Source of the DNA: an uncultured Bacteroidales bacterium
Lineage (GTDB): Bacteria > Bacteroidota > Bacteroidia > Bacteroidales > UBA932
Reading direction: 5' to 3'
Length of the DNA: 64,000 nt
Assembly: GCA_937900465.1 (NCBI GenBank)
Contig: CALCEJ010000155.1
Location: 403-64,402, forward strand
Part shown: one piece after another, positions 1-64,000 of the stretch
Position numbering within the stretch: the first letter of the stretch is position 1
Layout of the letters: the number at the start of each line of letters is the position of its first letter
The notes under the pieces: generated by a model
What the model was told of the DNA's origin: nothing
The model's input: only the letters and a program-made list of their open reading frames with translations
Database searches by the model: none
Translations under genes and position numbers: made by a program

Positions 1-702
1 GATCTTGTCCCCGTCCTTGGCCGCGTCATAGACGTCCTTGGAGGTTATCTTGTCGAGGGAGCGGAGCTCTGAAGGCTCATCAGTCATCTCCAGCCACTCG
101 CGGGCGGTACGGGCGACTCCCGTTGCGGAGCAGTATGCCTCCAGGCAGCCGGTCTTGCCGCAGCCGCAGGCGCGGCCGTTATGCCGGACGGCGCAGGTAT
201 GGCCCAGTTCTCCGGCAAAGCCGTCGTGTCCATAGACCACCTCTCCGTTGATGACGATGCCGGAGCCGACGCCGGTTCCAAGGGTAATCATAATAAAGTT
301 CTTCATACCCCTTGCGGCGCCATAAGTCATTTCACCGACAGCCGCGGCGTTTGCGTCATTGGTGAGCGAAACGGGAACGCCGTCAAGCTGCTCAGAGAGC
401 ATCTTCGCAAAGGGGAGGACCTTTGCTCCGCCCCACTTGAGGTTGGGGGCATATTCGATCGTACCGGTGTAGTAGTTGCCGTTAGGGGCGCCTACGCCGA
501 TACCGCGGATACGGCCTTCCGCGCCTGCGTCCGCTATTATGTGGTTGACAGCCTCTGCGAGGGATGCGATGAAAACAGATGCATCCGTAGTGTCATCCGA
601 GCGGATGACCGTCTGGGCGAGGACGGTTCCACGGGCGTCAACGACGCCGCACTTGGTGGTCTGGCCGCCTACGTCAATTCCGATTACTAAATCCTTTGCC
701 AT
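1..702 (-). CDS. ROK family sugar kinase (glucokinase-like), 3' end runs off the window
   Basis: Own translation from ATG at 702: MAKDLVIGIDVGGQTTKCG...GIGVGAPNG; CGCG zinc motif near 150-170. Not in the ORF track. Confidence 0.9.
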   Translation of the reverse strand, partial: MAKDLVIGIDVGGQTTKCGVVDARGTVLAQTVIRSDDTTDASVFIASLAEAVNHIIADAGAEGRIRGIGVGAPNGNYYTGTIEYAPNLKWGGAKVLPFAKMLSEQLDGVPVSLTNDANAAAVGEMTYGAARGMKNFIMITLGTGVGSGIVINGEVVYGHDGFAGELGHTCAVRHNGRACGCGKTGCLEAYCSATGVARTAREWLEMTDEPSELRSLDKITSKDVYDAAKDGDKI

Positions 703-708
703 AGATGA

Positions 709-2004
709 TTATGCTTTCTTGATTTTGGAGCCGATGACTGCGAAATAGAGGATGAATGCCGCACAGGCCGCCATCACCCAGTAGCTGGGCATATAGCCGG
801 CAGCGTCAGCGACTGCGTTCTGCACGAGCGGGACAATACCGCCACCGACGACCATTGCCATAAATATACCGGAAGCCTTCTCCGTAGCTGCGCCGAGCCC
901 TTCGACGGAAAGGTCGAAGATCGTCCCCCACATAACGGAGGTGCACAGGCCGCAGAGGACCAGAAGAAGCGCTGCGATAGGAACGGAGACGACACCGAAG
1001 CCCTTGCCCGTGAATACCGGCATGGACACAGTAGAACTGTTTCCAAGGAAGATTGCGAGGATGATAAGGACAAGAGCGACAGCGGAAACGCAGGTAAGCT
1101 GAGTCCTGGAGCTGACCTTGCCGGAGATCACGGAAGAAACCAGACGGCCGCAGAGCATCAGGAACCAGTATGTTCCGGCGACGAATCCTGCGATACCGGC
1201 GGCAGTCGCGGGATCGAGACCTGCGCCGTTAACGGAGTCAGCAAGGTAGAAGTTGAGGGTTCCGGGGATACCGACCTCAAGGCCCACATACAGGAAGATG
1301 GTGATTATGCCCATCACGAAGTGACGGAACTTGAAGGGGCTCACTGCAGGAGCCTGGCTCTTAGTTGCCTCGGGATCCTGGATGGGGACGAACAGGAGAA
1401 TTACAAATGCTACAAGGAACACTCCCATTGCCATAAACAGGAGGGTATTGACATCGGAAATCTGGGATTTACCCTTTACGAGTTCACCGATCATTGCACC
1501 CACAAGCATAGGTGTAAGGGTACCCATAAGGGAGTTGAAGGAGCCGCCGATCTGGATGTACTGGTTCGAACGCCTGCCGCCGAGGATCTTCAGCATAGGG
1601 TTCACGACGGTATTCAGCATACAGACGGAGAATCCGGCGATGAACGCGCCAAGCAGGTAGACGAAGAAGTTCGAAGGGATGCTGCCGATGGTGGAACCTA
1701 CGCCGACGATACCGGAGAGGAACTGTACGAGAACGCCGATAAAGCCCACGAGGAGGGCGGCGAGGGCGGTGTACTTGTAACCTTTCTTCTTGAGCATGTT
1801 GCCGGCAGGGATTCCCATTACGGCGTATGCCAGGAAGTTCATCATGTTACCCATCATTCCAAGCGTGTTGGATCCGTCGATACCGGGCTGCATCTTCCAG
1901 ATGTTGCCGATAGGAGCCGCCAGGTTGGTCACGAAGGAGATCATTCCGAACAGGAAAATCATCGTGATGACCGCGATGGCGTTACTGTTGTTTTTTGTAG
2001 ACAT
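709..2004 (-). CDS. MFS sugar transporter, FucP/GluP-like
   Basis: About 12 hydrophobic segments, NTVVNP and YVGLEVG motifs; adjacent to the ROK kinase. Confidence 0.85.
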   Translation of the reverse strand: MSTKNNSNAIAVITMIFLFGMISFVTNLAAPIGNIWKMQPGIDGSNTLGMMGNMMNFLAYAVMGIPAGNMLKKKGYKYTALAALLVGFIGVLVQFLSGIVGVGSTIGSIPSNFFVYLLGAFIAGFSVCMLNTVVNPMLKILGGRRSNQYIQIGGSFNSLMGTLTPMLVGAMIGELVKGKSQISDVNTLLFMAMGVFLVAFVILLFVPIQDPEATKSQAPAVSPFKFRHFVMGIITIFLYVGLEVGIPGTLNFYLADSVNGAGLDPATAAGIAGFVAGTYWFLMLCGRLVSSVISGKVSSRTQLTCVSAVALVLIILAIFLGNSSTVSMPVFTGKGFGVVSVPIAALLLVLCGLCTSVMWGTIFDLSVEGLGAATEKASGIFMAMVVGGGIVPLVQNAVADAAGYMPSYWVMAACAAFILYFAVIGSKIKKA

Positions 2005-2207
2005 TACGTTTAGATTTATTAGTTAGATAGTATTATCCGGTAAAATAGTTTTCAAATATAGTCAATTTTTCCGAGGTTTCCATATGCGATTTGTTTTTTA
2101 TTCTTTTTGAATAATCCGTCCCGGGCGATTATCCTTATTTGGGAGAAAAATTTTCCTTTTTGCAAATTCAAAGCATATTGCCTATATTTGCGCCAAAGAA
2201 AAAAAAT

Positions 2208-3131
2208 ATGGACAACGACATTTTTACCCTGGATATCCCCCACCTCAGGGCCCTCCTGCCCCGGACCCACAAGTACGAGGTAGGAAACGGGCTGCTCCTG
2301 TGCCAGCTCTCGGAGGAAACTCTCGCGGACAACCCCCCGGACATCCTCAGCCACCCGATCCGGATGGACTGCTACTGCTGCTTCTTCTGTATCAGGGGCG
2401 AATACCGGCTTGAGATCAACCTCAAGCAGTATCACATAAAACCCAACACCCTTTTCGTAAATATTCCCGGCAACATTCTCAAAAGCGGCGAGCCCGAGGT
2501 CAGGGAAGGAACCAGCATCCTTCTGGTACTGATATCCAAGGACCTTATGCACAACGTCAGGATAGACTTCAACAAAGTGTTCCAGGAGTCGCTGAGGGTT
2601 ATGGACTCCCCCTGCATCGAGCTGAATCCGGAGCAGTTGGACCTTGCGAAGCAGTATCTCTACCTCGCCCAGAAAATAGTGGATTCGGATCTTTCCCGGA
2701 AGGAGGAGGAAATCTCCGGACTCCTGTTATCCCTGACGAATTTCCTTCTGGACATATGGTCCCGGAACATTTCCGCAGCGGAGATGCACAACACCATCGA
2801 CAAGTCCTCGCTCAGGTTGAAAACGGTTCTGGACCGCTTCCTCAGCCTTGCATCGGCTAATTATGCAAGGGAAAGGGGGATGGCCTTTTACGCTGAAAAG
2901 ATGAACCTGACGCCCAAGTACCTGTCGAAGCTTGTGCGGCAGGCCTCGGGGCGTTCCGCCCCCGAATGGATTGACGAATTCGTCATCCTGGACGCAAAGA
3001 ATATGCTCCGGTATTCGGACAAGACCATCAAGGAAATAGTCTATCAGCTGAATTTCCCGAACCAGTCCGTCTTCTACAAATTCTTCAAGGCCCATACAGG
3101 CATGACCCCGTCTGAGTACCGGCACGGCTAG
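2208..3131 (+). CDS. AraC family transcriptional regulator
   Basis: C-terminal double HTH (LTPKYLSK...FKAHTGMTPSEYR); start MDND chosen downstream of TATATTTG at 2183. Confidence 0.92.
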   Translation: MDNDIFTLDIPHLRALLPRTHKYEVGNGLLLCQLSEETLADNPPDILSHPIRMDCYCCFFCIRGEYRLEINLKQYHIKPNTLFVNIPGNILKSGEPEVREGTSILLVLISKDLMHNVRIDFNKVFQESLRVMDSPCIELNPEQLDLAKQYLYLAQKIVDSDLSRKEEEISGLLLSLTNFLLDIWSRNISAAEMHNTIDKSSLRLKTVLDRFLSLASANYARERGMAFYAEKMNLTPKYLSKLVRQASGRSAPEWIDEFVILDAKNMLRYSDKTIKEIVYQLNFPNQSVFYKFFKAHTGMTPSEYRHG

Positions 3132-3181
3132 CGCTTATTCCCATATTTTTACTATCTTTGCGTGTTTTTATTGATACCCCT

Positions 3182-4696
3182 ATGGCAAACATCGAACTGA
3201 ACGAACAGGAGCTGGGAAGAAGGGAATCCCTCGCAAAGCTCCGTGAACTTGGAATCAACCCCTATCCGGCACCGCTGTACCCGGTCAACACGACAACCCG
3301 TGAAATTGAAGCCGGCTATAAACCCGAGCTCGGGAACTTCCAGGATGTCTGCATTGCAGGAAGGATTATGAGCCGCCGCATTATGGGCGCCGCATCCTTT
3401 ATGGAACTGCAGGATTCCGAAGGCAGGATCCAGGTCTACATCAAGCGTGATGAGATCTGCCCCGGAGAGGACAAGACGATGTACAACACCGTGTTCAAGA
3501 AACTCCTTGATATCGGTGACATCATAGGTATCAAGGGCTTCGCCTTCTTCACGCAGACCGGGCAGCTCTCTGTCCACGCAAAGGAACTGACCGTCCTTTC
3601 GAAGTCCCTCCGCGTCCTTCCCATCGTGAAGACCGACGCTGACGGCACTGTCCACGACAGCTTCGAAGACCCCGAACTCCGTTACCGTCAGAGGTATGTG
3701 GACCTCGTGGTGAACCCCCAGGTCAAGGACGTTTTCTTCAAGCGTACCCAGATCATCAATACGATGCGCCAGTGCTTTAACGAAGCCGGCTGCCTCGAGG
3801 TGGAGACCCCTATCCTGCAGCCTATCCCCGGCGGCGCAACCGCACGTCCTTTCATAACCCATCACAACGCCCTTGACGTCGATATGTATATGAGGATTGC
3901 CAATGAGCTTTACCTCAAACGCCTCATCGTCGGAGGCTTCTCCGGTGTCTACGAATTCGCGAAGAACTTCCGCAACGAGGGTATGGACAAGACCCATAAT
4001 CCGGAGTTCACCTGCGTTGAGATGTACTGCGCCTACAAGGACTATCTCTGGATGATGGAATTCACGGAGAATATGCTTGAAAGGGTTGCGGAGGCAACCG
4101 GAGGAGTCGTGAAGCAGGTGGGCGGAAACGAGGTTTCCTTCAAGGGCCCATACCGCCGGCTCCCCATCCTCGAGGCCATCAAGGAATACGCCGGCGTCGA
4201 TGTCAAGGGAATGGGCGAAGAGGATCTCCGCGCCGTATGCCGCAGGCTCGACGTCGAGGTCTCTCCTGAGATGGGCGTAGGCAAACTCATTGATGCGATA
4301 TTCGGAGAATACTGCGAGAAGAATCTCATCCAGCCCACATTCATCATCGACTACCCTGTCGAGATGTCTCCCCTTACAAAACGCTGCCGATACGACGACT
4401 CTCTCACGGAGAGGTTCGAGCTCTTCGTCAACGGAAAGGAACTTGCAAACGCCTATTCTGAGCTGAACGACCCCATCGACCAGCTGGACCGGTTCGAAGA
4501 ACAGGCGGCGCTCAAGTCAAAGGGTGACGACGAGGCGATGTACATCGATTATGACTTTGTCCGCGCTCTCGAGTACGGTATGCCTCCGACTTCGGGTATC
4601 GGTATCGGCATCGACCGCCTGACTATGTTTATGACGGGCGCTGAGAGCATCCAGGACGTCCTCTTCTTCCCGATGATGCGTCCCGAGAAGTTCTAG
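3182..4696 (+). CDS. lysS: lysine--tRNA ligase (class II)
   Basis: RYRQRYVDL, FRNEG..THNPEFT, GMPPTSGIGIGIDRL motifs. Confidence 0.98.
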   Translation: MANIELNEQELGRRESLAKLRELGINPYPAPLYPVNTTTREIEAGYKPELGNFQDVCIAGRIMSRRIMGAASFMELQDSEGRIQVYIKRDEICPGEDKTMYNTVFKKLLDIGDIIGIKGFAFFTQTGQLSVHAKELTVLSKSLRVLPIVKTDADGTVHDSFEDPELRYRQRYVDLVVNPQVKDVFFKRTQIINTMRQCFNEAGCLEVETPILQPIPGGATARPFITHHNALDVDMYMRIANELYLKRLIVGGFSGVYEFAKNFRNEGMDKTHNPEFTCVEMYCAYKDYLWMMEFTENMLERVAEATGGVVKQVGGNEVSFKGPYRRLPILEAIKEYAGVDVKGMGEEDLRAVCRRLDVEVSPEMGVGKLIDAIFGEYCEKNLIQPTFIIDYPVEMSPLTKRCRYDDSLTERFELFVNGKELANAYSELNDPIDQLDRFEEQAALKSKGDDEAMYIDYDFVRALEYGMPPTSGIGIGIDRLTMFMTGAESIQDVLFFPMMRPEKF

Positions 4697-5545
4697 ATGC
4701 ATACTGAAAGGATTACATCGGCATCGAATCCGAAGATAAAGAACCTGCTTCTTCTCCAGGAGAAATCCCGCGCACGCAAGGAGCAGGGTCTCTTTGTAGT
4801 CGAAGGCCGGCGCGAACTCTCCCACTGCATAGGTGCCGGCTTCCGTGTCCGTACCCTTTTCATCTGTCCGGAAATCGCCGGCAGGGAAAGGCTTTCTTCC
4901 GCGTCGCTTCGCGACCGTATCACGGCAAATGCTCCAGAAAGCCTTTCCCTGCCGGAAATCACGAGAGTAGTTGAATTAACAGAAGAGATCTACAGGAAAG
5001 TGGCGTACAGGGAGAGCACGGAGGGGATAATCGCGGAGGTTGAAGCCAAAGAGAATCACCTTGAGCAGCTGGAGCTGCCGGAGAATCCGCTTGTGGTCGT
5101 ACTTGAAGGAGTCGAGAAGCCAGGGAATCTAGGAGCGGTGCTGCGGAGCGCAGATGCCGCAAAGGCCGATGCCGTCATCGTCGCAGATCCGCTTACGGAC
5201 CTCTGGAACCCGAATCTTATCCGCGCAAGCATAGGAGCCGTGTTCACCGTCCCAACATTCGCCGTTTCTACCGTGGAGGCCATCGGCTGGCTGCAAAGCC
5301 ACGGATTCTCAATCCTTACGGCCCAGCTCCAGGACTCCCTCCCCTACTACGACACACCTATGACCGGCCCTACCGCCATCGTTATGGGCACGGAATCAAC
5401 AGGTCTCACTGACCCCTGGCGCCGCGCCGCCACGGCCCATATCCGCATCCCGATGCTGGGCCGTCTGGACAGCCTCAACGTTTCAGTCAGCGCGGCCATC
5501 CTCCTGTTCGAGGCCGTCCGTCAGAGGCGTAAAATCAAGGATTAG
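4697..5545 (+). CDS. TrmH/SpoU family RNA methyltransferase with an in-frame palindromic insertion
   Basis: EKPGNLGAVLRSA, GTESTGL, IPMLGRLDSLNVS SPOUT motifs. Confidence 0.93.
   Translation: MHTERITSASNPKIKNLLLLQEKSRARKEQGLFVVEGRRELSHCIGAGFRVRTLFICPEIAGRERLSSASLRDRITANAPESLSLPEITRVVELTEEIYRKVAYRESTEGIIAEVEAKENHLEQLELPENPLVVVLEGVEKPGNLGAVLRSADAAKADAVIVADPLTDLWNPNLIRASIGAVFTVPTFAVSTVEAIGWLQSHGFSILTAQLQDSLPYYDTPMTGPTAIVMGTESTGLTDPWRRAATAHIRIPMLGRLDSLNVSVSAAILLFEAVRQRRKIKD
4878..4955 (+). repeat. Coding palindromic element, copy 1 (20-bp perfect stem, 38-nt loop)
   Basis: CCGGCAGGGAAAGGCTTTCT 4878-4897 and its reverse complement 4936-4955; loop 34/38 identical to the cysS copy. Confidence 0.9.
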
Positions 5546-6051
5546 AACGGAAGGTCGTCAGTGGGGGCGTCCGTTCCGGCCGCGGGCTGGACGGGATTCT
5601 GATAAGGCGACTGGGAAGGCTGAGGCTGGACTCGCTGCTGCGGGGCAGCCTGAGGCTGGGCGGGTTGGGCCTGATAGGCGCCCTGTCCGTCCTGTCCTTC
5701 CTGACGACGGTCCAGAAGTTCAAGCGTATCTACTACAATCTCAGTAGTGTAGCGCTGGACTCCGTCCTGTCCGGTGTAGTTACGCGTACGCAGACGACCT
5801 TCAATGAAGAGTTTCGTTCCCTTATGGACATACTTTTCACAAACGTCTGCGTTTCCTCTCCAGGCGACAATGTTGTGCCACTCCGTATTCTCGTGCACCT
5901 CGCCGTTACGGTCGCGGTAGCGCTCCGAGGTAGCAAGCGGGAAGGACGCGACTTTTGCATTTGCCTGAGGGTTCTGGGGATTCGATTCGAGGTAACGTAC
6001 AGAAGGGTCTTTACCAACGTTACCGATTAGCATTACTTTATTGAGACTCAT
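5542..6051 (-). CDS. ssb: single-stranded DNA-binding protein
   Basis: MSLNKVMLIGNVGKDP, TEWHNIV, C-terminal DDLPF. Confidence 0.97.
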   Translation of the reverse strand: MSLNKVMLIGNVGKDPSVRYLESNPQNPQANAKVASFPLATSERYRDRNGEVHENTEWHNIVAWRGNADVCEKYVHKGTKLFIEGRLRTRNYTGQDGVQRYTTEIVVDTLELLDRRQEGQDGQGAYQAQPAQPQAAPQQRVQPQPSQSPYQNPVQPAAGTDAPTDDLPF

Positions 6052-6100
6052 AACGTTAAATATTTTTCCAAAGATACGGAAAAATAAAAAGACCCGCAAA

Positions 6101-7102
6101 CTATTTTTTTCTCAGCGACTCGTGGATATAGGCCTCGGTCCCAAGCAGGATCTGGGTAAGGACGTTCGTCTCGTGGGAGAGGGTTGCGAAGAGGATTCCA
6201 GTGGTCTCAAAGGGCAGTCCGTAGATTGAGGAGATTCCGCTCGCAACAAGCCAGTGGAATGCGCCGAACCCGCCGGGGACAGGGACGACCGAACTGATGG
6301 ACCCGATACAGGTAAGGAACAGGGCGTCAGCGGGTCCCAGCCCGTCGAGGGCCGGGATGGACTTCATCACGAAAAAGCTTGCCATCCAGTAGACGGTCCA
6401 AATCAGCGCCGTGTACAACAGGTACAGCCATCCGCTGCGGATATGGAATATGGATTTTACACCCTCGAAAGCCCTCGCGAGAAAGTTCCAGACCGCATTC
6501 CAGAACTTGCCCCGCGCCCGGAATTTCCAGCAAAGGAAAATGAACAGGACGGCGATGGCGACGGCGGCAGCGGCAATGATGGCAAGGGCGACACTGCCCT
6601 TCATCCTCGTGAAAACCGTCCTTTCAAGGAAGTCCCCGAACCTGTTCCACATCAATCCGAAAGTGATGATAATCAGCACTATCCCTGCCGCGGTGTCGCA
6701 CAGGCGGTCTGCAACCATGGACCCCAGGACCTTGTCAACCGGCGCGAGTTTCTTTCCTTCGCGGTCCAGGGCGGAATGCCTTGAGACGTAGGCGCAGCGG
6801 ATGAATTCCCCCGCGCGGGGGACCACCATATTCGAGACCATACAGATTGCGTATGCATTGTAGCAGGTGATGCGTTTTGTGGACGGGTCCAGCGTCAGAA
6901 GCTGCATCCTCCACCGGAGGCCCCTCAGAATCATTATGACGATCGCGCAACCCGCCGCCGGAAGCAGATACCACCATCGGCAGGTCCTGAGCCCATACAG
7001 GAACTCATTCCACTGTACTTCCCTGAAACAGAAATACAGCAGGAGCACCGCCACTGCCGCAAGGATCAGGCCCCGGAGGAAATCTTTTGCTTTCTTTTGC
7101 AT
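6101..7102 (-). CDS. lysylphosphatidylglycerol synthase TM-domain (UPF0104-like) membrane protein
   Basis: Multi-TM; RGLRW, PRAGEFIR, PVPGGFG motifs. Confidence 0.8.
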   Translation of the reverse strand: MQKKAKDFLRGLILAAVAVLLLYFCFREVQWNEFLYGLRTCRWWYLLPAAGCAIVIMILRGLRWRMQLLTLDPSTKRITCYNAYAICMVSNMVVPRAGEFIRCAYVSRHSALDREGKKLAPVDKVLGSMVADRLCDTAAGIVLIIITFGLMWNRFGDFLERTVFTRMKGSVALAIIAAAAVAIAVLFIFLCWKFRARGKFWNAVWNFLARAFEGVKSIFHIRSGWLYLLYTALIWTVYWMASFFVMKSIPALDGLGPADALFLTCIGSISSVVPVPGGFGAFHWLVASGISSIYGLPFETTGILFATLSHETNVLTQILLGTEAYIHESLRKK

Positions 7103-7174
7103 ACCGAAGGACAAAGATAGTGTAAAATCCCCAAAATTGGTTATATTTGTACTTCACAACAACCCCAACCAAAA

Positions 7175-8170
7175 GTGATGAAATCCATTCTTGCAATCGG
7201 CAACGCCCTGACTGACATCCTTGCTGTCCTTCCGGACGACACCCTCCTCAAAGAATATCATCTTCCCCGCGGCAGTATGCAGCACGTGGATATGGAAACG
7301 GGAGACAGGATTTGGGAGGCCCTCAAGCAGGTGGGCGTGAAGTATGTCCCCGGAGGATCCGCAGCAAACACCATTACCTGTACGTCCATCTTCGGAATGC
7401 CTTCCGGCTTTCTTGGAAAGATAGGTGACGATGACCTCGGAAACCTCTTCAAGAGCACAATGGAGCAGTATGGCGTCAAGGCGAATATGCTTTACAGCCA
7501 GAAATCTTCCGGGCGGTGTATGGTCTTCATCACCGGGGCCAATGCTGAACGGACTTTCGCGGATTATATGGGCGCGACCCTTGAGCTGGGGCCGGAAGAC
7601 CTGAAGCCGGAGTATTTCGAAGGCTACGACTATTTCCACATCGAGGGCTACCTCGTCCAGAATCAGGATCTTATCTCCCGTGCCGCCCAGCTCGCAAAGG
7701 CCGCCGGATGCATCATCTCGATCGATATGGCCTCCTACAACGTCGTAGAGTCCAACAATGCCTTTTTCCACAACCTCGTTGACAAGTACGTAGATATCGT
7801 CTTCGCGAATGAGACGGAGGCCCGCGCCTTCTCGAAGATGGAGCCCCGCGAAGCCCTCGATGACCTTGCGGCCCGCTGCGAGATCGCTGTCGTAAAGGTC
7901 GGAAAAGACGGGTCTATGGTCAAAAGCGGTAACGAATACCACTTCATCGAGTCCTGGCCCGCCACGCCCGTCGACGCGACTGGCGCCGGCGACACCTATG
8001 CCGCCGGCTTCCTTTATGCCCATTCGCTGGGGATGCCCCTTCGCGTCTGCGGCGAAGTCGGGTCCATCATTGCGGCGAAGGTCGTGGAAGTCATCGGCAC
8101 AAAAATCGACATCCCCCGCTGGAAGGACGCCAAGCAGGAAATACGTGAACTCATTGCCGCAAATTCCTGA
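7175..8170 (+). CDS. PfkB family carbohydrate/adenosine kinase
   Basis: GNALTD, GGSAAN, DATGAGD motifs. Confidence 0.92.
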   Translation: MMKSILAIGNALTDILAVLPDDTLLKEYHLPRGSMQHVDMETGDRIWEALKQVGVKYVPGGSAANTITCTSIFGMPSGFLGKIGDDDLGNLFKSTMEQYGVKANMLYSQKSSGRCMVFITGANAERTFADYMGATLELGPEDLKPEYFEGYDYFHIEGYLVQNQDLISRAAQLAKAAGCIISIDMASYNVVESNNAFFHNLVDKYVDIVFANETEARAFSKMEPREALDDLAARCEIAVVKVGKDGSMVKSGNEYHFIESWPATPVDATGAGDTYAAGFLYAHSLGMPLRVCGEVGSIIAAKVVEVIGTKIDIPRWKDAKQEIRELIAANS

Positions 8171-8697
8171 TGTTCAAGCCTTTAAAAGGATTATTCCGCC
8201 GCTACAGCCTCCGAAAGAACGCATCTTCCGAGCCAACGGGAATCCATCCCCTCGGGTCCATACGTAGCGTCGTTGCGCTTGTCGACGTGGAAGACACGAC
8301 TTTTGACGAGTGTAAGAATGCGCTCAATGCCTTTTTTCGGGAGCGTGGAATAAAGGGAGACATCTTCTTCTTCGATTTCCGCCGCCTTACGGAAGGTGAG
8401 CGTCTCATTACCAGTATCAAGACGACGGTCCTCAGGAAGGACCTCAACTGGTACGGCCGTCCCTCGGACGAGAAGGTCCAGCTTATGCTTCAGGGAGAGC
8501 CCGATATGCTCCTGTCGCTGATTCCTTCCGCCGGCTTCCCCGTAGAATATGTGGCGTCGTGCTCCAGGGCGCGTTTCAAGGTCGGGCGCGAACAGCTTCC
8601 GGGCGGGGTTTTCGACATTGTGGTCAGCGGCACTTCGGACGCCTCGCAGCTGGATGTATTCAACTGGATGGTAAAAATACTCGACACTATAGAATGA
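8170..8697 (+). CDS. conserved Bacteroidetes hypothetical protein
   Basis: Translationally coupled ORF; KDLNWYGRP and SRARFKVG motifs. Confidence 0.7.
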   Translation: MFKPLKGLFRRYSLRKNASSEPTGIHPLGSIRSVVALVDVEDTTFDECKNALNAFFRERGIKGDIFFFDFRRLTEGERLITSIKTTVLRKDLNWYGRPSDEKVQLMLQGEPDMLLSLIPSAGFPVEYVASCSRARFKVGREQLPGGVFDIVVSGTSDASQLDVFNWMVKILDTIE

Positions 8698-9176
8698 AGA
8701 CTCTCTGGCACTACATAATCGTATTCTTGATTTCGATGGTCCCCCTTATCGAACTCCGCGGCGCAATTCCTTATGCCGTGGGCTTCGGGCTTGACATCGT
8801 TCCGGCCATAATCATCTCCGTCCTTGGAAATATGATTCCGGTTCCTTTCATTTTCCTTTTCGCAAGAAAGGTTCTCCTGTGGGGAAAGGACAAGAAGATC
8901 ATAGGCGGCTTTTTCACCTGGTGCCTTGAAAAGGGCGAAAAAGGCGGAAGGAAGCTCGAGGCCAAGGCCGGCCGCGGCCTGTACTGGGCGCTGCTTCTGT
9001 TTGTGGGCATCCCTGTTCCGGGGACCGGCGCCTGGACCGGCACCCTCGCCGCCAGTATTCTCAATATGGACTTTAAAAAGAGTGTCCTGTTCGTTCTCCT
9101 AGGGGTCCTTCTAGCCGGTACGATTATGCTCGCCGCTTCCCTTGGCGTATTCGGAGCGATTCAGCTTGTGAAATAG
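8694..9176 (+). CDS. small multidrug export (COG2426-like) membrane protein
   Basis: PLIELRGAIP and FVGIPVPGTGAWTG motifs; ATGA overlap with the upstream gene. Confidence 0.85.
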   Translation: MKTLWHYIIVFLISMVPLIELRGAIPYAVGFGLDIVPAIIISVLGNMIPVPFIFLFARKVLLWGKDKKIIGGFFTWCLEKGEKGGRKLEAKAGRGLYWALLLFVGIPVPGTGAWTGTLAASILNMDFKKSVLFVLLGVLLAGTIMLAASLGVFGAIQLVK

Positions 9177-9232
9177 TTATTCCGCCCCCAGCACCAGCTC
9201 CACCGGACAATGGTCGGAGCCGAAGATTTCTC

Positions 9233-9787
9233 TTACAAACAAATAGTCAGACAAGCTTTTATCCCCGTCGACCATTGCGCCTCCCTATACAAGGATGCAA
9301 GACCGACTGAGATATTTGTATTCCGCCACAGGTTTACTCCCAAGCCTGGACAAACACAGGAATAAGTCCTCCAGTATGGTGGAGATTGCAATTCCCCTGT
9401 CTGGAAATACACTTCATCAGCATTAACCTTATAAAAATACTGCAAACCAAGCTGGCCTTCAACAAAGAGGAACAATCTGCGTCTTTCCGAAAAAAAGATA
9501 TATCCTTTACCATAAAGATGCATTGGAATAGAATGCCTGCTGGCAGGATAAGCATTCCACGTTTCGACCCCATAACCGGCCCCCAGGCCGGCAACGACAT
9601 CCTTGAAACGAACCCCCGTATTTAATGTATTAACGCTGTGAGGGATAAAAACCTGGGTTTGTGCAGATACCTCCAAAAACAAGTTCCTATCTTTATGATT
9701 ATCTTGAGAATAGGCTTCAATTTCGGATAATGATGCACATACGATTGCAAAGATTGCAAGGGCAGCGAATGACAATATCTTTTTCAT
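9233..9787 (-). CDS. hypothetical secreted, possibly outer-membrane beta-barrel protein (cassette cargo)
   Basis: Signal peptide MKKILSFAAL; alternating aromatic/Gly strands; low GC. Confidence 0.6.
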   Translation of the reverse strand: MKKILSFAALAIFAIVCASLSEIEAYSQDNHKDRNLFLEVSAQTQVFIPHSVNTLNTGVRFKDVVAGLGAGYGVETWNAYPASRHSIPMHLYGKGYIFFSERRRLFLFVEGQLGLQYFYKVNADEVYFQTGELQSPPYWRTYSCVCPGLGVNLWRNTNISVGLASLYREAQWSTGIKACLTICL

Positions 9788-9914
9788 ACCTAATGCTTTA
9801 TAAAACAACGACACGTAAATCTACTCATTATTTTTAAAACTCCAATAGTTTTAATTCCTGACGTTGTCCTATGCGCTGCCGCGGGAGCATAAGCATATGT
9901 GGTGCTTCAGTTAA

Positions 9915-9966
9915 TTTTAGACGGGTGCCCAAGTTTCTCATTTTTAACTTAGGCACCCGTCTAAAA
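9915..9966. repeat. Inverted repeat hairpin (terminator or MITE-like remnant)
   Basis: TTTTAGACGGGTGCCCAAGTT ... AACTTAGGCACCCGTCTAAAA, one mismatch. Confidence 0.65.
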
Positions 9967-9984
9967 CACTAGAAGACTATATTT

Positions 9985-10731
9985 CTATAGCACCAGCTCC
10001 ACCGGACAATGGTCGGAGCCGAAGATTTCGTTGTGGATTTCCGTCCGGGCGATCCGGGGACGGAGACGGTCTGAGACGATGAAATAGTCGATACGCCACC
10101 CCGCATTCCTTGCCCTCGCGTTCATCCGGTAACTCCACCAGGAGTACTTCACCTCATCCGGATGCTGATACCGCCAGGTGTCCGTGAAGCCTGCGGCGAG
10201 AAGCGCCGTGAACTTTTCCCGCTCCTCGTCGGAGAATCCCGCATTGAAGTGATTAGTCGCAGGGTTCTTAAGGTCAATCTCCTCGTGAGCGACGTTAAGG
10301 TCACCGCAGAAAACGACGGGTTTCACCCTGTCGAGGCCCATAAGGTAAGCCCTCATATCATCCTCCCACTGCATCCTGTATCCAAGCCGCCTCAGCTCAT
10401 CCTGAGAGTTCGGAACATAGGCGCAGACAAGGTAGAAGTCCTCCATCTCAAGGGTTATCGCACGTCCCTCGTGATCGTGGATATCTATTCCTATCCCATA
10501 ACGGACGGAAAGAGGATGATGCTTCGTATAGACCGCAGTCCCGCTGTATCCCTTTTTCTCCGCGAAGTTCCAGTAGCTTTCATAGCCTCGGAACTCGAGA
10601 TCCAGCTGTCCCTCCTGCATCTTCGTCTCCTGAAGGCAGAAAAAGTCAGCGTCAAACTCAGAAAAGACACCGGCAAAGCCCTTCCCCACGACAGCGCGGA
10701 GACCGTTTACATTCCACGAAATGAATTTCAT
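9985..10731 (-). CDS. xth: exodeoxyribonuclease III
   Basis: SWNVNGLRA, CLQETK, GDLNVAH, GWRIDYF, SDHCPV motifs. Confidence 0.96.
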   Translation of the reverse strand: MKFISWNVNGLRAVVGKGFAGVFSEFDADFFCLQETKMQEGQLDLEFRGYESYWNFAEKKGYSGTAVYTKHHPLSVRYGIGIDIHDHEGRAITLEMEDFYLVCAYVPNSQDELRRLGYRMQWEDDMRAYLMGLDRVKPVVFCGDLNVAHEEIDLKNPATNHFNAGFSDEEREKFTALLAAGFTDTWRYQHPDEVKYSWWSYRMNARARNAGWRIDYFIVSDRLRPRIARTEIHNEIFGSDHCPVELVL

Positions 10732-10732
10732 A

Positions 10733-12244
10733 TTATTCCAGGTTCCAGGTACTTCCTTCCTTGGTGTCCTTCACAGTGATTCCCACTGAGGCAAGAAGGT
10801 CACGGATACGGTCGCTCTCCGCCCAGTTCTTTTCCTCACGGACCTTCCTGCGGTTTTCAAGGACAATCTGCATCGCCCCGTCAAGGGCTTTCTGATACTT
10901 GTCGCTTCCTCCTGCCGCATCCTCGTCACTGAGCCCCAGCACTCCCCCGACGATTTCGTCGAACAGCTGTTTGAACGAGGCCTTGTCAGCCTCCGACAGG
11001 TTTCCTGCATTAATGAGTTTCACCGCTTCAAAAAGATGGGCTATCGCAACGGGGGTATTCATATCATCGCACAGCGCATCCATCACGGCCTCGTAAATGC
11101 GTCCGGCCTCGCCGGAAGGGGAGACCCCTTCCGGAGCATTTGCCCGGATAGGGTCACGAAGCGACGCGGAGGAAGGGGTCTCCCCTTCCGGCGAAACGGC
11201 GCGCCAGGCGTCCATCATACGCTTGTACCCCTTCTCCGCAGCGGCGAGAGCTTCATTGGAGAAGTCAAGGGTGCTGCGGTAATGGGCCTGAAGGATGAAG
11301 AAACGGATGGTCATCGGGGAATAAGCGCGCTCGAGCTTGGGATGATTTCCGGAGAAGAGTTCCGGAAGGGTGATGAAGTTCCCGAGGGACTTCCCCATCT
11401 TCTGGCCGTTTATGGTGATCATATTGTTGTGGACCCAGTAGTGAACGCCCTGGGTTCCGCGGGAAGCCTGGTTCTGGGCTATTTCGCACTCGTGATGAGG
11501 GAACATCAGGTCCATTCCGCCGCCGTGGATGTCAAATTCCCGGCCAAGATATTTCTCGCCCATCACTGAGCACTCCAAATGCCATCCCGGGAAGCCTTCG
11601 CCCCAGGGAGAAGGCCAGCGCATAATGTGCTCCGGCTCCGCTTTTTTCCAAAGTGCGAAGTCATAGGGAGCCTTCTTGTCAGACTGACCGTCAAGAGAGC
11701 GGGTCCCTTCAAGCGTCGCCTCAAGGGTGCGTCCGGAAAGGACTCCGTAATGGAAGTCATCGTTGTATTTTTCGACGTCGAAATAGACGGACCCGTTACT
11801 CTCGTAGGCATAACCGGCTTCGAGTATCTTTTTGATAGCCTCGATCTGCTCGATGATATGGCCGGAGGCACGGGGCTCTATGGACGGAGACTCGCATCCC
11901 AGAAGGCGCATAGCCTCGTGATAGCGTTCAGTGTAGTACTGAACGACCTCCATAGGCTCGAGCTGCTCCAGACGGGCTTTCTTCGCGATCTTGTCCTCGC
12001 CTTCGTCCGCATCGTGCTCGAGATGGCCCACATCCGTGATGTTGCGCACATAACGGACCTTGTACCCCAAATACTTCAGGAGGCGGAAAAGGACGTCATA
12101 AGTAACGCCCGGACGGGCGTGTCCCAGATGAGCGTCACCATAGACCGTGGGGCCGCAGACGTACATTCCGACGTGGCCGGGATTCACCGGGACAAACAGT
12201 TCCTTGCTCCTTGAGAGCGTATTTGTAAGATACAAGGGTCTCAT
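10733..12244 (-). CDS. cysS: cysteine--tRNA ligase with an in-frame palindromic insertion
   Basis: [27 protein letters not shown] motifs. Confidence 0.98.
11109..11194 (-). repeat. Coding palindromic element, copy 2 (24-bp perfect stem, 38-nt loop)
   Basis: TCGCCGGAAGGGGAGACCCCTTCC 11109-11132 and its reverse complement 11171-11194. Confidence 0.9.
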
Positions 12245-12250
12245 ATGGAC

Positions 12251-13513
12251 TTATTTACGTGCTTTGTTTCTTTTGACTCTGACCGCTTTTGACGAGGCGG
12301 AAGGGGTGCTGAGGATAGAAGCGGAGCCGTCGATTGTAACGGTGCTCTTGCCGTAGTTGCCGGTGAGATTCAGGTCATCGTCCAGACCTACGATATAGAA
12401 CTCGTAGCTTCCGTTGTCGATAACGTTGTAGGAATCATAGTCCTCCGGTCCTTCGTAGTACCATCCGTAGGATACGTTATACCAGGCAATGTCGATGAGC
12501 TCTTCTTCGAGGCTTTCATAGCCGTATTCGCCTTCCGTGTCAGCGAAATCGAAGGTGAAATAGTTGTCTGTAACGTTCTCGACGATGATGATGTCATATT
12601 CTTCTCCGTCTTCGGAGTCACGGCCTCCGTAGTAAGCTTTCCACTCCGACTGTAACGTAAGGGGGCCGGTAAGGACGGGATCATAATCGTCGTCATCGCC
12701 GCTGTCGCCGCCTTCGCCGCCATCAATTTCCGGAAGGACAATGTCGACGGCGCCGTACCGTCCGGTCGCATTTCCTTCAGCATCGAACTCAAGGATGTAC
12801 AGCGTTGTGGGACCGGCGTCATAATAAGATGCATAATAAGAGTCTTCCGAGGATGAGAAGAGAACGTCCGAAATGTCGTCACCGGCTTCCAGCGATTCTT
12901 TTATCTCGGCGGAATAATCCTCAAGGAGGGCCTTCAGGGAACCGTCATAGTAATTCTCGAGTTCCTCATCCGTATATGTTTCCAACCAGAAGTATTTGAT
13001 TCCGGGAACTGTCGGGTTTACGAAAAAGTATGCGTAGCCTCCGTAAATAAAGGGATCACCGTCGACGCTTGCCGTCCAATCCTTCATATAGGTAAGGCCT
13101 TCTTCAACAGTGCCGTTGCCTCCTCCATTGGCTTTAGCCTCATAGACAAGGGTGACCTTTGAAAGGGCAGGATTGATCTCCGCGTCTCCCGCCACGTCAG
13201 AAATCATAATGGTGACGCTCGCATCCTCTCCGGGGGTGATTTTAACATCGAAGGGAGTAAGGGCGCCGGTAACGGAGACGACCTCGGGGAACGACACATC
13301 CGCCTTGGAAAGGGACGAAGAAGGGTCCAGCGCAAGCTGGACTATAATGTCAGACCCCCTGTCTCCGGAAACTACTATCTGGACAGACGCCACTCCGTTA
13401 TCATCGAATTTTCCGCCTCCGACAAGGCTTACCGATGCCAGCTCCTTTTTGCAGGATACAAGACCGGAGAGTATCGCCATCATTGCGAAGAATAAATTGA
13501 CCGTTTTTCTCAT
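12251..13513 (-). CDS. acidic surface lipoprotein with two internal repeats
   Basis: Lipobox LVSC; repeated W...Y..G / (L/A)TG.YG domain. Confidence 0.7.
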   Translation of the reverse strand: MRKTVNLFFAMMAILSGLVSCKKELASVSLVGGGKFDDNGVASVQIVVSGDRGSDIIVQLALDPSSSLSKADVSFPEVVSVTGALTPFDVKITPGEDASVTIMISDVAGDAEINPALSKVTLVYEAKANGGGNGTVEEGLTYMKDWTASVDGDPFIYGGYAYFFVNPTVPGIKYFWLETYTDEELENYYDGSLKALLEDYSAEIKESLEAGDDISDVLFSSSEDSYYASYYDAGPTTLYILEFDAEGNATGRYGAVDIVLPEIDGGEGGDSGDDDDYDPVLTGPLTLQSEWKAYYGGRDSEDGEEYDIIIVENVTDNYFTFDFADTEGEYGYESLEEELIDIAWYNVSYGWYYEGPEDYDSYNVIDNGSYEFYIVGLDDDLNLTGNYGKSTVTIDGSASILSTPSASSKAVRVKRNKARK

Positions 13514-13590
13514 ATTCTTATATTTTGATTGAGCGCCAAATTTCGTAAAATTCTCCGGTCTATCCAAATTTTAACTAACTTTGCTCCATT

Positions 13591-14460
13591 ATGAATATCA
13601 TTGACGGAAAAGCGATAAGCGCAAAGCTGAAGGCAAAGGTCGCAGAAGGCGTCCGGGAACTCAGGGAAAAATATGGGCGGGAGCCTCATCTTGCGGTGAT
13701 CCGGGTCGGCGAAGACCCCGCAAGCGTAGTCTATGTCAGAAACAAGGCAAGGGCGTGCGAAGAGGTGGGCATAAAGAACACTACGATCGTCCTTGACGAG
13801 AAGACTTCGGAAGAGGACCTTCTCCTTACGGTCAGGCGGCTGAATGCCGACGATGGCGTTGACGGCATCCTCGTCCAGCTTCCGCTTCCGGAAGGGATCA
13901 GCGAGGAAAAGGTCATCGACACTATCGACCGCTCCAAAGACGTCGACGGATTCCATCCTTACAATGTCGCCGGGCTCTGGCAGAAAACCCCTCATATGTC
14001 CCCCTGCACCCCCAAGGGAATAATGAAACTCCTCGAGGCTTCGGGAGTGGACCCCAAGGGAAAAAGGGCCGTCGTAATCGGCCGGAGCAATATCGTGGGC
14101 CTTCCGGTCGCGAAGATGCTCCTTGACGCGAATGCTACCGTCACTGTTTGTCACACCCGCACCGTAGACCTTCCTTCCGTCACAAGGAGCGCTGAGATCC
14201 TTGTCGTCGCTGCCGGGAAGGCGAAGATGGTCACCGGAGACATGGTCTCCCCCGGATGCGTCGTGATCGACGTCGGAATGGACCGGGATCCCGAGACAAA
14301 CAAATTGTGCGGCGATGTCGATTTCGACACCGTCGCACCTGAAGCCGCCTTCATCACTCCGGTTCCCGGAGGAGTCGGGCCTATGACTATCGCCTGCCTG
14401 ATGGAGAATACGCTAGAGTGCGCGAGAGCCCGCCTTGACGGCGCGGACCGTTCTCTCTGA
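13591..14460 (+). CDS. folD: bifunctional methylenetetrahydrofolate dehydrogenase/cyclohydrolase
   Basis: [34 protein letters not shown] motifs. Confidence 0.97.
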
Positions 14461-15636
14461 ACGAGGCACGAACACCCTTACACCGGCCTTGCCGCTGCGG
14501 CGGAGAGCGCCGTCATTGGCCCGCTTGATACCGCGTACGGATGAAGGGGCCGTTTCCTCCACCTTTGTCATCGTCAGGGGCAACGAAGGGACGTTCGCGT
14601 TGTAGTCGTACCAGGACTCGTTGTCGTTGCTCCAGCAAAGATACTGCATCTTGTAGAAAGATGTCGTATAGGAATCCCCTTCGTCGAATGTCATCGTAAC
14701 AGTACAGGGCTCAACCGAAGCGGTTTTCCCGTCTTCTGAAATCGTGACCTCCGCGAGGTCGATTCCATATCCGTCCACGATGTAATCCGCGTGCTCGTGC
14801 ATATTCCCGGTGTAGTGGATCTTTCCGAAGAATACCTCCTCGACGTTTCCAAGATTTTCGTCGTCGTAAGTCCCGATTGTCTGCGAAACGAAGTACATCT
14901 TGTGATTGTGACGGTCATAGAAGGTCTCGAACCACTCCTGGTCCATCACCATTCCGTCGGATTCGCTGATACTGCCCCCGGTCTCCCATCCATCCACGAA
15001 GTATGTATAGTTCAGCTCGCTCTTTGAGAGGTCGATCTTGTAGCGTACATACTCGTTACCTATCATCCAGGTTCCGAGGAATGCGGAATACTCGTCCTCT
15101 GCGACGGAATCCTCGAATATCTCGAACTCCAGCATACAGTATTCGCCGGTAAGCTTCTCCGAGCTGTCAAGCCCGAGTACGAACGCATACCAGTCACCTA
15201 CCCTTATCCTGTCGAAAAGAATATCTCCAGGAGCGTCGAAAACGTCACCGGAGAGGTTTTGCTCATCCTTCAGATATGAGTCTATGTCGCCCTCCGTGTA
15301 GTAATCAAGGAATTCACTAACGGTAATGAAGCGGACGGTGAACTTGGAAGAAGGTCCTGATACGGAGAAACGTTCTACGTCGGAAATAAATCCATTGTCC
15401 TCCGTGAACTCCTCACGGCCGATGTAGCTGATCTTCCACGTGGACATAAGTTTGGCGACGGGGTCGCCGGTCGTGACGTTACCGTTACCGTTTCCGCCGT
15501 TACCGCTATTGTTTCCTCCGCCATTCGTTTTTCCGGGGCGGTTGTCTCCACGGAAAGGATCGTCACTCTTATGACAGCCTGCGCACAGGGCGATTGCAGC
15601 GATAAGCGCTGCAGCAAGGACCATTTTCGCTTTCAT
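14413..15636 (-). CDS. acidic surface lipoprotein
   Basis: Lipobox CAGC, G/N linker; shares a domain motif with 12251-13513. Confidence 0.7.
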
Positions 15637-15809
15637 ACGGCAATTGTGTTTTTCTTTGATGCAAAATTAAACAAAAATCCGGCCAAAACGATAAAAACCT
15701 TAGCCAATTATCATTACCCAAAGAGCCGAAACTCTCGTAGGAGTTCCGGCCCTATCGGTTTTAAACAGTCTCCAACGCCGTCACCGACCACCTCTTTCGT
15801 GGGGGCGTG

Positions 15810-15914
15810 GGGTGCACAAGGTCTGATTTTGGGTGCCGGACCTTGTGCGGTTTTTGTCTCCTATGGCCGATTTATGCACAAGGTCCCCTGGATGAAATCA
15901 GACCTTGTGCACCC
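15810..15914. repeat. REP/MITE-like nested palindrome, copy 1
   Basis: GGGTGCACAAGGTCTGATTT / AAATCAGACCTTGTGCACCC outer IR with internal GACCTTGTGC and GCACAAGGTC. Confidence 0.8.
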
Positions 15915-16030
15915 GCGTCCCACGAAGGGGTGCCAAACCCTGTCGCCGTGGGCAAAATCTGCGTAGGAGAAATCCCAAATGCTGGACAAGTTATCGGGAG
16001 AATGCCATTCGCGCCAAGCAAAGGCACACA

Positions 16031-16060
16031 AAAAAGCATCGCCGCAAGCGATGCTTTTTT
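16031..16060 (-). terminator. Intrinsic terminator, probably the original tRNA-Leu terminator displaced by the island
   Basis: AAAAAGCATCGC-CGCAA-GCGATGCTTTTTT next to the tRNA 3'-end duplicate at 16064. Confidence 0.75.
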
Positions 16061-16296
16061 AAGGTGCCTCGGGCGGACATAAAATCTTTGGTGGCTGTTG
16101 GTGGCTGTTGTGTATTCATTGGTGACTAATCAAAACTCTTAGGTTCAGGGAGTTATCTTCTTGGTGGGTGTATTCAAATAATTCCCCAAAAATTGTGTCC
16201 AAATGTGGCCAATTTCTGGGGTTGTGGTCAAATGTGTCCAAGCTGAAAGGAGTGTCATTTCTTTGTCCTCTCCAATAATTTTTCTTAACTTTGTCA

Positions 16297-16497
16297 TTGC
16301 TACCGGGCGGAGAAATGCCCGGAGCAAAAAGGCTGTTCATCGATAAGACAAAATCTGGACAATTTTGAGAGCAGATGGACGTCTCGCTTTGGTATGTCTC
16401 GGCATCTCTGGTGCCGTGCATATAAGGCTGGATGTGTCTATTGCTCGCCGCCCCGTCCAGAGGCTGTCTTATGATAGGCAAGATTCCGGCCTTTTTT
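16297..16497 (+). ncRNA. Candidate structured leader or ncRNA
   Basis: Follows TAACTTTG (16286); small hairpin then a long nested hairpin ending in a T-run. Confidence 0.45.
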
Positions 16498-16554
16498 TAT
16501 GACCACAACGCTGAATTTGGAATCTGTCAGCAGTATTTGGCATAAACCCAAAGA

Positions 16555-19017
16555 ATGAAAAAGTTCGCAAATCTCTTCGTATCTATTGTCTTCATTGCGG
16601 GAGCGCTGTCTGCTTGTAACCAGCAGGAAGTTGATGACCTGAAATCCCAGATGGAAGAAATGAAATCCAACCAGATTGCCAGCATCAGCACCCAAATCAG
16701 CAGCATTCAGGCGTCTATTACATCTTTGGAGAAGATAGATGCAGAGCTGAAAGCACGCATAGAGACGTTGGAATCCTCCGATGAGTCACAGGCACAAGAG
16801 ATTTCAGATTTGAAAGAGGCCGAGGCATCCTTGTCACAGCGTATCACCGAGCTCAAAACATACGTTGATGATGAGTTGAAGAAACAGAAGGATTGGGTGA
16901 GTGCTACATTCTCCACGCTGGAACAATATCAAAGCACTTGTGAAGAAATTGCTATCATCAAGCAGAACCTCTCCACTCTTGAAACCACATTGAGGGGACT
17001 TATCTCCGATACGGAGACATCTATCAAGAGCTGGGTAAATGAGCAGCTTACAGGCTACTATACAATTGCTGAAATGAATGCCAAAATCTCCGTGTTGGAG
17101 AAGGCCATAACTGACGGGGATGAAGCAGAGGCAGAGGAGCTGGGAAAGCTTCGCACCGACCTGGAAACAGCAAAAACGGAAATCAAAACAGCCTATGAGA
17201 AAGCCATCTCTGATGCCATAACCACCAGTGAAGGTAAGATTAACGAGAAAATCGCAGCGGACATCAAGACTGCAACGGATGCCCTTCAAAGCCAGATAGA
17301 TGAAATCAACACAAAGATTACAGACATTGAGACAAGACTGGGGTTGATAGAGGAGTCTCTGGAAAAGATTCTTGCCAGGGTTCAGAGTATTGTGGTTGTT
17401 CCCACATACTCCGATGGCAGTGTGCGTCTGAAAGACTGTGAGGACACAGAAATATTGTTTGAAGTTATGCCTCGCAGCGCTGCTGTTGCATTGGCACAAC
17501 AGGGCATAGAAGTTTTCTCATTGGAGGCAGTAAGCACGGAGACAAAATCTTCAATGTTTGTTGCTCAATTCCCTATCAAGTCAGTGAAGGATAATGGTGA
17601 ATGTCTGGTCGTTACGCTAGATTCTGGAAATTTGGACAAAGAGGCTATTAATAATTATCCGTCAATGAGTGCTAGGCTGAAAATTGATGACGGGAGCAAC
17701 TCATTGACATCCGGCTATTTCTCTTTGGATTTTGAAGGCCATCATTACACGTTGCAGAAGGAATATACGTTTAATCTTTCAGCAATCAATGTAGATGTAG
17801 ATGTCTCTTGGAAAGCAGGTGACCGCGTATATCTAAGCGATGGGAAAGACACTGAAATCTGCACAATACCTGATGAATATGATGGAAATTCTACTGCTAT
17901 GGTGATGTCCAAAAAATTGTTCTCAGGAGAGGTCATTGCAATCTATCCGGCAGAACTTGTAACGCAGGACGAAGGAACATTTTATGTTGATATCCCGGAG
18001 GATCAGGGGGATAATCCGAGCAAGTATATTGTTTATAGTGGAAGCACAACCGACGGGAATGACAATATAACTCTCTCTAACAAAACCGCACTGGTTACAT
18101 TCTCCATATTCTCCAAAAATGATAAACTATCATATGCTAAACATACATTTACAGGGAGCCCTGTTGTTGGTCGAATGAAAATTGATGCGAATGGAACCAG
18201 TGTTGTATCAGGGACGCAATCAGTAAGGTTGTCTTTGGCTGGTAATGGTGATTATTATTTTCCTGTTCTTCCTTGCTCTATAACAAAGGTTATTAGCAAA
18301 TATCAGAGATCAAAAACCACTTTTTACCGAGTAGTTGGTTCAATGAACAGGAACGTCTCCCCTAATATAATAGTTGGCTTCGGCAAATTTGATGTAACAT
18401 CGCATATTTTTACAGAAGCTGCAGATTTGGGACTCAGCGTCTGTTGGAGCCTCCTCAATTTTGGTGGTACCAGTACCGTAGATTACGATTATGGGGATTA
18501 TTATGCTTGGGGAGAGACAAATAGTAAAGAAGATTATAGTTGGAGCACATATGCTTTTGAGTTAGGCACCGATGAAACTGGTCCATTCTCAAAATATGTT
18601 ATAGACTCATCATATGGAACCGTAGACAATAAGACAGTGCTTGATTCTGAAGATGATGTCATAAATGTCAAAGCTGGTTATGGTTGGAGAATGCCCACAG
18701 AAGCAGAGTGGAGGGAGTTGATGGACACAGATAATTGCTCTTGGACCTGGACCTCTACATCTGGTGTAAAAGGATATTTGGTGGAAAGCAAGAAGTCCGG
18801 CTATGAAGGCAATTCCATTTTCTTGCCTGCTGCGGGTAGTTACTATAACACATCTCTTCGTAATGCGGGGTCAGTAGGTGAGTATTGGTCTTCATCTTCT
18901 TCTGATTCATTTTACCTGTATGGTGCCTGGGGACTCAACTTCACATCTTCTTATGTGTCCTTAGATCCCACAACATATCGTTGTATAGGCCTTTCTATCC
19001 GTGGTGTAATAGAATAA
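16555..19017 (+). CDS. surface lipoprotein: coiled-coil, fimbrillin-like region and C-terminal DUF1566/FISUMP-like domain
   Basis: LSAC lipobox; heptad region; DLGLSVCW, GDYYAWGET, WRMPT..EW.EL, NSIFLPAAG, YWSSS motifs. Confidence 0.75.
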   Translation: MKKFANLFVSIVFIAGALSACNQQEVDDLKSQMEEMKSNQIASISTQISSIQASITSLEKIDAELKARIETLESSDESQAQEISDLKEAEASLSQRITELKTYVDDELKKQKDWVSATFSTLEQYQSTCEEIAIIKQNLSTLETTLRGLISDTETSIKSWVNEQLTGYYTIAEMNAKISVLEKAITDGDEAEAEELGKLRTDLETAKTEIKTAYEKAISDAITTSEGKINEKIAADIKTATDALQSQIDEINTKITDIETRLGLIEESLEKILARVQSIVVVPTYSDGSVRLKDCEDTEILFEVMPRSAAVALAQQGIEVFSLEAVSTETKSSMFVAQFPIKSVKDNGECLVVTLDSGNLDKEAINNYPSMSARLKIDDGSNSLTSGYFSLDFEGHHYTLQKEYTFNLSAINVDVDVSWKAGDRVYLSDGKDTEICTIPDEYDGNSTAMVMSKKLFSGEVIAIYPAELVTQDEGTFYVDIPEDQGDNPSKYIVYSGSTTDGNDNITLSNKTALVTFSIFSKNDKLSYAKHTFTGSPVVGRMKIDANGTSVVSGTQSVRLSLAGNGDYYFPVLPCSITKVISKYQRSKTTFYRVVGSMNRNVSPNIIVGFGKFDVTSHIFTEAADLGLSVCWSLLNFGGTSTVDYDYGDYYAWGETNSKEDYSWSTYAFELGTDETGPFSKYVIDSSYGTVDNKTVLDSEDDVINVKAGYGWRMPTEAEWRELMDTDNCSWTWTSTSGVKGYLVESKKSGYEGNSIFLPAAGSYYNTSLRNAGSVGEYWSSSSSDSFYLYGAWGLNFTSSYVSLDPTTYRCIGLSIRGVIE

Positions 19018-19038
19018 ACCTATCAAATTATCAATACT

Positions 19039-19182
19039 ATGAGCGATAACAGACTGTCCAAAGAAAGCACAGAAGCCCAGAGCTATGCACCTCCTGTCTG
19101 CCAGGAGATTTACATCAAGGTGGAGGGTATGATTTGCACCAGCCCAACTGAAAAGGTCGGTGAAACTGAAGGTGAATGGTAA
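19039..19182 (+). CDS. 47-aa small peptide preceding a fimbrillin gene
   Basis: Own translation MSDNRLSKESTEAQSYAPPVCQEIYIKVEGMICTSPTEKVGETEGEW; motif shared with two other peptides. Confidence 0.7.
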   Translation: MSDNRLSKESTEAQSYAPPVCQEIYIKVEGMICTSPTEKVGETEGEW

Positions 19183-19199
19183 TGCAGGAGGGAAAGGTT

Positions 19200-20759
19200 A
19201 TGAAAAAGACATTTGTATATAGCCTTCTGGCTATTTTGGCACTCACAGGCTGTCAGACCAAGGAACTGGAAACTTTCATTCCAGAGACCAATGAAGAAAC
19301 CATAATCCAGAAAGAAGAGACCAAGGTCTTTATTGCAACAATTGAGGATGATTTTGGGACAGAGACCAGAACCTCCCTTGATGGAGAGGGTAATGTCCTC
19401 TGGAAAATGGGGAACCAGGTTAGCATCTTTGCAGGAAGTACTCTCAATGAACAGTATCAGGTGTCAGATGCATCTGATGGAAAAACAGCTGCAACCTTGA
19501 ACAAGATTCCAAGTGGAAGCTTTGTTGCTGGAACAGAGATAGATAACAATGTGGCATTCTATCCTTATGCATCCACGGCGGAGATTGCAAAAAGTGGGAG
19601 TTCCTATGTCATCAGTGGGATTGAGCTCCCTGCAACCCAGACTTATGCAGCAGGCAGTTTTGGGGATGGAGCCTTCCCTATGGCAGCTGTCACCAGTTCA
19701 GCAGAGGATATGAACCTCAAATTTAAGAATGTCCTGGGAGGCCTGAAACTCCAACTCAAAGGTACAGCAAAAATTGTTTCCATCACCATCTCTGGAAACA
19801 ATGATGAGAAGCTTTATGGGGATGCAACTGTAACTATGAGCTATGGTGGAACACCCTCTATCAGTCTTTCAGATGCTTCTGCAAGGACTGTCACCCTGGA
19901 CTGTGGTGCAGGAGTAGCTTTGAATGCAGAAACTGCAACCCCCTTCATCATTGCACTTCCTCCTATGACTATGGAAGAAGGCTTTACAGTGGTGGTGACA
20001 GATACATGGGGCAAGGAGATGGAAATCTCCACTTCAAAGTCCCAGACCATCCCCAGGTCTAACCTGTTGAGGATGCCAGCTGTGGATTATGTTGTCTTGC
20101 CAGACGGTCCGGTTGATATGGGAATGGAAGTTCAATGGGCAAGTTGCAATCTCGGAGCATCAAATCCTATGGAATATGGAGATTATTATGCTTGGGGAGA
20201 AACTGCACCATATTATACAGATGGTCATAGTCAGGATTCCTATTGTTTCAGTTGGAGAGATGGTAAGACTGGCGGGTATACTTGGGACTCTTACTCGTGG
20301 TGTGGTGTATATAACTCGGACCCGGAAGGTGATACCGTAACCCTTACCAAGTATAATTCAGATGTCTCTTACGGAGCCGTTGATGATAAGTATGTGCTTG
20401 AAGCAGAGGATGATGCTGCGCAAGTAAAACTTGGTGGTAATTGGCGCATACCTAGGTATGAGGAATGGGAGTACCTCTATTCCTGTTCCACCTGGAGATG
20501 GATCACTCTGAATGGCATTAATGGTTATCTAGTCACCAGCACTATTAATGGCAACAGCATTTTCCTCCCCGCCGCCGGCTGGCGGTGCAGCATCAGCCTC
20601 GTGGATGTGGGTTCCATTGGATTATACTGGTCTTCCGACCTCAATACGATGATGCCTGACGCTGCTCTTGGCGTGTATTTAGTTTCTTCTTCTGTTGATG
20701 TGTGTAGTGGTTCGACGCGTTACTATGGAAATCCGATCCGTCCCGTCTATGAGCCTTGA
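19200..20759 (+). CDS. fimbrillin-family lipoprotein with C-terminal DUF1566/FISUMP-like domain
   Basis: LTGC lipobox, ETRTSL processing site, W..G.QVSIF, AFYPY, FKNVLG; GDYYAWGET, NSIFLPAAG. Confidence 0.8.
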   Translation: MKKTFVYSLLAILALTGCQTKELETFIPETNEETIIQKEETKVFIATIEDDFGTETRTSLDGEGNVLWKMGNQVSIFAGSTLNEQYQVSDASDGKTAATLNKIPSGSFVAGTEIDNNVAFYPYASTAEIAKSGSSYVISGIELPATQTYAAGSFGDGAFPMAAVTSSAEDMNLKFKNVLGGLKLQLKGTAKIVSITISGNNDEKLYGDATVTMSYGGTPSISLSDASARTVTLDCGAGVALNAETATPFIIALPPMTMEEGFTVVVTDTWGKEMEISTSKSQTIPRSNLLRMPAVDYVVLPDGPVDMGMEVQWASCNLGASNPMEYGDYYAWGETAPYYTDGHSQDSYCFSWRDGKTGGYTWDSYSWCGVYNSDPEGDTVTLTKYNSDVSYGAVDDKYVLEAEDDAAQVKLGGNWRIPRYEEWEYLYSCSTWRWITLNGINGYLVTSTINGNSIFLPAAGWRCSISLVDVGSIGLYWSSDLNTMMPDAALGVYLVSSSVDVCSGSTRYYGNPIRPVYEP

Positions 20760-21070
20760 CAATAAAAACAGATAGCTTCTGTTCTGAGGGTGCATTTGGA
20801 AGATGTGTCCAAATTGTGTCCAAAACTGGTGGATGCAAAAAGAAAAGACTTTGTAAGTTTCTGTAAAACAGTCACTTGCAAAGTCTTTCCTGTGCCTCGG
20901 ATGAGGGCAAAATACTTGGTGGCTGTGGGTGGATTTTGTGTATTCATTGGTGGATGCCCAAGGTCTTGACCTTTAAAAACTTGGTATTATTGCAACTGTA
21001 TCCAAAATAACCCCCAGAAATTGTGGTCAAATGTGTCCAACTTCTGGGGGTTGTGGTCAAATGTGGCCGA

Positions 21071-22432
21071 TTAGAAGAGGCAGTTCTCAGCACTCTTTGC
21101 AATGTCATCAGCATACTCATCAAGGGAGAGACGCACATACCTCTTGAAGGTGTCGTATTTCGTATGGCCGCTCAGTTTCATCATAAACTCCACTGAAAAT
21201 TTCCCCGATAGATAGACGTTGGTGATAAATGTCCTGCGAGCGGTGTGCAGCGATACCATTTCCCATCTGGCCTTGATAGGGAAACCTTCTGAATCATACT
21301 CGAAAAGTGTTTCCCCTTTCTTCCTTGCTTCCGCTTCCATCCTCTTCTCAGGGAGAGTGAGGATAGTTCTCTCCTTCTTCGCCAATGAGGGAATCGTGGC
21401 GGACAATCTCTCCAATGTGTTCTTGATGTTCCTGTTTATGCTGACATCCCAGAGTTTCGGGACGTTGTATTTATACTTTTCCAGCAGCACAATGAGGTTA
21501 TCATCCAGGATGGGAATGATGACAGGCGCTTTGGTCTTGCGCTGGATGATTCGAATAACAGGAGTTCCCAACTCCGTTCTACCAATACAGGATTCCGTTA
21601 TGCGGCACAAATCGCTATACCGCAATCCAGTGTAGCACCCGATCAGGAAGACATCACGGACAGTTTCATCGTAGCCGGACAGGGGCATAACAAACAGGGC
21701 CTGAATTTCTTCCTTTGACAGATAGATTCTGTTTTTCATCTCATCATCGTGCGCAGGGGCATACTTGATAAATGTCCTTGCCTTGACGTTATTGTGCCAT
21801 CCCTGATTCTCCGCATACACCACAAAAGCGTGGAATGCACTGATGTATCTCTTGATAGAGTTTTTGCTGTATCCGTAATCTTCGAGATAGGCAATGAAGT
21901 TATCTACCAGAGGCTGGTTGATATCGGACCATTCAATGTGATGAGTCTCCAAGTAATTGAGCATAACCCTTTTAAACTGGCGAAGGATATTCGTGGAAAA
22001 ATGGGCAAAAGTATCACCATAGGAGTGCCTTCGTGTGCCATCCACTGCACTATCTACATAGTATTCCAGTGAATTCCGAAAACTGTGCTTTATACGATGA
22101 ACAACCCGTTCTTTCTTCTTTTCTTTCTCCAAGAGCACTGTTCTTTTGTCATCCAGCACAATGCTATCAATAATAGAATCCACATTCTCCTTGGTAAGAC
22201 TGTGCTTTCTCCGCAAGTCTTTGATAGCGAACTCAATGTCCTGTATCTTTCTGGTGTAGCCCAGTTTGTCAAGGAGGTTACTGGTCTTCAATTCGCTGCC
22301 GGAGGCGGCGTTCCACTTCGCTATATCAACAGGGAGCATCAGATTCACCCAGGCGACATCTTCGCCCATTCTCAATTTCACGTAGAGAGTGGTCTTCCCT
22401 TCTTTCTTAGTTGTCCGTGTAACTACTTTCAT
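21071..22432 (-). CDS. tyrosine recombinase/integrase
   Basis: TGLRYSD, QRKT, HTARRTF, LSGH, Y catalytic motifs. Confidence 0.95.
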   Translation of the reverse strand: MKVVTRTTKKEGKTTLYVKLRMGEDVAWVNLMLPVDIAKWNAASGSELKTSNLLDKLGYTRKIQDIEFAIKDLRRKHSLTKENVDSIIDSIVLDDKRTVLLEKEKKKERVVHRIKHSFRNSLEYYVDSAVDGTRRHSYGDTFAHFSTNILRQFKRVMLNYLETHHIEWSDINQPLVDNFIAYLEDYGYSKNSIKRYISAFHAFVVYAENQGWHNNVKARTFIKYAPAHDDEMKNRIYLSKEEIQALFVMPLSGYDETVRDVFLIGCYTGLRYSDLCRITESCIGRTELGTPVIRIIQRKTKAPVIIPILDDNLIVLLEKYKYNVPKLWDVSINRNIKNTLERLSATIPSLAKKERTILTLPEKRMEAEARKKGETLFEYDSEGFPIKARWEMVSLHTARRTFITNVYLSGKFSVEFMMKLSGHTKYDTFKRYVRLSLDEYADDIAKSAENCLF

Positions 22433-22441
22433 CTCAATATG

Positions 22442-22801
22442 CTAAGCTATGTTCTTGATATACCCTTCTGCTTCTGCGGCAAGAACATCTTTCATTGAAT
22501 AGATTTTCTTCCTACCTTTAAGGGGTAGAGGGGCAATCTTTCCATCAATCTCCCAGTTGCGGAGAGTGTTTGGAGAGATATTCCACCTCTCGCAGAGTTC
22601 ACGGGCGGTGAGTGTTCTGTCATCATCCATAATGTCTGACGCTCTTTCATCAAGTGCCTCCTCCACAGCCTCACGGACAATATTTTTTACTGAAACGCGC
22701 AGCGCAAGAAGAAGATAGTTGATGACGCTAACGGTCTTGTCATTCAGGCCACACACATAAGGGGTGGTTATCTGCTGGTTTGTGCCAACTAACTGATTCA
22801 T
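22442..22801 (-). CDS. excisionase-like MerR-type HTH protein
   Basis: LTARELCERWNISPNTLRNWEIDG; immediately upstream of the integrase. Confidence 0.8.
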   Translation of the reverse strand: MNQLVGTNQQITTPYVCGLNDKTVSVINYLLLALRVSVKNIVREAVEEALDERASDIMDDDRTLTARELCERWNISPNTLRNWEIDGKIAPLPLKGRKKIYSMKDVLAAEAEGYIKNIA

Positions 22802-22880
22802 ATTTCTTGGATTTTTATTACCATTTTTCACAAAAATAACAAAGACGAGGGGGAACATCCATTCACCCAATATTGGCTCC

Positions 22881-23513
22881 TCAAAGCCCGAACATCTTCT
22901 TGATGCGTTGGACAGATGAGATGGACGTTCCTGACAGCACAGCGGTCTTCCGGACGCTGAAACCTTGGCGGAGAAGCTTGATGGTGGCCTTGTATTGCGA
23001 TTCATATTCCTCCTTGGGTTTGATTGAGCCTTTGTGGCGCCCAACTTTGCCACCTTTGGCCTTGTATGCCACCAACCCAGTCCGAAGGCGATATTCAATA
23101 GCACTTCTTTCAAGCTCAGCACAGGTGCCAAGGATAGACACAAAAATGGTCAGGAAGGGGGACTCTTTATGGTCTTTGAAGTTAAACAGGGACATATTCT
23201 CCTTCTCCATATAGATATTAAGACCTCTATCCTTCGCCCACTTGATGGTTTCCAGCACCTCATCTACCTTTCTGCCAAGGCGGTCAAGGGCGTTTACCAT
23301 CAAAAGGTCTATCTTGTTCTCAACACAGTAGGTAAGACACTCTTGCAGCACCAGACGCTCTGAGTTCTTTTTCCCACCACTTATCTTTTCAGAGAAAATT
23401 CTGTCTATTTCAACTTCATTCTTACCCGCCCACTGGGTGAGAGAGAATATCTGTCGTTCCGTGTTCTGTCTGTCTGTTGTGCTCGATACCCGAGCATAGA
23501 TGACTCCTTTCAT
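22881..23513 (-). CDS. serine recombinase (resolvase/invertase)
   Basis: MKGVIYARVSS, DRLGR, C-terminal HTH. Confidence 0.93.
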   Translation of the reverse strand: MKGVIYARVSSTTDRQNTERQIFSLTQWAGKNEVEIDRIFSEKISGGKKNSERLVLQECLTYCVENKIDLLMVNALDRLGRKVDEVLETIKWAKDRGLNIYMEKENMSLFNFKDHKESPFLTIFVSILGTCAELERSAIEYRLRTGLVAYKAKGGKVGRHKGSIKPKEEYESQYKATIKLLRQGFSVRKTAVLSGTSISSVQRIKKMFGL

Positions 23514-23533
23514 AATGTTTGTTTTTGGGTTTA

Positions 23534-24082
23534 TGTATTCAAAAAATGAGAAGCTCGATTGAATACACTTTTTGTGGTTGATAGGGGGTAATTCTGTTCT
23601 TTCTGGCTTCATTTACCGTATGTGGTGAAATCTTTGAGTTGTTTGAACACAGGGGGCTAATCAAGGATGGCATCAAGAAGGTCTTTGGCTGTGCTCCTGG
23701 CTATCTTGATATGAGTGGAGGATGGGCAAACTGTTGTGCAGTTGGCTGCGATACCGGCCAAAATGATGGCTGAGGTTATGACCAGTAGCTGGTCTTTGGA
23801 TAAGATGATAGATTGGTTCGGTGCTTCCATAAGCTTGTTCGTTTAGTAATTGAATACACCTTTCTATCTACCGATATTGCGCCGTAGTGTAGTGCGTCAG
23901 TCTGTTTTGTCGTTTTGTCGGGTTGTAATTGAATACAGAGGGGGATACAGCGTATTCAAAACAATGAGTTTCGCACGAAAACTTTCGCAGCAAAATCACT
24001 CGTCAGGATGCAGCAAATGCGTTTTTGAAAATACAATCGCAGACTTTCGTGGAAATCGCAGCAAGAAAAATGTATTCAATTA
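23534..24082. promoter_or_regulatory. Cluster of TTGAATAC/GTATTCAA motifs, candidate res site
   Basis: Motif at about 23534, 23559, 23850, 23929, 23952 and 24071 in both orientations upstream of the resolvase. Confidence 0.5.
23657..23830 (-). CDS. 57-aa hypothetical protein with a hydrophobic segment
   Basis: Own translation MEAPNQSIILSKDQLLVITSAIILAGIAANC... Confidence 0.45.
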   Translation of the reverse strand: MEAPNQSIILSKDQLLVITSAIILAGIAANCTTVCPSSTHIKIARSTAKDLLDAILD

Positions 24083-24205
24083 TGCGGTTATCAACCCCCG
24101 GGGGTTTTGTCAATTTTTTCTGTCAAACAGTATGTTCAGTGGAAGAAAAAAGGACTGGGTGAAAATCTCCCAGTCCCGGTGGTGGTAATGTGAAAATGAG
24201 GGGTA

Positions 24206-24997
24206 TCAGTCCCCTGGGTGGTGTATATCAGTAAGATTTGGACATCCACATACGGCCAGCAGGCGCTCATAGATGCCTTTGTCTATCAGGAACTCATTCA
24301 TTACACCTTCATTCAGCTCTCTTCCTGCTGCTGGAATTTCAGCGACAAATCCTGTTAGATTATGCTTTCTTTGGCAGATGCAGCACTCATTTATCAATTC
24401 TTTATCAATAAAGCAATAGGGCACATCATCACGATACCAAATATGATAGTTCTCGGTCGAGAACCCCGAAGGTGTCGTTCCAGAAAGGAAATACTCCTCA
24501 CAAAGGGCAAGATACCCTAAATAATTAGATAGGTGGGTTCTCCTCTTTTCGTTGAGTTCCACGTAGGTGACAATACCGTAGATGGAGTTGTATCCATCCG
24601 CTTTGTCCCACAGGATGTGATTAGGCAGCCAGATAGGGCGATTAAACAGAAATACGGTTGGTTCTATCTTCTTTTGCTCCCGGGCATGCTTGATTAGTGT
24701 CTCCAGCAGTGCAGGGTCGGTAATCTGGTGGTTATCCATATCACGGAGAAAGGGAGCCACGTCATTACTGTCTATCAGATAGAGCGTAAAGTCAATCCCT
24801 GGCTTTTCCTCTACGTTGTTCTCGCCCAAATAACAGAGATAGTCCCTTATGGCCTTGCGGAGAAATACTCTTTCTGTGGTTTTCTCTGGTATGGCCGTAA
24901 CGAAGCCGTAAAGTGTATCATAGTGAGTGTTTGACGAAGTGCTGTTATTCACGAGCACTGGGTGGTTTAGTTTAATAAGATAGTTTTTCATTTCCAC
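24206..24997 (-). CDS. hypothetical protein
   Basis: Long ORF in the island followed by a hairpin at about 24146-24178. Confidence 0.6.
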   Translation of the reverse strand: MEMKNYLIKLNHPVLVNNSTSSNTHYDTLYGFVTAIPEKTTERVFLRKAIRDYLCYLGENNVEEKPGIDFTLYLIDSNDVAPFLRDMDNHQITDPALLETLIKHAREQKKIEPTVFLFNRPIWLPNHILWDKADGYNSIYGIVTYVELNEKRRTHLSNYLGYLALCEEYFLSGTTPSGFSTENYHIWYRDDVPYCFIDKELINECCICQRKHNLTGFVAEIPAAGRELNEGVMNEFLIDKGIYERLLAVCGCPNLTDIHHPGD

Positions 24998-25204
24998 ATT
25001 AGTTTCTTTGTATAAGGTATTTATGGGAGAACTCCTCTCTTATCTCTAAAAGCAAAAAGAGAGAAGATAGGTCATCCTCTCCCTTATTCTGGTCTTGCAG
25101 CATATCAATCTTCGAGGAGCAAAGCGGAGCGAAGATTGCCCTGACAAGCGGAGCTTGAAACACCTCTTTCTGTCATCCTTTCTTTTACGTGTTTCTATTC
25201 TATC

Positions 25205-25428
25205 TGTTGTTGGCGTGCAACGCCAACAAGTAGTATATTTATTATACTATATATCCATATCGAACACTTAACTGTTTGATAATCAGCGATGATTTTCTTG
25301 GAAATTTTTGATTCTCCACCAATTTTTGCACAGAAAAACACACTTCTGGAAACCATACCGAACACTTTTCTCTATGTGGAACCTCCTTCCTGTCACCCCA
25401 TTATTCTTTTTTAAATCCATATCGAACA
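25205..25428. promoter_or_regulatory. Candidate replication origin (three CCATAYCGAACA repeats, hairpin, AT-rich tract)
   Basis: Repeats at about 25255, 25353 and 25417; TTGTTGGCGT-GCA-ACGCCAACAA hairpin. Confidence 0.4.
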
Positions 25429-25431
25429 ACC

Positions 25432-26166
25432 TTAATCCTTTACATACTCCTTAATCCACTGATACATCCTTCCTACACTTATCTCTATACCGTGTTGTTT
25501 CAGCTCTACCACATTCTTTCTGACTGATAGTCCTGGATTATACCAAGTCTTTATCTGCTTATCAGTAATCTCTTTCTCTGTCCTATTCTGCCACCTGACT
25601 ATATCAGCCTGTTTCATCTTCCTAGTCATATCAGGGTCAAAAGCAAACCTTCTTGTGTCCTTCCTGGATTCGCAGTCAATCTCATCTGGTTCCTTTTTGC
25701 AGGCTGCCTGACACAGTTCTCCTACCTTTTGCTGGTTCTCCCGGGTGCAATTAAACACTTTATCAACAAACCTTAAATATTTGGTTAAGAAAGAGATAGC
25801 ATAGTAATACATTTCAAATGCTGCATCTATCCCGATCTTCCGAAGAAACAGAATATAGCTGTACAAGTCTGTTATTACCTGGTCCTTATCCTTGCAGAAC
25901 ACTTTGTCTTTGTAGAGTGTCTGGTCTTTATCCTTATAGACCCTGCTGGTGGAAAATATCATCCAGCTACCATCATTGTAGGCGACACCGTCTTCGTATG
26001 TCTTCTTGGATTCGTAGATTCCCCATTTGTTTCTCACGACTCTATATGCAATCTTGCTCTCATCTATCCCTCCGTGTTCTGCATCCCGGACAAAATTCTG
26101 GTATAGACTTGCCCTTAACCTCTCCCAGTCATCCATCTTATGTATCTTGAGACCTTTCTTCTGCAT
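25432..26166 (-). CDS. hypothetical, Rep-like protein with C-terminal HTH
   Basis: C-terminal YNPGLSVRKNVVELKQHGIEISVGRMYQW; adjacent iteron-like repeats. Confidence 0.45.
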   Translation of the reverse strand: MQKKGLKIHKMDDWERLRASLYQNFVRDAEHGGIDESKIAYRVVRNKWGIYESKKTYEDGVAYNDGSWMIFSTSRVYKDKDQTLYKDKVFCKDKDQVITDLYSYILFLRKIGIDAAFEMYYYAISFLTKYLRFVDKVFNCTRENQQKVGELCQAACKKEPDEIDCESRKDTRRFAFDPDMTRKMKQADIVRWQNRTEKEITDKQIKTWYNPGLSVRKNVVELKQHGIEISVGRMYQWIKEYVKD

Positions 26167-26410
26167 TATAAACAAATCGCATCGCAACTTACTTGGGTGC
26201 TCACTCCCGTTCAGTTACGATGCTTTTGCTTATCTTTTATGTATATATGGCTGTCCGGACTAATGTGAGCAACATCCTTCGCAACCAGTGTGTTCTATTA
26301 TATTTATGTTCGTCCCCGATATTAAATATAACAGCTTTTTCGACGATTCAGTTCCCATAAATAATATGAGGGGGGAACGCTCCTCGACATATAAAATAAT
26401 CCACAGTGTA

Positions 26411-27238
26411 ATGGGAAAATGCAAATCAAAGCAGATAGGCACATTTGCCGAGTTCTGCAAATCAAGAAGAAAAAAATCTATCAATGAGAACAGCGAGGTC
26501 GCCGTTGAGGTTCCATTCTGGGACGACGCCATCAAACTATTGCTGGATAAAATTCACGGCATCGCAGGAACCCCTATCTCTTGGCGGCGTCTGGTCGATT
26601 ATGTGCAAAAGGTATTCATCGTAACCGGCAGGGAGCTGGATGATGACTACAGTATGGTTCAGTCCTTCATCACCGACACCCTCTTCTGGGAATATGGTTC
26701 AGCCTGGATAGATAGCGACGCGGACTACAATTATGCAACCGCTGAACTTGGCAGCAAGGCTCTTGTTATATCCGCCCTGGCAAATGAGATACTAAACTTG
26801 GTAGAGCGTGATTCTGGAGATACGGTAGCCAAACTCTATATGACCACCCCTCCGAAGGAAGACCTCTTTGAGGAAGGCAGGGTTGCAGACTTTACAAAAT
26901 TTGCAAGGTTGCTAAGGGAAAGTGTCCATATTATCTCTTGTCAAGATGGCGGGAAAACACTTGATTATGTGCTTGATAAGATAAGTCAGGACGCCGGCAG
27001 CCTCCATCTGGATGATGTGCTAACCGTGATTCGAGATAATGGATATGATGACCTGGAAGCGTACATATCCGCCATTGTCGCAGAATATCTTGACAACCTT
27101 GCAATTGAGCTAAACAGCGAGCAAGTCATTGACCCGAAGGTGATCGAAGTCGCACGAAAACAGTTTGCGTTCGAGATAACGAAGACGGTGCTGGGGAAGA
27201 TAACTGATGAAACACTCAATAACCAAGGAAGGGGATAA
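26411..27238 (+). CDS. hypothetical protein
   Basis: Long ORF with a downstream hairpin at about 27223-27257. Confidence 0.6.
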   Translation: MGKCKSKQIGTFAEFCKSRRKKSINENSEVAVEVPFWDDAIKLLLDKIHGIAGTPISWRRLVDYVQKVFIVTGRELDDDYSMVQSFITDTLFWEYGSAWIDSDADYNYATAELGSKALVISALANEILNLVERDSGDTVAKLYMTTPPKEDLFEEGRVADFTKFARLLRESVHIISCQDGGKTLDYVLDKISQDAGSLHLDDVLTVIRDNGYDDLEAYISAIVAEYLDNLAIELNSEQVIDPKVIEVARKQFAFEITKTVLGKITDETLNNQGRG

Positions 27239-27451
27239 GCACAACACCCCTTCCTTGATAGATGGTTTTCCTAGGCGGTAGGGGTTATTGCCTCAGATGA
27301 CACAATCTTGGGGTTGGTAGAAAATAGATTCCAGGATCGCAAAAGTATCAGCCCATAATTGAGCCCCTGCACCATTAAAACAACAAGAAAATGCAGTTTC
27401 TGTTTTGACCGATCCAATCTTTTCGTAACTTTGTACAAATATGTTGCGTGT

Positions 27452-28363
27452 ATGACATTGTTTGAAGATACCATACAAGCCCGTCCATTTATTAAATGGG
27501 TTGGAGGAAAGACACAGTTGCTGGATGAAGTGGCAAAATCTCTGCCGAGAGACTTCGCCACACGTCAGCATCTTACGTATGTAGAGCCCTTTGTGGGTGG
27601 CGGTGCCGTGATGTTCTGGATACTTCAGGCATATCCCAACATTGAGCATGCTGTCATAAATGACATCAATAAAGAACTTATCTGCACCTACCAAGTCATC
27701 AAGGAGAATGTTGAGGCGTTGATTTCTGAACTCACCCACATACAACAAGAATATATCCCTTTAAATGCGGAGGATAGAAAGAGTTATTTCCTTTCCAAGA
27801 GAACCCGCTTCAACACGAAGCAAGCAGACCCGGTTGAAACAGCGGCATTGTTCATTTTCCTAAACCGAACCTGTTTTAACGGACTCTATCGTGTCAATTC
27901 CAAGGGTGAATTCAACGTTCCCCACGGCAAATATGCAAATCCTCGAATCTGCGATGCGGAGAATCTACGAGCTTGCTCTAAAGTCCTACATAAGGTGGAA
28001 ATCCTCTGCGGTGACTTTGCGGAAACCGGGCGATATGCTGGTCCTAATACGCTCTTCTACTTTGACCCTCCGTACAAACCAATCACAGATACTTCCTCTT
28101 TCACTTCCTACGCCAAGGAAGGGTTCAATGATGCTGAGCAGATTCGCCTCCGTGATTTCTGCGACCAGATAAGCAAAGACAAAGCCCTGTTTGTGGCAAG
28201 CAACTCGGACCCAAAGGACGTGAATCCTAAGGAGAACTTCTTCGACACCATCTATAACCATTTCATCATCAAGCGTGTTTCAGCTGCCCGAATGATAAAC
28301 TCCGATGCTTCTGGTCGCGGCGCTGTTTCTGAACTGATGATTTCCAATGTAGTTAATGCATAA
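27452..28363 (+). CDS. Dam/DpnM-type DNA adenine methyltransferase
   Basis: KWVGGKTQL, EPFVGGG, FNGLYRVN, DPPY motifs. Confidence 0.95.
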   Translation: MTLFEDTIQARPFIKWVGGKTQLLDEVAKSLPRDFATRQHLTYVEPFVGGGAVMFWILQAYPNIEHAVINDINKELICTYQVIKENVEALISELTHIQQEYIPLNAEDRKSYFLSKRTRFNTKQADPVETAALFIFLNRTCFNGLYRVNSKGEFNVPHGKYANPRICDAENLRACSKVLHKVEILCGDFAETGRYAGPNTLFYFDPPYKPITDTSSFTSYAKEGFNDAEQIRLRDFCDQISKDKALFVASNSDPKDVNPKENFFDTIYNHFIIKRVSAARMINSDASGRGAVSELMISNVVNA

Positions 28364-28367
28364 CATT

Positions 28368-29192
28368 ATGGCAAAATTTGATGTATTCCTCTCCCAGCTA
28401 AAGGAAACAAATGCGACTCTGGGCTTCTTCACTGATTTTTCCAAGGTGTGTTTAAGCGTTGCCAAGATTGCAGTTAAACTGAATCAGCTTAATTTTCTTC
28501 TCGGGAAGGACAATTTACGCGCAGCAGTTGAGCTGATCTATAACGAGAATCCAAAAGCCTTCGAAGTTCTGGACATTCTTGTGGCAGTAAGAAAGAAGGA
28601 TAAGAAATTAGTCCTGAATGAAAAACTGCAGCCAGTACTTTTAGAGAGCTATTTCAACGATGTTGATAGTATCTGTGCTTACATTGAGGGTACAGGATTA
28701 GGGGAAGTGTTTCGCTCAAAGAAGATAACCAACCTCGTTGATTATGTTTTCGGCGTCGAAGTCGGTCTTGACACAAATGCACGGAAGAATCGTTCAGGAA
28801 AATTAATGGCCAAAGCCGTTGCGAAAGTATTTACTGAGGCCGGCATTGTATATGAAGAAGAAGTTAATAGTACGACCTTTAATGATTTAAAAGGACTCGG
28901 TAAAGACCTTAAACGATTCGACTTTGTCATAAGGAAAAAGGACAAGATTTTCTTGATAGAGACGAATTTCTACAATGATGGCGGATCTAAACCCAATGAA
29001 GTCGCTCGGTCCTATTCAGACATTGCTCCTAAGATCAACGCCAATAAGAAATACGAGTTCGTATGGATAACCGATGGCAAAGGTTGGCTTAAAGCCAAGA
29101 ATAAACTGGAGGAGGCTTACGGAATTATTCCTCGCGTTTACAACCTCACCACCCTCCCTTCATTCGTTGAAGAGATCAAGAAACTGGCGTAA
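28368..29192 (+). CDS. DpnII/MboI-type restriction endonuclease
   Basis: GVEVGLDTNARKNRSG, KRFDFV, IETNFY..GGSK, WITDGKGW motifs. Confidence 0.92.
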   Translation: MAKFDVFLSQLKETNATLGFFTDFSKVCLSVAKIAVKLNQLNFLLGKDNLRAAVELIYNENPKAFEVLDILVAVRKKDKKLVLNEKLQPVLLESYFNDVDSICAYIEGTGLGEVFRSKKITNLVDYVFGVEVGLDTNARKNRSGKLMAKAVAKVFTEAGIVYEEEVNSTTFNDLKGLGKDLKRFDFVIRKKDKIFLIETNFYNDGGSKPNEVARSYSDIAPKINANKKYEFVWITDGKGWLKAKNKLEEAYGIIPRVYNLTTLPSFVEEIKKLA

Positions 29193-29195
29193 GAT

Positions 29196-30077
29196 ATGCC
29201 CACAGCCTACTACAAATCACTAGATAAAAACTTTACACTCCTACATGGAGATTGTATCGAACTTCTTAATTCCTTCGAGTTCAAGTTCGATATGATTTTT
29301 GCGGATCCGCCGTATCATCTATCCAACGGCGGGATTAGCATACAGAGTGGCGTCCCGGTATCTGTGAATAAGGGTAAATGGGATAAGTCTCAAGGCTTTG
29401 AGGAGGATTACAAATTTGATAAAACGTGGTTGGCAGCGTGCAGAGAGCATTTGAAATCCGACGGAACTGTTTGGGTTAGTGGTACATATCACAATATCTT
29501 TTCCGTAGCACGTTGTCTAACCGAACTCGACTTCAAGATTCTCAACTGCATAACTTGGGTGAAGACAAATCCACCACCCAATCTTTCCTGCCGCTATTTC
29601 ACATACTCCGCTGAATACATCCTATGGGCAAGGAGGGAGCAGAAAACGGCACATTATTACAATTATGAGCTGATGAAGGAAATCAACGGTGGCACACAAA
29701 TGAGAGATGTTTGGACTCTTCCGGCAATTGCTCCTTGGGAGAAGTCCTGCGGCAAGCATCCCACGCAAAAACCTCTGTGTGTTTTATCAAGGATTATTCA
29801 AGCTTCTACCAAACCTGGTGCCTGGATTCTTGACCCATTCACAGGAAGTAGCACCACAGGTGTTGCGGCCAATCTTCTTGGCCGCCGCTTTCTTGGCATT
29901 GACCAAGAAGAAAAGTTCCTCGAGATGAGCAAGGCTCGCCGCGAGGAACTGAATAGCATTAAGCGTAGAGGAGAGATTCTGGAGAAACTAGAGAAGCAAG
30001 CTAAACTCTTCCAGGATAGCGATATTAGGGTGCTGTGTGAGCCGGAGGCTTATTATGGCCCCGATTTGCCCTTTTAA
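29196..30077 (+). CDS. DpnA-type N6/N4 DNA methyltransferase
   Basis: FADPPY, HPTQKP, LDPFTGSSTT (beta-class motif order). Confidence 0.92.
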   Translation: MPTAYYKSLDKNFTLLHGDCIELLNSFEFKFDMIFADPPYHLSNGGISIQSGVPVSVNKGKWDKSQGFEEDYKFDKTWLAACREHLKSDGTVWVSGTYHNIFSVARCLTELDFKILNCITWVKTNPPPNLSCRYFTYSAEYILWARREQKTAHYYNYELMKEINGGTQMRDVWTLPAIAPWEKSCGKHPTQKPLCVLSRIIQASTKPGAWILDPFTGSSTTGVAANLLGRRFLGIDQEEKFLEMSKARREELNSIKRRGEILEKLEKQAKLFQDSDIRVLCEPEAYYGPDLPF

Positions 30078-30099
30078 CTATTATCACTCTCATCTTGCC

Positions 30100-30936
30100 C
30101 TAGGCGGCTCCTTCAGCATATTTCCACATAAATCCCCCGGTGCTTTGATAAGTGCCTGAGAGCACTTTGCAGATGCCGGAGTGGGAGATTCCGGTTGCCT
30201 TGGCGGCGTCTGAGATAGATGAGAAAGTCTTCACTATTTTCAGGTTTCCATCCTGGTCTTTTTCAAGCTGAACAACACCACGTTTGGCGGAACCCTTCTG
30301 TGCTTCCACCGCAGTCTTGTTCTCGTGGAGCACCCACCCCTTGATAGATTTGAGCTTTCCAGAAACCAGCTGGGAGATGGAGCCGTGGCCGACATTGAGC
30401 TCTTTCTCGCAGTCACGGTAAGATGCCCATACCTTCTTTTCTGTACCATTGTAGAGAGTGATAGACTTACTCCTGGGGTCAGGAGCCTTCTCCTCCTTGA
30501 TATCAGCAGGTTCCTCGATGCTGGGCGCAGGCGTTGAGGAGAGGAGGGTATCCACCACAGTTGTCCAATGGAGTTTGTCCATACGGAGTTCCTGGGTGAG
30601 GAGAGTGGGGTTGATGCCACTGCAAGCAGCAGCAAGATTGAATATCTCCTCATTGCTGAGCTTGTCGGAGAGAGAGGTCTTGAATACTTTCAGACACTGC
30701 CCGAATAAACCTTCCCTCTTGATAGCGGCGTTGATAACACTCTTCCATTCCTCTGCTGTGAGAACGGAAGAAATGCCCATCTTGCTGGAAATGAATGAGA
30801 ACACGTCTTCGGGATTGAACCCATTGGACTTGATAGAACTGGCCACCATAGTCTTGGCGGCGCCATCACCCTGGATGTAGGGGACTGCATCATAGCTCTC
30901 TTTGAGCGACTTGATGAAATTGTTTGAATTGAACAT
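30100..30936 (-). CDS. hypothetical protein with C-terminal NUMOD1-like DNA-binding repeats
   Basis: FSSISDAAKATGISHSGICKVLSG..TGGFMWKY and a second similar unit. Confidence 0.65.
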   Translation of the reverse strand: MFNSNNFIKSLKESYDAVPYIQGDGAAKTMVASSIKSNGFNPEDVFSFISSKMGISSVLTAEEWKSVINAAIKREGLFGQCLKVFKTSLSDKLSNEEIFNLAAACSGINPTLLTQELRMDKLHWTTVVDTLLSSTPAPSIEEPADIKEEKAPDPRSKSITLYNGTEKKVWASYRDCEKELNVGHGSISQLVSGKLKSIKGWVLHENKTAVEAQKGSAKRGVVQLEKDQDGNLKIVKTFSSISDAAKATGISHSGICKVLSGTYQSTGGFMWKYAEGAA

Positions 30937-31078
30937 ATCAAAAAGATTTTGTGTAAAAACTGAGTGCGATTTACAGGTATTTTCACAAAATCTTCAGGCA
31001 GCCAATATTGGGTGACAGAACAGAAAAGCCCCACCGCAAAGCGGCAGGGCGTGTCCTCCTAGTGTATTTATAATTGTG

Positions 31079-32140
31079 CTACAACATGAAATCCTCTTTA
31101 ATCTGAGCAATGATTTCAGGGGTGGTCTTCGCTATCCCAAATGGAGCACCTTTGAATCCCTCGATAGCAAAATCCTGTGCCACCAAAGGGTCTGCAACCT
31201 TGTCTGCAACAGCGTCTCGAATGTTGGTGAAATAGCCACGTAGTGTTTTTGTATAGGCATCAAAGGTGGTTCCTTCTGCATCCCGGATTCCTCCTGACTC
31301 CTTTTCGTTCTTGTCAGCAAAGGGCAGGCTAACATATATTCTCTTTGTGATTTCCCTGAACTCTCCAAAGGTGTCCTCCACGCAAAGACCATCCATGTAA
31401 AGGAGATAGGTGAGATAGACCGCTTTTTCTATTCCTGTCAAGTCCAGTTTATACTCTTCACCTTCAGCGACATAGATATCATAAGTGTTATACTCGATGG
31501 TTAGAGGGCGAAGATTATTTCGCTGCTTCTTGATAATCAGCTTATAATCAATACTCTTCCTCAAATCATTGGCGACCTTCTCCTTGATTCTGTCAATGTC
31601 CAGTTCTATCCCAAGGACAGCGCACTCCCTCAATATCTTCTCCAACTTCTTCTCCTCTTTTGCAATGAGTTTCTTTTCTGCCAAAGAACCCCTTTCCGGC
31701 TTGGCAATTTTGAGATCTATGTCAAAATCGCTATCATTTGATGTCTCGGACTCGGTAGGGAGTTCAATAACGATAGGAGAGGGAGGCCCCCATTTTTTAT
31801 CCTCATCTGAACCATACACAATTCTGGTAAAATCAGGGAGTGTGTCCGGTGTGCTGATGACAACCCGATCTTTTGCTTTATCCTCTTGGTGGATTCGTGC
31901 AGCGAGGTTCCCTGTCAGAATTTCGTTGTCTGTGGGGAATAAGTTCAGCTTAATTTTATCTACGTCTTCCCCCTGGCAGATTACAGGGAAACTGTCAAGG
32001 ATGTTCATTATGTTTAGGGCGATGGTCGCATTGATACCATCTCTGGGGATAAATAGGAAAACCTTACCTGGTTCCAGTTGGTAGAGTTCCTGTGGAACGA
32101 CATTGTTCAGGATATAATTTGAGAGTCTATCAGATGCCAT
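31079..32140 (-). CDS. hypothetical Bacteroidetes protein
   Basis: Long ORF; EKAVYLTYLLY.DG motif. Confidence 0.6.
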   Translation of the reverse strand: MASDRLSNYILNNVVPQELYQLEPGKVFLFIPRDGINATIALNIMNILDSFPVICQGEDVDKIKLNLFPTDNEILTGNLAARIHQEDKAKDRVVISTPDTLPDFTRIVYGSDEDKKWGPPSPIVIELPTESETSNDSDFDIDLKIAKPERGSLAEKKLIAKEEKKLEKILRECAVLGIELDIDRIKEKVANDLRKSIDYKLIIKKQRNNLRPLTIEYNTYDIYVAEGEEYKLDLTGIEKAVYLTYLLYMDGLCVEDTFGEFREITKRIYVSLPFADKNEKESGGIRDAEGTTFDAYTKTLRGYFTNIRDAVADKVADPLVAQDFAIEGFKGAPFGIAKTTPEIIAQIKEDFML

Positions 32141-32411
32141 AATTGTCTTAACGTTTGATTATAAAGTATTTATTGCGGAGAAGACTTCATCTATTATTTC
32201 ACCCATCCGGCTTTCTTCAAGACTTCGCCAGCGTTCACGCCTAAAACGCACATATGTAGTTATATGGTAATTGCTTCAAACCTCAAAGGTAGTAAAAATT
32301 CATGGGGATAGCAAAGGGAATGGTTGCCAATATTGGCTGCTCTGCCATTGGTATATATCCTCTCTAATTTTGCATTGTGGAACAAGGTGAAAACCATAAA
32401 ACTATCGGCTT

Positions 32412-33320
32412 ATGAAAGCAAAAGAATCAACAAAACTGGCTGTGATCGACAGCAACACGGGGATTGACTGGTATGGTCAGTCTTGGAAAGATAGGGAGTT
32501 CAGTCATGCTGAGAGAACCATCAGGGTGGGAACTGCATTTTCTGGCATTGGCGCCCCTGAAATGGCACTTGACCTGCTGGGAGTCAAGCACGAGATTGTC
32601 TTTGCGTGTGACATCAACAAGGCTGCAAAGAAGTCCTATCTGGCTAACTACAATGTCCGGGATTGGTGGGATGATGTGAAGGAACTGGATGCTACAAGGT
32701 ATAAGGGGATGATAGACCTCTTTGTGGCGGGGGTCTGCTGCCAGCCTTGGTCTCTTTCAGGGAAACTCAAAGGTTTGAAGGATGAGAGAGGTCAGCTTTT
32801 CTATCAGTTTGTCAGGGTGATTTGCGAGTGTGCGCCCAAGGTCTGGATTTTCGAGAACGTGGATAACATTCTGCACCACAGGAGCGAGATTGATGGGAAA
32901 GAAGTCCTCACGTGGCCTATTCTCCTCAACGATATGGAGACGTCTTTCACGGAAGCAGGACTCCACTACCACATCCACTATCGTGTGCTTGATGCAGCAG
33001 ATTATGGTGTTCCCCAGCACAGGGAGAGGGTGTTCTGCATCGGTTTCCTTGATGAGAGCGTCGATGACAAGGGTGATTTTCTTTTTCCCGCCCCTGTCAA
33101 GTTGGAAAAGTCGCTGTATGACTATTTGGACGATTTGACTCCCGGGAGGCGTTACCTTACGGCAAGGGAGAGGATTTCCCTGATGGGATTCCCCGGGACA
33201 TTCAAGCAGGTTGTGAGTGACGCCCAGTTCAGCAAGCAGGCAGGGAACTCCATTGTAGTGGATGTTTTGATGGCACTTTACAAGCAGATGGACATCACCA
33301 GGTATGGAGTTGAAGCATAA
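32412..33320 (+). CDS. C5 DNA cytosine methyltransferase with a very short variable region
   Basis: FSGIG, CCQPWS, ENV, PQHRERVF, LMGFP, QAGNSI motifs. Confidence 0.9.
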   Translation: MKAKESTKLAVIDSNTGIDWYGQSWKDREFSHAERTIRVGTAFSGIGAPEMALDLLGVKHEIVFACDINKAAKKSYLANYNVRDWWDDVKELDATRYKGMIDLFVAGVCCQPWSLSGKLKGLKDERGQLFYQFVRVICECAPKVWIFENVDNILHHRSEIDGKEVLTWPILLNDMETSFTEAGLHYHIHYRVLDAADYGVPQHRERVFCIGFLDESVDDKGDFLFPAPVKLEKSLYDYLDDLTPGRRYLTARERISLMGFPGTFKQVVSDAQFSKQAGNSIVVDVLMALYKQMDITRYGVEA

Positions 33321-33345
33321 GTTTAACTATTTAATAATCAACAAA

Positions 33346-33858
33346 ATGAAGCAGACAATGAATTATGATGGAATGAGCTACAATGAGCTTGTGGCACAGA
33401 AGATGGAGCTTGAAAACGCTATCAACAAGATGAGAGAACAGGAGATAAGGCGTGCCCTTGATGAGCTGCTGAAAACCTACTCGATAACCAAGGAGGAGAT
33501 GACGAGAATCTACTTTGGAGAGGAGGTTGCTCCTGTTCCTGTTTCTGTGGAAAAGACTGAGACAGAACTTCCTACAATGGCGGAACTGCTCTCTGATGTC
33601 CCTGAATACAAGGAAGTCTATAGCCTAAAATCGCCCAAGAAGAAGAGCAACAGGAGTCTCCCTACAATGGATGAGCTGCTCTCGGAGGAGCCTATCAACA
33701 GGATTCTGTGCTTGGGGAATCTGGAGCCCAAGGGAGCGCCGTATCGTCAGCATTCCAGAATCAACCACACCGATGGCATCATCCCTACCGAGACCGCTAC
33801 TGGAAAGACAATGGTTTATATCCCTCCCCGGAAACCTAAACCCACTATGACAGCATAA
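33346..33858 (+). CDS. hypothetical protein: H-NS-like N-terminal coiled-coil and MTase TRD-like C-terminus
   Basis: MSYNELVAQKMELENAI..TYSITKEEM; LGNL..Q.SRI...DGIIPT. Confidence 0.5.
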   Translation: MKQTMNYDGMSYNELVAQKMELENAINKMREQEIRRALDELLKTYSITKEEMTRIYFGEEVAPVPVSVEKTETELPTMAELLSDVPEYKEVYSLKSPKKKSNRSLPTMDELLSEEPINRILCLGNLEPKGAPYRQHSRINHTDGIIPTETATGKTMVYIPPRKPKPTMTA

Positions 33859-34056
33859 AATGCCAATAAGCCTTGCGGTTCTCGATTATTACGGCTATCT
33901 TCGTTCTACTTGCTTAAATACCCTGAACTTCTTTCTCAGGGACAGATTCCGGAATCAAGGGAGCTCCACTGCATCTGTTGCAAGGGAGCTCCAATCTTGA
34001 AGACCCCCTTGAAAAATGTGTCCAAAATGTGTCCAAATTTGGGGGATGCTAAAAAA

Positions 34057-34101
34057 TCAGACTTTGCAAGTCTTTATAAATCAACAACTTGCAAAGTCTG
34101 A
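34057..34101. repeat. 15-bp inverted repeat next to the att core (homolog at 20844-20888)
   Basis: TCAGACTTTGCAAGT / ACTTGCAAAGTCTGA. Confidence 0.8.
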
Positions 34102-34105
34102 CAAG

Positions 34106-34190
34106 TGCCCCGGGCGGGACTCGAACCCGCACGGCCGTTTCGGGCCAAGGGATTTTAAGTCCCTCGTGTCTACCATTCCACCACCAAGGC
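34106..34190 (-). tRNA. tRNA-Leu(TAA)
   Basis: GCCTTGGTGGTGGAATGGTAGACAC..AGGGA-CTTAAAA-TCCCT, long variable arm, GGTTCGAGTCC. Confidence 0.96.
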
Positions 34191-34261
34191 TTACTGGCGG
34201 GTGTTGCCCGCCGAAGTGCAAAGATAAGCAAATTTCCCGAAAATGATTATCTTTGTAAGCT

Positions 34262-35257
34262 ATGGGAAAAGGAAAGATTCAGATACTGAACCCGGAGACG
34301 CTGAGAGTCGAGGAGAAAGACATCCGGGATTTCCACGTGGAGAAGACAGTTGCGATACTCGTGACGGCGGTACTTCTTTTCGTGGGCTTTATCTGGATAT
34401 GGGGCTCCAATCCGGACCTCGTGCTCCCGAAGACGATGATTCTGAGGCGCCGGAGCGCGACCTGGGATTCGCGTCTGGAGGTGCTTTCAGGCCGGATGGA
34501 CAAGTATGAGGCTGAGCTCTCGATGCTGGAGGTGAGGGACGATAAGATATACCGCTCGGTTTATGGTATGAACGAAATTCCCTTCGACATCCGGAGTTCC
34601 GTGAACCCGTCCTCGCCCCGTTATGCCGCGATAGCGGACCTGGATAAAGACAGCCGTCTGAGGGCCGTGACGCTCCGGATGGACTCCCTGATGAAACGCG
34701 CCGCCGTCCAGTCCAAGTCCTTCGACGAAATCGAAGTGATTGCAAGGACAACCGGCGAGATGGCTACGTCCATCCCCTCGATCTGCCCCCTCACCCCCGG
34801 CAGTTTCCACCTTTCCAGTCCCTTCGGCACCCGCAGCGACCCCTTCAACGGCACGTCCAAGCGCCACACCGGAATGGACTTTTCCTGCCCCATCGGCACT
34901 CCCATCTACGCCAGCGGAGACGGCGTCGTGGTCAAGGTGGCCCACGAATTCTACGGCTACGGCAACAGCATAATGGTTGACCACGGATTCGGCTACCGGA
35001 CCCGTTATGCCCATATGTCCAAAATCTGCGTCCGTAACGGACAGGTCCTCCGTAGAGGGGACTTCCTCGGGTATTCCGGCCGCTCCGGAAGGGCGACGGG
35101 GCCTCACCTTCATTACGAAGTGTTCTACCGCAACGACTATGTCAATCCGTATCATTTTATGGACCTTGAACTGTCGGAGCAGGACTATGCCGCGATGGTG
35201 AGGATGCCGGAGGAAATAATTGAAGACGGGGAGGAAGCAGGTCCCAATGACGGATAA
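34262..35257 (+). CDS. M23 family metallopeptidase
   Basis: HTGMD, YAHM, HLHYE motifs; N-terminal TM. Confidence 0.93.
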   Translation: MGKGKIQILNPETLRVEEKDIRDFHVEKTVAILVTAVLLFVGFIWIWGSNPDLVLPKTMILRRRSATWDSRLEVLSGRMDKYEAELSMLEVRDDKIYRSVYGMNEIPFDIRSSVNPSSPRYAAIADLDKDSRLRAVTLRMDSLMKRAAVQSKSFDEIEVIARTTGEMATSIPSICPLTPGSFHLSSPFGTRSDPFNGTSKRHTGMDFSCPIGTPIYASGDGVVVKVAHEFYGYGNSIMVDHGFGYRTRYAHMSKICVRNGQVLRRGDFLGYSGRSGRATGPHLHYEVFYRNDYVNPYHFMDLELSEQDYAAMVRMPEEIIEDGEEAGPNDG

Positions 35258-35260
35258 ACT

Positions 35261-36184
35261 ATGACACTTCGAAACAGGAAACAGTCCCGCCTTTCGAGGC
35301 TTCTGCTGAGCGCACTCCGCTTTGCAGTGATTTCCGTGTTCCTTGCAGTCGTGTTCTACGCCGTATTCGCCCTCCTGTTCTCGACCCCGGAGGAGAAGCG
35401 TCTCTCGAGAGAAAACAGGATGGCTGCGAGGAGCTATACGGACCTCAGGAGGAAGGAAAAACTCCTTTCAGACGTGGTTGAAGGGTTGATTGCAAAGGAT
35501 GACACAATCTATGTCCGCCTCTTCGGGACGGATGCCCCGCGAACCGGAGAGACTCAGGGCGTAGCGGAAACGATAGCGTCCGTCGATACCCTTGGAGACC
35601 AGTTTTTCCTCAGCTACTCCGCCTCCCGCGCGGAGAATCTGATGCGCCTTTCCGAATCTGTCGACGATAACTTCAGGGCCATATTCGACGCCCTCGTGGA
35701 GCGCCCGGACACGATACCCCCGCTGTCCCTCCCGATAGAGGACCTGAATCCGGTCCAGGTAGGCGCCTCCACCGGAGAGAAAGTCAATTCAATCTACAAT
35801 CTCCGGATGACCCACGACGGAATCGACCTCATCGCCCCGCAGGGGACGGAAGTCTTAGCCGCAGCGTCCGGTACAGTCTCCGAGGTAATCCGTACGCGCC
35901 GGGGCCGCGGCAACAGCGTTACGATAGACCACGGTAACGGCTATTCGACTACCTACTCGCTCCTTGGCGACGTGCTGGTCTTGAGGGGAAACAAGGTCGC
36001 AAAGGGGAAGAAGATAGGAACCGTCGGAATCTCCCAGATGAGCTATTCCCCACACCTTCACTACAGCGTACTGAAAGACGGAGAGCCCCTCGACCCGGTA
36101 AATCATTTCTTCGCATCAGTAACCCCCGAGGACTATGAGAAGATGCTTTATATGTCAATAATCACCTTACAATCAATGGACTAA
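35261..36184 (+). CDS. M23 family peptidase paralog
   Basis: HDGID and PHLHY motifs; YSLL replaces YAHL. Confidence 0.88.
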   Translation: MTLRNRKQSRLSRLLLSALRFAVISVFLAVVFYAVFALLFSTPEEKRLSRENRMAARSYTDLRRKEKLLSDVVEGLIAKDDTIYVRLFGTDAPRTGETQGVAETIASVDTLGDQFFLSYSASRAENLMRLSESVDDNFRAIFDALVERPDTIPPLSLPIEDLNPVQVGASTGEKVNSIYNLRMTHDGIDLIAPQGTEVLAAASGTVSEVIRTRRGRGNSVTIDHGNGYSTTYSLLGDVLVLRGNKVAKGKKIGTVGISQMSYSPHLHYSVLKDGEPLDPVNHFFASVTPEDYEKMLYMSIITLQSMD

Positions 36185-36189
36185 CAGCA

Positions 36190-36507
36190 ATGGCAAAAGT
36201 GCTTTATACAATTGGCGAAGCGGCCGAAATACTTGGCGAAAATGTCTCCGCCGTCCGCTACTGGAGCAACTGCTTCGAGAAGTTCCTGAATCCTGCCCGT
36301 AACGGCAAGGGAAACCGCCTGTACCATCCCGAAGATATAGAAACCCTCCGGGAGATCCATCATCTGCTCCGCGTCGAAGGCCTTACCCTCGAGGGTGTGT
36401 CCATTCGCCTTCGCGACGACCGCCGTTCCGTTGAGACCCGCGTCAAGGTGCTGGATTCCCTGAAGGAGATACGGAAAGAACTCCAGGAAGTACGAAAGAG
36501 CCTATGA
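36190..36507 (+). CDS. MerR family transcriptional regulator
   Basis: YTIGEAAEIL..VRYW..GNRLY. Confidence 0.9.
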   Translation: MAKVLYTIGEAAEILGENVSAVRYWSNCFEKFLNPARNGKGNRLYHPEDIETLREIHHLLRVEGLTLEGVSIRLRDDRRSVETRVKVLDSLKEIRKELQEVRKSL

Positions 36508-37286
36508 GAATCAAAGATATAACCGCCGTAATAGAGCAGTTCGCCCCCCTCGGAATACAGGAGCAGTGGGACAACAGCGGCCTGTCCGTCGGAGACCCGG
36601 ACGCGGAAGCGACGGGAGTCCTCGTGGGCTTCGACTGTACCCCGGAGCTCATCGATGAAGCCATCGCGACCGGCTGCAACCTCGTCGTAACTCACCATCC
36701 CCTGATTTTCCGCGGAATTATGGGCATCCACCCCGGCCGTCCCGTCGACGACGCCATCATCAAGGCCATCCGCGGCGGCATCGCCGTCTATTCGGCCCAT
36801 ACCACCGCAGACAAAGTCGCTGCCGGCGTCAGCGGCGCAATGGCCAGGAGGCTGATGCTCGGAGACCAGCGCTTCCTGTGTGCGGACCCCTCCGGAAACA
36901 CCGGCCTTGGAATGACCGGCTACCTCCCCAGGCCTATGACCGCCCCCGAAGCGATCGACTACGTCAAAAACTGCTTCGATCTCAAGGCCGTCCGAACCTC
37001 AAGGCCCATCGAAACCCCCATCACCAAAGTCGCCCTCTGCGGCGGCAGTGGCGGATCGATGATAGCCGATGCGATCTCAGAAGGCGCTCAGCTTTACATT
37101 TCCGCGGACATTTCCTACCACAATTTCTTCACTCCCGAAGGCTTTATGATTATGGACATAGGCCATTTCGAAAGCGAAGTGGAAATCACGGAAATATTAT
37201 TTTCTCTTATTAGAGAAAAATTTGCTAACTTTGCCGTCCGCAAAAGCGCGGGCCTTGGGTCCGCAAACCCCGTATATTATTACTGA
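36504..37286 (+). CDS. Nif3-like dinuclear metal center protein
   Basis: WDNSGL, THHPLIF, HTTAD, GGSG, GHFESE motifs. Confidence 0.92.
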   Translation: MRIKDITAVIEQFAPLGIQEQWDNSGLSVGDPDAEATGVLVGFDCTPELIDEAIATGCNLVVTHHPLIFRGIMGIHPGRPVDDAIIKAIRGGIAVYSAHTTADKVAAGVSGAMARRLMLGDQRFLCADPSGNTGLGMTGYLPRPMTAPEAIDYVKNCFDLKAVRTSRPIETPITKVALCGGSGGSMIADAISEGAQLYISADISYHNFFTPEGFMIMDIGHFESEVEITEILFSLIREKFANFAVRKSAGLGSANPVYYY

Positions 37287-37292
37287 CACAAT

Positions 37293-38108
37293 ATGGCAAC
37301 GAAGAAAACCGTTAAGAAAGTGGAGGCTCCCATCGACCAGAGGGAGACTTTCGTATCCCTGCAGAAGAATTTCGCAGACTCCTCAGAGTCCGTAGCTGAG
37401 AAGCTCAAGACTCTCTACGAGCTGCAGAAGGCAGATTCTGAGATCGACAAGATCGTCCAGCGCCGCGGCGCCCTCCCTGCAGAGGTGGAGGCCCTTGAAA
37501 GTGAAATCGCTGACCTGAAGACCCGCGAGGCCGCCCTTGCTGAACTCCTCGAGCAGATGAACCGCAACATCGCGGACGCAAAACTCGCAATTGCAGAGCA
37601 CGAGAGCCAGATTGAAAAGTACCAGCGCCAGCTCAATACCATCTCCAACAGCCGTGAGTACGACTCCCTTTCCAAGGAGATCGAGAACCAGGAACTCGAG
37701 AAGCAGATCGCTGAGAAGGTCATCGGAGACACCCGCTATGAGATGGCGACAAAGAAAGACGAACTCGACGATCTCCGCTCCCACATCGAAATCCGTACAG
37801 AAGACCTCCTTGCAAAGAAGGAAGAACTCGACAAGACCGTTGAGTCAACCGCCGCGGAGGAGAAGGTCTGGCAGGATCGCCGCGATGCCCTGGCAGCAAA
37901 GATCGACGATCGTACGATGAGCGCATACGAGCGTATCCGCGCATCGGTCCATAATCACCTTGCCGTCGTAGGCGTCTACAACGAGAACTCCTGCGGAGGA
38001 TGTTTCAATACCATCACTCCCCAGCGTCTTGTAGAGGTCTCCTCCAACCGTAAGCTTATAATCTGCGAGCACTGCGGACGCATTATCATCAACCCTGACT
38101 TTGAGTAG
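37293..38108 (+). CDS. coiled-coil C4 zinc-ribbon protein (DUF164-like)
   Basis: CGGC...CEHCGRI; usual neighbour of Nif3. Confidence 0.88.
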   Translation: MATKKTVKKVEAPIDQRETFVSLQKNFADSSESVAEKLKTLYELQKADSEIDKIVQRRGALPAEVEALESEIADLKTREAALAELLEQMNRNIADAKLAIAEHESQIEKYQRQLNTISNSREYDSLSKEIENQELEKQIAEKVIGDTRYEMATKKDELDDLRSHIEIRTEDLLAKKEELDKTVESTAAEEKVWQDRRDALAAKIDDRTMSAYERIRASVHNHLAVVGVYNENSCGGCFNTITPQRLVEVSSNRKLIICEHCGRIIINPDFE

Positions 38109-38121
38109 TCCTCAATCCGCT

Positions 38122-39588
38122 ATGGCAGAGAATACCGGAAGAAGAAAATCCTCCCAGTCACCAGCCACTCTCGAAGAGCTGATGGGGAACAAACCGCCTC
38201 AGGCCCTCGACGTCGAGGAGGCCGTGCTGGGCGCTATGCTCCTCGACCCCTCGTCGGTGGACCAGGGAATGGAGGAACTCTCCGCCGGCTGCTTCCACGA
38301 TCCCCGCAACCGGATGATTTACGAGGCTATGGCGGAACTTGTGAACGAACACGTCTCCATAGACTACATCACCGTCAGCGAAAAGCTCCGCGCAAAGGGG
38401 AGCCTTGAGGAAATAGGCGGCGCCGTCACCCTTGCGTCGATGTCGCAGAACGTAGGCGCTGCGGCCCATCTTGAGTACTACCTCAAGATCCTCAAGCAGA
38501 AGATGATCCAGCGTGACCTTATCCGCGCTTCGTACGACATCATAGGCGAATCCTTCAAGGACGCGACGAACGTCGACGACCTGATCAATATGGCCCAGAC
38601 CAAGGTCTATGACGCCATCAAGACCAACGAAAAGCACGACGTCCGCGACATCGGAAGCATCATCAACTCCGTGATGGACAATCTCCAGGCCCTCCAGGGC
38701 ATTACCGGCCCCAGCGGAGTCCCTTCCGGTTATCCCTCCATCGACAGGATTACCCAGGGTTGGCAGAATTCGGACCTTATCATCCTTGCAGCCCGCCCTT
38801 CGGTGGGTAAGACGGCTTTTGCCCTGAATATCGCCCGTAACGCCGCCGTGGACCACAATATGCCCGTCGCGGTCTTCTCCCTTGAAATGTCCGCAGACCA
38901 GCTGGGAAAGCGTCTTATCACTACCGAGTCCGGCCTCTCCGGAGAGAAGATCAAGGGCGGAGTTAAGCTCGAAAATTACGAATGGGAGCAGCTGGAATAT
39001 AAGCTCAAGGCCCTTTCCAAAGCCCCTCTGTATATCGACGACACTCCCGGTATCCCCGTGATGGAATTCCGCACGAAAGCAAAGCGCCTTGTGAAGCAGA
39101 AGGGCGTCCGCCTTATCGTCGTCGACTACCTCCAGCTGATGCAGGGACCTGCTGAACTCCGCGGTCTCCGCGAGCAGGAAGTCGCTGCTATCTCCCGAAC
39201 CCTCAAGGCAACCGCGAAGGATCTCAACATTCCTATCATCGCACTGTCCCAGCTTTCCCGTAATGCGGTCCAGCGTACGGGCGGCGCGGGCAAGCCCCAG
39301 CTCAGCGATCTGCGTGAATCCGGGTCCATCGAGCAGGATGCCGATATGGTGATTTTCATCCATCGCCCGGATTTTGTAGGGTTATCGGAGAACCCCGAAG
39401 ACAAGGAGAAAGCGTACATCTGCATCGCGAAGCACAGGAACGGCGAGGTGTGCGATATAGAAATGAAGTACAAGGCCGCTCAGGTGCGTTTTGTGGAGCC
39501 GGATCAGTCTCTGGACATCCAGGCCGCACGCCCGGTTGAAAGTGCGATGAACTACGACTTTCCCTCACAAGGCGGGGAACCGTTTTAG
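38122..39588 (+). CDS. dnaB: replicative DNA helicase
   Basis: AARPSVGKT, VDYLQLM, LSDLRESGSIEQDAD, AKHRNG motifs. Confidence 0.98.
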   Translation: MAENTGRRKSSQSPATLEELMGNKPPQALDVEEAVLGAMLLDPSSVDQGMEELSAGCFHDPRNRMIYEAMAELVNEHVSIDYITVSEKLRAKGSLEEIGGAVTLASMSQNVGAAAHLEYYLKILKQKMIQRDLIRASYDIIGESFKDATNVDDLINMAQTKVYDAIKTNEKHDVRDIGSIINSVMDNLQALQGITGPSGVPSGYPSIDRITQGWQNSDLIILAARPSVGKTAFALNIARNAAVDHNMPVAVFSLEMSADQLGKRLITTESGLSGEKIKGGVKLENYEWEQLEYKLKALSKAPLYIDDTPGIPVMEFRTKAKRLVKQKGVRLIVVDYLQLMQGPAELRGLREQEVAAISRTLKATAKDLNIPIIALSQLSRNAVQRTGGAGKPQLSDLRESGSIEQDADMVIFIHRPDFVGLSENPEDKEKAYICIAKHRNGEVCDIEMKYKAAQVRFVEPDQSLDIQAARPVESAMNYDFPSQGGEPF

Positions 39589-39591
39589 AGT

Positions 39592-40440
39592 ATGAAATCT
39601 TTTATTGGAAAATTATTTTTCGCTGCGGCGCTGATTCTTTCGACCCAAGCTCTTACCCTCCGTGCAGACGAATCCGGGAACGCTCCTTTCACTCCCGGTG
39701 AAAAGCTTGTCTACAAGGGCTCGTACAACTGGCTCGGAACCGTCACGGACGTCGTAACCGGAAGCCTGACGATGGATGAGGCTACCCTTGACGGGAAAAC
39801 CGTTTACAAAACCCGTCTGAAGGCGTTTACGGCAAAATTCTTCGATGTCTTTTTCAAGGTCAGGGAGGATTTCCAGACCTACCTCTCAAAGGACGGGTCC
39901 TTCCGCGCCCTGAAAAACACCCGTAACACCGAAGAGGGTAAATATATCTGTACCAGCAAGTTCATCTATGACTGGACTGCAGGATATATCCGCGCTGACA
40001 TTCACAAGAGCACCCGTGGAGACAAGTACCTGGATATGCCCCTCAGGGAAAAGACTTATGACCTCCCTTCCGTCCTCTACTACGTGAGGACCCTCGACCT
40101 TGCGGGTATGCGCGAGGAAACTGCGGTGACAATCCCATACGTCCTTGCGGAGAAAAACGTCTCAATCACCATTACGGCGAAGGGAAAGGAAAAGAAATAT
40201 GTGAAGGGATTAGGCACCGTGGACTGCCTGAAGTACGGCTGTACCGTGCTCCAGGGGGAAATGTTCGAGGGTGACGAGGATGCCGTGATTTGGTTTTCGA
40301 ACGACGACAACAAGATAATCGTCGCCTTCTCCGCACCCCTTAAGATCGGAGCCGTGGGCGGACGCCTCATCTCCTACGAGGGGCTTTCCCATCCTTTCAC
40401 CGCCCTTCTCTCAACCAAAAAACTCAAAGGCGCTAAATGA
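39592..40440 (+). CDS. secreted DUF3108-like protein
   Basis: Signal peptide; GEKLVY, DVFFKVRE, IWFSNDDNKI motifs. Confidence 0.7.
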   Translation: MKSFIGKLFFAAALILSTQALTLRADESGNAPFTPGEKLVYKGSYNWLGTVTDVVTGSLTMDEATLDGKTVYKTRLKAFTAKFFDVFFKVREDFQTYLSKDGSFRALKNTRNTEEGKYICTSKFIYDWTAGYIRADIHKSTRGDKYLDMPLREKTYDLPSVLYYVRTLDLAGMREETAVTIPYVLAEKNVSITITAKGKEKKYVKGLGTVDCLKYGCTVLQGEMFEGDEDAVIWFSNDDNKIIVAFSAPLKIGAVGGRLISYEGLSHPFTALLSTKKLKGAK

Positions 40441-40850
40441 GAGAACAGATAGCCCATAAGGGGAGAGTCCTTTCCGTGACACCCGAGACCACGATAGTGT
40501 CCATCGTCTCCCGTGCTGCCTGTGCGGAATGTCACGCCTCCTCCCTCTGCGGGCTGTCAGAACTCAAAGAAAAGAAAATTGAAGTCCCGACACCTCCCTC
40601 CGCGACCTACCGCGAAGGCGACGAGGTGGAAGTCGTCCTGAAGGGTTCTATGGGCCTTAAGGCCGTGTGGATCGCTTATGTCATACCCCTGATTGTCCTC
40701 CTTGTCGTCGCCCTTGGCCTCAGCGCCCTGGGCGCAGGGGAACTTGTGTGCGGAGCTTCGGCTGTCGTCGCCGTCGCCGCATACTATTTCGTGATATGGC
40801 TGCTTCGGGACAGGCTGGAAAACGAATACGTGTTTACTATAAAACAATAG
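40437..40850 (+). CDS. rseC: SoxR-reducing system RseC family protein
   Basis: AC..CHA...CG, AYVIP, two TM; heads the rnf operon. Confidence 0.85.
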   Translation: MREQIAHKGRVLSVTPETTIVSIVSRAACAECHASSLCGLSELKEKKIEVPTPPSATYREGDEVEVVLKGSMGLKAVWIAYVIPLIVLLVVALGLSALGAGELVCGASAVVAVAAYYFVIWLLRDRLENEYVFTIKQ

Positions 40851-40856
40851 AGTGCG

Positions 40857-41753
40857 ATGATGGTCAAAATCTTTATTTGGACGGTCGTTGTCATCACGGT
40901 ACTGGGCCTTGTGCTCGCCCTCGTCCTTTTCCTGATAGCAAAGCGCTTCAGGGTGGAGGAGGATCCACGCATCGATGAGGTGGAGAAGGCGATGCCGGGG
41001 GCAAACTGCGGCGGATGCGGATTCGCAGGCTGCCGCGCCTTTGCGGAAGCTACCGTGAAAGCCGGAAACCTGGACACCAACTACTGTCCGGTCGGAGGCA
41101 ACGAAACAATGTCCAGGGTGGCCGCTATCCTTGGCTATGAGGTCAAGGAGAAAGCCCCTATGGTTGCGGTCGTAAGGTGTAACGGCGCCTGTGGGAAACG
41201 CCCTGTCGTCAATGATTACGACGGAGCCCTTTCCTGCCGTGTGAAGGCAACCCTTTACAGCGGCGATACCGGGTGTCCTTTCGGGTGTCTGGGATGTGGA
41301 GACTGCGTGGAGGCCTGCCAGTTCGGGGCCCTTTCGATGGATCCTGAAACCGGACTTCCCGTCGTGGATGAAACGAAGTGCACTGCGTGCGGCGCCTGCG
41401 TCAAGGCCTGCCCCAAGCGCATCATCGAGCTCCGCGCCAAGGGCCCCCGCGGAATGAGGGTCTGGGTTTCCTGCGTGAACAAGGACAAGGGTGCGGTCGC
41501 GAAGAAGGCCTGCGCCGCCGCCTGCATAGGGTGCGGAATCTGCGCGAAGACCTGTCGCCACGAAGCGATAACCGTAACTGACAACGTCGCCTATATCGAT
41601 TACGGCAAGTGCAAGCTTTGCCGTGAGTGCATCGCAATGTGCCCTACCGGAGCCATCCACGAGTCGGGCTTCCCCAAGCCCCTTGACAAGGCGGCGACCA
41701 AGGCAAGGATACTCGAGCGTCAGAAGAAAGAAAAGGAGGCCAGCAATGAGTAA
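40857..41753 (+). CDS. rnfB: Rnf electron transport subunit B
   Basis: PGANCGGCGFAGC and multiple CxxCxxC ferredoxin motifs. Confidence 0.95.
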   Translation: MMVKIFIWTVVVITVLGLVLALVLFLIAKRFRVEEDPRIDEVEKAMPGANCGGCGFAGCRAFAEATVKAGNLDTNYCPVGGNETMSRVAAILGYEVKEKAPMVAVVRCNGACGKRPVVNDYDGALSCRVKATLYSGDTGCPFGCLGCGDCVEACQFGALSMDPETGLPVVDETKCTACGACVKACPKRIIELRAKGPRGMRVWVSCVNKDKGAVAKKACAAACIGCGICAKTCRHEAITVTDNVAYIDYGKCKLCRECIAMCPTGAIHESGFPKPLDKAATKARILERQKKEKEASNE

Positions 41754-43131
41754 GAGAACTTTCCGTATCGGAGGAGTCCATCCGGACGACAACAAGATTT
41801 CCCGCGAGTGTCCCATCACTCCGCTCCCCGCTCCCCCCACGGTTTATATTTCCGTGGCCCAGCATATCGGCGCCCCCGCAAAACCCGTAGTCGCCCCCGG
41901 TGACCGGGTGCTTACCGGCCAGGTAATCGCGGAGCCCGGCGGATTCGTATCGGCCTATATCCACAGCTCCGTCACCGGAACGGTGAAATCCGTCGCTCCC
42001 CGCGCGGACCTTGCCGGAAACCCCGTGATGAGCATCGAGATAGCAGTTGAGCCCGACCAGTGGGCCCCCGGAATCGACACATCGGATACTCTCGTTACAG
42101 ATATCCCGGAGGACAACAAGGCGATTCTCGATGCAATCCGAAACGGCGGCGTCGTGGGCCTTGGCGGCGCGACATTCCCTACCCACGTGAAGCTGATGCC
42201 CCCTCCCGGCTCCAAGTGCGAGAGGCTCATCATCAACGGCTGCGAATGCGAACCGTACCTTACTTCCGACTTCCGTACCCTTCTGGAAAAGGGCGAACAG
42301 GTGGTTGTCGGGGCCGCTATCATAAAGCAGGTGCTCGGGAACGTCCCCTGCACAATCGGAATCGAAGAGAACAAGCCCGAGGCGATAGCCCATATCCGTG
42401 AGGTCATCGAGGGGCTGAAGGCCGTCTCCCCGAAGTTCGACGGCATCGAAGTCCTTCCCCTGAAGATGCGCTATCCCCAGGGTGGTGAAAAGCAGCTCAT
42501 CGACGCTGTAATGCGCCGTCAAATAGGCTCCGGAGCCCTTCCCATCAGCGTAGGCGCCGTAGTCCAGAACGTCGCTACCGCCCTCGCCGTTTACGACGCG
42601 GTCCAAAAGGGCAGGCCCATTATCGACAACTCCGTAACCGTTACCGGGAAGTGTTTCCCCCGCCAGGCGAACCTTCTCGTCCGCGTAGGAACCCCGCTCA
42701 GCTACATAATCGACCATCTCGGCGGTTTCCCCGCGGAAGCGGCAAAAGTCATAAGCGGCGGACCAATGATGGGTAAGGCTGTCTCGAACCTCGAGGCGGC
42801 GACCGTCAAGGGAACATCGGCCCTGCTTTTCCTTACTGAGAAGGAGACAAGGCGTGAGAAGGAAACCGCCTGCATCCGCTGCGGAAAGTGCGCTGACGCT
42901 TGTCCTATGGGCCTGGAGCCGTTCCTTCTCGTCCGGCTTTCGAAGGCCGGCGACCTCGACGCCCTCGAGCAGAACGCGGTTCAGGACTGCATCGAGTGTG
43001 GCTGCTGCCTTTACAGCTGTCCCGCCAGGATACCCCTTCTGGACCGTATCCGTCTTGGGAAGGCTGATGTAATGAATGTTATCCGCGCACGCGCAGCCGC
43101 GGCAAAGGCTGCCGCAGAAGCAAAAAAATAG
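41746..43131 (+). CDS. rnfC: Rnf subunit C
   Basis: QHIGAP, GLGGATFPT, ECEPYLT, YPQGGEKQ, CIECG motifs. Confidence 0.96.
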   Translation: MSKRTFRIGGVHPDDNKISRECPITPLPAPPTVYISVAQHIGAPAKPVVAPGDRVLTGQVIAEPGGFVSAYIHSSVTGTVKSVAPRADLAGNPVMSIEIAVEPDQWAPGIDTSDTLVTDIPEDNKAILDAIRNGGVVGLGGATFPTHVKLMPPPGSKCERLIINGCECEPYLTSDFRTLLEKGEQVVVGAAIIKQVLGNVPCTIGIEENKPEAIAHIREVIEGLKAVSPKFDGIEVLPLKMRYPQGGEKQLIDAVMRRQIGSGALPISVGAVVQNVATALAVYDAVQKGRPIIDNSVTVTGKCFPRQANLLVRVGTPLSYIIDHLGGFPAEAAKVISGGPMMGKAVSNLEAATVKGTSALLFLTEKETRREKETACIRCGKCADACPMGLEPFLLVRLSKAGDLDALEQNAVQDCIECGCCLYSCPARIPLLDRIRLGKADVMNVIRARAAAAKAAAEAKK

Positions 43132-43138
43132 AGCCGCT

Positions 43139-44116
43139 ATGAATAAACTGTTAGTATCACCAAACCCCCACATCCACTCCAAGGACTCCACGAGGTCCCT
43201 TATGCTGGATGTCGTGATAGCTCTTATCCCGGCGGTCATCTGCAGCTTCGTGTTCTACGGCTGGAAGGAAATCCTTCTGATGGCCGTGAGCATCGCTTCC
43301 TGCGTGCTTCTGGAATGGGCCATCACCCGTTTCCTGCTCAAACGGGATTCTACCGTCGGAGACCTCTCCGCAGTTGTGACCGGAATTCTGCTCGGGATGA
43401 ATCTCCCGTATGAGACCCCCTGGTGGGTCGTCGTCATAGGCGCAGTCGTCGCAATCGGCGTTGCAAAGATGACCTTCGGTGGAATCGGCCAGAATATCTG
43501 GAACCCGGCTCTGGTGGGACGTGTGTTCCTGCTGATTTCGTTCCCTACCTATATGAATACCTGGAGCGCCCCCAAGGGACTCTTCGGTGTCGATGCAGTT
43601 ACCGGACCTACCCCTCTGGGCGCCATCCAGATTGGCCTTTCCCAGAATGTCCCCGTGTCTGAGATCGTGTCTCAGTACGGCTATTCCAATATGCTGTTCG
43701 CGAACATCGGCGGTTCCGCCGGTGAGGTTTGCGCCCTTGCCCTGCTCGCTGGTTTTGTCTATCTGCTTTGCAGGAGGGTCATCAAGCCCTGGATTACGCT
43801 CAGCATCCTTGGGACTGTCGCCCTCGTGTCGCTCATATTCTGGGGTATCAATCCCGCCCGCTTCACGGATCCTGTGTTCAACCTCCTCACCGGCGGCCTT
43901 ATCCTTGGATCCTGCTTTATGGCGACTGACTATGTCACCTCGCCGATGAGCACGCTTGGCGGAGTCATTTACGGTATCGGAATCGGGTTTATCACAATGA
44001 TGATCCGTTATTTCGGTTCCTATCCGGAAGGCGTTTCCTTCGCAATCCTTATTATGAACTCTGTTGTGCCGCTTCTGAATATGTGGTTCAAGCAGAAAAA
44101 ATTCGGGAGGAAATAG
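43139..44116 (+). CDS. rnfD: Rnf subunit D
   Basis: FGGIGQN.WNPA, TGPTPL, MATDYVTSP motifs. Confidence 0.96.
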   Translation: MNKLLVSPNPHIHSKDSTRSLMLDVVIALIPAVICSFVFYGWKEILLMAVSIASCVLLEWAITRFLLKRDSTVGDLSAVVTGILLGMNLPYETPWWVVVIGAVVAIGVAKMTFGGIGQNIWNPALVGRVFLLISFPTYMNTWSAPKGLFGVDAVTGPTPLGAIQIGLSQNVPVSEIVSQYGYSNMLFANIGGSAGEVCALALLAGFVYLLCRRVIKPWITLSILGTVALVSLIFWGINPARFTDPVFNLLTGGLILGSCFMATDYVTSPMSTLGGVIYGIGIGFITMMIRYFGSYPEGVSFAILIMNSVVPLLNMWFKQKKFGRK

Positions 44117-44121
44117 AGACT

Positions 44122-44685
44122 ATGGCACTTGCATCGAATCTCAAGAATATGGCACTGTCGCTTACCCTTGTGTGCCTCGTGTGCTCCGCCGTACTTGGCG
44201 CGGCATATGCAATCACGAAGGATTCCATCGACGCGGCGGCCGTGGAGAAGCTCAACAAATCGCTTCTTAGCGTAATGCCCCAGTTCAGCTCCGTTGACAG
44301 GACGGAGGCCGGTGATGTCCGCGGTTATATCGGCCGTGACGCGGCCGGGGCCCCCGTCGGATATGCGTTTGAGACTGAGACCGTCGGTTTCGGCGGCCCC
44401 CTCAGGCTTATCGTAGGAATCACCCCGGACGGCCAGATATACAACACAACCGTCCTGTCCCACAACGAAACTCCCGGACTTGGCGCGAAATGCACCTCGG
44501 ACGCGAAGTTTATGGGCCAGTGGAAGGGTATGGACCTTTCTTCCTGTAATCTCGCTGTCCGTCAGGACGGCGGCGACATCGACGCAATCACCGCTTCCAC
44601 TATTACTTCGCGTGCGTACACGCGTGCGGTAGTCCGGGCGGTCGAGGCTTTCAATCAACTGAAGGAGGAACAGAGCAATGAGTAA
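44122..44685 (+). CDS. rnfG: Rnf subunit G
   Basis: ETPGLG and DAITASTIT FMN-binding motif. Confidence 0.94.
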   Translation: MALASNLKNMALSLTLVCLVCSAVLGAAYAITKDSIDAAAVEKLNKSLLSVMPQFSSVDRTEAGDVRGYIGRDAAGAPVGYAFETETVGFGGPLRLIVGITPDGQIYNTTVLSHNETPGLGAKCTSDAKFMGQWKGMDLSSCNLAVRQDGGDIDAITASTITSRAYTRAVVRAVEAFNQLKEEQSNE

Positions 44686-45265
44686 CAAACTCAGATACAT
44701 CACCGACGGACTGGTGAAGAACAACCCCACGTTCGTCCTGATTCTTGGTATGTGCCCTACGCTGGCAACAACCACATCGGCCATAAACGGTCTTTCGATG
44801 GGCCTTGCGACACTTTTCGTGCTGGTCCTGTCGAATATCGTGATTTCCGCCGTAGCGCCGCTTATCCCGGACAAGGTCCATATCCCGGCGTACATTGTTA
44901 TCATCGCGACCTTCGTGACTGTAGTCCAGTTCGTTATGCAGGCCTTTACTCCCGCAATGTACGAGACGCTGGGCCTGTTCATCCCCCTTATCGTCGTAAA
45001 CTGCATCATCCTCGGGCGCGCAGAGGCGTTCGCCTCCCGCAGCGGTGTGCTTGAATCGGCCTGTGACGGGCTTGGGGTGGGACTTGGCTTTACCTTGTCG
45101 CTGACGGTTCTCGGCGCGGTGAGGGAAATTCTCGGAAGCGGTTCCGTCTTCGGATGGAACTTCATCGGCGGCGGCGACGGAATGCTTGCGTTCGTAATGG
45201 CCCCCGGCGCTTTCCTCTGCCTTGGCTACCTGATGGTCCTGTTCAATAAATTCCTCAAAAAGTAG
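44678..45265 (+). CDS. rnfE: Rnf subunit E
   Basis: LGMCPTLA, PLIVVNCIILGRAE motifs. Confidence 0.95.
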   Translation: MSNKLRYITDGLVKNNPTFVLILGMCPTLATTTSAINGLSMGLATLFVLVLSNIVISAVAPLIPDKVHIPAYIVIIATFVTVVQFVMQAFTPAMYETLGLFIPLIVVNCIILGRAEAFASRSGVLESACDGLGVGLGFTLSLTVLGAVREILGSGSVFGWNFIGGGDGMLAFVMAPGAFLCLGYLMVLFNKFLKK

Positions 45266-45271
45266 AGCCCT

Positions 45272-45874
45272 ATGGAATACTTCCTCATAATAATTTCGGC
45301 CATATTCGTCAATAATATCGTACTGGCCCAGTTCCTTGGAATCTGTCCTTTCCTCGGGGTATCCAACAAGCTTTCCACGGCAACGGGAATGTCCCTTGCG
45401 GTATGCTTTGTCATCACGCTTGCAACTCTCGTGACTTTCCTTCTGAACAGGTACGTGCTGGTTCCCCTCGGAATCACCTTCCTGCAGACCATCGCCTTCA
45501 TCCTCGTGATCGCTTCGCTTGTCCAGATGGTTGAAATCGTCCTGAAGAAGATAAGCCCGTCGCTGTATCAGGCCCTCGGAATCTTCCTCCCGCTGATCAC
45601 CACCAACTGTGCAGTTCTCGGTGTCGCGCTCGACGTCGTGACAAAGCAGTTCACTTTCGGCCAGGCCGCCCATTCGCTGAACTTCGGGGAGGCTATCGTC
45701 TATGCATTTGCGACATCCCTCGGATACGGTCTTGCAATGGTGATTTTCGCCGGCATCCGCGAGCATCTTTCCGGCAACAACGTACCCAAGGCGTTCCGCG
45801 GAGTGCCCATCGCCCTTATCAGCGTAGGCATCCTTGCCCTTGCCTTTATGGGCTTCAGCGGGCTTGTCAAATAA
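45272..45874 (+). CDS. rnfA: Rnf subunit A
   Basis: [23 protein letters not shown] motifs. Confidence 0.95.
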
Positions 45875-45939
45875 ATTTTTATTTGTACATTTGTAAACTT
45901 GAATCATAGAACAATACTAAACTTAAACGTATTATTATT

Positions 45940-46374
45940 ATGAAAAAATTCATTGCTATCGTAGCAGCCCTTATGACTTTCGCAGTAGTTGCATCCGCTC
46001 AGCCCCGCGCAATCGGTATCCGTGCCGGTTATGGTGGAGAGCTTTCCTATCAGCACAGCCTTGGCGCAGCAAACTTCCTTGAGGTTGACGCCGGTTGGTG
46101 GGCAAACGGAATCAACGTTGCTGCCGCTTATGACTTCAGCGTAGCGCCCGTCGGACCCTTCAACTTCTATGCTGGTCCTGCAGCAGACGTTTGGATGTGG
46201 AGTGCGGAGAATGAGAGCGGACTCGGAGCAGGCGTCGGCGCCCAGCTCGGTCTTGAGTACATCTTCTCCTTCCCTCTCCAGATTTCCCTCGACTGGAGGC
46301 CTATGTTCAACATCATCCCTGCAACAGGCTTCGGCTGGAACAGCATTGCACTCGGTCTCCGTTACGCATTCTAA
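45940..46374 (+). CDS. small outer-membrane beta-barrel protein
   Basis: Signal peptide, SLDWRP, C-terminal GLRYAF. Confidence 0.8.
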   Translation: MKKFIAIVAALMTFAVVASAQPRAIGIRAGYGGELSYQHSLGAANFLEVDAGWWANGINVAAAYDFSVAPVGPFNFYAGPAADVWMWSAENESGLGAGVGAQLGLEYIFSFPLQISLDWRPMFNIIPATGFGWNSIALGLRYAF

Positions 46375-46393
46375 AGGCCAGTTCGTAAAAAAT

Positions 46394-46429
46394 AAGGTCA
46401 GGCCCTTCCCGGGTTTGGCCTTTTTTTTG
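46394..46429 (+). terminator. Intrinsic terminator
   Basis: AAGGTCAGGCCC-TTCCC-GGGTTTGGCCTT followed by a T-run. Confidence 0.7.
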
Positions 46430-46469
46430 TACCTTGCGCGTCCATAACGTGTATTACTCTAAACGGATT

Positions 46470-48251
46470 ATGGTTATGTACAGAAGGTTTTTAATGATTC
46501 TTGCAGCCCTCTGCGTGGTTTTCGCTTGTTCCAAGGATGACATCACGGGCTCGAGCAACAATACCGGAGCGGACGACAGTGCCGGGAGCACTATCGACAC
46601 GGACGCATCAGATGACTACGTCGCAAACACGACTTTTGCAGGCACCGTCACCGTAACTTATTCTTCCTCCAGCGCTACTGTATCAATAGGCAGCGGACTT
46701 ACCGCATCGGAATTTTCCCAGTCTGTCAGCGGCGCAGGCGTTACCATCACCTATAGCGGTACGGATAACGTCATCTACAAACTTACCGGAACGACATCGG
46801 ACGGCTACTTCAAGCTCTACAGTTCCAAAAAGCAGGAGATCCTCCTCGACGGAGTCAGCATCACGAACTCCAACGGAGCGGCTATCAACAATCAGAGCAA
46901 AAAGCGCACTTTCGTTGTCCTGAGCGGCACCAACAAGCTCGCGGACGGCGGCTCTTACAGCAATACCCCTTCGACTGAGGGCGAAAAGGCCGCCTTCTTC
47001 TCCGAGGGCCAGCTCATCTTCAGCGGAAGCGGCTCCCTTTCCGTCACTGCAAGCGGCAAAGCCGGGATCACTTCTGACGATTACGTCCGCTTCCTGGGCG
47101 GAACCATCGACGTTACAACGTCCTCCGGTCACGGAGTCCGCGGCAAGGATGCTATCATCGTAACTGACGGAACGATCGACGTTAACGTAACTTCCGCCGC
47201 AACCGGCAAGAAGGGATTCTCCTCCGATACCCTCGTTTATTTTGCGGGAGGTACGACCACAATCACCAATGCGGCCAGTGCCGGCACTGTTGACGGCGAA
47301 CTTACCGGATGTGCGGGCATAAAAGCTGACAAGCGCTTTGAGATTGTGGGCGGAACGCTTAATATCACCTCCACCGGAACCGGTTCAAAGGGTATCAACT
47401 GCGACAACGTGGGATACTTCACCGGCGGAACGGTCAATATCACCGTAACAGGCTCCAATTACGGCAACTCCTCCAACCAGGGAGGCGGTTCCGGTAACGG
47501 ATGGGGCGGTGGCGGAAACCGTCCGCGCAGCGTGGATGACGGCACGAAGAGTTCGGACACGTCAATTTCCTCCAAGGGCCTCAAATTCGACGGAAACATC
47601 TACTTCAACGGAGCCGATGTTACCGTAAAGTGCTCCAATCACGAGGGTATCGAATCCAAGGCGTCCATTACCGTAAACGGCGGATCCGTTTATAGTTACG
47701 CCTCCGATGACTCTATCAACGCGGCAAGCACCTTCACCGTCAACAGCGGTTACGTCTTCGGACAGTCCACCGGCAATGACGGAATGGATGCCAACGGTAA
47801 TTTCTATATCAAGGGCGGTGTGGTCTATGCAGTTGGCACAGGCTCTCCTGAAGTGGGCCTCGATGCAAATACCGAGGGCGGATACAAGCTCTATATCCAG
47901 GGAGGAACCGTTATCGCCGTAGGCGGTCTTGAGGGCGGGTCCAGCCTGTCACAGGGCTATGTCTCAGCCTCTGTTTCCTCCAACACGTCCTATGCGGTCG
48001 AAAGCGGAAGCACCGTTCTCGCTGCATTCAAGACTCCTTCAAGCCTGAGCGTGTCGAATGTTGCAGTCTCCTGCCCCTCGATGAAAAACGGATCATCCTA
48101 TACTTTCCTCTCCGGTGCGACTGTTTCCGGCGGGACCTCCTACTTCGGAGGACTGTATACGGAAGGAGCCACCGCATCCGGCGGCAGCTCCTCATCCCTG
48201 ACCGCAACCACAACCTCCTCCGGAGGAATGGGCGGCGGTGGATTCCGTTAG
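46470..48251 (+). CDS. beta-helix carbohydrate-binding lipoprotein (DUF4353/Cthe_2159-like)
   Basis: Lipobox; repeated GI.S/A..I.GG units, EGIESK, DGMDANG. Confidence 0.8.
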   Translation: MVMYRRFLMILAALCVVFACSKDDITGSSNNTGADDSAGSTIDTDASDDYVANTTFAGTVTVTYSSSSATVSIGSGLTASEFSQSVSGAGVTITYSGTDNVIYKLTGTTSDGYFKLYSSKKQEILLDGVSITNSNGAAINNQSKKRTFVVLSGTNKLADGGSYSNTPSTEGEKAAFFSEGQLIFSGSGSLSVTASGKAGITSDDYVRFLGGTIDVTTSSGHGVRGKDAIIVTDGTIDVNVTSAATGKKGFSSDTLVYFAGGTTTITNAASAGTVDGELTGCAGIKADKRFEIVGGTLNITSTGTGSKGINCDNVGYFTGGTVNITVTGSNYGNSSNQGGGSGNGWGGGGNRPRSVDDGTKSSDTSISSKGLKFDGNIYFNGADVTVKCSNHEGIESKASITVNGGSVYSYASDDSINAASTFTVNSGYVFGQSTGNDGMDANGNFYIKGGVVYAVGTGSPEVGLDANTEGGYKLYIQGGTVIAVGGLEGGSSLSQGYVSASVSSNTSYAVESGSTVLAAFKTPSSLSVSNVAVSCPSMKNGSSYTFLSGATVSGGTSYFGGLYTEGATASGGSSSSLTATTTSSGGMGGGGFR

Positions 48252-49786
48252 TTGGAAGCAGATTCTGCTTCCTCGAGAGCCTTACGGTTCTCTTCCAGAG
48301 CCTTTACGATGCCGTTCACGGACTCCAGTGCCGGGACGGCATCTTCAATTCCCGCGACCTCTGCCGCAGTGAAGAGTTTGCCGGCCTGGACCCAGTCTCC
48401 GGTGAGCGCATAGTAAATTCCCTTGGTGTAGAGTGCGACAGGGCTGTCGCCGATGCGGTGCAGATAGAACGCAGCGCGGTCCATACTGCCCAGTGACATC
48501 GCCGCATTGGCTGCATTGATGTTCACGATTTCATCGTCAGGGTAAACCCTTGCCGCAACGGAGAATACGTGATTGAACTCCCGGGAACCTACGTTATAGC
48601 CCTGGGCCGCGAGGAAGAACTCATTGATGGAGAGGTTCTGGGGCCTTGTCTCCATAATGCGCCTTGCATCCTCTGCGGTAGTGTAGCTCCTGACCGTGTA
48701 GCTGACCTTGTAGTCAGTGCGGCGAAGACCGGGGAACACTTCCTGGACAAGATACTTCCAGGCAGAGGGGTAGTTGCTCTTGATACGGGCTTCCTTCTTG
48801 TCGGGAGCGGCGTTGGAGTCGAGGATTGAAAGGACCTTTTCCCTTGAAGGGAAGTCCGGGTTCTGCTCGACTTCTTTCCTGAGGCCGTCCCAGTTCTCCG
48901 CTACGGATTCGGGGAGATAGATATCGTCCGGCAGTTCGTAAAGGCCGCTGACGTACTCCCTGATAGCCTCTGTCCTTGCGGCTGCGAGTTTCTCGTTGAC
49001 GGCATACGAACCGTCAGGAGAGGAATAGCCGCGGAGAATTATCCGGGTGATGGTCATATCGGCATCGTTACGGACGGAGTCCACCGTGGCGCGAATCTTT
49101 CCAAGCTCGGAGGCGTTGTTCTCATACGAGGGATCGACAGCCGTGCTGCCGGAAGCAAAGACGACGTAAGCCTCGCCGGAGATATCCCGTTCCTTCACCG
49201 TGGTCTCCGCATCCGGGAGGACGTAGATGTAGTGGGGGACGAACTCCGGAACGTTCACGAGAGCGGGTCCGGATGAGGGCTCCGGCTCCGGTTCCGGCTC
49301 CGGCTCGGGAATCCTGGCGCTGAGGATAGGGTGTCCGTGTGTGATACGGCCTTCCTTGCCACAGCAGTTCACCGCCTGGCGGTCGATGCGAAGCTTCGCC
49401 TCAGACATCCAGGGAAGATATCCCACGACGGCGATGTAGTGGACCGGGCTTGGGATATCCTTTCGGTAGAATTCCCATTCTTCCGGGCTGAACACGTCGG
49501 AACTCCTTTCCGCGCGTGCGCGGTGGTAGAAGTAGCCTCTTGAGTAGATTGTCGCGGTGGGAAGGACCGTGTAGTTGTTCCCTCCGAAAATGACCGGAGT
49601 GAAGTAGACGGCCTGATTCCTTTCAAACTCATATCTGGAGAAGTCGAGGTCCATCTTGACGACGAGATCCTCCCCGTCGTGGGCGAACTCGAGGTTCGTA
49701 ACGGCGACATCATTTGAATATTCCTGTCCCCTGAGCGATAAACAGAGGGCAAGAGCCGCAAATGCGATTGCTATTGTCTTTTTCAT
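48248..49786 (-). CDS. DUF3868/OmpA-like TPR protein of pilus loci
   Basis: GYSSPDG, LAAAR, ENWDGL, PGLRR motifs; PE linker. Confidence 0.82.
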   Translation of the reverse strand: MKKTIAIAFAALALCLSLRGQEYSNDVAVTNLEFAHDGEDLVVKMDLDFSRYEFERNQAVYFTPVIFGGNNYTVLPTATIYSRGYFYHRARAERSSDVFSPEEWEFYRKDIPSPVHYIAVVGYLPWMSEAKLRIDRQAVNCCGKEGRITHGHPILSARIPEPEPEPEPEPSSGPALVNVPEFVPHYIYVLPDAETTVKERDISGEAYVVFASGSTAVDPSYENNASELGKIRATVDSVRNDADMTITRIILRGYSSPDGSYAVNEKLAAARTEAIREYVSGLYELPDDIYLPESVAENWDGLRKEVEQNPDFPSREKVLSILDSNAAPDKKEARIKSNYPSAWKYLVQEVFPGLRRTDYKVSYTVRSYTTAEDARRIMETRPQNLSINEFFLAAQGYNVGSREFNHVFSVAARVYPDDEIVNINAANAAMSLGSMDRAAFYLHRIGDSPVALYTKGIYYALTGDWVQAGKLFTAAEVAGIEDAVPALESVNGIVKALEENRKALEEAESASN

Positions 49787-49798
49787 CTTTCCGGGGAT

Positions 49799-50437
49799 TT
49801 AAAACAGGTAAACGACAGAAAGGGCGAGGTGAGTCGGGCCCACAAAGTCGAAAGTCGAACGGTGGTCGTAGATGGGAGTGGCGCCTTCGGTTACGTCCCC
49901 TTTGGAGACGTAGTAGTTGCCGTTCTCATCCTGGGGAAGAAGGTACTCGGTGCAGCGGAGGTACATATAGCCCAGCCCGAATTCCGCCTCCAGGTTCCAG
50001 TGACGGCCCAGTATCCAGTCATAGCCTATTCCGACGCCGGCGGAAAGGAACTTTCCGTCAGCCATAAGGTATTTCTGGAAGTTCGGGAACTTGTGGTAAT
50101 ACTGGCTGAAATCCCACCACAGATGCCCCGCATCGATATTCATTCCACCCATCGCATAGGCCGATGCGAACCATCCGTTGAATCTTTCGCAGAACCAATA
50201 CTTGAGTTCCGGGCGGACGATAAGGTGATTCAGCGTGATGTCGTAAGCATCCCAGTTACGGTAGGAACCTGCAAGTTCCACCGACCAGTGCTGAGTGATA
50301 CCTACCTCCAGTCCGAGGTTCGCGGAAGCGGTGGCGTCGTGAAGCAGATTGGTCTTCACGGCCACCCTGTTCTGCGCTCCTGCCGCGACGGGCAGAAGGA
50401 GCGCAGCGGTGATAATCATCAATAGAGCTTTTTTCAT
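49799..50437 (-). CDS. DUF3575 outer-membrane protein
   Basis: AVKTNLL.D, NLGLE, KYWFCE.FNG, GPTHLALSVVYLF motifs. Confidence 0.88.
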   Translation of the reverse strand: MKKALLMIITAALLLPVAAGAQNRVAVKTNLLHDATASANLGLEVGITQHWSVELAGSYRNWDAYDITLNHLIVRPELKYWFCERFNGWFASAYAMGGMNIDAGHLWWDFSQYYHKFPNFQKYLMADGKFLSAGVGIGYDWILGRHWNLEAEFGLGYMYLRCTEYLLPQDENGNYYVSKGDVTEGATPIYDHRSTFDFVGPTHLALSVVYLF

Positions 50438-50438
50438 A

Positions 50439-50642
50439 TTACTCTCCGTCTTCAGGGGTGTAATCCGGATCTTCTCCGTCATTCCAACCGTCAGCGCTCA
50501 CAGAGGGGACGACCTGCCTCGCCAAAGCCTCCTCCCGGGCCCTTATTTCAAGGGCCTCCTCCGGGTCCATTGATTCCCGGCGGCAGGAAAGAGCGGAAAT
50601 CATAAGGATTCCCGTCGCTATTGCAAGTAAGAGTCTTCTCAT
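50439..50642 (-). CDS. small lipoprotein
   Basis: LSC lipobox; V.ADGW C-terminal pilin-like strand; in operon. Confidence 0.6.
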   Translation of the reverse strand: MRRLLLAIATGILMISALSCRRESMDPEEALEIRAREEALARQVVPSVSADGWNDGEDPDYTPEDGE

Positions 50643-50649
50643 AGGGCGC

Positions 50650-51882
50650 TTATTCGTTCTTCGTTACAACAAGTTTGTACCCGTCGTGGATGAACTTGAC
50701 GTGGTATGAACCATCCTCGGGATAGATGACCTTTTCGTCGTCCAGCCCGGTTCCGAGCACGATGTCAAGGGAATTCGGATCTGCGACGAGATAGCTTTCA
50801 GAGTCGAATTCTCCGAGTGCATAGTACATCCAGGCGGTAGCCATTCCGGCCTGCCTGTCCCATCCCTTGTCCCAGCGAAGCTTGAAAACGTTACCGGCGG
50901 CATAGGTGATGTCCGCTTCCCAGACGCCTTCCCAGGGCTCCGTGCCGGTGGAGGTCTGAGTCATATCGAAATCAGTGCTCCAGTCGCTGCCGTTCACGGT
51001 GCCGATGATGCTCCACACCGGGTCGTTCAGCTCATAGTCAAGGCTTCCGCCGTCTTCCCATCCGGTAACGGTGAAGGAGAAGCCGACGGCCTCCCCGTGC
51101 TCAGGATCCGGAGGTGTGACTGAAGGATTGAGGGTAAGCGAAGCCGTCGCTGCCGCTCCTGCCTTGAACTCGAAGGCCGATGCAAGGACGAACGTGAAGG
51201 TCTTGCCGCTTTCCGTCGTTACGACGATGCGGGGAGCCGCCTTCTGGGGCATTACAATGAGCCCATAGCTGTTGTCCGCGAGCTTCGTGGCCTCGACGTT
51301 GACAGGGCTCACGCCCTCAGTGCTGACAGAACCTTCTGAGAGGTTCAGCGTACCATTCATCAGGACTCCGTTGACGGAAACCTGGCTTACAGGGTCGTTG
51401 TCAAGTTTGTTGGTGACGTTTACGAAAATCTTCGAGAACGGATGTCTGAACTTCAGCGCCACGGTGGTATTGGGGGTTGCGTCAGCCGTTGCCGCCATAT
51501 ACAGGTTGTGGTACTCGAAATTATGGGCCCCTTCGTATAGAAGGTTGTACTCGAAGGTGGAGACAGTCTGGTTTTCGTCGGGGTAAATCGCGACGAAGTT
51601 GGTCTGTGTGGCCTGGTCCTTGACCCAGTAGATGGGCGAGGAGAGTTCCAGGCCGCCACCGGCGGTAACGGTTGCCGTTGCGACGGCGTTGATAGGCGTT
51701 CCGGCTATGATCCGGATCTTGTCGCCGGCCTCAAGGGACGATTCGGTCGCCCTGGTGAAGCCGTAGGTGTCGTAGGATGCGACGAATTTCACCTCCCTTG
51801 AGGACTCGCAGTCAAGGGCGTCGTTCCTGGAGCATCCGATAACCGCAGCCGCAATGGCGAGGATTATTGATATCCTTTTCAT
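50650..51882 (-). CDS. fimbrillin-family lipoprotein with C-terminal SusE/F-like module
   Basis: IGC lipobox, FTRA, FVAIYP, FRHPFSK, MPQ; WSIIG..WSTDFDM..FKLRW. Confidence 0.78.
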   Translation of the reverse strand: MKRISIILAIAAAVIGCSRNDALDCESSREVKFVASYDTYGFTRATESSLEAGDKIRIIAGTPINAVATATVTAGGGLELSSPIYWVKDQATQTNFVAIYPDENQTVSTFEYNLLYEGAHNFEYHNLYMAATADATPNTTVALKFRHPFSKIFVNVTNKLDNDPVSQVSVNGVLMNGTLNLSEGSVSTEGVSPVNVEATKLADNSYGLIVMPQKAAPRIVVTTESGKTFTFVLASAFEFKAGAAATASLTLNPSVTPPDPEHGEAVGFSFTVTGWEDGGSLDYELNDPVWSIIGTVNGSDWSTDFDMTQTSTGTEPWEGVWEADITYAAGNVFKLRWDKGWDRQAGMATAWMYYALGEFDSESYLVADPNSLDIVLGTGLDDEKVIYPEDGSYHVKFIHDGYKLVVTKNE

Positions 51883-51896
51883 AGAGCAGTGGGGGA

Positions 51897-53150
51897 TTAT
51901 TCAGCAGCGCCGTTACGGACGTACGAGAGAGCGAGGGTGCTGGAATTGAAGGTAACGGTATAGTTGCCGGATGTCTCGGGGAACTTGATGTTCTTCTGAT
52001 GGTCTCCGTCAGTCCCGAGAGTGTAAGGATCCGTGCCGATATTGTCGGAGCCATTCCACATACCGTAGTAGGTCTCTCCAAGACGGACCTTGAAGCCCTT
52101 TCCGGACTCGTCGTCAGTCATTGCTTCGTCATAGTTGACGGTAATGCTCCAGCTGTTCTCCGCCCCGGGAGTCATATAGTAGTAGGTCGCCCAGGCGTCA
52201 GCGCCCTTATCGTCAGTTGCATATACGCAGCCGCCGATCTGGACATAATTGCCCACGGTAGGGTCTCCGATGGTTCCCACGGTAGTTGCATCTCCGTCAG
52301 TCCAGTCGACAGTGTCGAAGGTGAGGGCGCCAACGGCGGTGCGTCCGCCGTCGATTCCGCCCACGGGATTGAGCGTGACGTTTGCGGTAGCGGTCTTTCC
52401 GGCCTGGAAGGTGTAGTCACCGGTGATGCGGAAGGTATAGACGGAACCAAGGGTGGTGGTTACGACGATGTCCATTGCTGCGGTTGCGGCCTGGGGAAGG
52501 AGGATGAGCTCGTAGCGGGTTGCGCTGGCGGCATAGGCGTGGACGTCGCTGTATGTGTCAGCGGCGACGATGGTTGCGGGAGCGGTCGACATATCGAATG
52601 TCGTGGCGTTGAGCTTGACCTGCTTCATTACTACGGAAGCGACGGCGTCGGAACCAAGATTGTTGGTGATGCTTACTACAACCTTTGCGAAGGGGTGCTT
52701 GAAGCTGAAGGCGACGGTGCCGGGATCCGGGGATGCGCTCTGGACTGCGGTCATCACATTTGCGTGATATGTGTATGTGTCTTCCGCGGTCTGGTCTTCG
52801 GGGATATTATAGGCTCCGCTGACGCCAGCGCCATCCGCATAAGGATAACGGGCCACGAAGGTTGATGCGGCGGACTGGCCTACACCCCAGTAAATCGTAG
52901 TTGAAGGGGTAAGCGTGCTGCCGGAAACCGTAGCCTGGACGTTGTTTGCGCCAAGGTCGGCGGCATAGATACCGACATTCGAGCACCCCTCCTCGCCCAG
53001 CTCGAGAGTTGCGCTCTTAAAGGAATATGTTCCAAGATTTTCGACCGTGAAACGCACGGCCCTCTGGCCCATTGAGGCCTCGTTTTCCACTTTGTTGCAG
53101 GCCACGAGGGCTGTGGCCAGGACTGCAACTGCAAGTAATGCTTTTTTCAT
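51897..53150 (-). CDS. fimbrillin-family lipoprotein with C-terminal CBM-like module
   Basis: VAC lipobox, FVARYPY, FKHPFAK, LPQ; GFKVR..NIKF..GNYTVTFN. Confidence 0.78.
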   Translation of the reverse strand: MKKALLAVAVLATALVACNKVENEASMGQRAVRFTVENLGTYSFKSATLELGEEGCSNVGIYAADLGANNVQATVSGSTLTPSTTIYWGVGQSAASTFVARYPYADGAGVSGAYNIPEDQTAEDTYTYHANVMTAVQSASPDPGTVAFSFKHPFAKVVVSITNNLGSDAVASVVMKQVKLNATTFDMSTAPATIVAADTYSDVHAYAASATRYELILLPQAATAAMDIVVTTTLGSVYTFRITGDYTFQAGKTATANVTLNPVGGIDGGRTAVGALTFDTVDWTDGDATTVGTIGDPTVGNYVQIGGCVYATDDKGADAWATYYYMTPGAENSWSITVNYDEAMTDDESGKGFKVRLGETYYGMWNGSDNIGTDPYTLGTDGDHQKNIKFPETSGNYTVTFNSSTLALSYVRNGAAE

Positions 53151-53170
53151 CGTGTTTATGGTTTTAAGTG

Positions 53171-56100
53171 TTAATTAAGTTCAAATACTACGGAGCTGTA
53201 GCCCGGGAGGGTTACGGTTGCTCCGTCGGAAATATTGCCGCTGACGGAGACGCGGCCGTTGGAGACGAGGATGTTGTCATTTGATACGTTCTCGCCCGGC
53301 CAGCGGGTTACATCAGTGGTGTAGGAACTGAAGTTGTGAAGGACGAGGACGACTTTGTCGCCGTCAACCTGGTGGAGGTACCATCCGGCAATGTGCCCGT
53401 CGTAGCCTCCATAGGTGCGTTCATCGGCTTCAGGCCAGCCGTTCGCGAGGGCGGGGTTCGTGTTCCTCGCATAAGCGAAGTGGCGGTACAGGCTCAGCAG
53501 GGAGGTCTCGTCATCCTCCTGGGATTCGACGCTTATCGATGCGGTAAGCATATTCCAGTCGACCTTGTTCGAGACGCCCTTCGAGGCGGCGCTGGAACGG
53601 GACGGGGTCCACAGGATGGGCGTACGGACGTACTCGTCGCCGCCGGCCTTTGTGCCCCAGTAGCCAAGCTCCTCGCCCTGATAGATGTAGGGCCTTCCGG
53701 CAGCCGTGAGAAGCACTGCCGCGGCCTGACGGATCTTGGGCTTGTAGTTGCCAAGGCTGGACGCGGTGCGGTCCTCGTCGTGGTTTGCAAGCTTCGGGGT
53801 GGAGATCGCATCGGCCCGATAGGCCCTGTGGCCGTTCCAGCGGTAAGGCAGTGAGCCGGGGAAGTGCTGGCCGTAGCCGGCGTTATGGATTGTCTCGCCG
53901 TTGAGGCAGTTCCTCAGATCCCACCAGAACTGGAATTCGAACAGGGCGGGAAGGCCGGAGTAGAACGGCGAGCAGTCGCCGTCGCCGGAAAGCACTTCAC
54001 CGACCATGAATATGTTCTCGTCCACGATTCCGCTGAGGCCGGCGCGCTTATCGGCATTGGCCTTGTAAATCTTGTTGCACTCGTTGTAGAATGTATTCCA
54101 GAAGGTCTTGTTCTCCGGGCCGGTTTCGTTGGCGTAGATATGCTTTACCGCGTCGAGGCGGAATCCGTCCACGCCCATTCCGAGCCACTTTTCGACGCCC
54201 GTCATTATCGCCTTGAAGGCGGGGCTGGAGGCACACTGGTCCGCTTTTCCGTAGTTGAAGTCCACGAACATTCCGGTGCCGAATTCGGTGTAGTAGAAAT
54301 ACATTTCCCCTCCTGGCATAACTATGTTCTGGACCGCATCGCTTTCGCCGGAATAGAGGGTATGGGCCTCGCCGTCCTTAAGCTGGTCGCCGCTGCCGTT
54401 GAATCCCCACTTGGTGCCCTTTGACCAGTCATCGGCCTTGGTCGTACGGATAAGGCAGCCCCAGTCGGACTCGAAGTCCAGGATGAGCCTGTACTTGTTC
54501 GTTCCGTTGTCGTAGAACTGGGTGTAGGTGCTGTTGCCCCAGAACAGGTAACGGGCGGGATTGTTGGTCGTTCCGCTTGTCGTGGGGGCTTCAGTCGTCT
54601 TCGACACCGTGATTGTCGGGGCCGATGCGTTCGTCCAGTCGAGGTCTATCTTGAAACGCTGTTTTCCGCCTCCGCCAACAAGGACCGGGAACCACTTGTA
54701 TCCGTTGTAACCGAAGCTTGCGGGAATCTGGTCGATCTTCCCGGCCTTGATGTCAGCTTCGGGAGTCTTCGTGATGGAATAATAGTCCCAGTACTCGCTC
54801 TCAGGACCCTTCTTCTTTATGTCCAGGAACCATTTGTTCTGGTCGCCGGAATGATTCATCACGTAGTCCATATAGATGCGGATATTGTGCTTATGGGCCT
54901 CCGTGATAAGGTTCTGGAAGTCTTTTTCCGTGCCGAAGCGGGGATTGACCGCCTCGTAGTCCGTGACGTCGTAGCCGTGGTAGGACTGGGCCGGCTGGAT
55001 GGGGGAGAGCCAGAGCGCGGTGACGCCCATCCTGTCGAAGTAGTCGAGGCTCTGGGTTATTCCGTTGAAGTCTCCGTAGCCGTCGCCGTTACTGTCCTTG
55101 AAGGAGAAGACGTTCACCTGGTAGGTGATGCCTCCCGCCTTGTTCCCGACAGGCAGGGATTCGTCGTAGGTGCCCCCGAGATAGTAGTCCGGCCTTCCGT
55201 CGGCCTCGTGGGTCCACTCCGTTCCGGCTTCGAGGACATACAGGATCTTGTTTTCCGCGGAGAGGTAGATGTCGTATCTGCCGCCGGTCGCAAGCTTCAT
55301 ATTGCCGGCACCCTGGGCGACGTCCGTCTTCGCTCCGACGGTTATCGTGTTGCCGCTTTCACTTTCCGGCCCGTAGCCGAAGTTCGTACCCCAGCTGCGG
55401 TTCTGGCGGAACTTGAACATTTCGCCGGCGGCGATTTCCAAATCGCGCGCAACCTCCCAGTACCCTTCCGTGTCCATCGGGAAATCGACGTTCCACTCCG
55501 TTCCGCCGATGGTGCCGATTATCGTCCAGGAACTGCTTCCGAACTTGACTTCCACGGGCTCGACGCCCTTTCCGGAGACTCCGGGGTCGGAGGGATCCTC
55601 GACGGCGGTGAGTGTTGTGCCGTCCCACGTGAAGTAGAGGCTGGAGTGTATCGTCAGGTCGCTCCAGAGGGGATCCTTCTCATCCGGCTTCGGGTATTGA
55701 TTCCCCTTGCCGTCGTTCAGGATAAGGTTGATTCCGCCCACTCCGCTGAAGCCTGCGGCCTCCCAGTAGGTGTAGAGGTAATCGCCGAAGGATTTCGTTC
55801 CGCCGGCGTAGGTTCCGGGCCAGGCGCCGTAAGGCTGCATTCCGCCGCCGTCGCCAACATAGGCATACATATACGGGGTTGTCCAGGTGGAATTGTTCAG
55901 GACGTAGATCCTGGTGTTTTCGCCTTCCTCCTGCTCGTTCGTCGCATCGCCGTGGGCAAAGACGTCTCCGGCTTTTTCGACGTAAAGGATCATAAAGTTT
56001 GGCTGGACGTAGAGGTCGTAGGTGCCGGGACTCAGCTTGATGTTGCCGCCGTCGTCGGCAAGGATGTACTTCTTGTCGAGGGAAGGATTTCCGCTTCCGG

Positions 56101-56713
56101 CACCGAGGTTCGTCGCCCAGTCGCCGTTCATCCTGAACTTGAACTCCTCGCCGGAAGCGACCGTGACGTCGAACGCCGCCATCCAGCCGCCGGGCTCTCC
56201 GAGCATAGGGATGTCATCCCCGCCGGAGCCCCAGTTAAGGCCCATAATGGATCCGGTGACGCCCCAGTTCGTAGTTTCCGTAAACTCGCTCCTGTCGATG
56301 ACCTGGCCGGGCTCTTCCTTGGCGCCTGCGGCCGCTTGGGAGACGGGGAGGTCAACTGAGACGGACGGGTCTGATTTCAGAGCGATGCGGAGAGTGGTCT
56401 CGCGGGGATCGTCGCTGTCGTTGGAAGGGGCGACGGCGGTGACGGTCGTCGTGCCGCTGCCCTCGGCGGGGGACAGTTCAAGCCAGTCTGCCTCGCACTC
56501 CGCGGCCCAGATTTCCTCTGAGGTCACGGTGAAGGTCTTCGTTGCTCCTTCTCCGACAAAGTTCAGACGCACGACGCTGGTCTTGATCTTGTCTGCGCCG
56601 GGGACGACCGGATCGTCCGTGTTGTCGGGCTCATCCCTGCGGCAGCCGGCAAGGACCGTCAAAATGCAAAGTGCAGCGGTTGAGGCTGCCCTTGAAAAGA
56701 ACTTGCAGTCCAT
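53171..56713 (-). CDS. GH13 alpha-amylase lipoprotein (SusG-like) with BACON and starch-binding modules
   Basis: DSNGDGYGDF, LWLSPI, YHGYDV, DYVMNH, GFRLDAVKH, VGE, NHD, YQGEELG motifs. Confidence 0.92.
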   Translation of the reverse strand: MDCKFFSRAASTAALCILTVLAGCRRDEPDNTDDPVVPGADKIKTSVVRLNFVGEGATKTFTVTSEEIWAAECEADWLELSPAEGSGTTTVTAVAPSNDSDDPRETTLRIALKSDPSVSVDLPVSQAAAGAKEEPGQVIDRSEFTETTNWGVTGSIMGLNWGSGGDDIPMLGEPGGWMAAFDVTVASGEEFKFRMNGDWATNLGAGSGNPSLDKKYILADDGGNIKLSPGTYDLYVQPNFMILYVEKAGDVFAHGDATNEQEEGENTRIYVLNNSTWTTPYMYAYVGDGGGMQPYGAWPGTYAGGTKSFGDYLYTYWEAAGFSGVGGINLILNDGKGNQYPKPDEKDPLWSDLTIHSSLYFTWDGTTLTAVEDPSDPGVSGKGVEPVEVKFGSSSWTIIGTIGGTEWNVDFPMDTEGYWEVARDLEIAAGEMFKFRQNRSWGTNFGYGPESESGNTITVGAKTDVAQGAGNMKLATGGRYDIYLSAENKILYVLEAGTEWTHEADGRPDYYLGGTYDESLPVGNKAGGITYQVNVFSFKDSNGDGYGDFNGITQSLDYFDRMGVTALWLSPIQPAQSYHGYDVTDYEAVNPRFGTEKDFQNLITEAHKHNIRIYMDYVMNHSGDQNKWFLDIKKKGPESEYWDYYSITKTPEADIKAGKIDQIPASFGYNGYKWFPVLVGGGGKQRFKIDLDWTNASAPTITVSKTTEAPTTSGTTNNPARYLFWGNSTYTQFYDNGTNKYRLILDFESDWGCLIRTTKADDWSKGTKWGFNGSGDQLKDGEAHTLYSGESDAVQNIVMPGGEMYFYYTEFGTGMFVDFNYGKADQCASSPAFKAIMTGVEKWLGMGVDGFRLDAVKHIYANETGPENKTFWNTFYNECNKIYKANADKRAGLSGIVDENIFMVGEVLSGDGDCSPFYSGLPALFEFQFWWDLRNCLNGETIHNAGYGQHFPGSLPYRWNGHRAYRADAISTPKLANHDEDRTASSLGNYKPKIRQAAAVLLTAAGRPYIYQGEELGYWGTKAGGDEYVRTPILWTPSRSSAASKGVSNKVDWNMLTASISVESQEDDETSLLSLYRHFAYARNTNPALANGWPEADERTYGGYDGHIAGWYLHQVDGDKVVLVLHNFSSYTTDVTRWPGENVSNDNILVSNGRVSVSGNISDGATVTLPGYSSVVFELN

Positions 56714-56719
56714 ATTTTT

Positions 56720-57187
56720 CTATGATTTCTTGAACAGACCTCCGAGGACGCTCGTCGCCGCGCCGAGAATGCCGGATGATGAGCCCGTGGAGGATCCGCC
56801 CTTGAGCGAAAGTATTATGTCGTTAAGGTCCACGTCACCGTCGCCGTCCTGATCCTTCAGGATGCCTCCCAGTTTGCCCATCACGGTAGGGATAAGGGCC
56901 ATAAGGGCGTTTTTGGTGCCGCTTCCGAGCTTTAGTTTCGAAAGGGTGTCAGTTGTGAAGATTTTGCCTGCGAGAGCCGTCACGGGGCTTGATGCGGCCT
57001 TTTCCTTGCCGGTAAGAAGGGCTTTTATCTGGTCGATTCCGCCACTTTTAGCCGCTGTTTTCGTGAGGCTGCCGGTGATTGCGCCGGTAAGGCCGTTCAG
57101 GACGGTATCCTTAATGTTTGAAGGAATTTCAACGCTGCCTGCGGCGCTCTTTACCTGACTGAGAATAAGATCTGTAATGTTTGCCAT
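56720..57187 (-). CDS. hypothetical Gly-rich protein (DUF937-like)
   Basis: DQDGDGDVD motif and GGLF tail. Confidence 0.6.
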   Translation of the reverse strand: MANITDLILSQVKSAAGSVEIPSNIKDTVLNGLTGAITGSLTKTAAKSGGIDQIKALLTGKEKAASSPVTALAGKIFTTDTLSKLKLGSGTKNALMALIPTVMGKLGGILKDQDGDGDVDLNDIILSLKGGSSTGSSSGILGAATSVLGGLFKKS

Positions 57188-57294
57188 AGTCAGAAGTCTT
57201 ACGTTATTAATTCGGCGAAAGATACAAAAAAATGCCGTATCTTTGTACTTGTGAAAAACAAAGTTGTAATAGTCGGTTTGTAAAGTATTCTTTT

Positions 57295-57924
57295 ATGAAG
57301 GCTCTGAAATATCTCTTTGTCCCGCTCATTGCCCTTGTGACGGCGCTTTCCTGCCGTCAGAATGATCCGGCCCTTCAGGAAAGGGCCCTCGAGCTTTGCA
57401 AGTATATCCCGGATCACAGCATCAGCGACGATGCCGTCAATTACCTGACTCCGGATTTCTACACGGCCTTGACTGAGGCCTGGGATGCCCCTGACGGCGC
57501 TTTCCCCGGAGAAAGCGGAGAGAGCGAATGGCTTTATTATTTTGTGACCGGGAGTGGCGGCAGCCTTCCTCATTTCACCGTTGAGTCTGCCTGGCGGACG
57601 GGGAAGAACAGGGCTGTTGCGACGGTCCTCCTCGGACAGGTATGGGAGCCCGGCGGCGAGGTCCAGAGCGAGCGGCCCTGCTCGCTTGAAATGGAACTCT
57701 GTGACGGAGAATGGCTTCTGGATGATTTCGACGGCATCAAGGAGGCCTGCCGGATTTACGTCAAGGAGCTCCGTGAGAAATACCGTACCGGTGCTTTCGT
57801 CACGGAATTCGAGCGCTATCTCCAGGAACATCCCGGCGAGCGTGACATCCTGGACCCGGAAGGTACCTACGCCTCAGACCTTGACGCCGCTATCCACCGC
57901 TTCTACGAAATCTACGGCGAGTAG
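57295..57924 (+). CDS. hypothetical lipoprotein
   Basis: LSC lipobox; WLLDDF motif. Confidence 0.65.
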   Translation: MKALKYLFVPLIALVTALSCRQNDPALQERALELCKYIPDHSISDDAVNYLTPDFYTALTEAWDAPDGAFPGESGESEWLYYFVTGSGGSLPHFTVESAWRTGKNRAVATVLLGQVWEPGGEVQSERPCSLEMELCDGEWLLDDFDGIKEACRIYVKELREKYRTGAFVTEFERYLQEHPGERDILDPEGTYASDLDAAIHRFYEIYGE

Positions 57925-57967
57925 CCTTCGGGCGCTTCTACGAAATCTACGGCGAGTAGCCTTCGGG
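57898..57967 (+). repeat. 35-bp tandem duplication spanning a stop codon
   Basis: CGCTTCTACGAAATCTACGGCGAGTAGCCTTCGGG x2. Confidence 0.9.
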
Positions 57968-58450
57968 TTACCCCCTCAGGAGCCTCATCTCCGCGTGGGG
58001 AATTCCCGCCTCGTCGAAAAGGCCGGAGCATACCCTGAAGCCCATCTTCTCATAAAATCCGATGCAGTACTCCTGCGAGTGGAGTAGTATCTCGTTAGCG
58101 CCCATCCGGGTCCACGCGGCTTCAATCCCCGCCTCTACAACCCTTCGGCCAAGGCCTTCGCCGTGACGGCGGGTAAGGACTCGGCCCATATGGACCGGCC
58201 CGGCGGTGGTAGAGTCATGGGCCCCGGTGGGTTTTCCGGCCCCATCGTCCTCCCGGTAGAGTCTTAGATACGCCTCGACCGTGCCGTCACGGGTCTCAAG
58301 CCAGACGTGAAGGCTGTGGAGGTCTACCCCGTCCGCATCCGGATAACATATCTTCTGCTCCACGGTGAACACATCGCACCGGGCCCCGAGGATTTCGTAT
58401 ACTTCGCGGGCGGAGAGTTCTTCGAAAGACTTGATTTTTAGGGTTAGCAT
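57968..58450 (-). CDS. ElaA-like GNAT acetyltransferase
   Basis: FEELS..EVYEIL..R..VF.VEQ, GFYEKMGF, EAGIPH motifs. Confidence 0.9.
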   Translation of the reverse strand: MLTLKIKSFEELSAREVYEILGARCDVFTVEQKICYPDADGVDLHSLHVWLETRDGTVEAYLRLYREDDGAGKPTGAHDSTTAGPVHMGRVLTRRHGEGLGRRVVEAGIEAAWTRMGANEILLHSQEYCIGFYEKMGFRVCSGLFDEAGIPHAEMRLLRG

Positions 58451-58456
58451 AGGCGG

Positions 58457-58993
58457 TCAGATTATCGTCAAGGAATGTCCGGTGGCGGGAAGGTATTTTT
58501 CCAGCAGGTCCCCGCTGCGGATTTTCACGAAGCAGGTCGCGGTGCCGTCAGTGCAGGCGAACCATTCGCCTTCTGCGATGGGCTTGTCCATAACAAGCTG
58601 GACGGGGGCGCATTCTGGAAGCACGGCGCTGAGGATGGTCGTCGCTCCTGCCTCCACTCCAGTCAGTTCGCGGAGCTTCTCCGAAGGGGCGAAAGATACG
58701 CGTGGGATGCCCCCGAGCGCGGCACAGAAATCCCGCGTCACAAAAGGCTTGTCGTCCGACGTGACATACAGCCAGAAGGCCGTCTGCTGCCGGTTGCATA
58801 GGAAAACGGTCTTTACTACCCTTACGCCTATCGCCGCAGAGATGTTCTCGCAGTCCTCCATCGTCAACCCCGGGTCCGTATCCACCCTCTCGAACGGAAT
58901 CCCAAGCCTTGCAAAGGCGTTATAGATGGCTTCTTCCAGCGCCGACAGATACCCCGCCGGGGGATCTGCAATGGGTCTGCTTACTTTGAACAT
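58457..58993 (-). CDS. YbaK/ProX family aminoacyl-tRNA editing protein
   Basis: KTVFLCNRQ, RVSFAP, GV.AGATT motifs; start MFKVS preferred. Confidence 0.85.
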   Translation of the reverse strand: MFKVSRPIADPPAGYLSALEEAIYNAFARLGIPFERVDTDPGLTMEDCENISAAIGVRVVKTVFLCNRQQTAFWLYVTSDDKPFVTRDFCAALGGIPRVSFAPSEKLRELTGVEAGATTILSAVLPECAPVQLVMDKPIAEGEWFACTDGTATCFVKIRSGDLLEKYLPATGHSLTII

Positions 58994-59027
58994 ACTTATG
59001 ATTGCTTTTTCTATACCTTTCGCATCT

Positions 59028-59104
59028 TCTGCCTCTGCCTCTGCCTCTGCCTCTGCCTCTGCCTCCGTCTCTGCCTCCGTCTCCGTCCCCGTCTCTGCCT
59101 CCGC
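59028..59104. repeat. (TCTGCC)n hexamer microsatellite
   Basis: Direct reading of the sequence. Confidence 0.85.
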
Positions 59105-59175
59105 AAAGTTAATCATTTTCCTCTCCTCGTGTCCCATCCCTTGCTCCCGGCCCGTTGCCCCTTCGCCCCGCCTCC

Positions 59176-59272
59176 GCACAAGGTCTGATTTCACGCCCGA
59201 CACCTTGTGCGCTTTTTGTCCCCAGATACCCTTTTCCGCACAAGGTCCCCCGCCTATAATCAGACCTTGTGC
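59176..59272. repeat. REP/MITE-like nested palindrome, copy 2
   Basis: GCACAAGGTCTGATT / AATCAGACCTTGTGC; same 97-bp span as 15814-15910. Confidence 0.8.
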
Positions 59273-59322
59273 AAAAAAGCCACCCCAGAAGGAGTGGCTA
59301 AAATAAACGAGAGGATATTACA

Positions 59323-60627
59323 TTAAAGATTTGCCCCCCAGATATCTCTGTTAATAGTTACACCACTTTCATTCTTGGACTCCCAGCCAGCATTACACTC
59401 GTTGTAAAAGCGGTACTTAACGGTCTTTGTGCCATAAACGGAAGTGGCGAATTCGTAGTAAAAAATGTAGCCGTTATTGTCGGCATTCCTTTCTTGAATT
59501 GCGTTGGTATCCGGAGTTGATAGTCCATCCCACGTGACAAATTTAACCACGGAAGTCCCCGAACCCTGAGTTTGCCATATTGTCCATTGGCTATCGCTCA
59601 TATATACATAGATCCTGTATGTGGTTTTCAAAGAGCTTTCGGTTGTATCAAAAGTAAAGTCGCGATAGAGCCAAACGGCATCTGAGGCAGACACATAAGT
59701 GCCGTTTTTGAATACTTGCAAACAAACGGGATCACCTGTTTTTGACCAGCTCAATGTCGGAAGAATACACCACTTTGTGGTGCCGTCAGAAAGGACGTTG
59801 AGTGTAAGGTAGGACTTGGTTTCATAGTTGATGGTAGAGCCGTCTGTTGCGAAGAAACGTGCTTCGTCGACCTTGTCGTCGTCGTTGAATACAAAGATAT
59901 GACCGTCAACATCCACCGGCTTCATATTCTTAATTGTTCCTGCGGTGAAGGACTTTGCTGAAGTGGTGGACTTTGTTGCGATGTCATTGCTGTTGTCATC
60001 CTGAACGGACACGGTGAAGGTGGTCGTAGAGGCATCAACAGGAATATATGCAACGACAGTTCCGCGGGAGCCGAGGGAAATGCCAGAAACCGTCACGTCA
60101 TTAACGTCTCCGTCAAAAACCACCTTGTTCGCAAACGTAGGCACATTCGTAAACGTTACCTTCAGGAGGGCGTTCTGATGGCTGAGGGTCACAGCGTTGT
60201 CGGATATGGTTCCGGACATCCTGATTGCATCGGCACCAAGTGCGCCGGCGAGGCTGGCGATTTCGGTGGGGAGAGCGGTGTCGCTGAAGTCTGCGGTATA
60301 AGGATATTTTACCTCAGCGGGGGTGCCGTTCATCGTTCCGGTATAGGTGAAGCGGGCGGACTGGCTTCCGCCGGTTTCGGCAGTGAACTGGTAGACATCG
60401 CCCGTGGTGGTCTTAACAGCGATAGCGTCGCCAGCAGTCCAGGTGAAGGTTCCGTCAGTGCTAGAGATTGCGGCTTTGGTGTCAGCGTCGACAAGGTCCG
60501 GGATGGACACGAAGAGTTCGTGAATGTCCGATCCGTTGGTGGCGGCGAGGTCATCATTGATGCTGGCCTCTTTTGCGCAGGAGGCAAGGGCTGCGACGGC
60601 AGCGAGAATGTAGATGTACTTTTTCAT
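59323..60627 (-). CDS. fimbrillin-like lipoprotein
   Basis: LASC lipobox, DTKA, WTAGDAI, YPY, HQNALLKV motifs. Confidence 0.72.
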   Translation of the reverse strand: MKKYIYILAAVAALASCAKEASINDDLAATNGSDIHELFVSIPDLVDADTKAAISSTDGTFTWTAGDAIAVKTTTGDVYQFTAETGGSQSARFTYTGTMNGTPAEVKYPYTADFSDTALPTEIASLAGALGADAIRMSGTISDNAVTLSHQNALLKVTFTNVPTFANKVVFDGDVNDVTVSGISLGSRGTVVAYIPVDASTTTFTVSVQDDNSNDIATKSTTSAKSFTAGTIKNMKPVDVDGHIFVFNDDDKVDEARFFATDGSTINYETKSYLTLNVLSDGTTKWCILPTLSWSKTGDPVCLQVFKNGTYVSASDAVWLYRDFTFDTTESSLKTTYRIYVYMSDSQWTIWQTQGSGTSVVKFVTWDGLSTPDTNAIQERNADNNGYIFYYEFATSVYGTKTVKYRFYNECNAGWESKNESGVTINRDIWGANL

Positions 60628-60646
60628 AATCGTTCCGATTTTAGTA

Positions 60647-60787
60647 TTACCAATCCTCTTCGCTGCTGTCCCATCCAGAGACATTTCCTCCTCGTACGGT
60701 TCCTACGGATCCGTCCAGGAAATCCTTTTCGAAGCGAACCTCCGTCATCTCAGTGACGGGCGCGTCGTAGCTTTGTTTTTTGTCCAT
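60647..60787 (-). CDS. 46-aa small peptide preceding a fimbrillin gene
   Basis: Own translation MDKKQSYDAPVTEMTEVRFEKDFLDGSVGTVRGGNVSGWDSSEEDW. Confidence 0.72.
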   Translation of the reverse strand: MDKKQSYDAPVTEMTEVRFEKDFLDGSVGTVRGGNVSGWDSSEEDW

Positions 60788-60858
60788 AGTGTTATAATTT
60801 TTAATTTGTATTTTCCTTTTCTCCGTCCCCCGCAGCTTTTCTCCGTCCCCGCAGCGGA

Positions 60859-61014
60859 CTTTATCTTGCTGCTAATGATTTGGCTATCAAACGCCACAAA
60901 TGCAACAAATGCCAAATCCTTGCAAATATAGCATTTTCTCCCAAAGATTATCCTTTTTTCTGAAAGAAAAAGCTCATCCCCCTTGATATTCACACCCTTA
61001 GCAGCAAGATAAAG
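60859..61014. promoter_or_regulatory. Putative invertible promoter
   Basis: IR CTTTATCTTGCTGCTAA 60859-60875 / TTAGCAGCAAGATAAAG 60998-61014; TATATTTGCA on the minus strand at 60921-60930. Confidence 0.75.
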
Positions 61015-61041
61015 ACAATATAAACACAAAATGATAACACG

Positions 61042-61176
61042 ATGAAAGAAAAAATGTTTTACACAGCTCCTGAGATGGAGCAAGTGGTGGTTAAAGCAGA
61101 GGTTAACTTCCTGACTAGCGGATCAGCTTCCGTAGAAACTCTTAATAAAGTCGACGGATCTTGGGACGAGGATTAA
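61042..61176 (+). CDS. 44-aa small peptide preceding a fimbrillin gene
   Basis: Own translation MKEKMFYTAPEMEQVVVKAEVNFLTSGSASVETLNKVDGSWDED. Confidence 0.72.
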   Translation: MKEKMFYTAPEMEQVVVKAEVNFLTSGSASVETLNKVDGSWDED

Positions 61177-61197
61177 CAGATTAAAGTGAGAACAACT

Positions 61198-62361
61198 ATG
61201 AAGAAGTATTTGCTTATAGCTGCAGTCTGCCTTATTGCAGCGTCTTGTCAAAAAGAAGAAGGACAAGAACATAGGGGCTTGTCTCTTTCTGCTAGTCTTG
61301 AACAGACATCCAGCGTGACAAAGGCATCTCTTAATGACAGTCGCCAGACGCTTTGGGCTACGGGAGACGTCATTCGTGTCTACGTGGAGAACGATGCCGG
61401 TAACTGGCATACTAATGCCCCGTTCAATCTTACTTCCGGGGATGGAAAAACCAATGCGGTCTTTACCTGTGAAACTGATTACAGTTCCGGAAATAAGTGG
61501 AACGTAGGAGCCTTTTTCCCTTATTTTGAGCAAAGTGCAGGTAACGGAAGCAATATTAGCTCCGGCAATATGTATTTCTATCTTCCTGAGGGCTACTATG
61601 GCTACACTACCGGGAAAACATACCTGCCATTAATTGCCGATATGAGCGGAGGTTCCACGCAGCCTACAAGTATCTCCTTCAAGCACGTCGGCGGTGCTGT
61701 TGTCCTGAATCTCACAAATGTTCCTGGACCGGCACATTCAATAGGTATGACCGTTTCCGGCAAGAATGTATTTGGATGGCTTGGATCTGTGGCGGTGGGA
61801 GACGCCGGATCTGCTTCCGGAATCCTGACTGCATCCAGCGGCACGAATAGCACTGTTTGGCTGAATTTTGATGAAAACGGTTCCACGCCTCGCTCTTTCC
61901 AGTTCGTGTTCCCTGTCCCGACGATCAGTTCATCGTGCGACTATTCCTTCTCAATGTATGACAAGAACAACTTGAAGATTTGGAGCAAGACTGCATCAAG
62001 CCAGCCGGCTATAGGTCGTGCTGAGGCTTTGGTTATGCCGGATAAGGCAGTTTCTCCTGTCCCTCAGGAGATATATCTTGCCGGATATATCAATGGTGAA
62101 GATAAATATCCGACGTCCGGAAATGATCTCAAATTTGTGGATGGAACGCTGACCGTCAGTTTGACACAGGACAGTTATGTTTTATTGAATAACAATAGCG
62201 ACAAAAGGTATTTGTTAAGCGCATACAGCGAATCAACAGACCCGGTAACATTCAGTGTAGATAATGAAAATTACGATTATAAACTGAAAGTCCCGAGTGG
62301 AACCAGGACATTTACTCTTACGTATAATTCTGATGGATCTATTACGCTTTCATACGTATAG
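61198..62361 (+). CDS. fimbrillin-like lipoprotein with C-terminal CBM-like module
   Basis: AASC lipobox, VTKA, WATGDVI, FFPY, FKHVGG; IYLAGYING. Confidence 0.72.
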   Translation: MKKYLLIAAVCLIAASCQKEEGQEHRGLSLSASLEQTSSVTKASLNDSRQTLWATGDVIRVYVENDAGNWHTNAPFNLTSGDGKTNAVFTCETDYSSGNKWNVGAFFPYFEQSAGNGSNISSGNMYFYLPEGYYGYTTGKTYLPLIADMSGGSTQPTSISFKHVGGAVVLNLTNVPGPAHSIGMTVSGKNVFGWLGSVAVGDAGSASGILTASSGTNSTVWLNFDENGSTPRSFQFVFPVPTISSSCDYSFSMYDKNNLKIWSKTASSQPAIGRAEALVMPDKAVSPVPQEIYLAGYINGEDKYPTSGNDLKFVDGTLTVSLTQDSYVLLNNNSDKRYLLSAYSESTDPVTFSVDNENYDYKLKVPSGTRTFTLTYNSDGSITLSYV

Positions 62362-62387
62362 TCACAGAGAGAAATTGTCTTACTCTT

Positions 62388-62416
62388 CGGCCATCCTTCG
62401 GGGTGGCCGTTTTTTT
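62388..62416 (+). terminator. Intrinsic terminator
   Basis: CGGCCATCC-TTCG-GGGTGGCCG followed by a T-run. Confidence 0.8.
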
Positions 62417-62728
62417 GCGGAGGGTGCGCCGGCGGTTTACGGAGGGTGCGCCGGCGGGTTGGGCCTTGCGGAATGTCAACGGGCAGTTCTGCGTGCGGCG
62501 AGTGAGAGATTTGCGGAAGGTCTGATCAAAGGTGACAGACCTTCCGCGGGGGAAAGGCCGTGGAGGTGTGTCTGGCCGATGGTGTTTGCGGAAGGTGTGC
62601 GGGATTTGAGCAGACCTTCCGCAAACGCATGCAGACCTTCCGCGGCGATGGAGGGTGACTCTCTGCGTGGTGGAACTCTTCGCGGCGATGGAGGGTGACT
62701 CTCTGCGTGGTGGAACTCTTCGCGGCGA
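62414..62728. repeat. Intergenic repeat cluster (GCGGAAGGT/ACCTTCCGC palindromes, 40-bp tandem duplication)
   Basis: 62641-62680 equals 62681-62720; CGGAGGGTGCGCCGGCGG x2. Confidence 0.8.
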
Positions 62729-62741
62729 AGCAGTGTCGCTC

Positions 62742-63380
62742 TCAGCGGGCCTCGTTCGCGGACAATTCTGCCGCCCAGGCCTCATCGACGAACACCGTAT
62801 CGGCCCGGTCGATGTAGAGGATGCCGTCGAGGTGGTCGCACTCGTGCTGGAATATGATTGCGGTATAGCCCTCGACAGTTTCTCTCCGGGGGGTATGCCT
62901 GTATGGGTCCAGATAGGAAATGACGACCTTGCTGTAGCGGGGAACAAGGCCTCTCATCGGCGGAACGGAAAGACAGCCCTCGGGGCCGGAGGTGACCTCA
63001 CCGAGACGTTCCTCTATATGGAGATTAAGATAGCACTCGAAGGGCTCTCCCGGCTTGTCGAACCTTTGGACCCAGGCGATTCTCCGCCCGATTCCGACCT
63101 GTGGCGCGGCTATTCCAACCCCGTCTTGGGAGGGGTGCCGTACGGTGTAAAGCATCCTTGCCGTGAGGGTTTTCAGGTCCTTCGACCGGAGCTCTGCGCG
63201 GCTGAGGTCCCTGGAGGGGGTCCGGAGAATCGCGCTGTCAAGGGAGATAACCGTAACGTAGAGGAGGGAGTCCTCCGAGGAACGGATGATCTGCCTTTCC
63301 GCCCTTGAAAAGCGGGGCGGGACAAGCCCCGCCACAACAAGTAGAATAGCAGGGAGTAAAAGCCAGAGAATTTTTCTCAA
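62742..63380 (-). CDS. def: peptide deformylase with an N-terminal hydrophobic segment
   Basis: GVGIAAPQ, EGCLS, HECDH motifs. Confidence 0.9.
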   Translation of the reverse strand: MRKILWLLLPAILLVVAGLVPPRFSRAERQIIRSSEDSLLYVTVISLDSAILRTPSRDLSRAELRSKDLKTLTARMLYTVRHPSQDGVGIAAPQVGIGRRIAWVQRFDKPGEPFECYLNLHIEERLGEVTSGPEGCLSVPPMRGLVPRYSKVVISYLDPYRHTPRRETVEGYTAIIFQHECDHLDGILYIDRADTVFVDEAWAAELSANEAR

Positions 63381-63492
63381 ACGAGGGTTTCTTTATTACA
63401 TCTGCAAAGGTACAAAAACACCTCAAAGTGAACAACATTGGGAAAAAATATTTATTTTTGTGGGCTAGATACAGTGTAACGAGACCACATTT

Positions 63493-64000
63493 ATGAGTAG
63501 CACAAAAAGAGACCTGACGTTCCGGCAGCTGGTTGACCTTAGCTTTGGATTCTTCGGAGTCCAGATTGCTTATGCCCTCCAGAGCGCGAACATTAGCCGC
63601 ATCTTCGCAACCCTCGGAGCTGACCCTCATCAGCTTTCCTTCTTCTGGATCCTTCCTCCCCTTATGGGAATGATAGTCCAGCCCCTTGTCGGAAAATTCT
63701 CCGACAGGACCTGGTGCAAGATGGGCCGCCGCAAGCCGTATCTTCTCATTGGAGCCCTCATCGCCGTACTGGTGATGATATTCCTCCCGAACGCAGGCTC
63801 GCTGCACTTCTCCACGAAGCTCTTCCTGGGCCTTAACATGGCTATGTGGTTCGGCCTTTTCTCGCTGATTTTCCTCGATACCTCTATCAATATGGCCATG
63901 CAGCCGTTCAAGATGATGGTTGGCGATATGGTAAACGAGAAGCAGAAAACCACCGCATACAGCATCCAGAGCTTCCTGTGCAACGCCGGTTCCCTGCTGG
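63493..64000 (+). CDS. SLC45-like maltose/sucrose MFS transporter, partial
   Basis: Own translation MSSTKRDLTFRQLVDLSFGFFGVQIAYALQSAN..GRRKPY..QPFK. Confidence 0.88.
   Translation, partial: MSSTKRDLTFRQLVDLSFGFFGVQIAYALQSANISRIFATLGADPHQLSFFWILPPLMGMIVQPLVGKFSDRTWCKMGRRKPYLLIGALIAVLVMIFLPNAGSLHFSTKLFLGLNMAMWFGLFSLIFLDTSINMAMQPFKMMVGDMVNEKQKTTAYSIQSFLCNAGSLL

Follow-up and report, generated by a model that had tools for sequence, protein, structure and literature searches.

The window, as we call the whole 64-kb stretch of DNA analysed here, contains two hairpins, each inside a protein-coding gene (Table 1). One host is a TrmH/SpoU-family gene that scores below the curated NCBIfam cut-offs. 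The other is cysS, whose product matches TIGR00435 above its cut-off. Both stems are perfect, and the copy 2 stem pairs 11109-11132 with 11171-11194. The two loops differ at 4 of 38 positions, and the stem lengths and the 34/38 identity given in a preliminary description of this DNA were confirmed. Translation likewise bore out its claim that both copies lie sense to the host gene and are read in one frame as SSASLRD[RP]I[TR]ANAPE. Inner hairpins are found within the copy 1 loop (4903-4915 and 4916-4924). The window gave 7 overlapping 20-mer stem matches, whereas 30 triplet-shuffled versions of it gave no perfect 20-bp stem. No third copy was detected in the window by a pattern search allowing up to 15 mismatches or by a covariance model with filters off. 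An Rfam scan of the window returned tRNA alone at the gathering threshold, with nothing above E 0.17 for the trmH element.

Table 1. Positions of the two hairpins and their host genes in the window
Feature	Position	Strand	Details
TrmH/SpoU-family RNA 2'-O-methyltransferase gene	4697..5545	+	282 aa, frame intact; host of copy 1
First CCGGAAATC	4868..4876	+	within conserved host motif FxCPEIAG
Hairpin copy 1, inside TrmH-family gene	4878..4955	+	20-bp arms, 38-nt loop; about codons 61-87
Copy 1 left arm	4878..4897	+	site-specific sequence; pairs perfectly with right arm
Copy 1 loop	4898..4935	+	CGTATCACG variant
Copy 1 right arm	4936..4955	+	
cysS, cysteine-tRNA ligase gene	10733..12244	-	503 aa, frame intact; host of copy 2
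Hairpin copy 2, inside cysS	11109..11194	-	24-bp arms, 38-nt loop; about codons 351-379
Copy 2 loop	11133..11170	-	CCTATCCGG variant

The two copies belong to a larger family. Among 401 genomes of the genus, 32 are positive, with 1 to 19 copies each, and the family occupies 64 sites. An exact scan gave 90 loci, of which 89 are titled Bacteroidales or Bacteroidia and one is a 1.7-kb contig binned as Bacilli. All five genomes checked carry 8 to 19 copies. Hosts include MetG, PolA, DnaG, LigA, UvrA, AtpG, and FabD, which share no common function, and at least 48 of the 64 sites lie in Pfam-supported frames. The copy 1 variant, CGTATCACG, is absent from the 401 genus genomes searched and is common to other loci in sequencing runs containing the window's species. 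Since the loops were collected by similarity searches, overall loop conservation is inflated. Relatives of the element also occur between genes; the sister lineages appear intergenic, and their arms are uniform (0.79 in 11 copies and 0.82 in 6). Viral contigs gave 0 matches to two patterns, plasmids and phages gave no blastn match to the element, and a loop-peptide search for further hosts, a weak search, returned the query alone. We found no paper on this family or on coding palindromes in Bacteroidales in a literature search that covered mostly non-subscription sources; the supplementary lists of intragenic REPs in PMC3733652 may be relevant to that negative.

Reading register is strongly restricted. 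Register 0 is used at 45 of the 48 Pfam-supported sites (28 sense, 17 antisense), and each of the six frames is stop-free at 49 to 58 of the 64 sites. The register 0 peptide has the lowest net charge, cysteine content, and bulky content among the frames. Copies are kept almost solely where the reading register yields a neutral peptide, rich in Ser/Ala/Pro/Glu/Gly, in either orientation. What the copies have in common is the 13-residue loop portion alone, in two orientations. These counts support the earlier proposal of a multicopy, in-frame hairpin family in Bacteroidales that resembles Rickettsia palindromic elements (RPEs). Relative to short orthologues the hosts gain about 17-21 aa net, less than the ~28-aa insertion first proposed. 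In a structure model of TrmH, residues 64-86 have pLDDT < 50 and form a disordered loop between a helix and a strand, in keeping with the surface position first suggested; for CysS that position is indicated by alignment gaps against solved CysRS (6UJD) alone. As modelled, the element is tolerated at the protein surface, as RPEs are. The hairpin is likely read as a harmless floppy loop in the predicted protein.

CCGGAAATC occurs exactly twice in the window, at 4868 and 4952, and the second occurrence (4952-4960) overlaps the end of the copy 1 arm by 4 nt. This direct repeat (PEI...PEI) had been likened to a target duplication. The repeat itself is real, and the duplication was rejected: the longest flanking direct repeats of 144 copies are no different from shuffled controls, copy 1 alone among them has a 9-nt flanking repeat, and the first CCGGAAATC is part of the host motif. 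An empty allele with flanks 91% identical is without any arm and differs by a net 66 bp, which, judged by sequence, indicates replacement and not duplication. Derivation of the arms from a palindrome already present in the target was ruled out at two informative empty sites. A 20-bp palindrome in one cysS allele may be the remnant of a deletion.

Arms and loops have separate histories. All 22 stem pairs change on both sides, which none of 500 shuffles reached, so the strong stem covariation noted earlier stands. Of the two causes offered for it, arm-to-arm conversion is the likely one; selection on mRNA structure is not supported, with G-T wobbles numbering 35 on the mRNA strand and 38 on the template. 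Counted relative to the element, wobbles show a weak bias to its antisense strand (47 versus 26). Arm identity is 0.656 between copies at the same site, 0.515 within a genome, and 0.499 in the background, while loop mismatches average 0.68 within a genome, 1.76 at the same site, and 2.33 in the background. Of 106 copies, 88 have arms that are closer to others at their site and 74 have loops that are closer to others in their genome; 19 loops follow the site instead. Where arms are at least 80% identical, the signal is weak (loop nearer the genome in 28 pairs, nearer the site in 18, tied in 2). In one genome a single loop variant is present at 17 of 20 copies. Both loop orientations occur at 23 of 33 multi-copy sites, and in 12 flipped pairs the arms match at 90% or more of positions. 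That arms track the site and loops the genome is new here. The inversion of loops, their homogenisation throughout a genome, and the swapping of whole elements between strains also go beyond the first reading of this locus.

An alternative is that the loop is under selection for function, as a DNA or RNA structure to which a host protein binds, and that an invertase flips it, recoding the host proteins in a programmed form of intragenic phase variation. The inner hairpins do covary across the family (GTCGC/GCGAC, GTTGC/GCAAC, GTGGC/GCCAC), the reading frame is open in either orientation and both are seen within a single species, and recoding intragenic invertons are described in part of a report on Bacteroides (PMC10028968). 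We nevertheless judge this account quite improbable. An invertase would be expected to bind the arms, and these are not conserved; sites can freely lack the element or hold unrelated hairpins, and the hosts have no shared function. The wobbles show no bias to the mRNA strand, and selection alone cannot account for a genome in which 17 of 20 copies have the same new variant.

Near-identical strains and alleles show the changes more directly. P0241, a CysS allele, matches the window's CysS at all but one residue outside the loop, and its arm residues are identical. Its loop is of the trmH type in antisense orientation, a sequence that would not arise by simple inversion of the loop in the window's cysS. 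Compared with P0121, the segment between its inverted repeats lies in the opposite orientation, recoding the protein. P0241 and a further allele, P0244, are known as protein sequences, not DNA. At trmH, strains about 99% identical carry an unrelated hairpin. Runs X2, X3, X7, and X8 diverge from the window at the element, and X3 and X8 show the beginning of a hairpin of the P0002/P0003 type. X2, X3, and X8 also contain the trmH-type loop at other loci, between different arms. In relatives, repeats that we take to be of the CGTC type fill the same trmH and cysS loops.

These alleles bear on a reading without in-place conversion. Whole copies would insert repeatedly at a few tolerant loops, or alleles would be exchanged between strains or species, and loops would follow the genome because copies are recent. 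The trmH swap reaches about 30-40 nt past the hairpin into host codons and so resembles a recombined patch, the left flank of P0244 is foreign, and many unrelated hairpins occupy the same protein loops. Fresh whole copies, however, would carry genome-typical arms, and arms within a genome resemble one another no more than background arms do. In P0241 the loop changed while arm and flank residues were kept, so allele exchange accounts for the trmH swap but not for this allele. We regard insertion or exchange as an unlikely full account.

A still less credible explanation, which we consider very improbable, is that genome-specific loops and flips are short-read artefacts, with repeats collapsed and loops mis-oriented between perfect arms. 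Every titled genome examined is a metagenome assembly, contigs break at loops, and the 20-24 bp of an arm is close to the shortest words that assemblers use. Against this, single assemblies keep several variants (8 in G005, 3 in G295, 2 in the window), and separate assemblies have private variants in common (G351/G375; G295/G303/G210). The whole element is shorter than one read, and the window's trmH allele is also present in runs X4 and X6, from other studies.

We found no dedicated transposase for the element. The linked RAYT/IS200-like nuclease suggested at the outset did not emerge: RAYT-like genes are abundant, in 38 of 40 genomes whether or not the element is present, so that their co-distribution is not specific, and they are flanked by other repeats of their own. 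At the loci scanned in this search the element model matched 1 of 55 and 1 of 19, both degenerate and both in intergenic lineages. The element lies beside a RAYT on one side only at L374, L415, and L378, where the RAYTs have other flanking repeats, and a trmH copy adjoins a RAYT at L032. The DUF559 nuclease was found in 0 of 5 genomes. GIY-YIG searches gave one long open frame per genome, presumably UvrC, plus a short gene in G002 with no element nearby. In G399, two copies lie on either side of a 260-aa gene in a REPtron-like arrangement; this was set aside, as the gene resembles, by eye, what we take to be a TatD-type hydrolase. The element is likely non-autonomous; the leading, putative, candidate for its enzyme is a trans-acting HUH protein of the RAYT-like kind. 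We entertain tentatively, as possible but doubtful, that such an enzyme recognises the Y-shaped single-stranded loop and actively swaps the loop cassette between stems genome-wide, so that 13 residues of essential proteins, CysS, MetG, PolA, and DnaG among them, are rewritten over and over.

Known systems are compared here as parts of the cited sources describe them. RPEs are small multicopy palindromes, in frame in unrelated housekeeping genes at tolerated positions, with a shared peptide (Ogata 2000, 2002, summarised in PMC10969869). The element is likewise multicopy, palindromic, and in frame in unrelated protein-coding genes. It is shorter (78-86 bp versus about 105-150 bp; PMC10969869), its arms vary by site around a common loop, loop inversion gives it two alternative peptides where RPEs have one conserved peptide, and its loop variants have swept per genome. 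It occurs in gut Bacteroidales, whereas RPEs occur in intracellular alphaproteobacteria, a comparison made by description and not by sequence. REPINs are hairpins of similar size, and the element appears intergenic, as they are, in its sister lineages (PMC3337134, PMC8266576). A preliminary report indicates that REPINs may be overwritten in place and that copies at one orthologous site vary with the genome, as here (bioRxiv 2024.10.14.618302). RAYT-like genes are common in the genomes of the element-bearing clade. The architecture, however, is inside-out: REPINs have conserved REP arms and a variable spacer (PMC3337134), and the element has a conserved loop and variable arms. It has neither a fixed GTAG tag nor an invariant tetranucleotide (GTAG/CGTC) outside the stem, and it is mostly coding in its clade, whereas REPINs are mainly extragenic.

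Intragenic GTAG/CGTC REPs, as units or dimers, lengthen their host proteins in frame by 20-30 residues, and frequent hosts are tRNA synthetases, pseudouridine synthases, and repair genes (Di Nocera 2013, PMC3733652). The element also adds residues in frame, but its stems (20-24 bp) and its branched 38-nt loop are longer than the REP stems of 5-13 bp and loops of 2-20 nt (PMC3733652). The TIRtron-repeat motif GGGGWSAS is present in just 16 of 144 element copies. Unlike MITEs, the element lacks conserved terminal inverted repeats, its outer arm positions being near background identity, and lacks a target-site duplication. Template switching is reported to homogenise arms and invert spacers (PMC8604942), and the element shows homogenised arms, an inverted spacer, and a partly recoded protein; its spacer is 38 nt, versus 2-5 bp in the yeast coding cases (PMC8604942). 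It resembles intragenic invertons in having a segment in both orientations that recodes the protein, but has no conserved invertase site. Its spacer differs from both in belonging to a repeat family and in being exchanged between loci. By analogy, the element would work like an RPE with REPIN-style overwriting; we do not claim membership in either.

Taken together, we consider it probable that both hairpins are copies of a multicopy repeat of ~80-86 bp, carried in frame by dozens of housekeeping genes within a single Bacteroidales clade and likely translated as a neutral flexible loop, with the 38-nt loop likely overwritten in place by copies from the same genome while the arms remain those of the site. 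At the start, a hairpin family of intergenic regions, where the sister lineages still appear to have it, would have inserted as a whole, with its arms, into permissive protein loops and without target duplication (step 1). Retention in the register whose peptide is neutral both ways may account for the register pattern (step 2). Polymerase template switching between the arms would keep drifting arms paired and would also flip the loop, recoding about 13 residues (step 3). Copy-to-copy conversion, probably begun by a nick or break at the folded hairpin, may spread one loop variant across the genome (step 4). Unrelated hairpin families take over the same protein loops as well (step 5).

What keeps repeats of the REP and RPE type uniform within a genome is a problem of long standing. 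Gene conversion as a cause was reportedly suggested in 1988. The element family separates two processes, since its arms act as a barcode of the site and its loop as a barcode of the genome. Because intermediate states are present in near-identical strains, the pace of flipping, of conversion, and of replacement is open to direct measurement. About 48 naturally insertion-tolerant positions are mapped in conserved proteins, and essential enzymes carry a loop that is repeatedly rewritten. The hosts are also a warning, as in gut Bacteroidales they mimic adaptive change at several residues. If cassette swapping is true, it would be a natural, short-homology, in-place form of sequence replacement.

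The two copies of the element in the window lie in genes for a TrmH/SpoU-family methyltransferase and for CysS, and both reading frames are intact. Their perfect stems bear out what the preliminary description had claimed for these housekeeping genes. The two loops differ at 4 positions, and no perfect 20-bp stem arose when the window was triplet-shuffled 30 times. A third copy was not found within the window.

Hairpins and other repeats in the window
Feature	Position	Description
Copy 1 stem	4878-4897/4936-4955	trmH-family gene; perfect 20 bp around 38-nt loop
Copy 2 stem	11109-11132/11171-11194	cysS; perfect 24 bp around 38-nt loop
41-bp direct repeat	9190-9230 and 9989-10029	identical; copy of the 3' end of the exodeoxyribonuclease III gene; encloses ~800-bp AT-rich islet
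Islet with its repeats	9190-10029	looks like a small integrated cassette; interior differs among related strains
193-aa ORF in islet	9233-9814 (-)	
Hairpin in islet	9915-9966	15 bp
REPIN-like doublets	15810-15914, 59176-59272, 62510-62625	15-20-bp stems
105-nt direct repeat	20796-20900 and 34009-34113	13.2 kb apart; ends at tRNA-Leu (34105-34190)
61-nt repeat	16064 and 20892	
Tandem duplication	62641-62720	exact, 40 nt; adjoins a REPIN-like hairpin
Microsatellite	59016-59099	6/12 nt; adjoins another REPIN-like hairpin

By sequence comparison and predicted structure, both elements are insertions at permissive protein loops. Counted between fixed anchors, TrmH of the window spans 52 residues and the shortest orthologues 31-35 (40 of 80 loci had no anchors and were left uncounted); CysS spans 64, compared with 45-48 in seven close orthologues. 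Alignment of TrmH to PDB 4X3L leaves 18 gap columns at the element, and that of CysS to 6UJD leaves 17. The net gain per host protein is about 17-21 residues; an insertion relative to orthologues is thus present, but it is smaller than the ~28 aa first proposed. The expected surface-loop position agrees with the CysS gaps and with an AlphaFold2 model of TrmH, in which pLDDT is below 50 at residues 64-86, between a helix and a strand. More distant genus members hold an unrelated, non-palindromic loop of similar length at the cysS site, so this site was already variable. By regex-based classes, in rankings that favour sequences with inserts, the best 120 TrmH matches carry the element loop in sense in 13, in antisense in 47 and other repeat-like peptides in 55; 120 CysS matches give 22 sense and 24 antisense.

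The proposed multicopy family in Bacteroidales was recovered. An exact scan of genome contigs found 90 loci; apart from a short contig binned as Bacilli, all are titled as Bacteroidales or Bacteroidia assemblies. Ruminant gut samples are given in most titles, and Candidatus Cryptobacteroides in one. The deduplicated set holds 162 copies at 64 sites under 41 genome labels, and five genomes carry 8-19 copies each. Within 3 mismatches, the element occurs in 32 of 401 genomes of the genus; in the family sample, 5 of 151 genomes (the centre genome included) have covariance-model matches. Pfam-supported hosts, named by our reading of the domains, include MetG, a second class I synthetase, PolA, DnaG, DnaX, LigA, UvrA, AtpB, AtpG, FabD, Fmt, TruA, TruB, MiaA, MraW, MurB and LpxK.

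Across these copies the arms follow the site and the loops follow the genome. The comparison covers 144 copies; the other 18 of the 162 had fewer than 15 of 20 stem pairs and were left out. Arms of copies that share a site are 0.656 identical, those of copies that share a genome 0.515, and those of the remaining pairs 0.499. Loops differ by 0.68 mismatches within a genome, by 1.76 within a site and by 2.33 in the remaining pairs, with absolute loop conservation inflated because loops were found by similarity. In informative pairs the loop was closer to the genome consensus 214 times and to the orthologue 45 times (9 ties); where arms were at least 80% identical, the split was 28 to 18 (2 ties). 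Counted per copy, 88 of 106 arms follow the site (16 genome, 2 ties) and 74 of 106 loops follow the genome (19 site, 13 ties). The loop is found in both orientations at 23 of 33 multi-copy sites.

As read from allele sequences, the process, likely an overwriting of the loop in place, shows within the window's own species. Outside the loop, the CysS allele P0241 has a single residue difference from the window's, and its arm residues are the same. Its loop, GAFAVIRSRSDA, corresponds to the trmH-type loop reversed; a plain flip of the window's cysS loop would give a different peptide. A second allele, P0244, has the trmH-type loop in sense, a foreign left flank and 24 extra residues inside the loop, where another element may have landed within the first. 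P0243 equals the window's CysS. The trmH-type variant is absent from the 401 genus genomes and occurs at other loci, with other arms, in sequencing runs X2, X3 and X8, at species depth in X3. At trmH itself, the window's allele is present in X4 and X6, and contigs of X2, X3, X7 and X8 diverge around the element. X3 and X8 show there the start of the unrelated hairpin of the TrmH homologues P0002 and P0003, and X3 differs from the window at 41 of 4253 bases downstream. The swapped tract reaches host codons beyond the hairpin, which suggests allele exchange in this case. Further families of long-stem hairpins are found in the trmH loop or at similar sites (P0002, P0003, L261, L268, L305, L306, L323, L417, L162), and the clade appears to host many of them.

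The claimed stem covariation held: both sides change in 22 of 22 pairs, and 0 of 500 shuffles matched the score, in 57 sequences chosen from the first scan with relatedness uncontrolled. Selection on RNA structure, one of its suggested causes, is not favoured by the G-T wobbles, which have no mRNA-strand bias (35 vs 38). Template switching between inverted repeats is described as homogenising arms and inverting spacers (PMC8604942), and on this analysis would pair the arms without any selection on structure. It could keep arms paired while flipping the loop. Bringing in a loop variant from a different locus is beyond it, and for that step conversion between copies would be needed.

A mobilising or converting enzyme may act on the element. 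Element turnover resembles the possible overwriting of REPINs, which at orthologous sites reportedly vary with the RAYT that a genome carries (bioRxiv 2024.10.14.618302). The linked RAYT/IS200 nuclease once envisaged did not emerge: 38 of 40 genomes tested have RAYT-like genes, whether or not they carry the element, and these genes are flanked by repeats of their own. Three loci, in intergenic lineages, have the element downstream of a RAYT-like gene, no more than about 450 bp away, one-sided and twice degenerate; we regard these as a lead rather than a link. None of five genomes had DUF559. The RAYT-tested genomes (1.1-3.2 Mb) hold up to 12 divergent ~300-aa RAYT-like genes each, many below or near the Pfam Y1_Tnp cut-off and several with their own flanking repeat arrays. 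By eye, the window's REPIN-like doublets are like repeats beside relatives' RAYT-like genes (locus L154); tblastn found no RAYT-like gene in the window. The 105-nt and 61-nt repeats probably mark one or two integrated elements.

Stems average 21 bp, and the loop comprises an A-rich strand and two inner hairpins, of which the first covaries across the wider family. The family is apparently intergenic in other lineages, where the loop is often 39 nt long and each genome has uniform arms (identity 0.79 for 11 copies in G461 and 0.82 for 6 in G212). Some loops are shorter, at 26 nt, and share the same ends. Genome G399 has longer intergenic variants (L460, L464, L467), in which the first inner hairpin is ~20 nt longer and the second hairpin and A-rich strand are kept. 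An empty allele with 91% identical flanks is 66 bp shorter and without the palindrome, and an intergenic empty site is 86-89 bp shorter; the arms therefore arrive with the element. The supposed target duplication is rejected: direct repeats at the flanks were no different from those in controls, and only the trmH copy has the 9-nt one. The element works like Rickettsia palindromic elements (RPEs; PMC10969869) and intragenic REPs (PMC3733652). As a REP/REPIN or MITE it fails tests of arm conservation, tetranucleotide, location and target duplication, and as an RPE those of length and single peptide; we therefore assign it to none of these. Our literature search found no description of the family.

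At 45 of 48 Pfam-supported sites the element is read in one register (28 sense, 17 antisense; binomial p 2e-18). Yet any given frame of the six lacks stop codons at 49-58 of the 64 sites. The preferred register gives the least charged and least bulky peptide in both loop orientations. One register at nearly all sites, though all six frames are mostly open, points to selection on the protein as the filter on which insertions persist. The element would be translated within its host proteins, and be neutral there.

Follow-up and report, generated by a model that had tools for sequence, protein, structure and literature searches.

Short peptides encoded ahead of type V pilin-like lipoproteins in Bacteroidales are candidate LPP-like RiPP precursors

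The stretch of DNA analysed here (the window; 64,000 nucleotides from an uncultured Bacteroidales bacterium) encodes three short peptides directly ahead of pilin-like lipoproteins, which are likely LPP-like RiPP precursors acting in trans, with the released cores serving as the donor strand of the adjoining type V pilin-like lipoprotein (probability of roughly 55 %). Each peptide gene is coding and under selection, and the peptide is likely made together with the pilin-like lipoprotein encoded directly after it. The leader motif, the operons and the co-occurrence of the genes suggest that the YxAP leader would be bound by a stand-alone PqqD/RRE protein, that an HprK-like kinase would phosphorylate the conserved serine near position 20 and that a soluble S24/S26 peptidase would remove the leader, while another group may be attached by an NTP transferase, and export of the core from the cytoplasm would fall to an MsbA-like ABC exporter. 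The fused tails described below and the known type V mechanism suggest that the neighbour would be a tip-type pilin whose C-terminus is a swappable adhesin or enzyme domain rather than a donor strand, and that after T[KR] cleavage the core would fill the pilin groove and displace the anchor strand. A secreted upstream protein could carry the same kind of core as a C-terminal tail, with the leader being unneeded.

The three peptide ORFs, absent from the ORF track, are real and translate to the lengths given in an earlier note on this DNA (Table 1). Their best 12-residue Kyte-Doolittle means reach only 0.3–1.1, in keeping with its claim that they lack a signal peptide. The genes stop 17, 19 and 21 nt ahead of the ATGs at 19200 (+), 60627 (-) and 61198 (+), respectively, close to the 20 bp it had reported, and all three downstream proteins have a lipobox cysteine and a T[KR] site at approximately residues 41–57. 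The YxAP..E..S leader of peptide 1 spans Tyr16 to Ser35 and is followed by a 12-residue acidic core with a terminal tryptophan; leader and core are arranged in the same way in peptide 2. Peptides 2 and 3 head divergent units, and the stretch separating them likely carries divergent promoters.

Table 1. Positions of the peptide genes, their partner genes and neighbouring elements in the window
Feature	Position	Strand	Basis
Peptide gene 1, 47 aa	19039..19182	+	Translation, homologue alignment
AGGAGG, Shine-Dalgarno-like, between peptide 1 stop and pilin start	19186..19191	+	Sequence; such junctions enriched
Lipoprotein, 519 aa, type V pilin (predicted fold) plus C-terminal domain; partner of peptide 1	19200..20759	+	Fold, lipobox, domain search
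Peptide 2 partner, a 434-aa pilin-like lipoprotein with Thr-Lys site	59323..60627	-	Profile A8 (itself a row)
Peptide gene 2, 46 aa	60647..60787	-	Translation, profile match
Intergenic stretch separating two divergent peptide-pilin units	60788..61041	.	Sequence
Peptide gene 3, 44 aa	61042..61176	+	Translation, profile match
Peptide 3 partner, a 387-aa pilin-like lipoprotein with Thr-Lys site	61198..62361	+	Profile; similarity to 19200 protein

The three ORFs are members of an extensive peptide family that has no name and evolves under purifying selection. With a four-row profile, 97 of the 1.84 billion representatives searched were matched at E<=0.001, and 94 of these proteins measure 37–103 aa. 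Five related genomes gave eight to nine matches each; in a sample of the phylum, 1/200 other genomes had a match, the profile being biased to the genus of the window. Pfam and NCBIfam yielded no match to the peptides, a PDB sequence search with the peptide profile gave no significant match, and the ESM Atlas returned only unnamed clusters. In the literature searched, the family is undescribed and no link between a RiPP pathway and a pilus was found. Third codon positions are the most variable ones in the peptide genes, and the dN/dS check proposed in the earlier note gave a value of ~0.26 for peptide 1 across 11 homologues (dS near saturation, pairs non-independent), which indicates purifying selection; within this subfamily the ratio is 0.20 for the core and 0.28 for the leader. 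Chance ORFs were ruled out by dN/dS together with the peptide enrichment ahead of pilin-like genes.

The apparent build of the peptides from a leader and a core is, as far as the literature search extends, new here. The leader has an alternating, beta-strand-like residue pattern with a conserved proline (100 %), tyrosine (97 %) and Glu14 (88 %), and a conserved serine is found at positions 18–22 in 170/178 peptides. The C-terminal core is mostly 10–30 residues long (it can be as short as 12), acidic and glycine-rich, with a median charge of -4, and W, F or Y occurs among the last four residues in 142/178 peptides. The tryptophan noted earlier at or near the C-terminus is thus common, being among the last six residues in 110/178, but not universal, as it is the final residue in 52/178. 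The two parts appear to be modular; for example, P0005 combines a P0003-like leader with a P0006-like core. Profile-profile comparison of the peptides with the pilin gave no internal homology.

The lipoprotein encoded after peptide 1 is predicted to fold as a type V pilin. In the model of residues 1–300 (mean pLDDT 81), the top eight Foldseek rows are all Bacteroides type V pilins (TM 0.3–0.45), with the best matches to 3t2l (E 2e-8), 3ufi and 3sy6. The protein has Cys18, a putative anchor strand at residues 43–48, a predicted cleavage site at Thr-Arg 56–57 in a low-confidence loop, and a double beta-sandwich to approximately residue 298, followed by a FISUMP/Lcl-like C-terminal domain (weak matches). 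The partner of peptide 3 matches its pilin part at E 5e-6, and profile A8 matches all three neighbours, which are themselves rows of that profile. Pfam gave no fimbrillin match for the three neighbours in the window, so that the label 'fimbrillin' used in the earlier note finds its support in the predicted fold, in these profile matches and in PF13149, which was matched in 6/46 peptide neighbours of related genomes. Cryptobacteroides-like rumen Bacteroidales carry 36–51 pilin-like genes per genome, most with a terminal adhesin or enzyme domain.

The suggestion that the peptides are dedicated partners of pilin genes is well supported by co-location. A leader score of at least 8 was found upstream of 45/141 pilin-like genes and 0/493 control genes, including 22/113 pilin-like genes that were first found other than through the peptide. 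Among 15 loci located by the pilin domain alone, a free peptide lies 10–16 nt upstream in 14, and the gap between peptide and lipoprotein is 2–25 nt across loci. In 14 pairs of close pilins the similarity of the cores is raised (0.37 vs 0.18) while that of the leaders is flat (0.31 vs 0.29), but when all 52 pairs are taken, the similarity of the cores does not follow that of the pilins (Mantel r 0.045, p 0.12). Nine of the 59 peptide matches with readable downstream DNA are not followed by a lipoprotein gene; two of these stand after T9SS proteases, two before other secreted proteins, one heads a cassette, three have other neighbours and one is a false match.

The cassette in question, found in related genomes, comprises an HprK-like kinase, an S24/S26 peptidase, PqqD and an ABC exporter, with or without an NTP transferase. 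The gene order is peptide, kinase, S24/S26, PqqD, NTP_transf_5 and ABC in G360, and two successive peptide-pilin pairs followed by kinase, S24/S26, PqqD, NTP_transf_5 and ABC in G312. An NTP transferase lies inside the cassette in these two genomes as well as in G337 and G124. PqqD and the kinase are present in 5/5 close relatives and NTP_transf_5 in 3/5, and the motifs G.SM.P and H[AS]..G.SG.GKST occur in 7/7 peptidases and 7/8 kinases checked, respectively. Among 201 genomes of the order, the kinase was found in nine, peptide matches in eleven and both in eight, with a co-occurrence p of 4e-10 without the seed genome (kinship not corrected); the kinase was used because PqqD is too common for such a test (135/201 genomes, p 0.17). 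No peptide was detected in G124, which has the cassette, and no kinase in G395, which has a peptide. In G001–G005, the peptides are scattered and none was detected within the 20 kb around PqqD. The cassette was not found in the 64-kb window, and its presence in this genome is thus inferred from relatives with ~78–83 % FolD identity. PDB sequence searches with PqqD and the kinase returned no significant match, and no macrolactam cyclase or B2 peptidase was seen in the ORF listings of the kinase/S24/PqqD/ABC cassettes read. The resemblance of the N-terminal half to an RRE-type RiPP leader tied to this cassette points to the processed leader-like peptide that the earlier note had offered as an alternative, and this could be true alongside the partner role.

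In the LPP RiPPs of Popov et al. (2026), five gene types phosphorylate a serine and cut a YxxP leader (PMC13381572). They are described as confined to Bacillota and of unknown function, with one to three precursors inside clusters near capsule loci (PMC13381572); the main text does not mention Bacteroid*, pilin, fimbri* or surface, and the supplement has five Bacteroidota peptidase rows with no precursor assigned (PMC13381572). The likeness extends to the SpI-like serine peptidase, stand-alone RRE, HprK-like kinase and MsbA-like exporter (here in relatives only), to the NTP transferase where it is present, to the lack of a lasso cyclase, and to a precursor whose YxxP leader holds a conserved Glu closely followed by a conserved Ser, with a variable C-terminus. 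A precursor inside the cluster, as in LPP, occurs in G360 and G312, whereas none was detected near PqqD in G001–G005. By contrast, the phylum here is Bacteroidota, and at least eight precursors per genome are scattered ahead of pilin genes, with a single cassette elsewhere. The leader consensus is YxAPxxExxxVxxExxx[LC]xS as opposed to YxxPxVLxHQxIxFETxxS; VLxHQ and FET are absent and the Glu-to-Ser distance is ~6 residues instead of 4, and the system is therefore classed as LPP-like and not as LPP. Paeninodin-type lasso clusters share a YxxP/WxxP leader, PqqD-like B1, HprK-like kinase and nucleotidyltransferase (PMC7533575, PMC13381572), but the cassettes read here have an S24/S26-like peptidase, with no B2 peptidase or cyclase seen. 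Lasso precursors were rejected as no cyclase was seen in these cassettes.

FimA- and Mfa1-type type V pili share with the present proteins the lipoprotein nature, anchor strand, basic cleavage site and double beta-sandwich. Type V tip pilins lack a donor strand, which comes from the C-terminus of another chain (PMC13655056). In the known cases the donor is the C-terminus of a full-size lipoprotein pilin, while that proposed here is the 10–30 residue core of a signal-less peptide, or an acidic adhesin tail. Type V donor strands are hydrophobic two-strand C-terminal segments of about 20 residues. The cores, with their mostly aromatic ends, are acidic, and they are less hydrophobic than the Mfa1 donor region, in which 11/21 residues are hydrophobic (PMC13655056). 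Tails fused to upstream proteins lend indirect support to a trans donor strand role of the cores. Such core-like C-terminal tails, without a leader, were found on 16/51 long ORFs immediately preceding a pilin gene (the remaining 35 having none), as opposed to 5/92 other pilin-like proteins (p 9e-5) and 1/234 controls. At the fifteenth of the loci located by the pilin domain (L203), a core with an invariant E-x-V-x-E-x-x-G-x-W ends the upstream Big_2 protein, and this fused tail stands in place of the free peptide. The similarity of 14 fused tails to the core belonging to the nearest pilin (0.181) does not exceed the average (0.188). A 14-position core-only profile gave noise-level matches in 301 genomes of the genus (best E 0.04), and the fusions were thus counted from fetched loci. 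In the monomer fold of a mature pilin with its own core-like tail (L334), tail residues 454–469 are unstructured (pLDDT <50); the alignment did not extend over this tail, whose partner would be a different chain.

It is conceivable, if unlikely, that the peptides are indeed LPP-like RiPPs expressed along with surface proteins but that their core, instead of being a donor strand, attaches to another part of the partner, or to the envelope, as a phospho-linked tether, tag or signal. All of the cassette evidence also fits this reading. Some peptides lie beside T9SS proteases or further secreted proteins without a pilin groove, in one Chlorobi-like cluster a leader of similar type precedes an Arg-rich core, and the cores have few hydrophobic residues. 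However, both the leaderless tails before pilin genes and the replacement at L203 are then left unexplained.

An improbable alternative is that the ORFs are upstream cistrons which couple initiation of the lipoprotein gene, with the peptide having no role beyond the ribosome. The tight spacing agrees with this, as does the presence of GGAGG/AGGAG ahead of the pilin start in 22/52 cases after a peptide, compared to 5/60 after a long ORF and 21/493 controls (control starts being first ATGs, possibly misplaced). Such coupling does not predict a fixed YxAP..E..S leader, nor that in one subfamily the core is more strongly selected than the leader, nor that a RiPP cassette shares operons and co-occurs with the peptides, nor the fused tails. 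Close spacing and a frequent Shine-Dalgarno-like site suggest that peptide and pilin are likely made together, and coupling fits as an extra feature that balances their amounts. Very improbably, the peptide acts unprocessed, as a chaperone in the cytoplasm or periplasm, its beta-strand-like leader, always encoded beside the client, capping the pilin groove in export. Against this, RRE binds that same pattern (PMC13381572), it is the core and not the leader that varies with close pilin partners and that is retained in fused forms, and a cytoplasmic version of the chaperone role proposed earlier gained no specific support.

If the cores are indeed donor strands released from RiPP precursors, a RiPP pathway would furnish a structural part of a pilus, joining peptide natural-product chemistry to pilus assembly, and the kinase/peptidase/RRE/ABC cassette of LPP type would gain a suggested role. 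The outcome would be a natural display system of modular build, with a conserved pilin scaffold, swappable cargo and a short cognate peptide. More tentatively, and less likely than not, one cassette may mature a library of peptides encoded across the genome, with each core zipping into its cognate tip pilin as a structural subunit, while the phosphoserine, which the NTP transferase would extend to a glycan or lipid, would replace the whole stalk and anchor, so that dozens of swappable adhesins and enzymes would be shown as one-subunit pili; the orphan LPP chemistry would then gain surface anchoring as its function. As a separate observation, the PqqD of the cassette is widespread in the order.

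The short peptides encoded directly upstream of pilin-like genes would, at a probability of roughly 0.55, have a leader that is processed by a cassette resembling that of linear polyphosphorylated peptides (LPP), and an acidic core which, once released, acts as a trans donor strand for the adjoining type V pilin-like lipoprotein. The three unannotated ORFs in the window carry the sequence features ascribed to them in the earlier note (a YxAP..E..S motif, an acidic tail and a Trp at or near the C-terminus), and each is followed, 17–21 nt beyond its stop codon, by a gene for the lipoprotein with a T[KR] site described there. Searches of Pfam, NCBIfam and the PDB returned no family covering these peptides, and in the ESM Atlas they fall in unnamed clusters only (score 0.91). 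Literature searches, with subscription papers mostly outside their reach, turned up neither an account of the family nor a link between RiPPs and pilins. Using a four-row peptide profile, ninety-seven representatives were retrieved, 94 of them short. Among 178 peptides, the leader is conserved at Tyr1 (97 %), Pro4 (100 %), Glu7 (75 %) and Glu14 (88 %), with Ser at leader positions 18–22 in 170, while the C-terminal remainder is acidic, mostly 10–30 residues long, and has an aromatic residue near its end in 142. One peptide (P0005) joins the leader of one subfamily to the core of another. The peptides are coding, as shown by selection. Among eleven gap-free homologues of peptide 1 (fourteen found; loci L197 and L208 excluded for indels and L205 as a duplicate), change is concentrated at third codon positions, and the purifying selection sought on the earlier note's advice is seen in dN/dS values of 0.26 overall, 0.20 for the core and 0.28 for the leader, which are rough because dS is near saturation.

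Genome-wide tests drew on five close relatives and a 201-genome sample of the order; the FolD protein of the window is closest to those of rumen Ca. Cryptobacteroides-type MAGs (82–83 %). When starting from the peptide, 62 short matches of at least 14 bits were found, of which three at a locus edge were set aside, and a lipoprotein gene lies directly 3′ in 50/59 of the remainder (47/56 without the window's own). When starting from the pilin domain alone, fourteen of fifteen metagenome loci have a peptide 10–16 nt upstream. A broad pilin profile gave 36–51 matches per relative, and from the regions around most of the 150 listed among 228 matches, 141 genes were classified, leaving out ten without a called signal and four at edges. 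In the test of co-location advised in the earlier note, a strict leader score lies upstream of 45/141 pilin-like genes as opposed to 0/493 non-pilin controls, and upstream of 22/113 pilin-like genes not used in building the profile. A looser leader rule made 73 calls, a few of them false, and some peptides flank secreted proteins other than pilins. Bacteroidota seldom use Shine-Dalgarno (SD) sites. SD-like sites are enriched at peptide-pilin junctions (22/52, against 5/60 and 21/493 in the comparison sets). Translational coupling is read as matching the amounts of peptide and pilin, not as the whole function of the peptide.

One exception to the pilin rule, locus L136, has a kinase gene 3′ of the peptide, and its wider order is peptide, HprK-like kinase, S24/S26 peptidase, PqqD (RRE), NTP_transf_5 and ABC exporter. 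The same five cassette genes occur in one run with two peptide-pilin pairs in genome G312. All five close relatives have one kinase and a PqqD gene adjoining peptidase and exporter, and NTP_transf_5 was detected in three. In the 201-genome sample the kinase occurs in nine genomes and peptide matches in eleven (two false, in long ORFs), with eight in common; among the discordant genomes, G124 has a kinase without a peptide match and G395 the reverse. This co-occurrence has a p of 4e-10 with the seed genome excluded and the false matches kept, a value that ignores kinship. The gene set matches that of LPP in Popov et al. 2026 (PMC13381572), according to which a kinase phosphorylates core Ser3 and an SpI-like peptidase cuts the RRE-bound YxxP leader. 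Leader consensus, phylum and gene layout all differ, and the peptides are therefore classed as LPP-like, not as LPP. The LPP-like cassette likely processes the peptides. Genome G354 carries, besides peptide-pilin units, separate lasso-like clusters (L186 and L191) with PqqD, a WxxP peptide and genes labelled asparagine-synthase-like by inspection.

The partner of peptide 1, a 519 aa lipoprotein whose gene starts at 19200, is predicted to fold like a type V pilin; residues 43–48 form a putative anchor strand, and the Thr-Arg lies in a disordered loop. Its homologues keep the scaffold and exchange the C-terminal cargo. Across P0101–P0220 the 250 aa scaffold is 75–84 % conserved, and the cargo alternates between LRR_5, Big_2 and Lcl_C domains. 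According to PMC13655056, type V tip pilins have no donor strands and take up one that displaces the anchor strand once cleavage has occurred. L203, the fifteenth pilin-first locus, has no free peptide; its upstream Big_2 protein carries the same core at its C-terminus, with all five invariant residues kept. A composition model, with the library cores as its training set, scored core-like tails in 16/51 long ORFs ending at most 35 nt from a pilin start, compared to 5/92 other pilin-like proteins and 1/234 held-out controls; 35 of the 51 upstream proteins lack such a tail. The high scorers include canonical stalk-like pilins, and the core make-up is therefore tied to ordinary donor ends. Among close pilins (14 pairs) the cores converge, while the leaders do not. 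Results that weigh against the model, besides the upstream proteins without such a tail and the peptides next to non-pilin secreted proteins, are a non-significant overall core-pilin Mantel test, fused tails that match the core of the nearest pilin no better than average, and a lower hydrophobicity in the cores than in the Mfa1 donor region. Given cassette processing, the core more probably than not acts as a donor strand. One possible route across the outer membrane is that the core docks into the open C-domain groove while in the periplasm and is carried over with the lipoprotein. Further features of the window and of related loci are listed below; peptide-pilin unit 1 is likely on a mobile element.

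Additional features of the window and of related loci
Feature	Position	Strand	Observation
Lipoprotein, 820 aa	16555-19017	+	Long coiled coil, partial pilin-like region, FISUMP-like end; gene stops 21 nt 5′ of peptide 1; no core-like tail, no peptide upstream
Lower-GC island	16000-28000		GC 0.40–0.46 vs 0.52; contains peptide-pilin unit 1, the tyrosine integrase and the resolvase
Tyrosine integrase	21071-22432	-	
Resolvase	22881-23612	-	
Operon	49799-56713	-	SusG-like amylase, two pilin-like lipoproteins without peptides, outer-membrane protein (presumably DUF3575-like); read as a type V-like operon that lacks the peptide and is linked to starch use
Tandem repeat	60819-60857	+	Two near-identical copies, ~19 nt each, in divergent intergenic region
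Kinase cluster	L111 and L347 (G026:C43:290674-298003)		Kinase, S24-like peptidase, ABC exporter, probable NTP transferase, radical SAM-like gene (label by inspection); peptide with similar leader, Arg-rich core
Peptides beside proteases (G360)	L141:304-5198; L142:7993-12116		Directly 3′ of T9SS cargo proteases (C10, M6 families), not 5′ of pilins

Follow-up and report, generated by a model that had tools for sequence, protein, structure and literature searches.

Can one short promoter, by turning over between two operons, choose which of two surface proteins a bacterial cell makes? The locus that raises this question lies in the window (the whole stretch of 64,000 nucleotides that was analysed), whose host is a rumen-type gut bacterium of a widespread lineage known from rumen MAGs. 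Two head-to-head operons each encode a small peptide and then a lipoprotein, the mirror-image arrangement that had been described from the letters and that the reading frames confirm. The 122-bp inversion between them is real, and the evidence for it goes beyond the letters alone. The features, in coordinates of the window, are these:

59278-59299, minus strand: terminator-like hairpin closing the left operon (9 pairs, 6 G-C, T-run)
59323-60627, minus strand: left lipoprotein, 434 aa
60647-60787, minus strand: left small peptide, 46 aa, YxxP family
60820-60858, minus strand: left 5' leader, polymorphic from strain to strain, which holds an imperfect tandem duplication of ~19 bp
60859-60875, plus strand: left inverted repeat, 17 bp, CTTTATCTTGCTGCTAA, crossover site according to junction contigs
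60876-60997, no strand: invertible segment, 122 bp, found in both orientations (X7 and X9 contigs)
60930-60923, minus strand: predicted Bacteroidota -7 element TATATTTG, from motif and matrix
60998-61014, minus strand: right inverted repeat, 17 bp, exact reverse complement of CTTTATCTTGCTGCTAA, crossover site
61042-61176, plus strand: right small peptide, 44 aa, same family as the left peptide
61198-62361, plus strand: right lipoprotein, 387 aa
62388-62409, plus strand: terminator-like hairpin closing the right operon (9 pairs, 7 G-C, T-run)

The perfect 17-bp repeat around 122 bp, reported in the earlier note, was recovered by exact match and is not a product of chance: 17 bp was reached by none of 2000 Markov-shuffled versions of the intergenic region (maximum 14), and an inverted repeat longer than 13 bp in 0 of 20 shuffles of the whole window. 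The locus has the short intergenic segment, flanked by repeats beyond chance, of the Bacteroidales type of inverton. A TATCAA match additionally lies 9 nt inside each repeat arm. No further copy of the repeat with up to 3 mismatches was present in the 64-kb window, and the repeat was found neither in five genomes searched nor by DNA search of 401 genomes of the genus, which gave three weak partial matches. A relaxed 8+8 pattern matched 27 of the 401 genomes, none of which extended to the repeat among the matches listed, and was set aside as chance or coding matches. The locus neighbours encode a tRNA-editing domain protein and a peptide deformylase; the best relatives of the latter are just 52-70% identical, so this species seems absent among the genomes returned. 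The paired repeat matched a single metagenome contig (L082), which shares 100% identity with the window along 2480 bp and was therefore not treated as independent.

Both orientations were found in public contigs, within single runs and on several haplotypes, as the invertible promoter proposed in the earlier note had been expected to show. Sixteen runs were listed and six examined, four of which (X1, X2, X4 and X9) contain both states together; the runs with both states come from studies P1, P2 and P5, and P1 is possibly the source of the window. Junctions of both states are present in X1, X2 and X4, while in X9 all four reciprocal junction contigs surround one 156-nt inner contig and their loose ends agree with the window. 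Junction depths in X9 were 18 and 21.6 for the assembled state and 52.7 and 49.5 for the flipped state, matched within each state, contig depth not being the share of cells. A 3967-nt contig from X7 runs from one flank into the other with the inner segment inverted, with the joint 60876/60998 on opposite strands; it is the one contig that bridges the flipped state under our 31-letter rule, the 43-nt junction contigs having 13 letters on either side of the repeat, fewer than the rule demands. The junction contigs place the crossover in the intergenic repeats. At positions 60921, 60934 and 60971 the inner segment reads C,C,A in X1, C,C,T in X4 and T,T,T in X9, and since each of these three haplotypes occurs in both orientations, the data point to flipping having happened repeatedly. 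The strains also vary in the left leader, where 19 letters are missing at 60828 in contigs of X4 and X8.

What does the segment carry? The inner element TATATTTG was predicted as a promoter from its TAnnTTTG motif and a matrix trained on the genus, and by both measures the promoter that had been placed inside the repeats, facing the left operon as assembled, is upheld: it is the sole strict TAnnTTTG between the two peptide starts and the top-scoring site on either strand in 60560-61260, and it points left. From the element to the peptide start it is 135 nt on the left side in the assembled state and 91 nt on the right side in the flipped state. Among 260 promoter-like sites of the genus its score ranks at the 42nd percentile. 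As a promoter it does not stand out, since 16% of in-gene control sites score as high. The canonical partner of the Bacteroidota -7 is a TTTG at 19-21 nt spacing, and none is present at that distance from the inner element. A sigma-70 scan was dropped as unsuited to Bacteroidota promoters. The earlier note was right about the inner element and overlooked a second strict TAnnTTTG, TAGCTTTG at 60768 on the plus strand, which lies outside the repeats, within the left peptide gene, and faces the right operon.

The layout of one promoter between two operons recurs in other Cryptobacteroides, in three genomes where a repeat encloses the sole strict -7 of a divergent gap between peptide-plus-lipoprotein pairs:

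G157: 15-bp repeat, 187 bp inside
G238: 18-bp repeat, 226 bp inside
G307: 12-bp repeat, 258 bp inside

Each of these layouts, known from sequence alone, has a different repeat. That of G238 has the form CCGC-N8-GCGG, as expected of a tyrosine-recombinase site, and the segment of G157 also holds a weaker site on the opposite strand (score 16.6 vs 24.0). Among the matches listed, a repeat of at least 12 bp was found in 3 of 4 short-gap divergent pairs vs 0 of 31 upstream regions of non-divergent peptides (Fisher p=6e-4, or 0.01 when at least 15 bp is demanded); G019 is the divergent pair lacking a repeat, and the count leaves out the long-gap pairs G098:C3, G238:C39 and G238:C3 (1.2-3.5 kb, with genes between). 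The divergent pairs were picked by eye from peptide-profile tables covering 175 distinct genomes; one table gave 150 of its 349 matches, and of the 50 genomes in it 13 were searched again, so pairs were possibly missed. As a separate observation, in G098, G101 and G069 the 5' coding sequence of the small peptide genes is itself the repeat.

No recombinase adjoins the locus, as had been stated; the nearest ones in the window are ~37-38 kb away, and a recombinase acting in trans would flip the segment. Action across the genome in the manner of Mpi is not supported by sequence comparison, since the equivalent repeats of two related genomes (G157 and G238) have no further exact copy in either. A family of ~307-aa tyrosine recombinases, one G157 copy of which adjoins apparent type I restriction genes, was considered as the enzyme and is an unconvincing, weak lead (2 of 3 repeat-bearing genomes vs 29 of 151 genomes of the genus).

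Could the same data arise in other ways? The two orientations might belong to co-resident strains, each fixed after rare recombination and with no ongoing phase variation: all the orientation data are metagenomic contigs, X7 shows the flipped state only and X8 the assembled state only, strain variants coexist in X1, and there is the lack of an adjoining recombinase. However, a single inner contig serves both states in X4 and likewise in X9, the three inner haplotypes are each found both ways round, and X7 and X8 are low-depth assemblies of a kind in which contigs drop rare variants, and we hold fixed strains to be very unlikely. Somewhat less improbable, though still unlikely in our view, is an ON/OFF switch for one operon, the other having a fixed promoter, for example at 60768, or being silent. 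Such a switch would fit both the orientation of that site towards the right operon and the ON/OFF character of the Bacteroidales pilin switches described in PMC12940148. Yet the 60768 site lies in coding sequence with G+C-rich DNA upstream and scores -13.6, below all cross-validated positives, the other sites outside the repeats reach at most 5.4 vs a positive 10th percentile of 12.7, and the one-promoter layout recurs in three other genomes. As to the enzyme, a serine recombinase borne on an island (22881-23612) might flip the segment in trans, and a 13/17 match to the repeat does lie at 24055, ~440 bp upstream of its gene, among GCAGCAA repeats; but three such matches were found in 64 kb vs ~1.6 expected by chance (hand calculation), the protein scores 77.5 vs an Mpi-family cut-off of 272, and the gene sits in an apparent mobile island, so we give this candidate hardly any credence. 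The reading that we consider probable is this: the inner segment carries what is likely the sole shared promoter, and its inversion would switch between two predicted pilin-like lipoproteins with different C-termini.

What would be switched are two members of one family (hhalign 100%, E 7e-45), just as the right small peptide is related to the left one (32% identity), which itself has no Pfam or NCBIfam match. The earlier note called the lipoproteins fimbrillin-like, and this stands in part: Pfam Mfa_like_1 is unmatched at E<=0.1, while a type V pilin fold is predicted. The Pfam Mfa_like_1 and NCBIfam fimbrillin profiles matched neither protein nor any of 58 relatives, and the family may be too distant for curated fimbrillin profiles; pilin identity thus rests on profile and fold searches, Pfam giving neither lipoprotein a fimbrillin match. 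Both proteins have the lipoprotein signal peptide with an invariant cysteine that is expected of type V pilins (C17 in both alignments; LPAM_1 matches the left protein below its cut-off), and both are predicted to adopt a two-domain beta-sandwich type V pilin fold, the left model being the weaker. In the left protein (Atlas scores 0.86-0.87) the predicted pilin module spans ~residues 30-245, and no solved relative was found by alignment search. In the right protein (model pLDDT 89.8; profile match to 4k4k, E 1.8e-6) it spans residues 23-290, which align with 3ufi at Z 10.7, and of the 13 Foldseek matches of the right model at E<=1e-3, 12 carry titles of Bacteroidales fimbrial, adhesion or adhesin proteins. 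Beyond it, a SusF/X25-like beta-sandwich is predicted at ~residues 290-387 (residues 257-387 vs SusF: Z 9.8, rmsd 2.2, 91 aligned), which suggests a glycan-binding domain resembling a starch module. No fold was obtained for the C-terminal domain of the left protein (pLDDT <50), and the likeness of this domain to CBM26 is a lead only. That the two proteins differ in their C-terminal domains, as proposed earlier, is borne out by profile and predicted-fold comparison. A search of the right lipoprotein against genome contigs gave no relative. We also observed that C-terminal binding domains are swapped between strains.

Either protein may be assembled into pili, but the products could also be single surface lipoproteins that bind glycans and have the pilin fold for a stalk, with no pilus, which is compatible with the switch and which we regard as a serious possibility falling a little short of even. 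Each operon has a single lipoprotein and neither has a stalk or anchor pilin gene, the right C-terminus is SusF/SusE/X25-like, and the tails of the relatives range from ~380 to >1,000 aa, with 3 of 58 matching CBM26 and 2 of 58 X25. On the other hand, K42, the basic residue of a TKA motif, is nearly invariant and occupies what we take to be the place where type V prepilins are cleaved, and two Mfa_like_1 genes ~6 kb away could supply a shaft.

How does the proposed promoter switch compare with known systems? The Mfa1 type V pilus promoter of Phocaeicola vulgatus (BVU2677/BVU2684) and IVp-II of Bacteroides fragilis (BF2766/Tsr19 in trans) are described as ON/OFF promoters, flippable by a distant tyrosine recombinase (PMC12940148, PMC4747536). 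Our locus resembles them in that a short segment between repeats holds the predicted promoter, upstream of predicted type V pilin genes, and differs from both, whose shared repeat motif is TACTTNNNANGTAANNGAA, in having an operon on both sides and a repeat that by eye mismatches TACTTNNNANGTAANNGAA. In the Bacteroides thetaiotaomicron BT1032-BT1053 shufflon (bioRxiv 10.1101/521070), too, a single expression site moves between alternative surface-protein operons, but with crossovers inside susC-like genes and the recombinase BT1041 in the locus, whereas here the crossovers are intergenic, the promoter alone moves and no recombinase is near; neither the coding-end crossovers nor the local recombinase of the BT1032-53 or mba shufflons was found. 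The integrase-bearing loci of G098, G101 and G069 are closer to the BT1032-BT1053 type. Inversion also alternates lipoproteins in Ureaplasma (mba/UU376, UU172/UU171), Mycoplasma bovis (vsp) and M. agalactiae (vpma) (PMC3047005). There, as is proposed here, oppositely oriented surface lipoproteins alternate in expression through inversion at short repeats, and in vsp and vpma a silent gene gets linked to one active promoter; in Ureaplasma, unlike here, a shared 5' coding end moves and gives chimeras, whereas our locus, in another phylum, encodes complete proteins. In the sap system of Campylobacter fetus, described by Dworkin and Blaser in 1996, a single promoter on an invertible segment reportedly serves alternative surface-protein genes, and that segment is said to be multi-kilobase with long homologous 5' regions, against 122 bp and 17-bp sites here. 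Pilin promoters that invert as ON/OFF switches, and inversions elsewhere that choose either/or, are thus already known, and what is likely new is a minimal switch made of the promoter alone, likely productive in either orientation; our literature search found neither such a switch in Bacteroidales nor any inverton in Cryptobacteroides, though supplementary catalogues could list one.

We propose that the segment would be flipped at random by a site-specific recombinase, most likely a tyrosine recombinase, whose gene lies away from the locus, the left operon being read in the assembled state and the right operon in the flipped state. With two states and one operon read in each, the population would hedge its bets with two adhesins of the tip type, whether to attach to different substrates or to escape phages. 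Bacteroidales invertible promoters are mostly described as ON/OFF, either/or choices being usually made through shuffled coding ends, and a 122-bp promoter productive both ways would be close to the minimum for a binary selector that chooses between two complete operons. Inverton surveys that score ON/OFF alone misread such loci, and assemblies break at them. Orientation is legible in metagenomic reads, so adhesin choice could be tracked, with no need for culture, as diet, gut site or phage pressure varies. A wider reading, which we think rather doubtful, is that the genus has repeatedly built promoter-only either/or switches on unrelated repeats, between cassettes of a peptide and a tip pilin, with the conserved small peptide genes as part of the machinery; unrelated repeats and no adjacent recombinase would then imply a trans-acting invertase whose specificity is unusually relaxed or is quickly retargeted. 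The lineage lives in the rumen, where it matters to hold on to feed particles. If expression is indeed mutually exclusive, a given cell would produce just one of the two surface proteins, and, if the wider reading were true, the switches and the swapping of C-terminal binding domains would together amount to a system across the genus for choosing the glycan to which a rumen bacterium attaches.

We found evidence that the promoter region between the two divergent operons is invertible, and the layout proposed in the earlier note (a 17-bp inverted repeat at its coordinates, a 122-bp spacer with a minus-strand TATATTTG, and mirror-image operons of a peptide followed by a lipoprotein) was borne out in the window sequence:

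59323-60627, minus strand, left lipoprotein
60647-60787, minus strand, left peptide
60859-60875 and 60998-61014, 17-bp inverted repeat, 122 bp inside
61042-61176, plus strand, right peptide
61198-62361, plus strand, right lipoprotein

The repeat was not reached in any of 2000 shuffles of the intergenic region (maximum 14), and a further match, TATCAA, lies 9 nt inward of each arm and carries their similarity further. Both operons are closed by a terminator-like hairpin, and the unit is adjoined by a tRNA-editing domain protein and a peptide deformylase, whose relatives occur in Bacteroidales of the ruminant gut (of the 80 records listed, three carry the title Candidatus Cryptobacteroides). Mutually related REP-like palindromic repeats bracket the unit (59176-59272 and 62510-62643) and occur again at 15810-15914.

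The orientation check proposed in that note was carried out on contigs from 6 of the 16 listed public sequencing runs, and both the assembled state (-7 element facing the left operon) and the flipped state (facing the right operon) occur in X1, X2, X4 and X9. Run X7 (study P3) holds a flipped contig, a single one of 3967 nt with the inner segment reversed and both flanks present. In X9 (P5) all four junctions surround one 156-nt inner contig as 43-nt contigs, a length below our bridging rule, with loose ends compared with the window and verified; their depths were 18 and 21.6 for the assembled and 52.7 and 49.5 for the flipped state, in mixed communities where contig depth does not equal cell share. 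X4 (P2) has two junctions of the assembled state (9, 10.4) and one of the flipped (10.4), X1 and X2 come from P1, possibly the window's source study, and X8 (P4) has the assembled state only. In X1, X4 and X9 the inner segment has three different haplotypes, each found in both orientations, a pattern that two fixed lineages would hardly produce. The feature is real, and the 122-bp segment inverts. The left leader (60820-60858) carries an imperfect ~19-bp tandem duplication, missing in X4 and X8.

With a promoter matrix trained on 260 intergenic versus 281 in-gene TAnnTTTG sites from deformylase loci, the inner -7 element was the best-scoring site on both strands of 60560-61260, at the 42nd percentile of the positives and with 16% of the negatives scoring equally high. 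Beyond the repeats there is a single strict TAnnTTTG, on the plus strand at 60768 in the left peptide gene, and it scored under every cross-validated positive. Measured from the -7 element, the left peptide gene starts 135 nt away in the assembled state and the right one 91 nt away in the flipped state, and this anatomy of promoter and operons makes it likely that the two operons are expressed in an either/or manner.

Homologues of the two lipoproteins are present in 67/251 and 60/251 Cryptobacteroides genomes, mostly in single operons without repeats. A peptide profile run on 175 genomes gave, among the matches listed, at least four divergent pairs with a gap of up to ~520 bp, and in three other genomes of the genus a repeat encloses the gap's only strict -7, a likeness to the window's switch in sequence layout only:

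G157, 15-bp repeat, 187 bp inside
G238, 18-bp repeat, 226 bp inside
G307, 12-bp repeat, 258 bp inside

The pair in G019 has no repeat in its gap. Repeats of at least 12 bp were found in 0 of 31 upstream regions of non-divergent peptides, against three of the four divergent pairs listed (p=6e-4). Shuffles never attained the G157 and G238 lengths (0/2000 and 0/1000), and the G307 repeat is the less secure. The repeats of the different loci are unrelated in sequence; neither the G157 nor the G238 genome has another exact copy of its own repeat, and the window's was not found among 401 genus genomes.

Most likely, a recombinase encoded elsewhere would flip the promoter segment at random, and its orientation would decide which cassette, left or right, is read. 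The claim that no recombinase gene is adjacent held, the nearest ones being those for an integrase (21071-22432) and for a serine recombinase (22881-23612), ~37-38 kb off in an apparent island. This island (21071-33858) also has apparent DNA methyltransferase genes, and three copies of a 12-bp repeat (23847, 23926 and, inverted, 24071) suggest a resolution site. For the flipping itself a tyrosine recombinase is favoured, because the G238 site has an arm-spacer-arm form and because BF2766 is a precedent for action at a distance (PMC4747536 and PMC12940148). A ~307-aa tyrosine recombinase family is a candidate enzyme, as a weak lead. In a second design, seen in G098 (L184, G098:C3), G101 (L192, G101:C19) and G069 (L226, G069:C2), such a recombinase lies next to or between peptide+lipoprotein cassettes, and the peptide genes themselves supply the repeats through their 5' coding sequence, where the contigs of G098 and G101 end. 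The family also lies between divergent paralogues, SusC-like by eye and with long inverted 5' ends in common (up to 101 bp), at loci L213, L214 and L218, which are probable susC shufflons.

The lipoproteins had been called fimbrillin-like, and the predicted fold does resemble Bacteroidales fimbrial proteins (the left more weakly), although Pfam and NCBIfam gave no naming match for either. They are only 25% alike, and their family profiles align across the N-terminal ~245-290 residues (probability 100%). For the right model (pLDDT 89.8; Z 10.7 against 3ufi), 12 of 13 structure matches at E<=1e-3 are by title Bacteroidales fimbrial/adhesion proteins, which we take to be type V pilins; its C-terminal domain is similar in structure to SusF (Z 9.8 with 91 residues aligned, rmsd 2.2) and to Sca5 X25-2 (Z 8.7). 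The left model is of good quality only in its N-terminal module, its top-ranked matches are likewise fimbrial proteins, weaker and more mixed, and a CBM26-like tail is a lead only. Since neither operon has a stalk or anchor gene, each product could be either a tip pilin or a single surface lipoprotein. The stretch 48248-56713, with two Mfa_like_1 genes and DUF3575 and OmpA/DUF3868 genes that adjoin a 1180-aa lipoprotein, amylase-like by eye, is a possible source of shaft subunits. In X1 and X7 the left gene has a different 3' end (window 59298-59643), made up of 664 other nucleotides, which indicates that this lipoprotein's C-terminal domain is swapped between strains.

The small peptides belong to a YxxP family without a library match, present in most genus genomes searched (e.g. 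48/50). This unnamed family (60647-60787, 61042-61176 and genus genomes) has 37-60 aa and an acidic, Trp-containing tail, and its genes usually lie directly upstream of pilin-like lipoproteins, with up to ~19 per genome among the matches listed. In X9 the right operon ceases to match the window at 61092, within the peptide gene, just past VV codons and near where G098 and G101 have their peptide-internal repeats, possibly through cassette exchange at the peptide.

Like Bacteroidales invertible promoters, the switch has a repeat beyond chance, an internal TAnnTTTG and both orientations, three features at the sequence level; unlike IVp switches, it has no IVp repeat motif. A coding-end shufflon was rejected as its class, as the crossover junctions are intergenic. 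Either/or choice through inversion reportedly occurs in C. fetus. It is also described for B. thetaiotaomicron BT1032-53 (10.1101/521070) and for Ureaplasma and Mycoplasma (PMC3047005), and fimbrillin genes with upstream invertons are already known (PMC11892184, PMC12940148). No both-ways promoter was found in the accessible parts of PMC13648699, PMC10939037, PMC8375218 and PMC13114119, nor any description of this design in Bacteroidales in the part of the literature searched. The window's putative switch has good support, recurs in the genus and can be tested directly in metagenomes, and its underlying principle is a familiar one.
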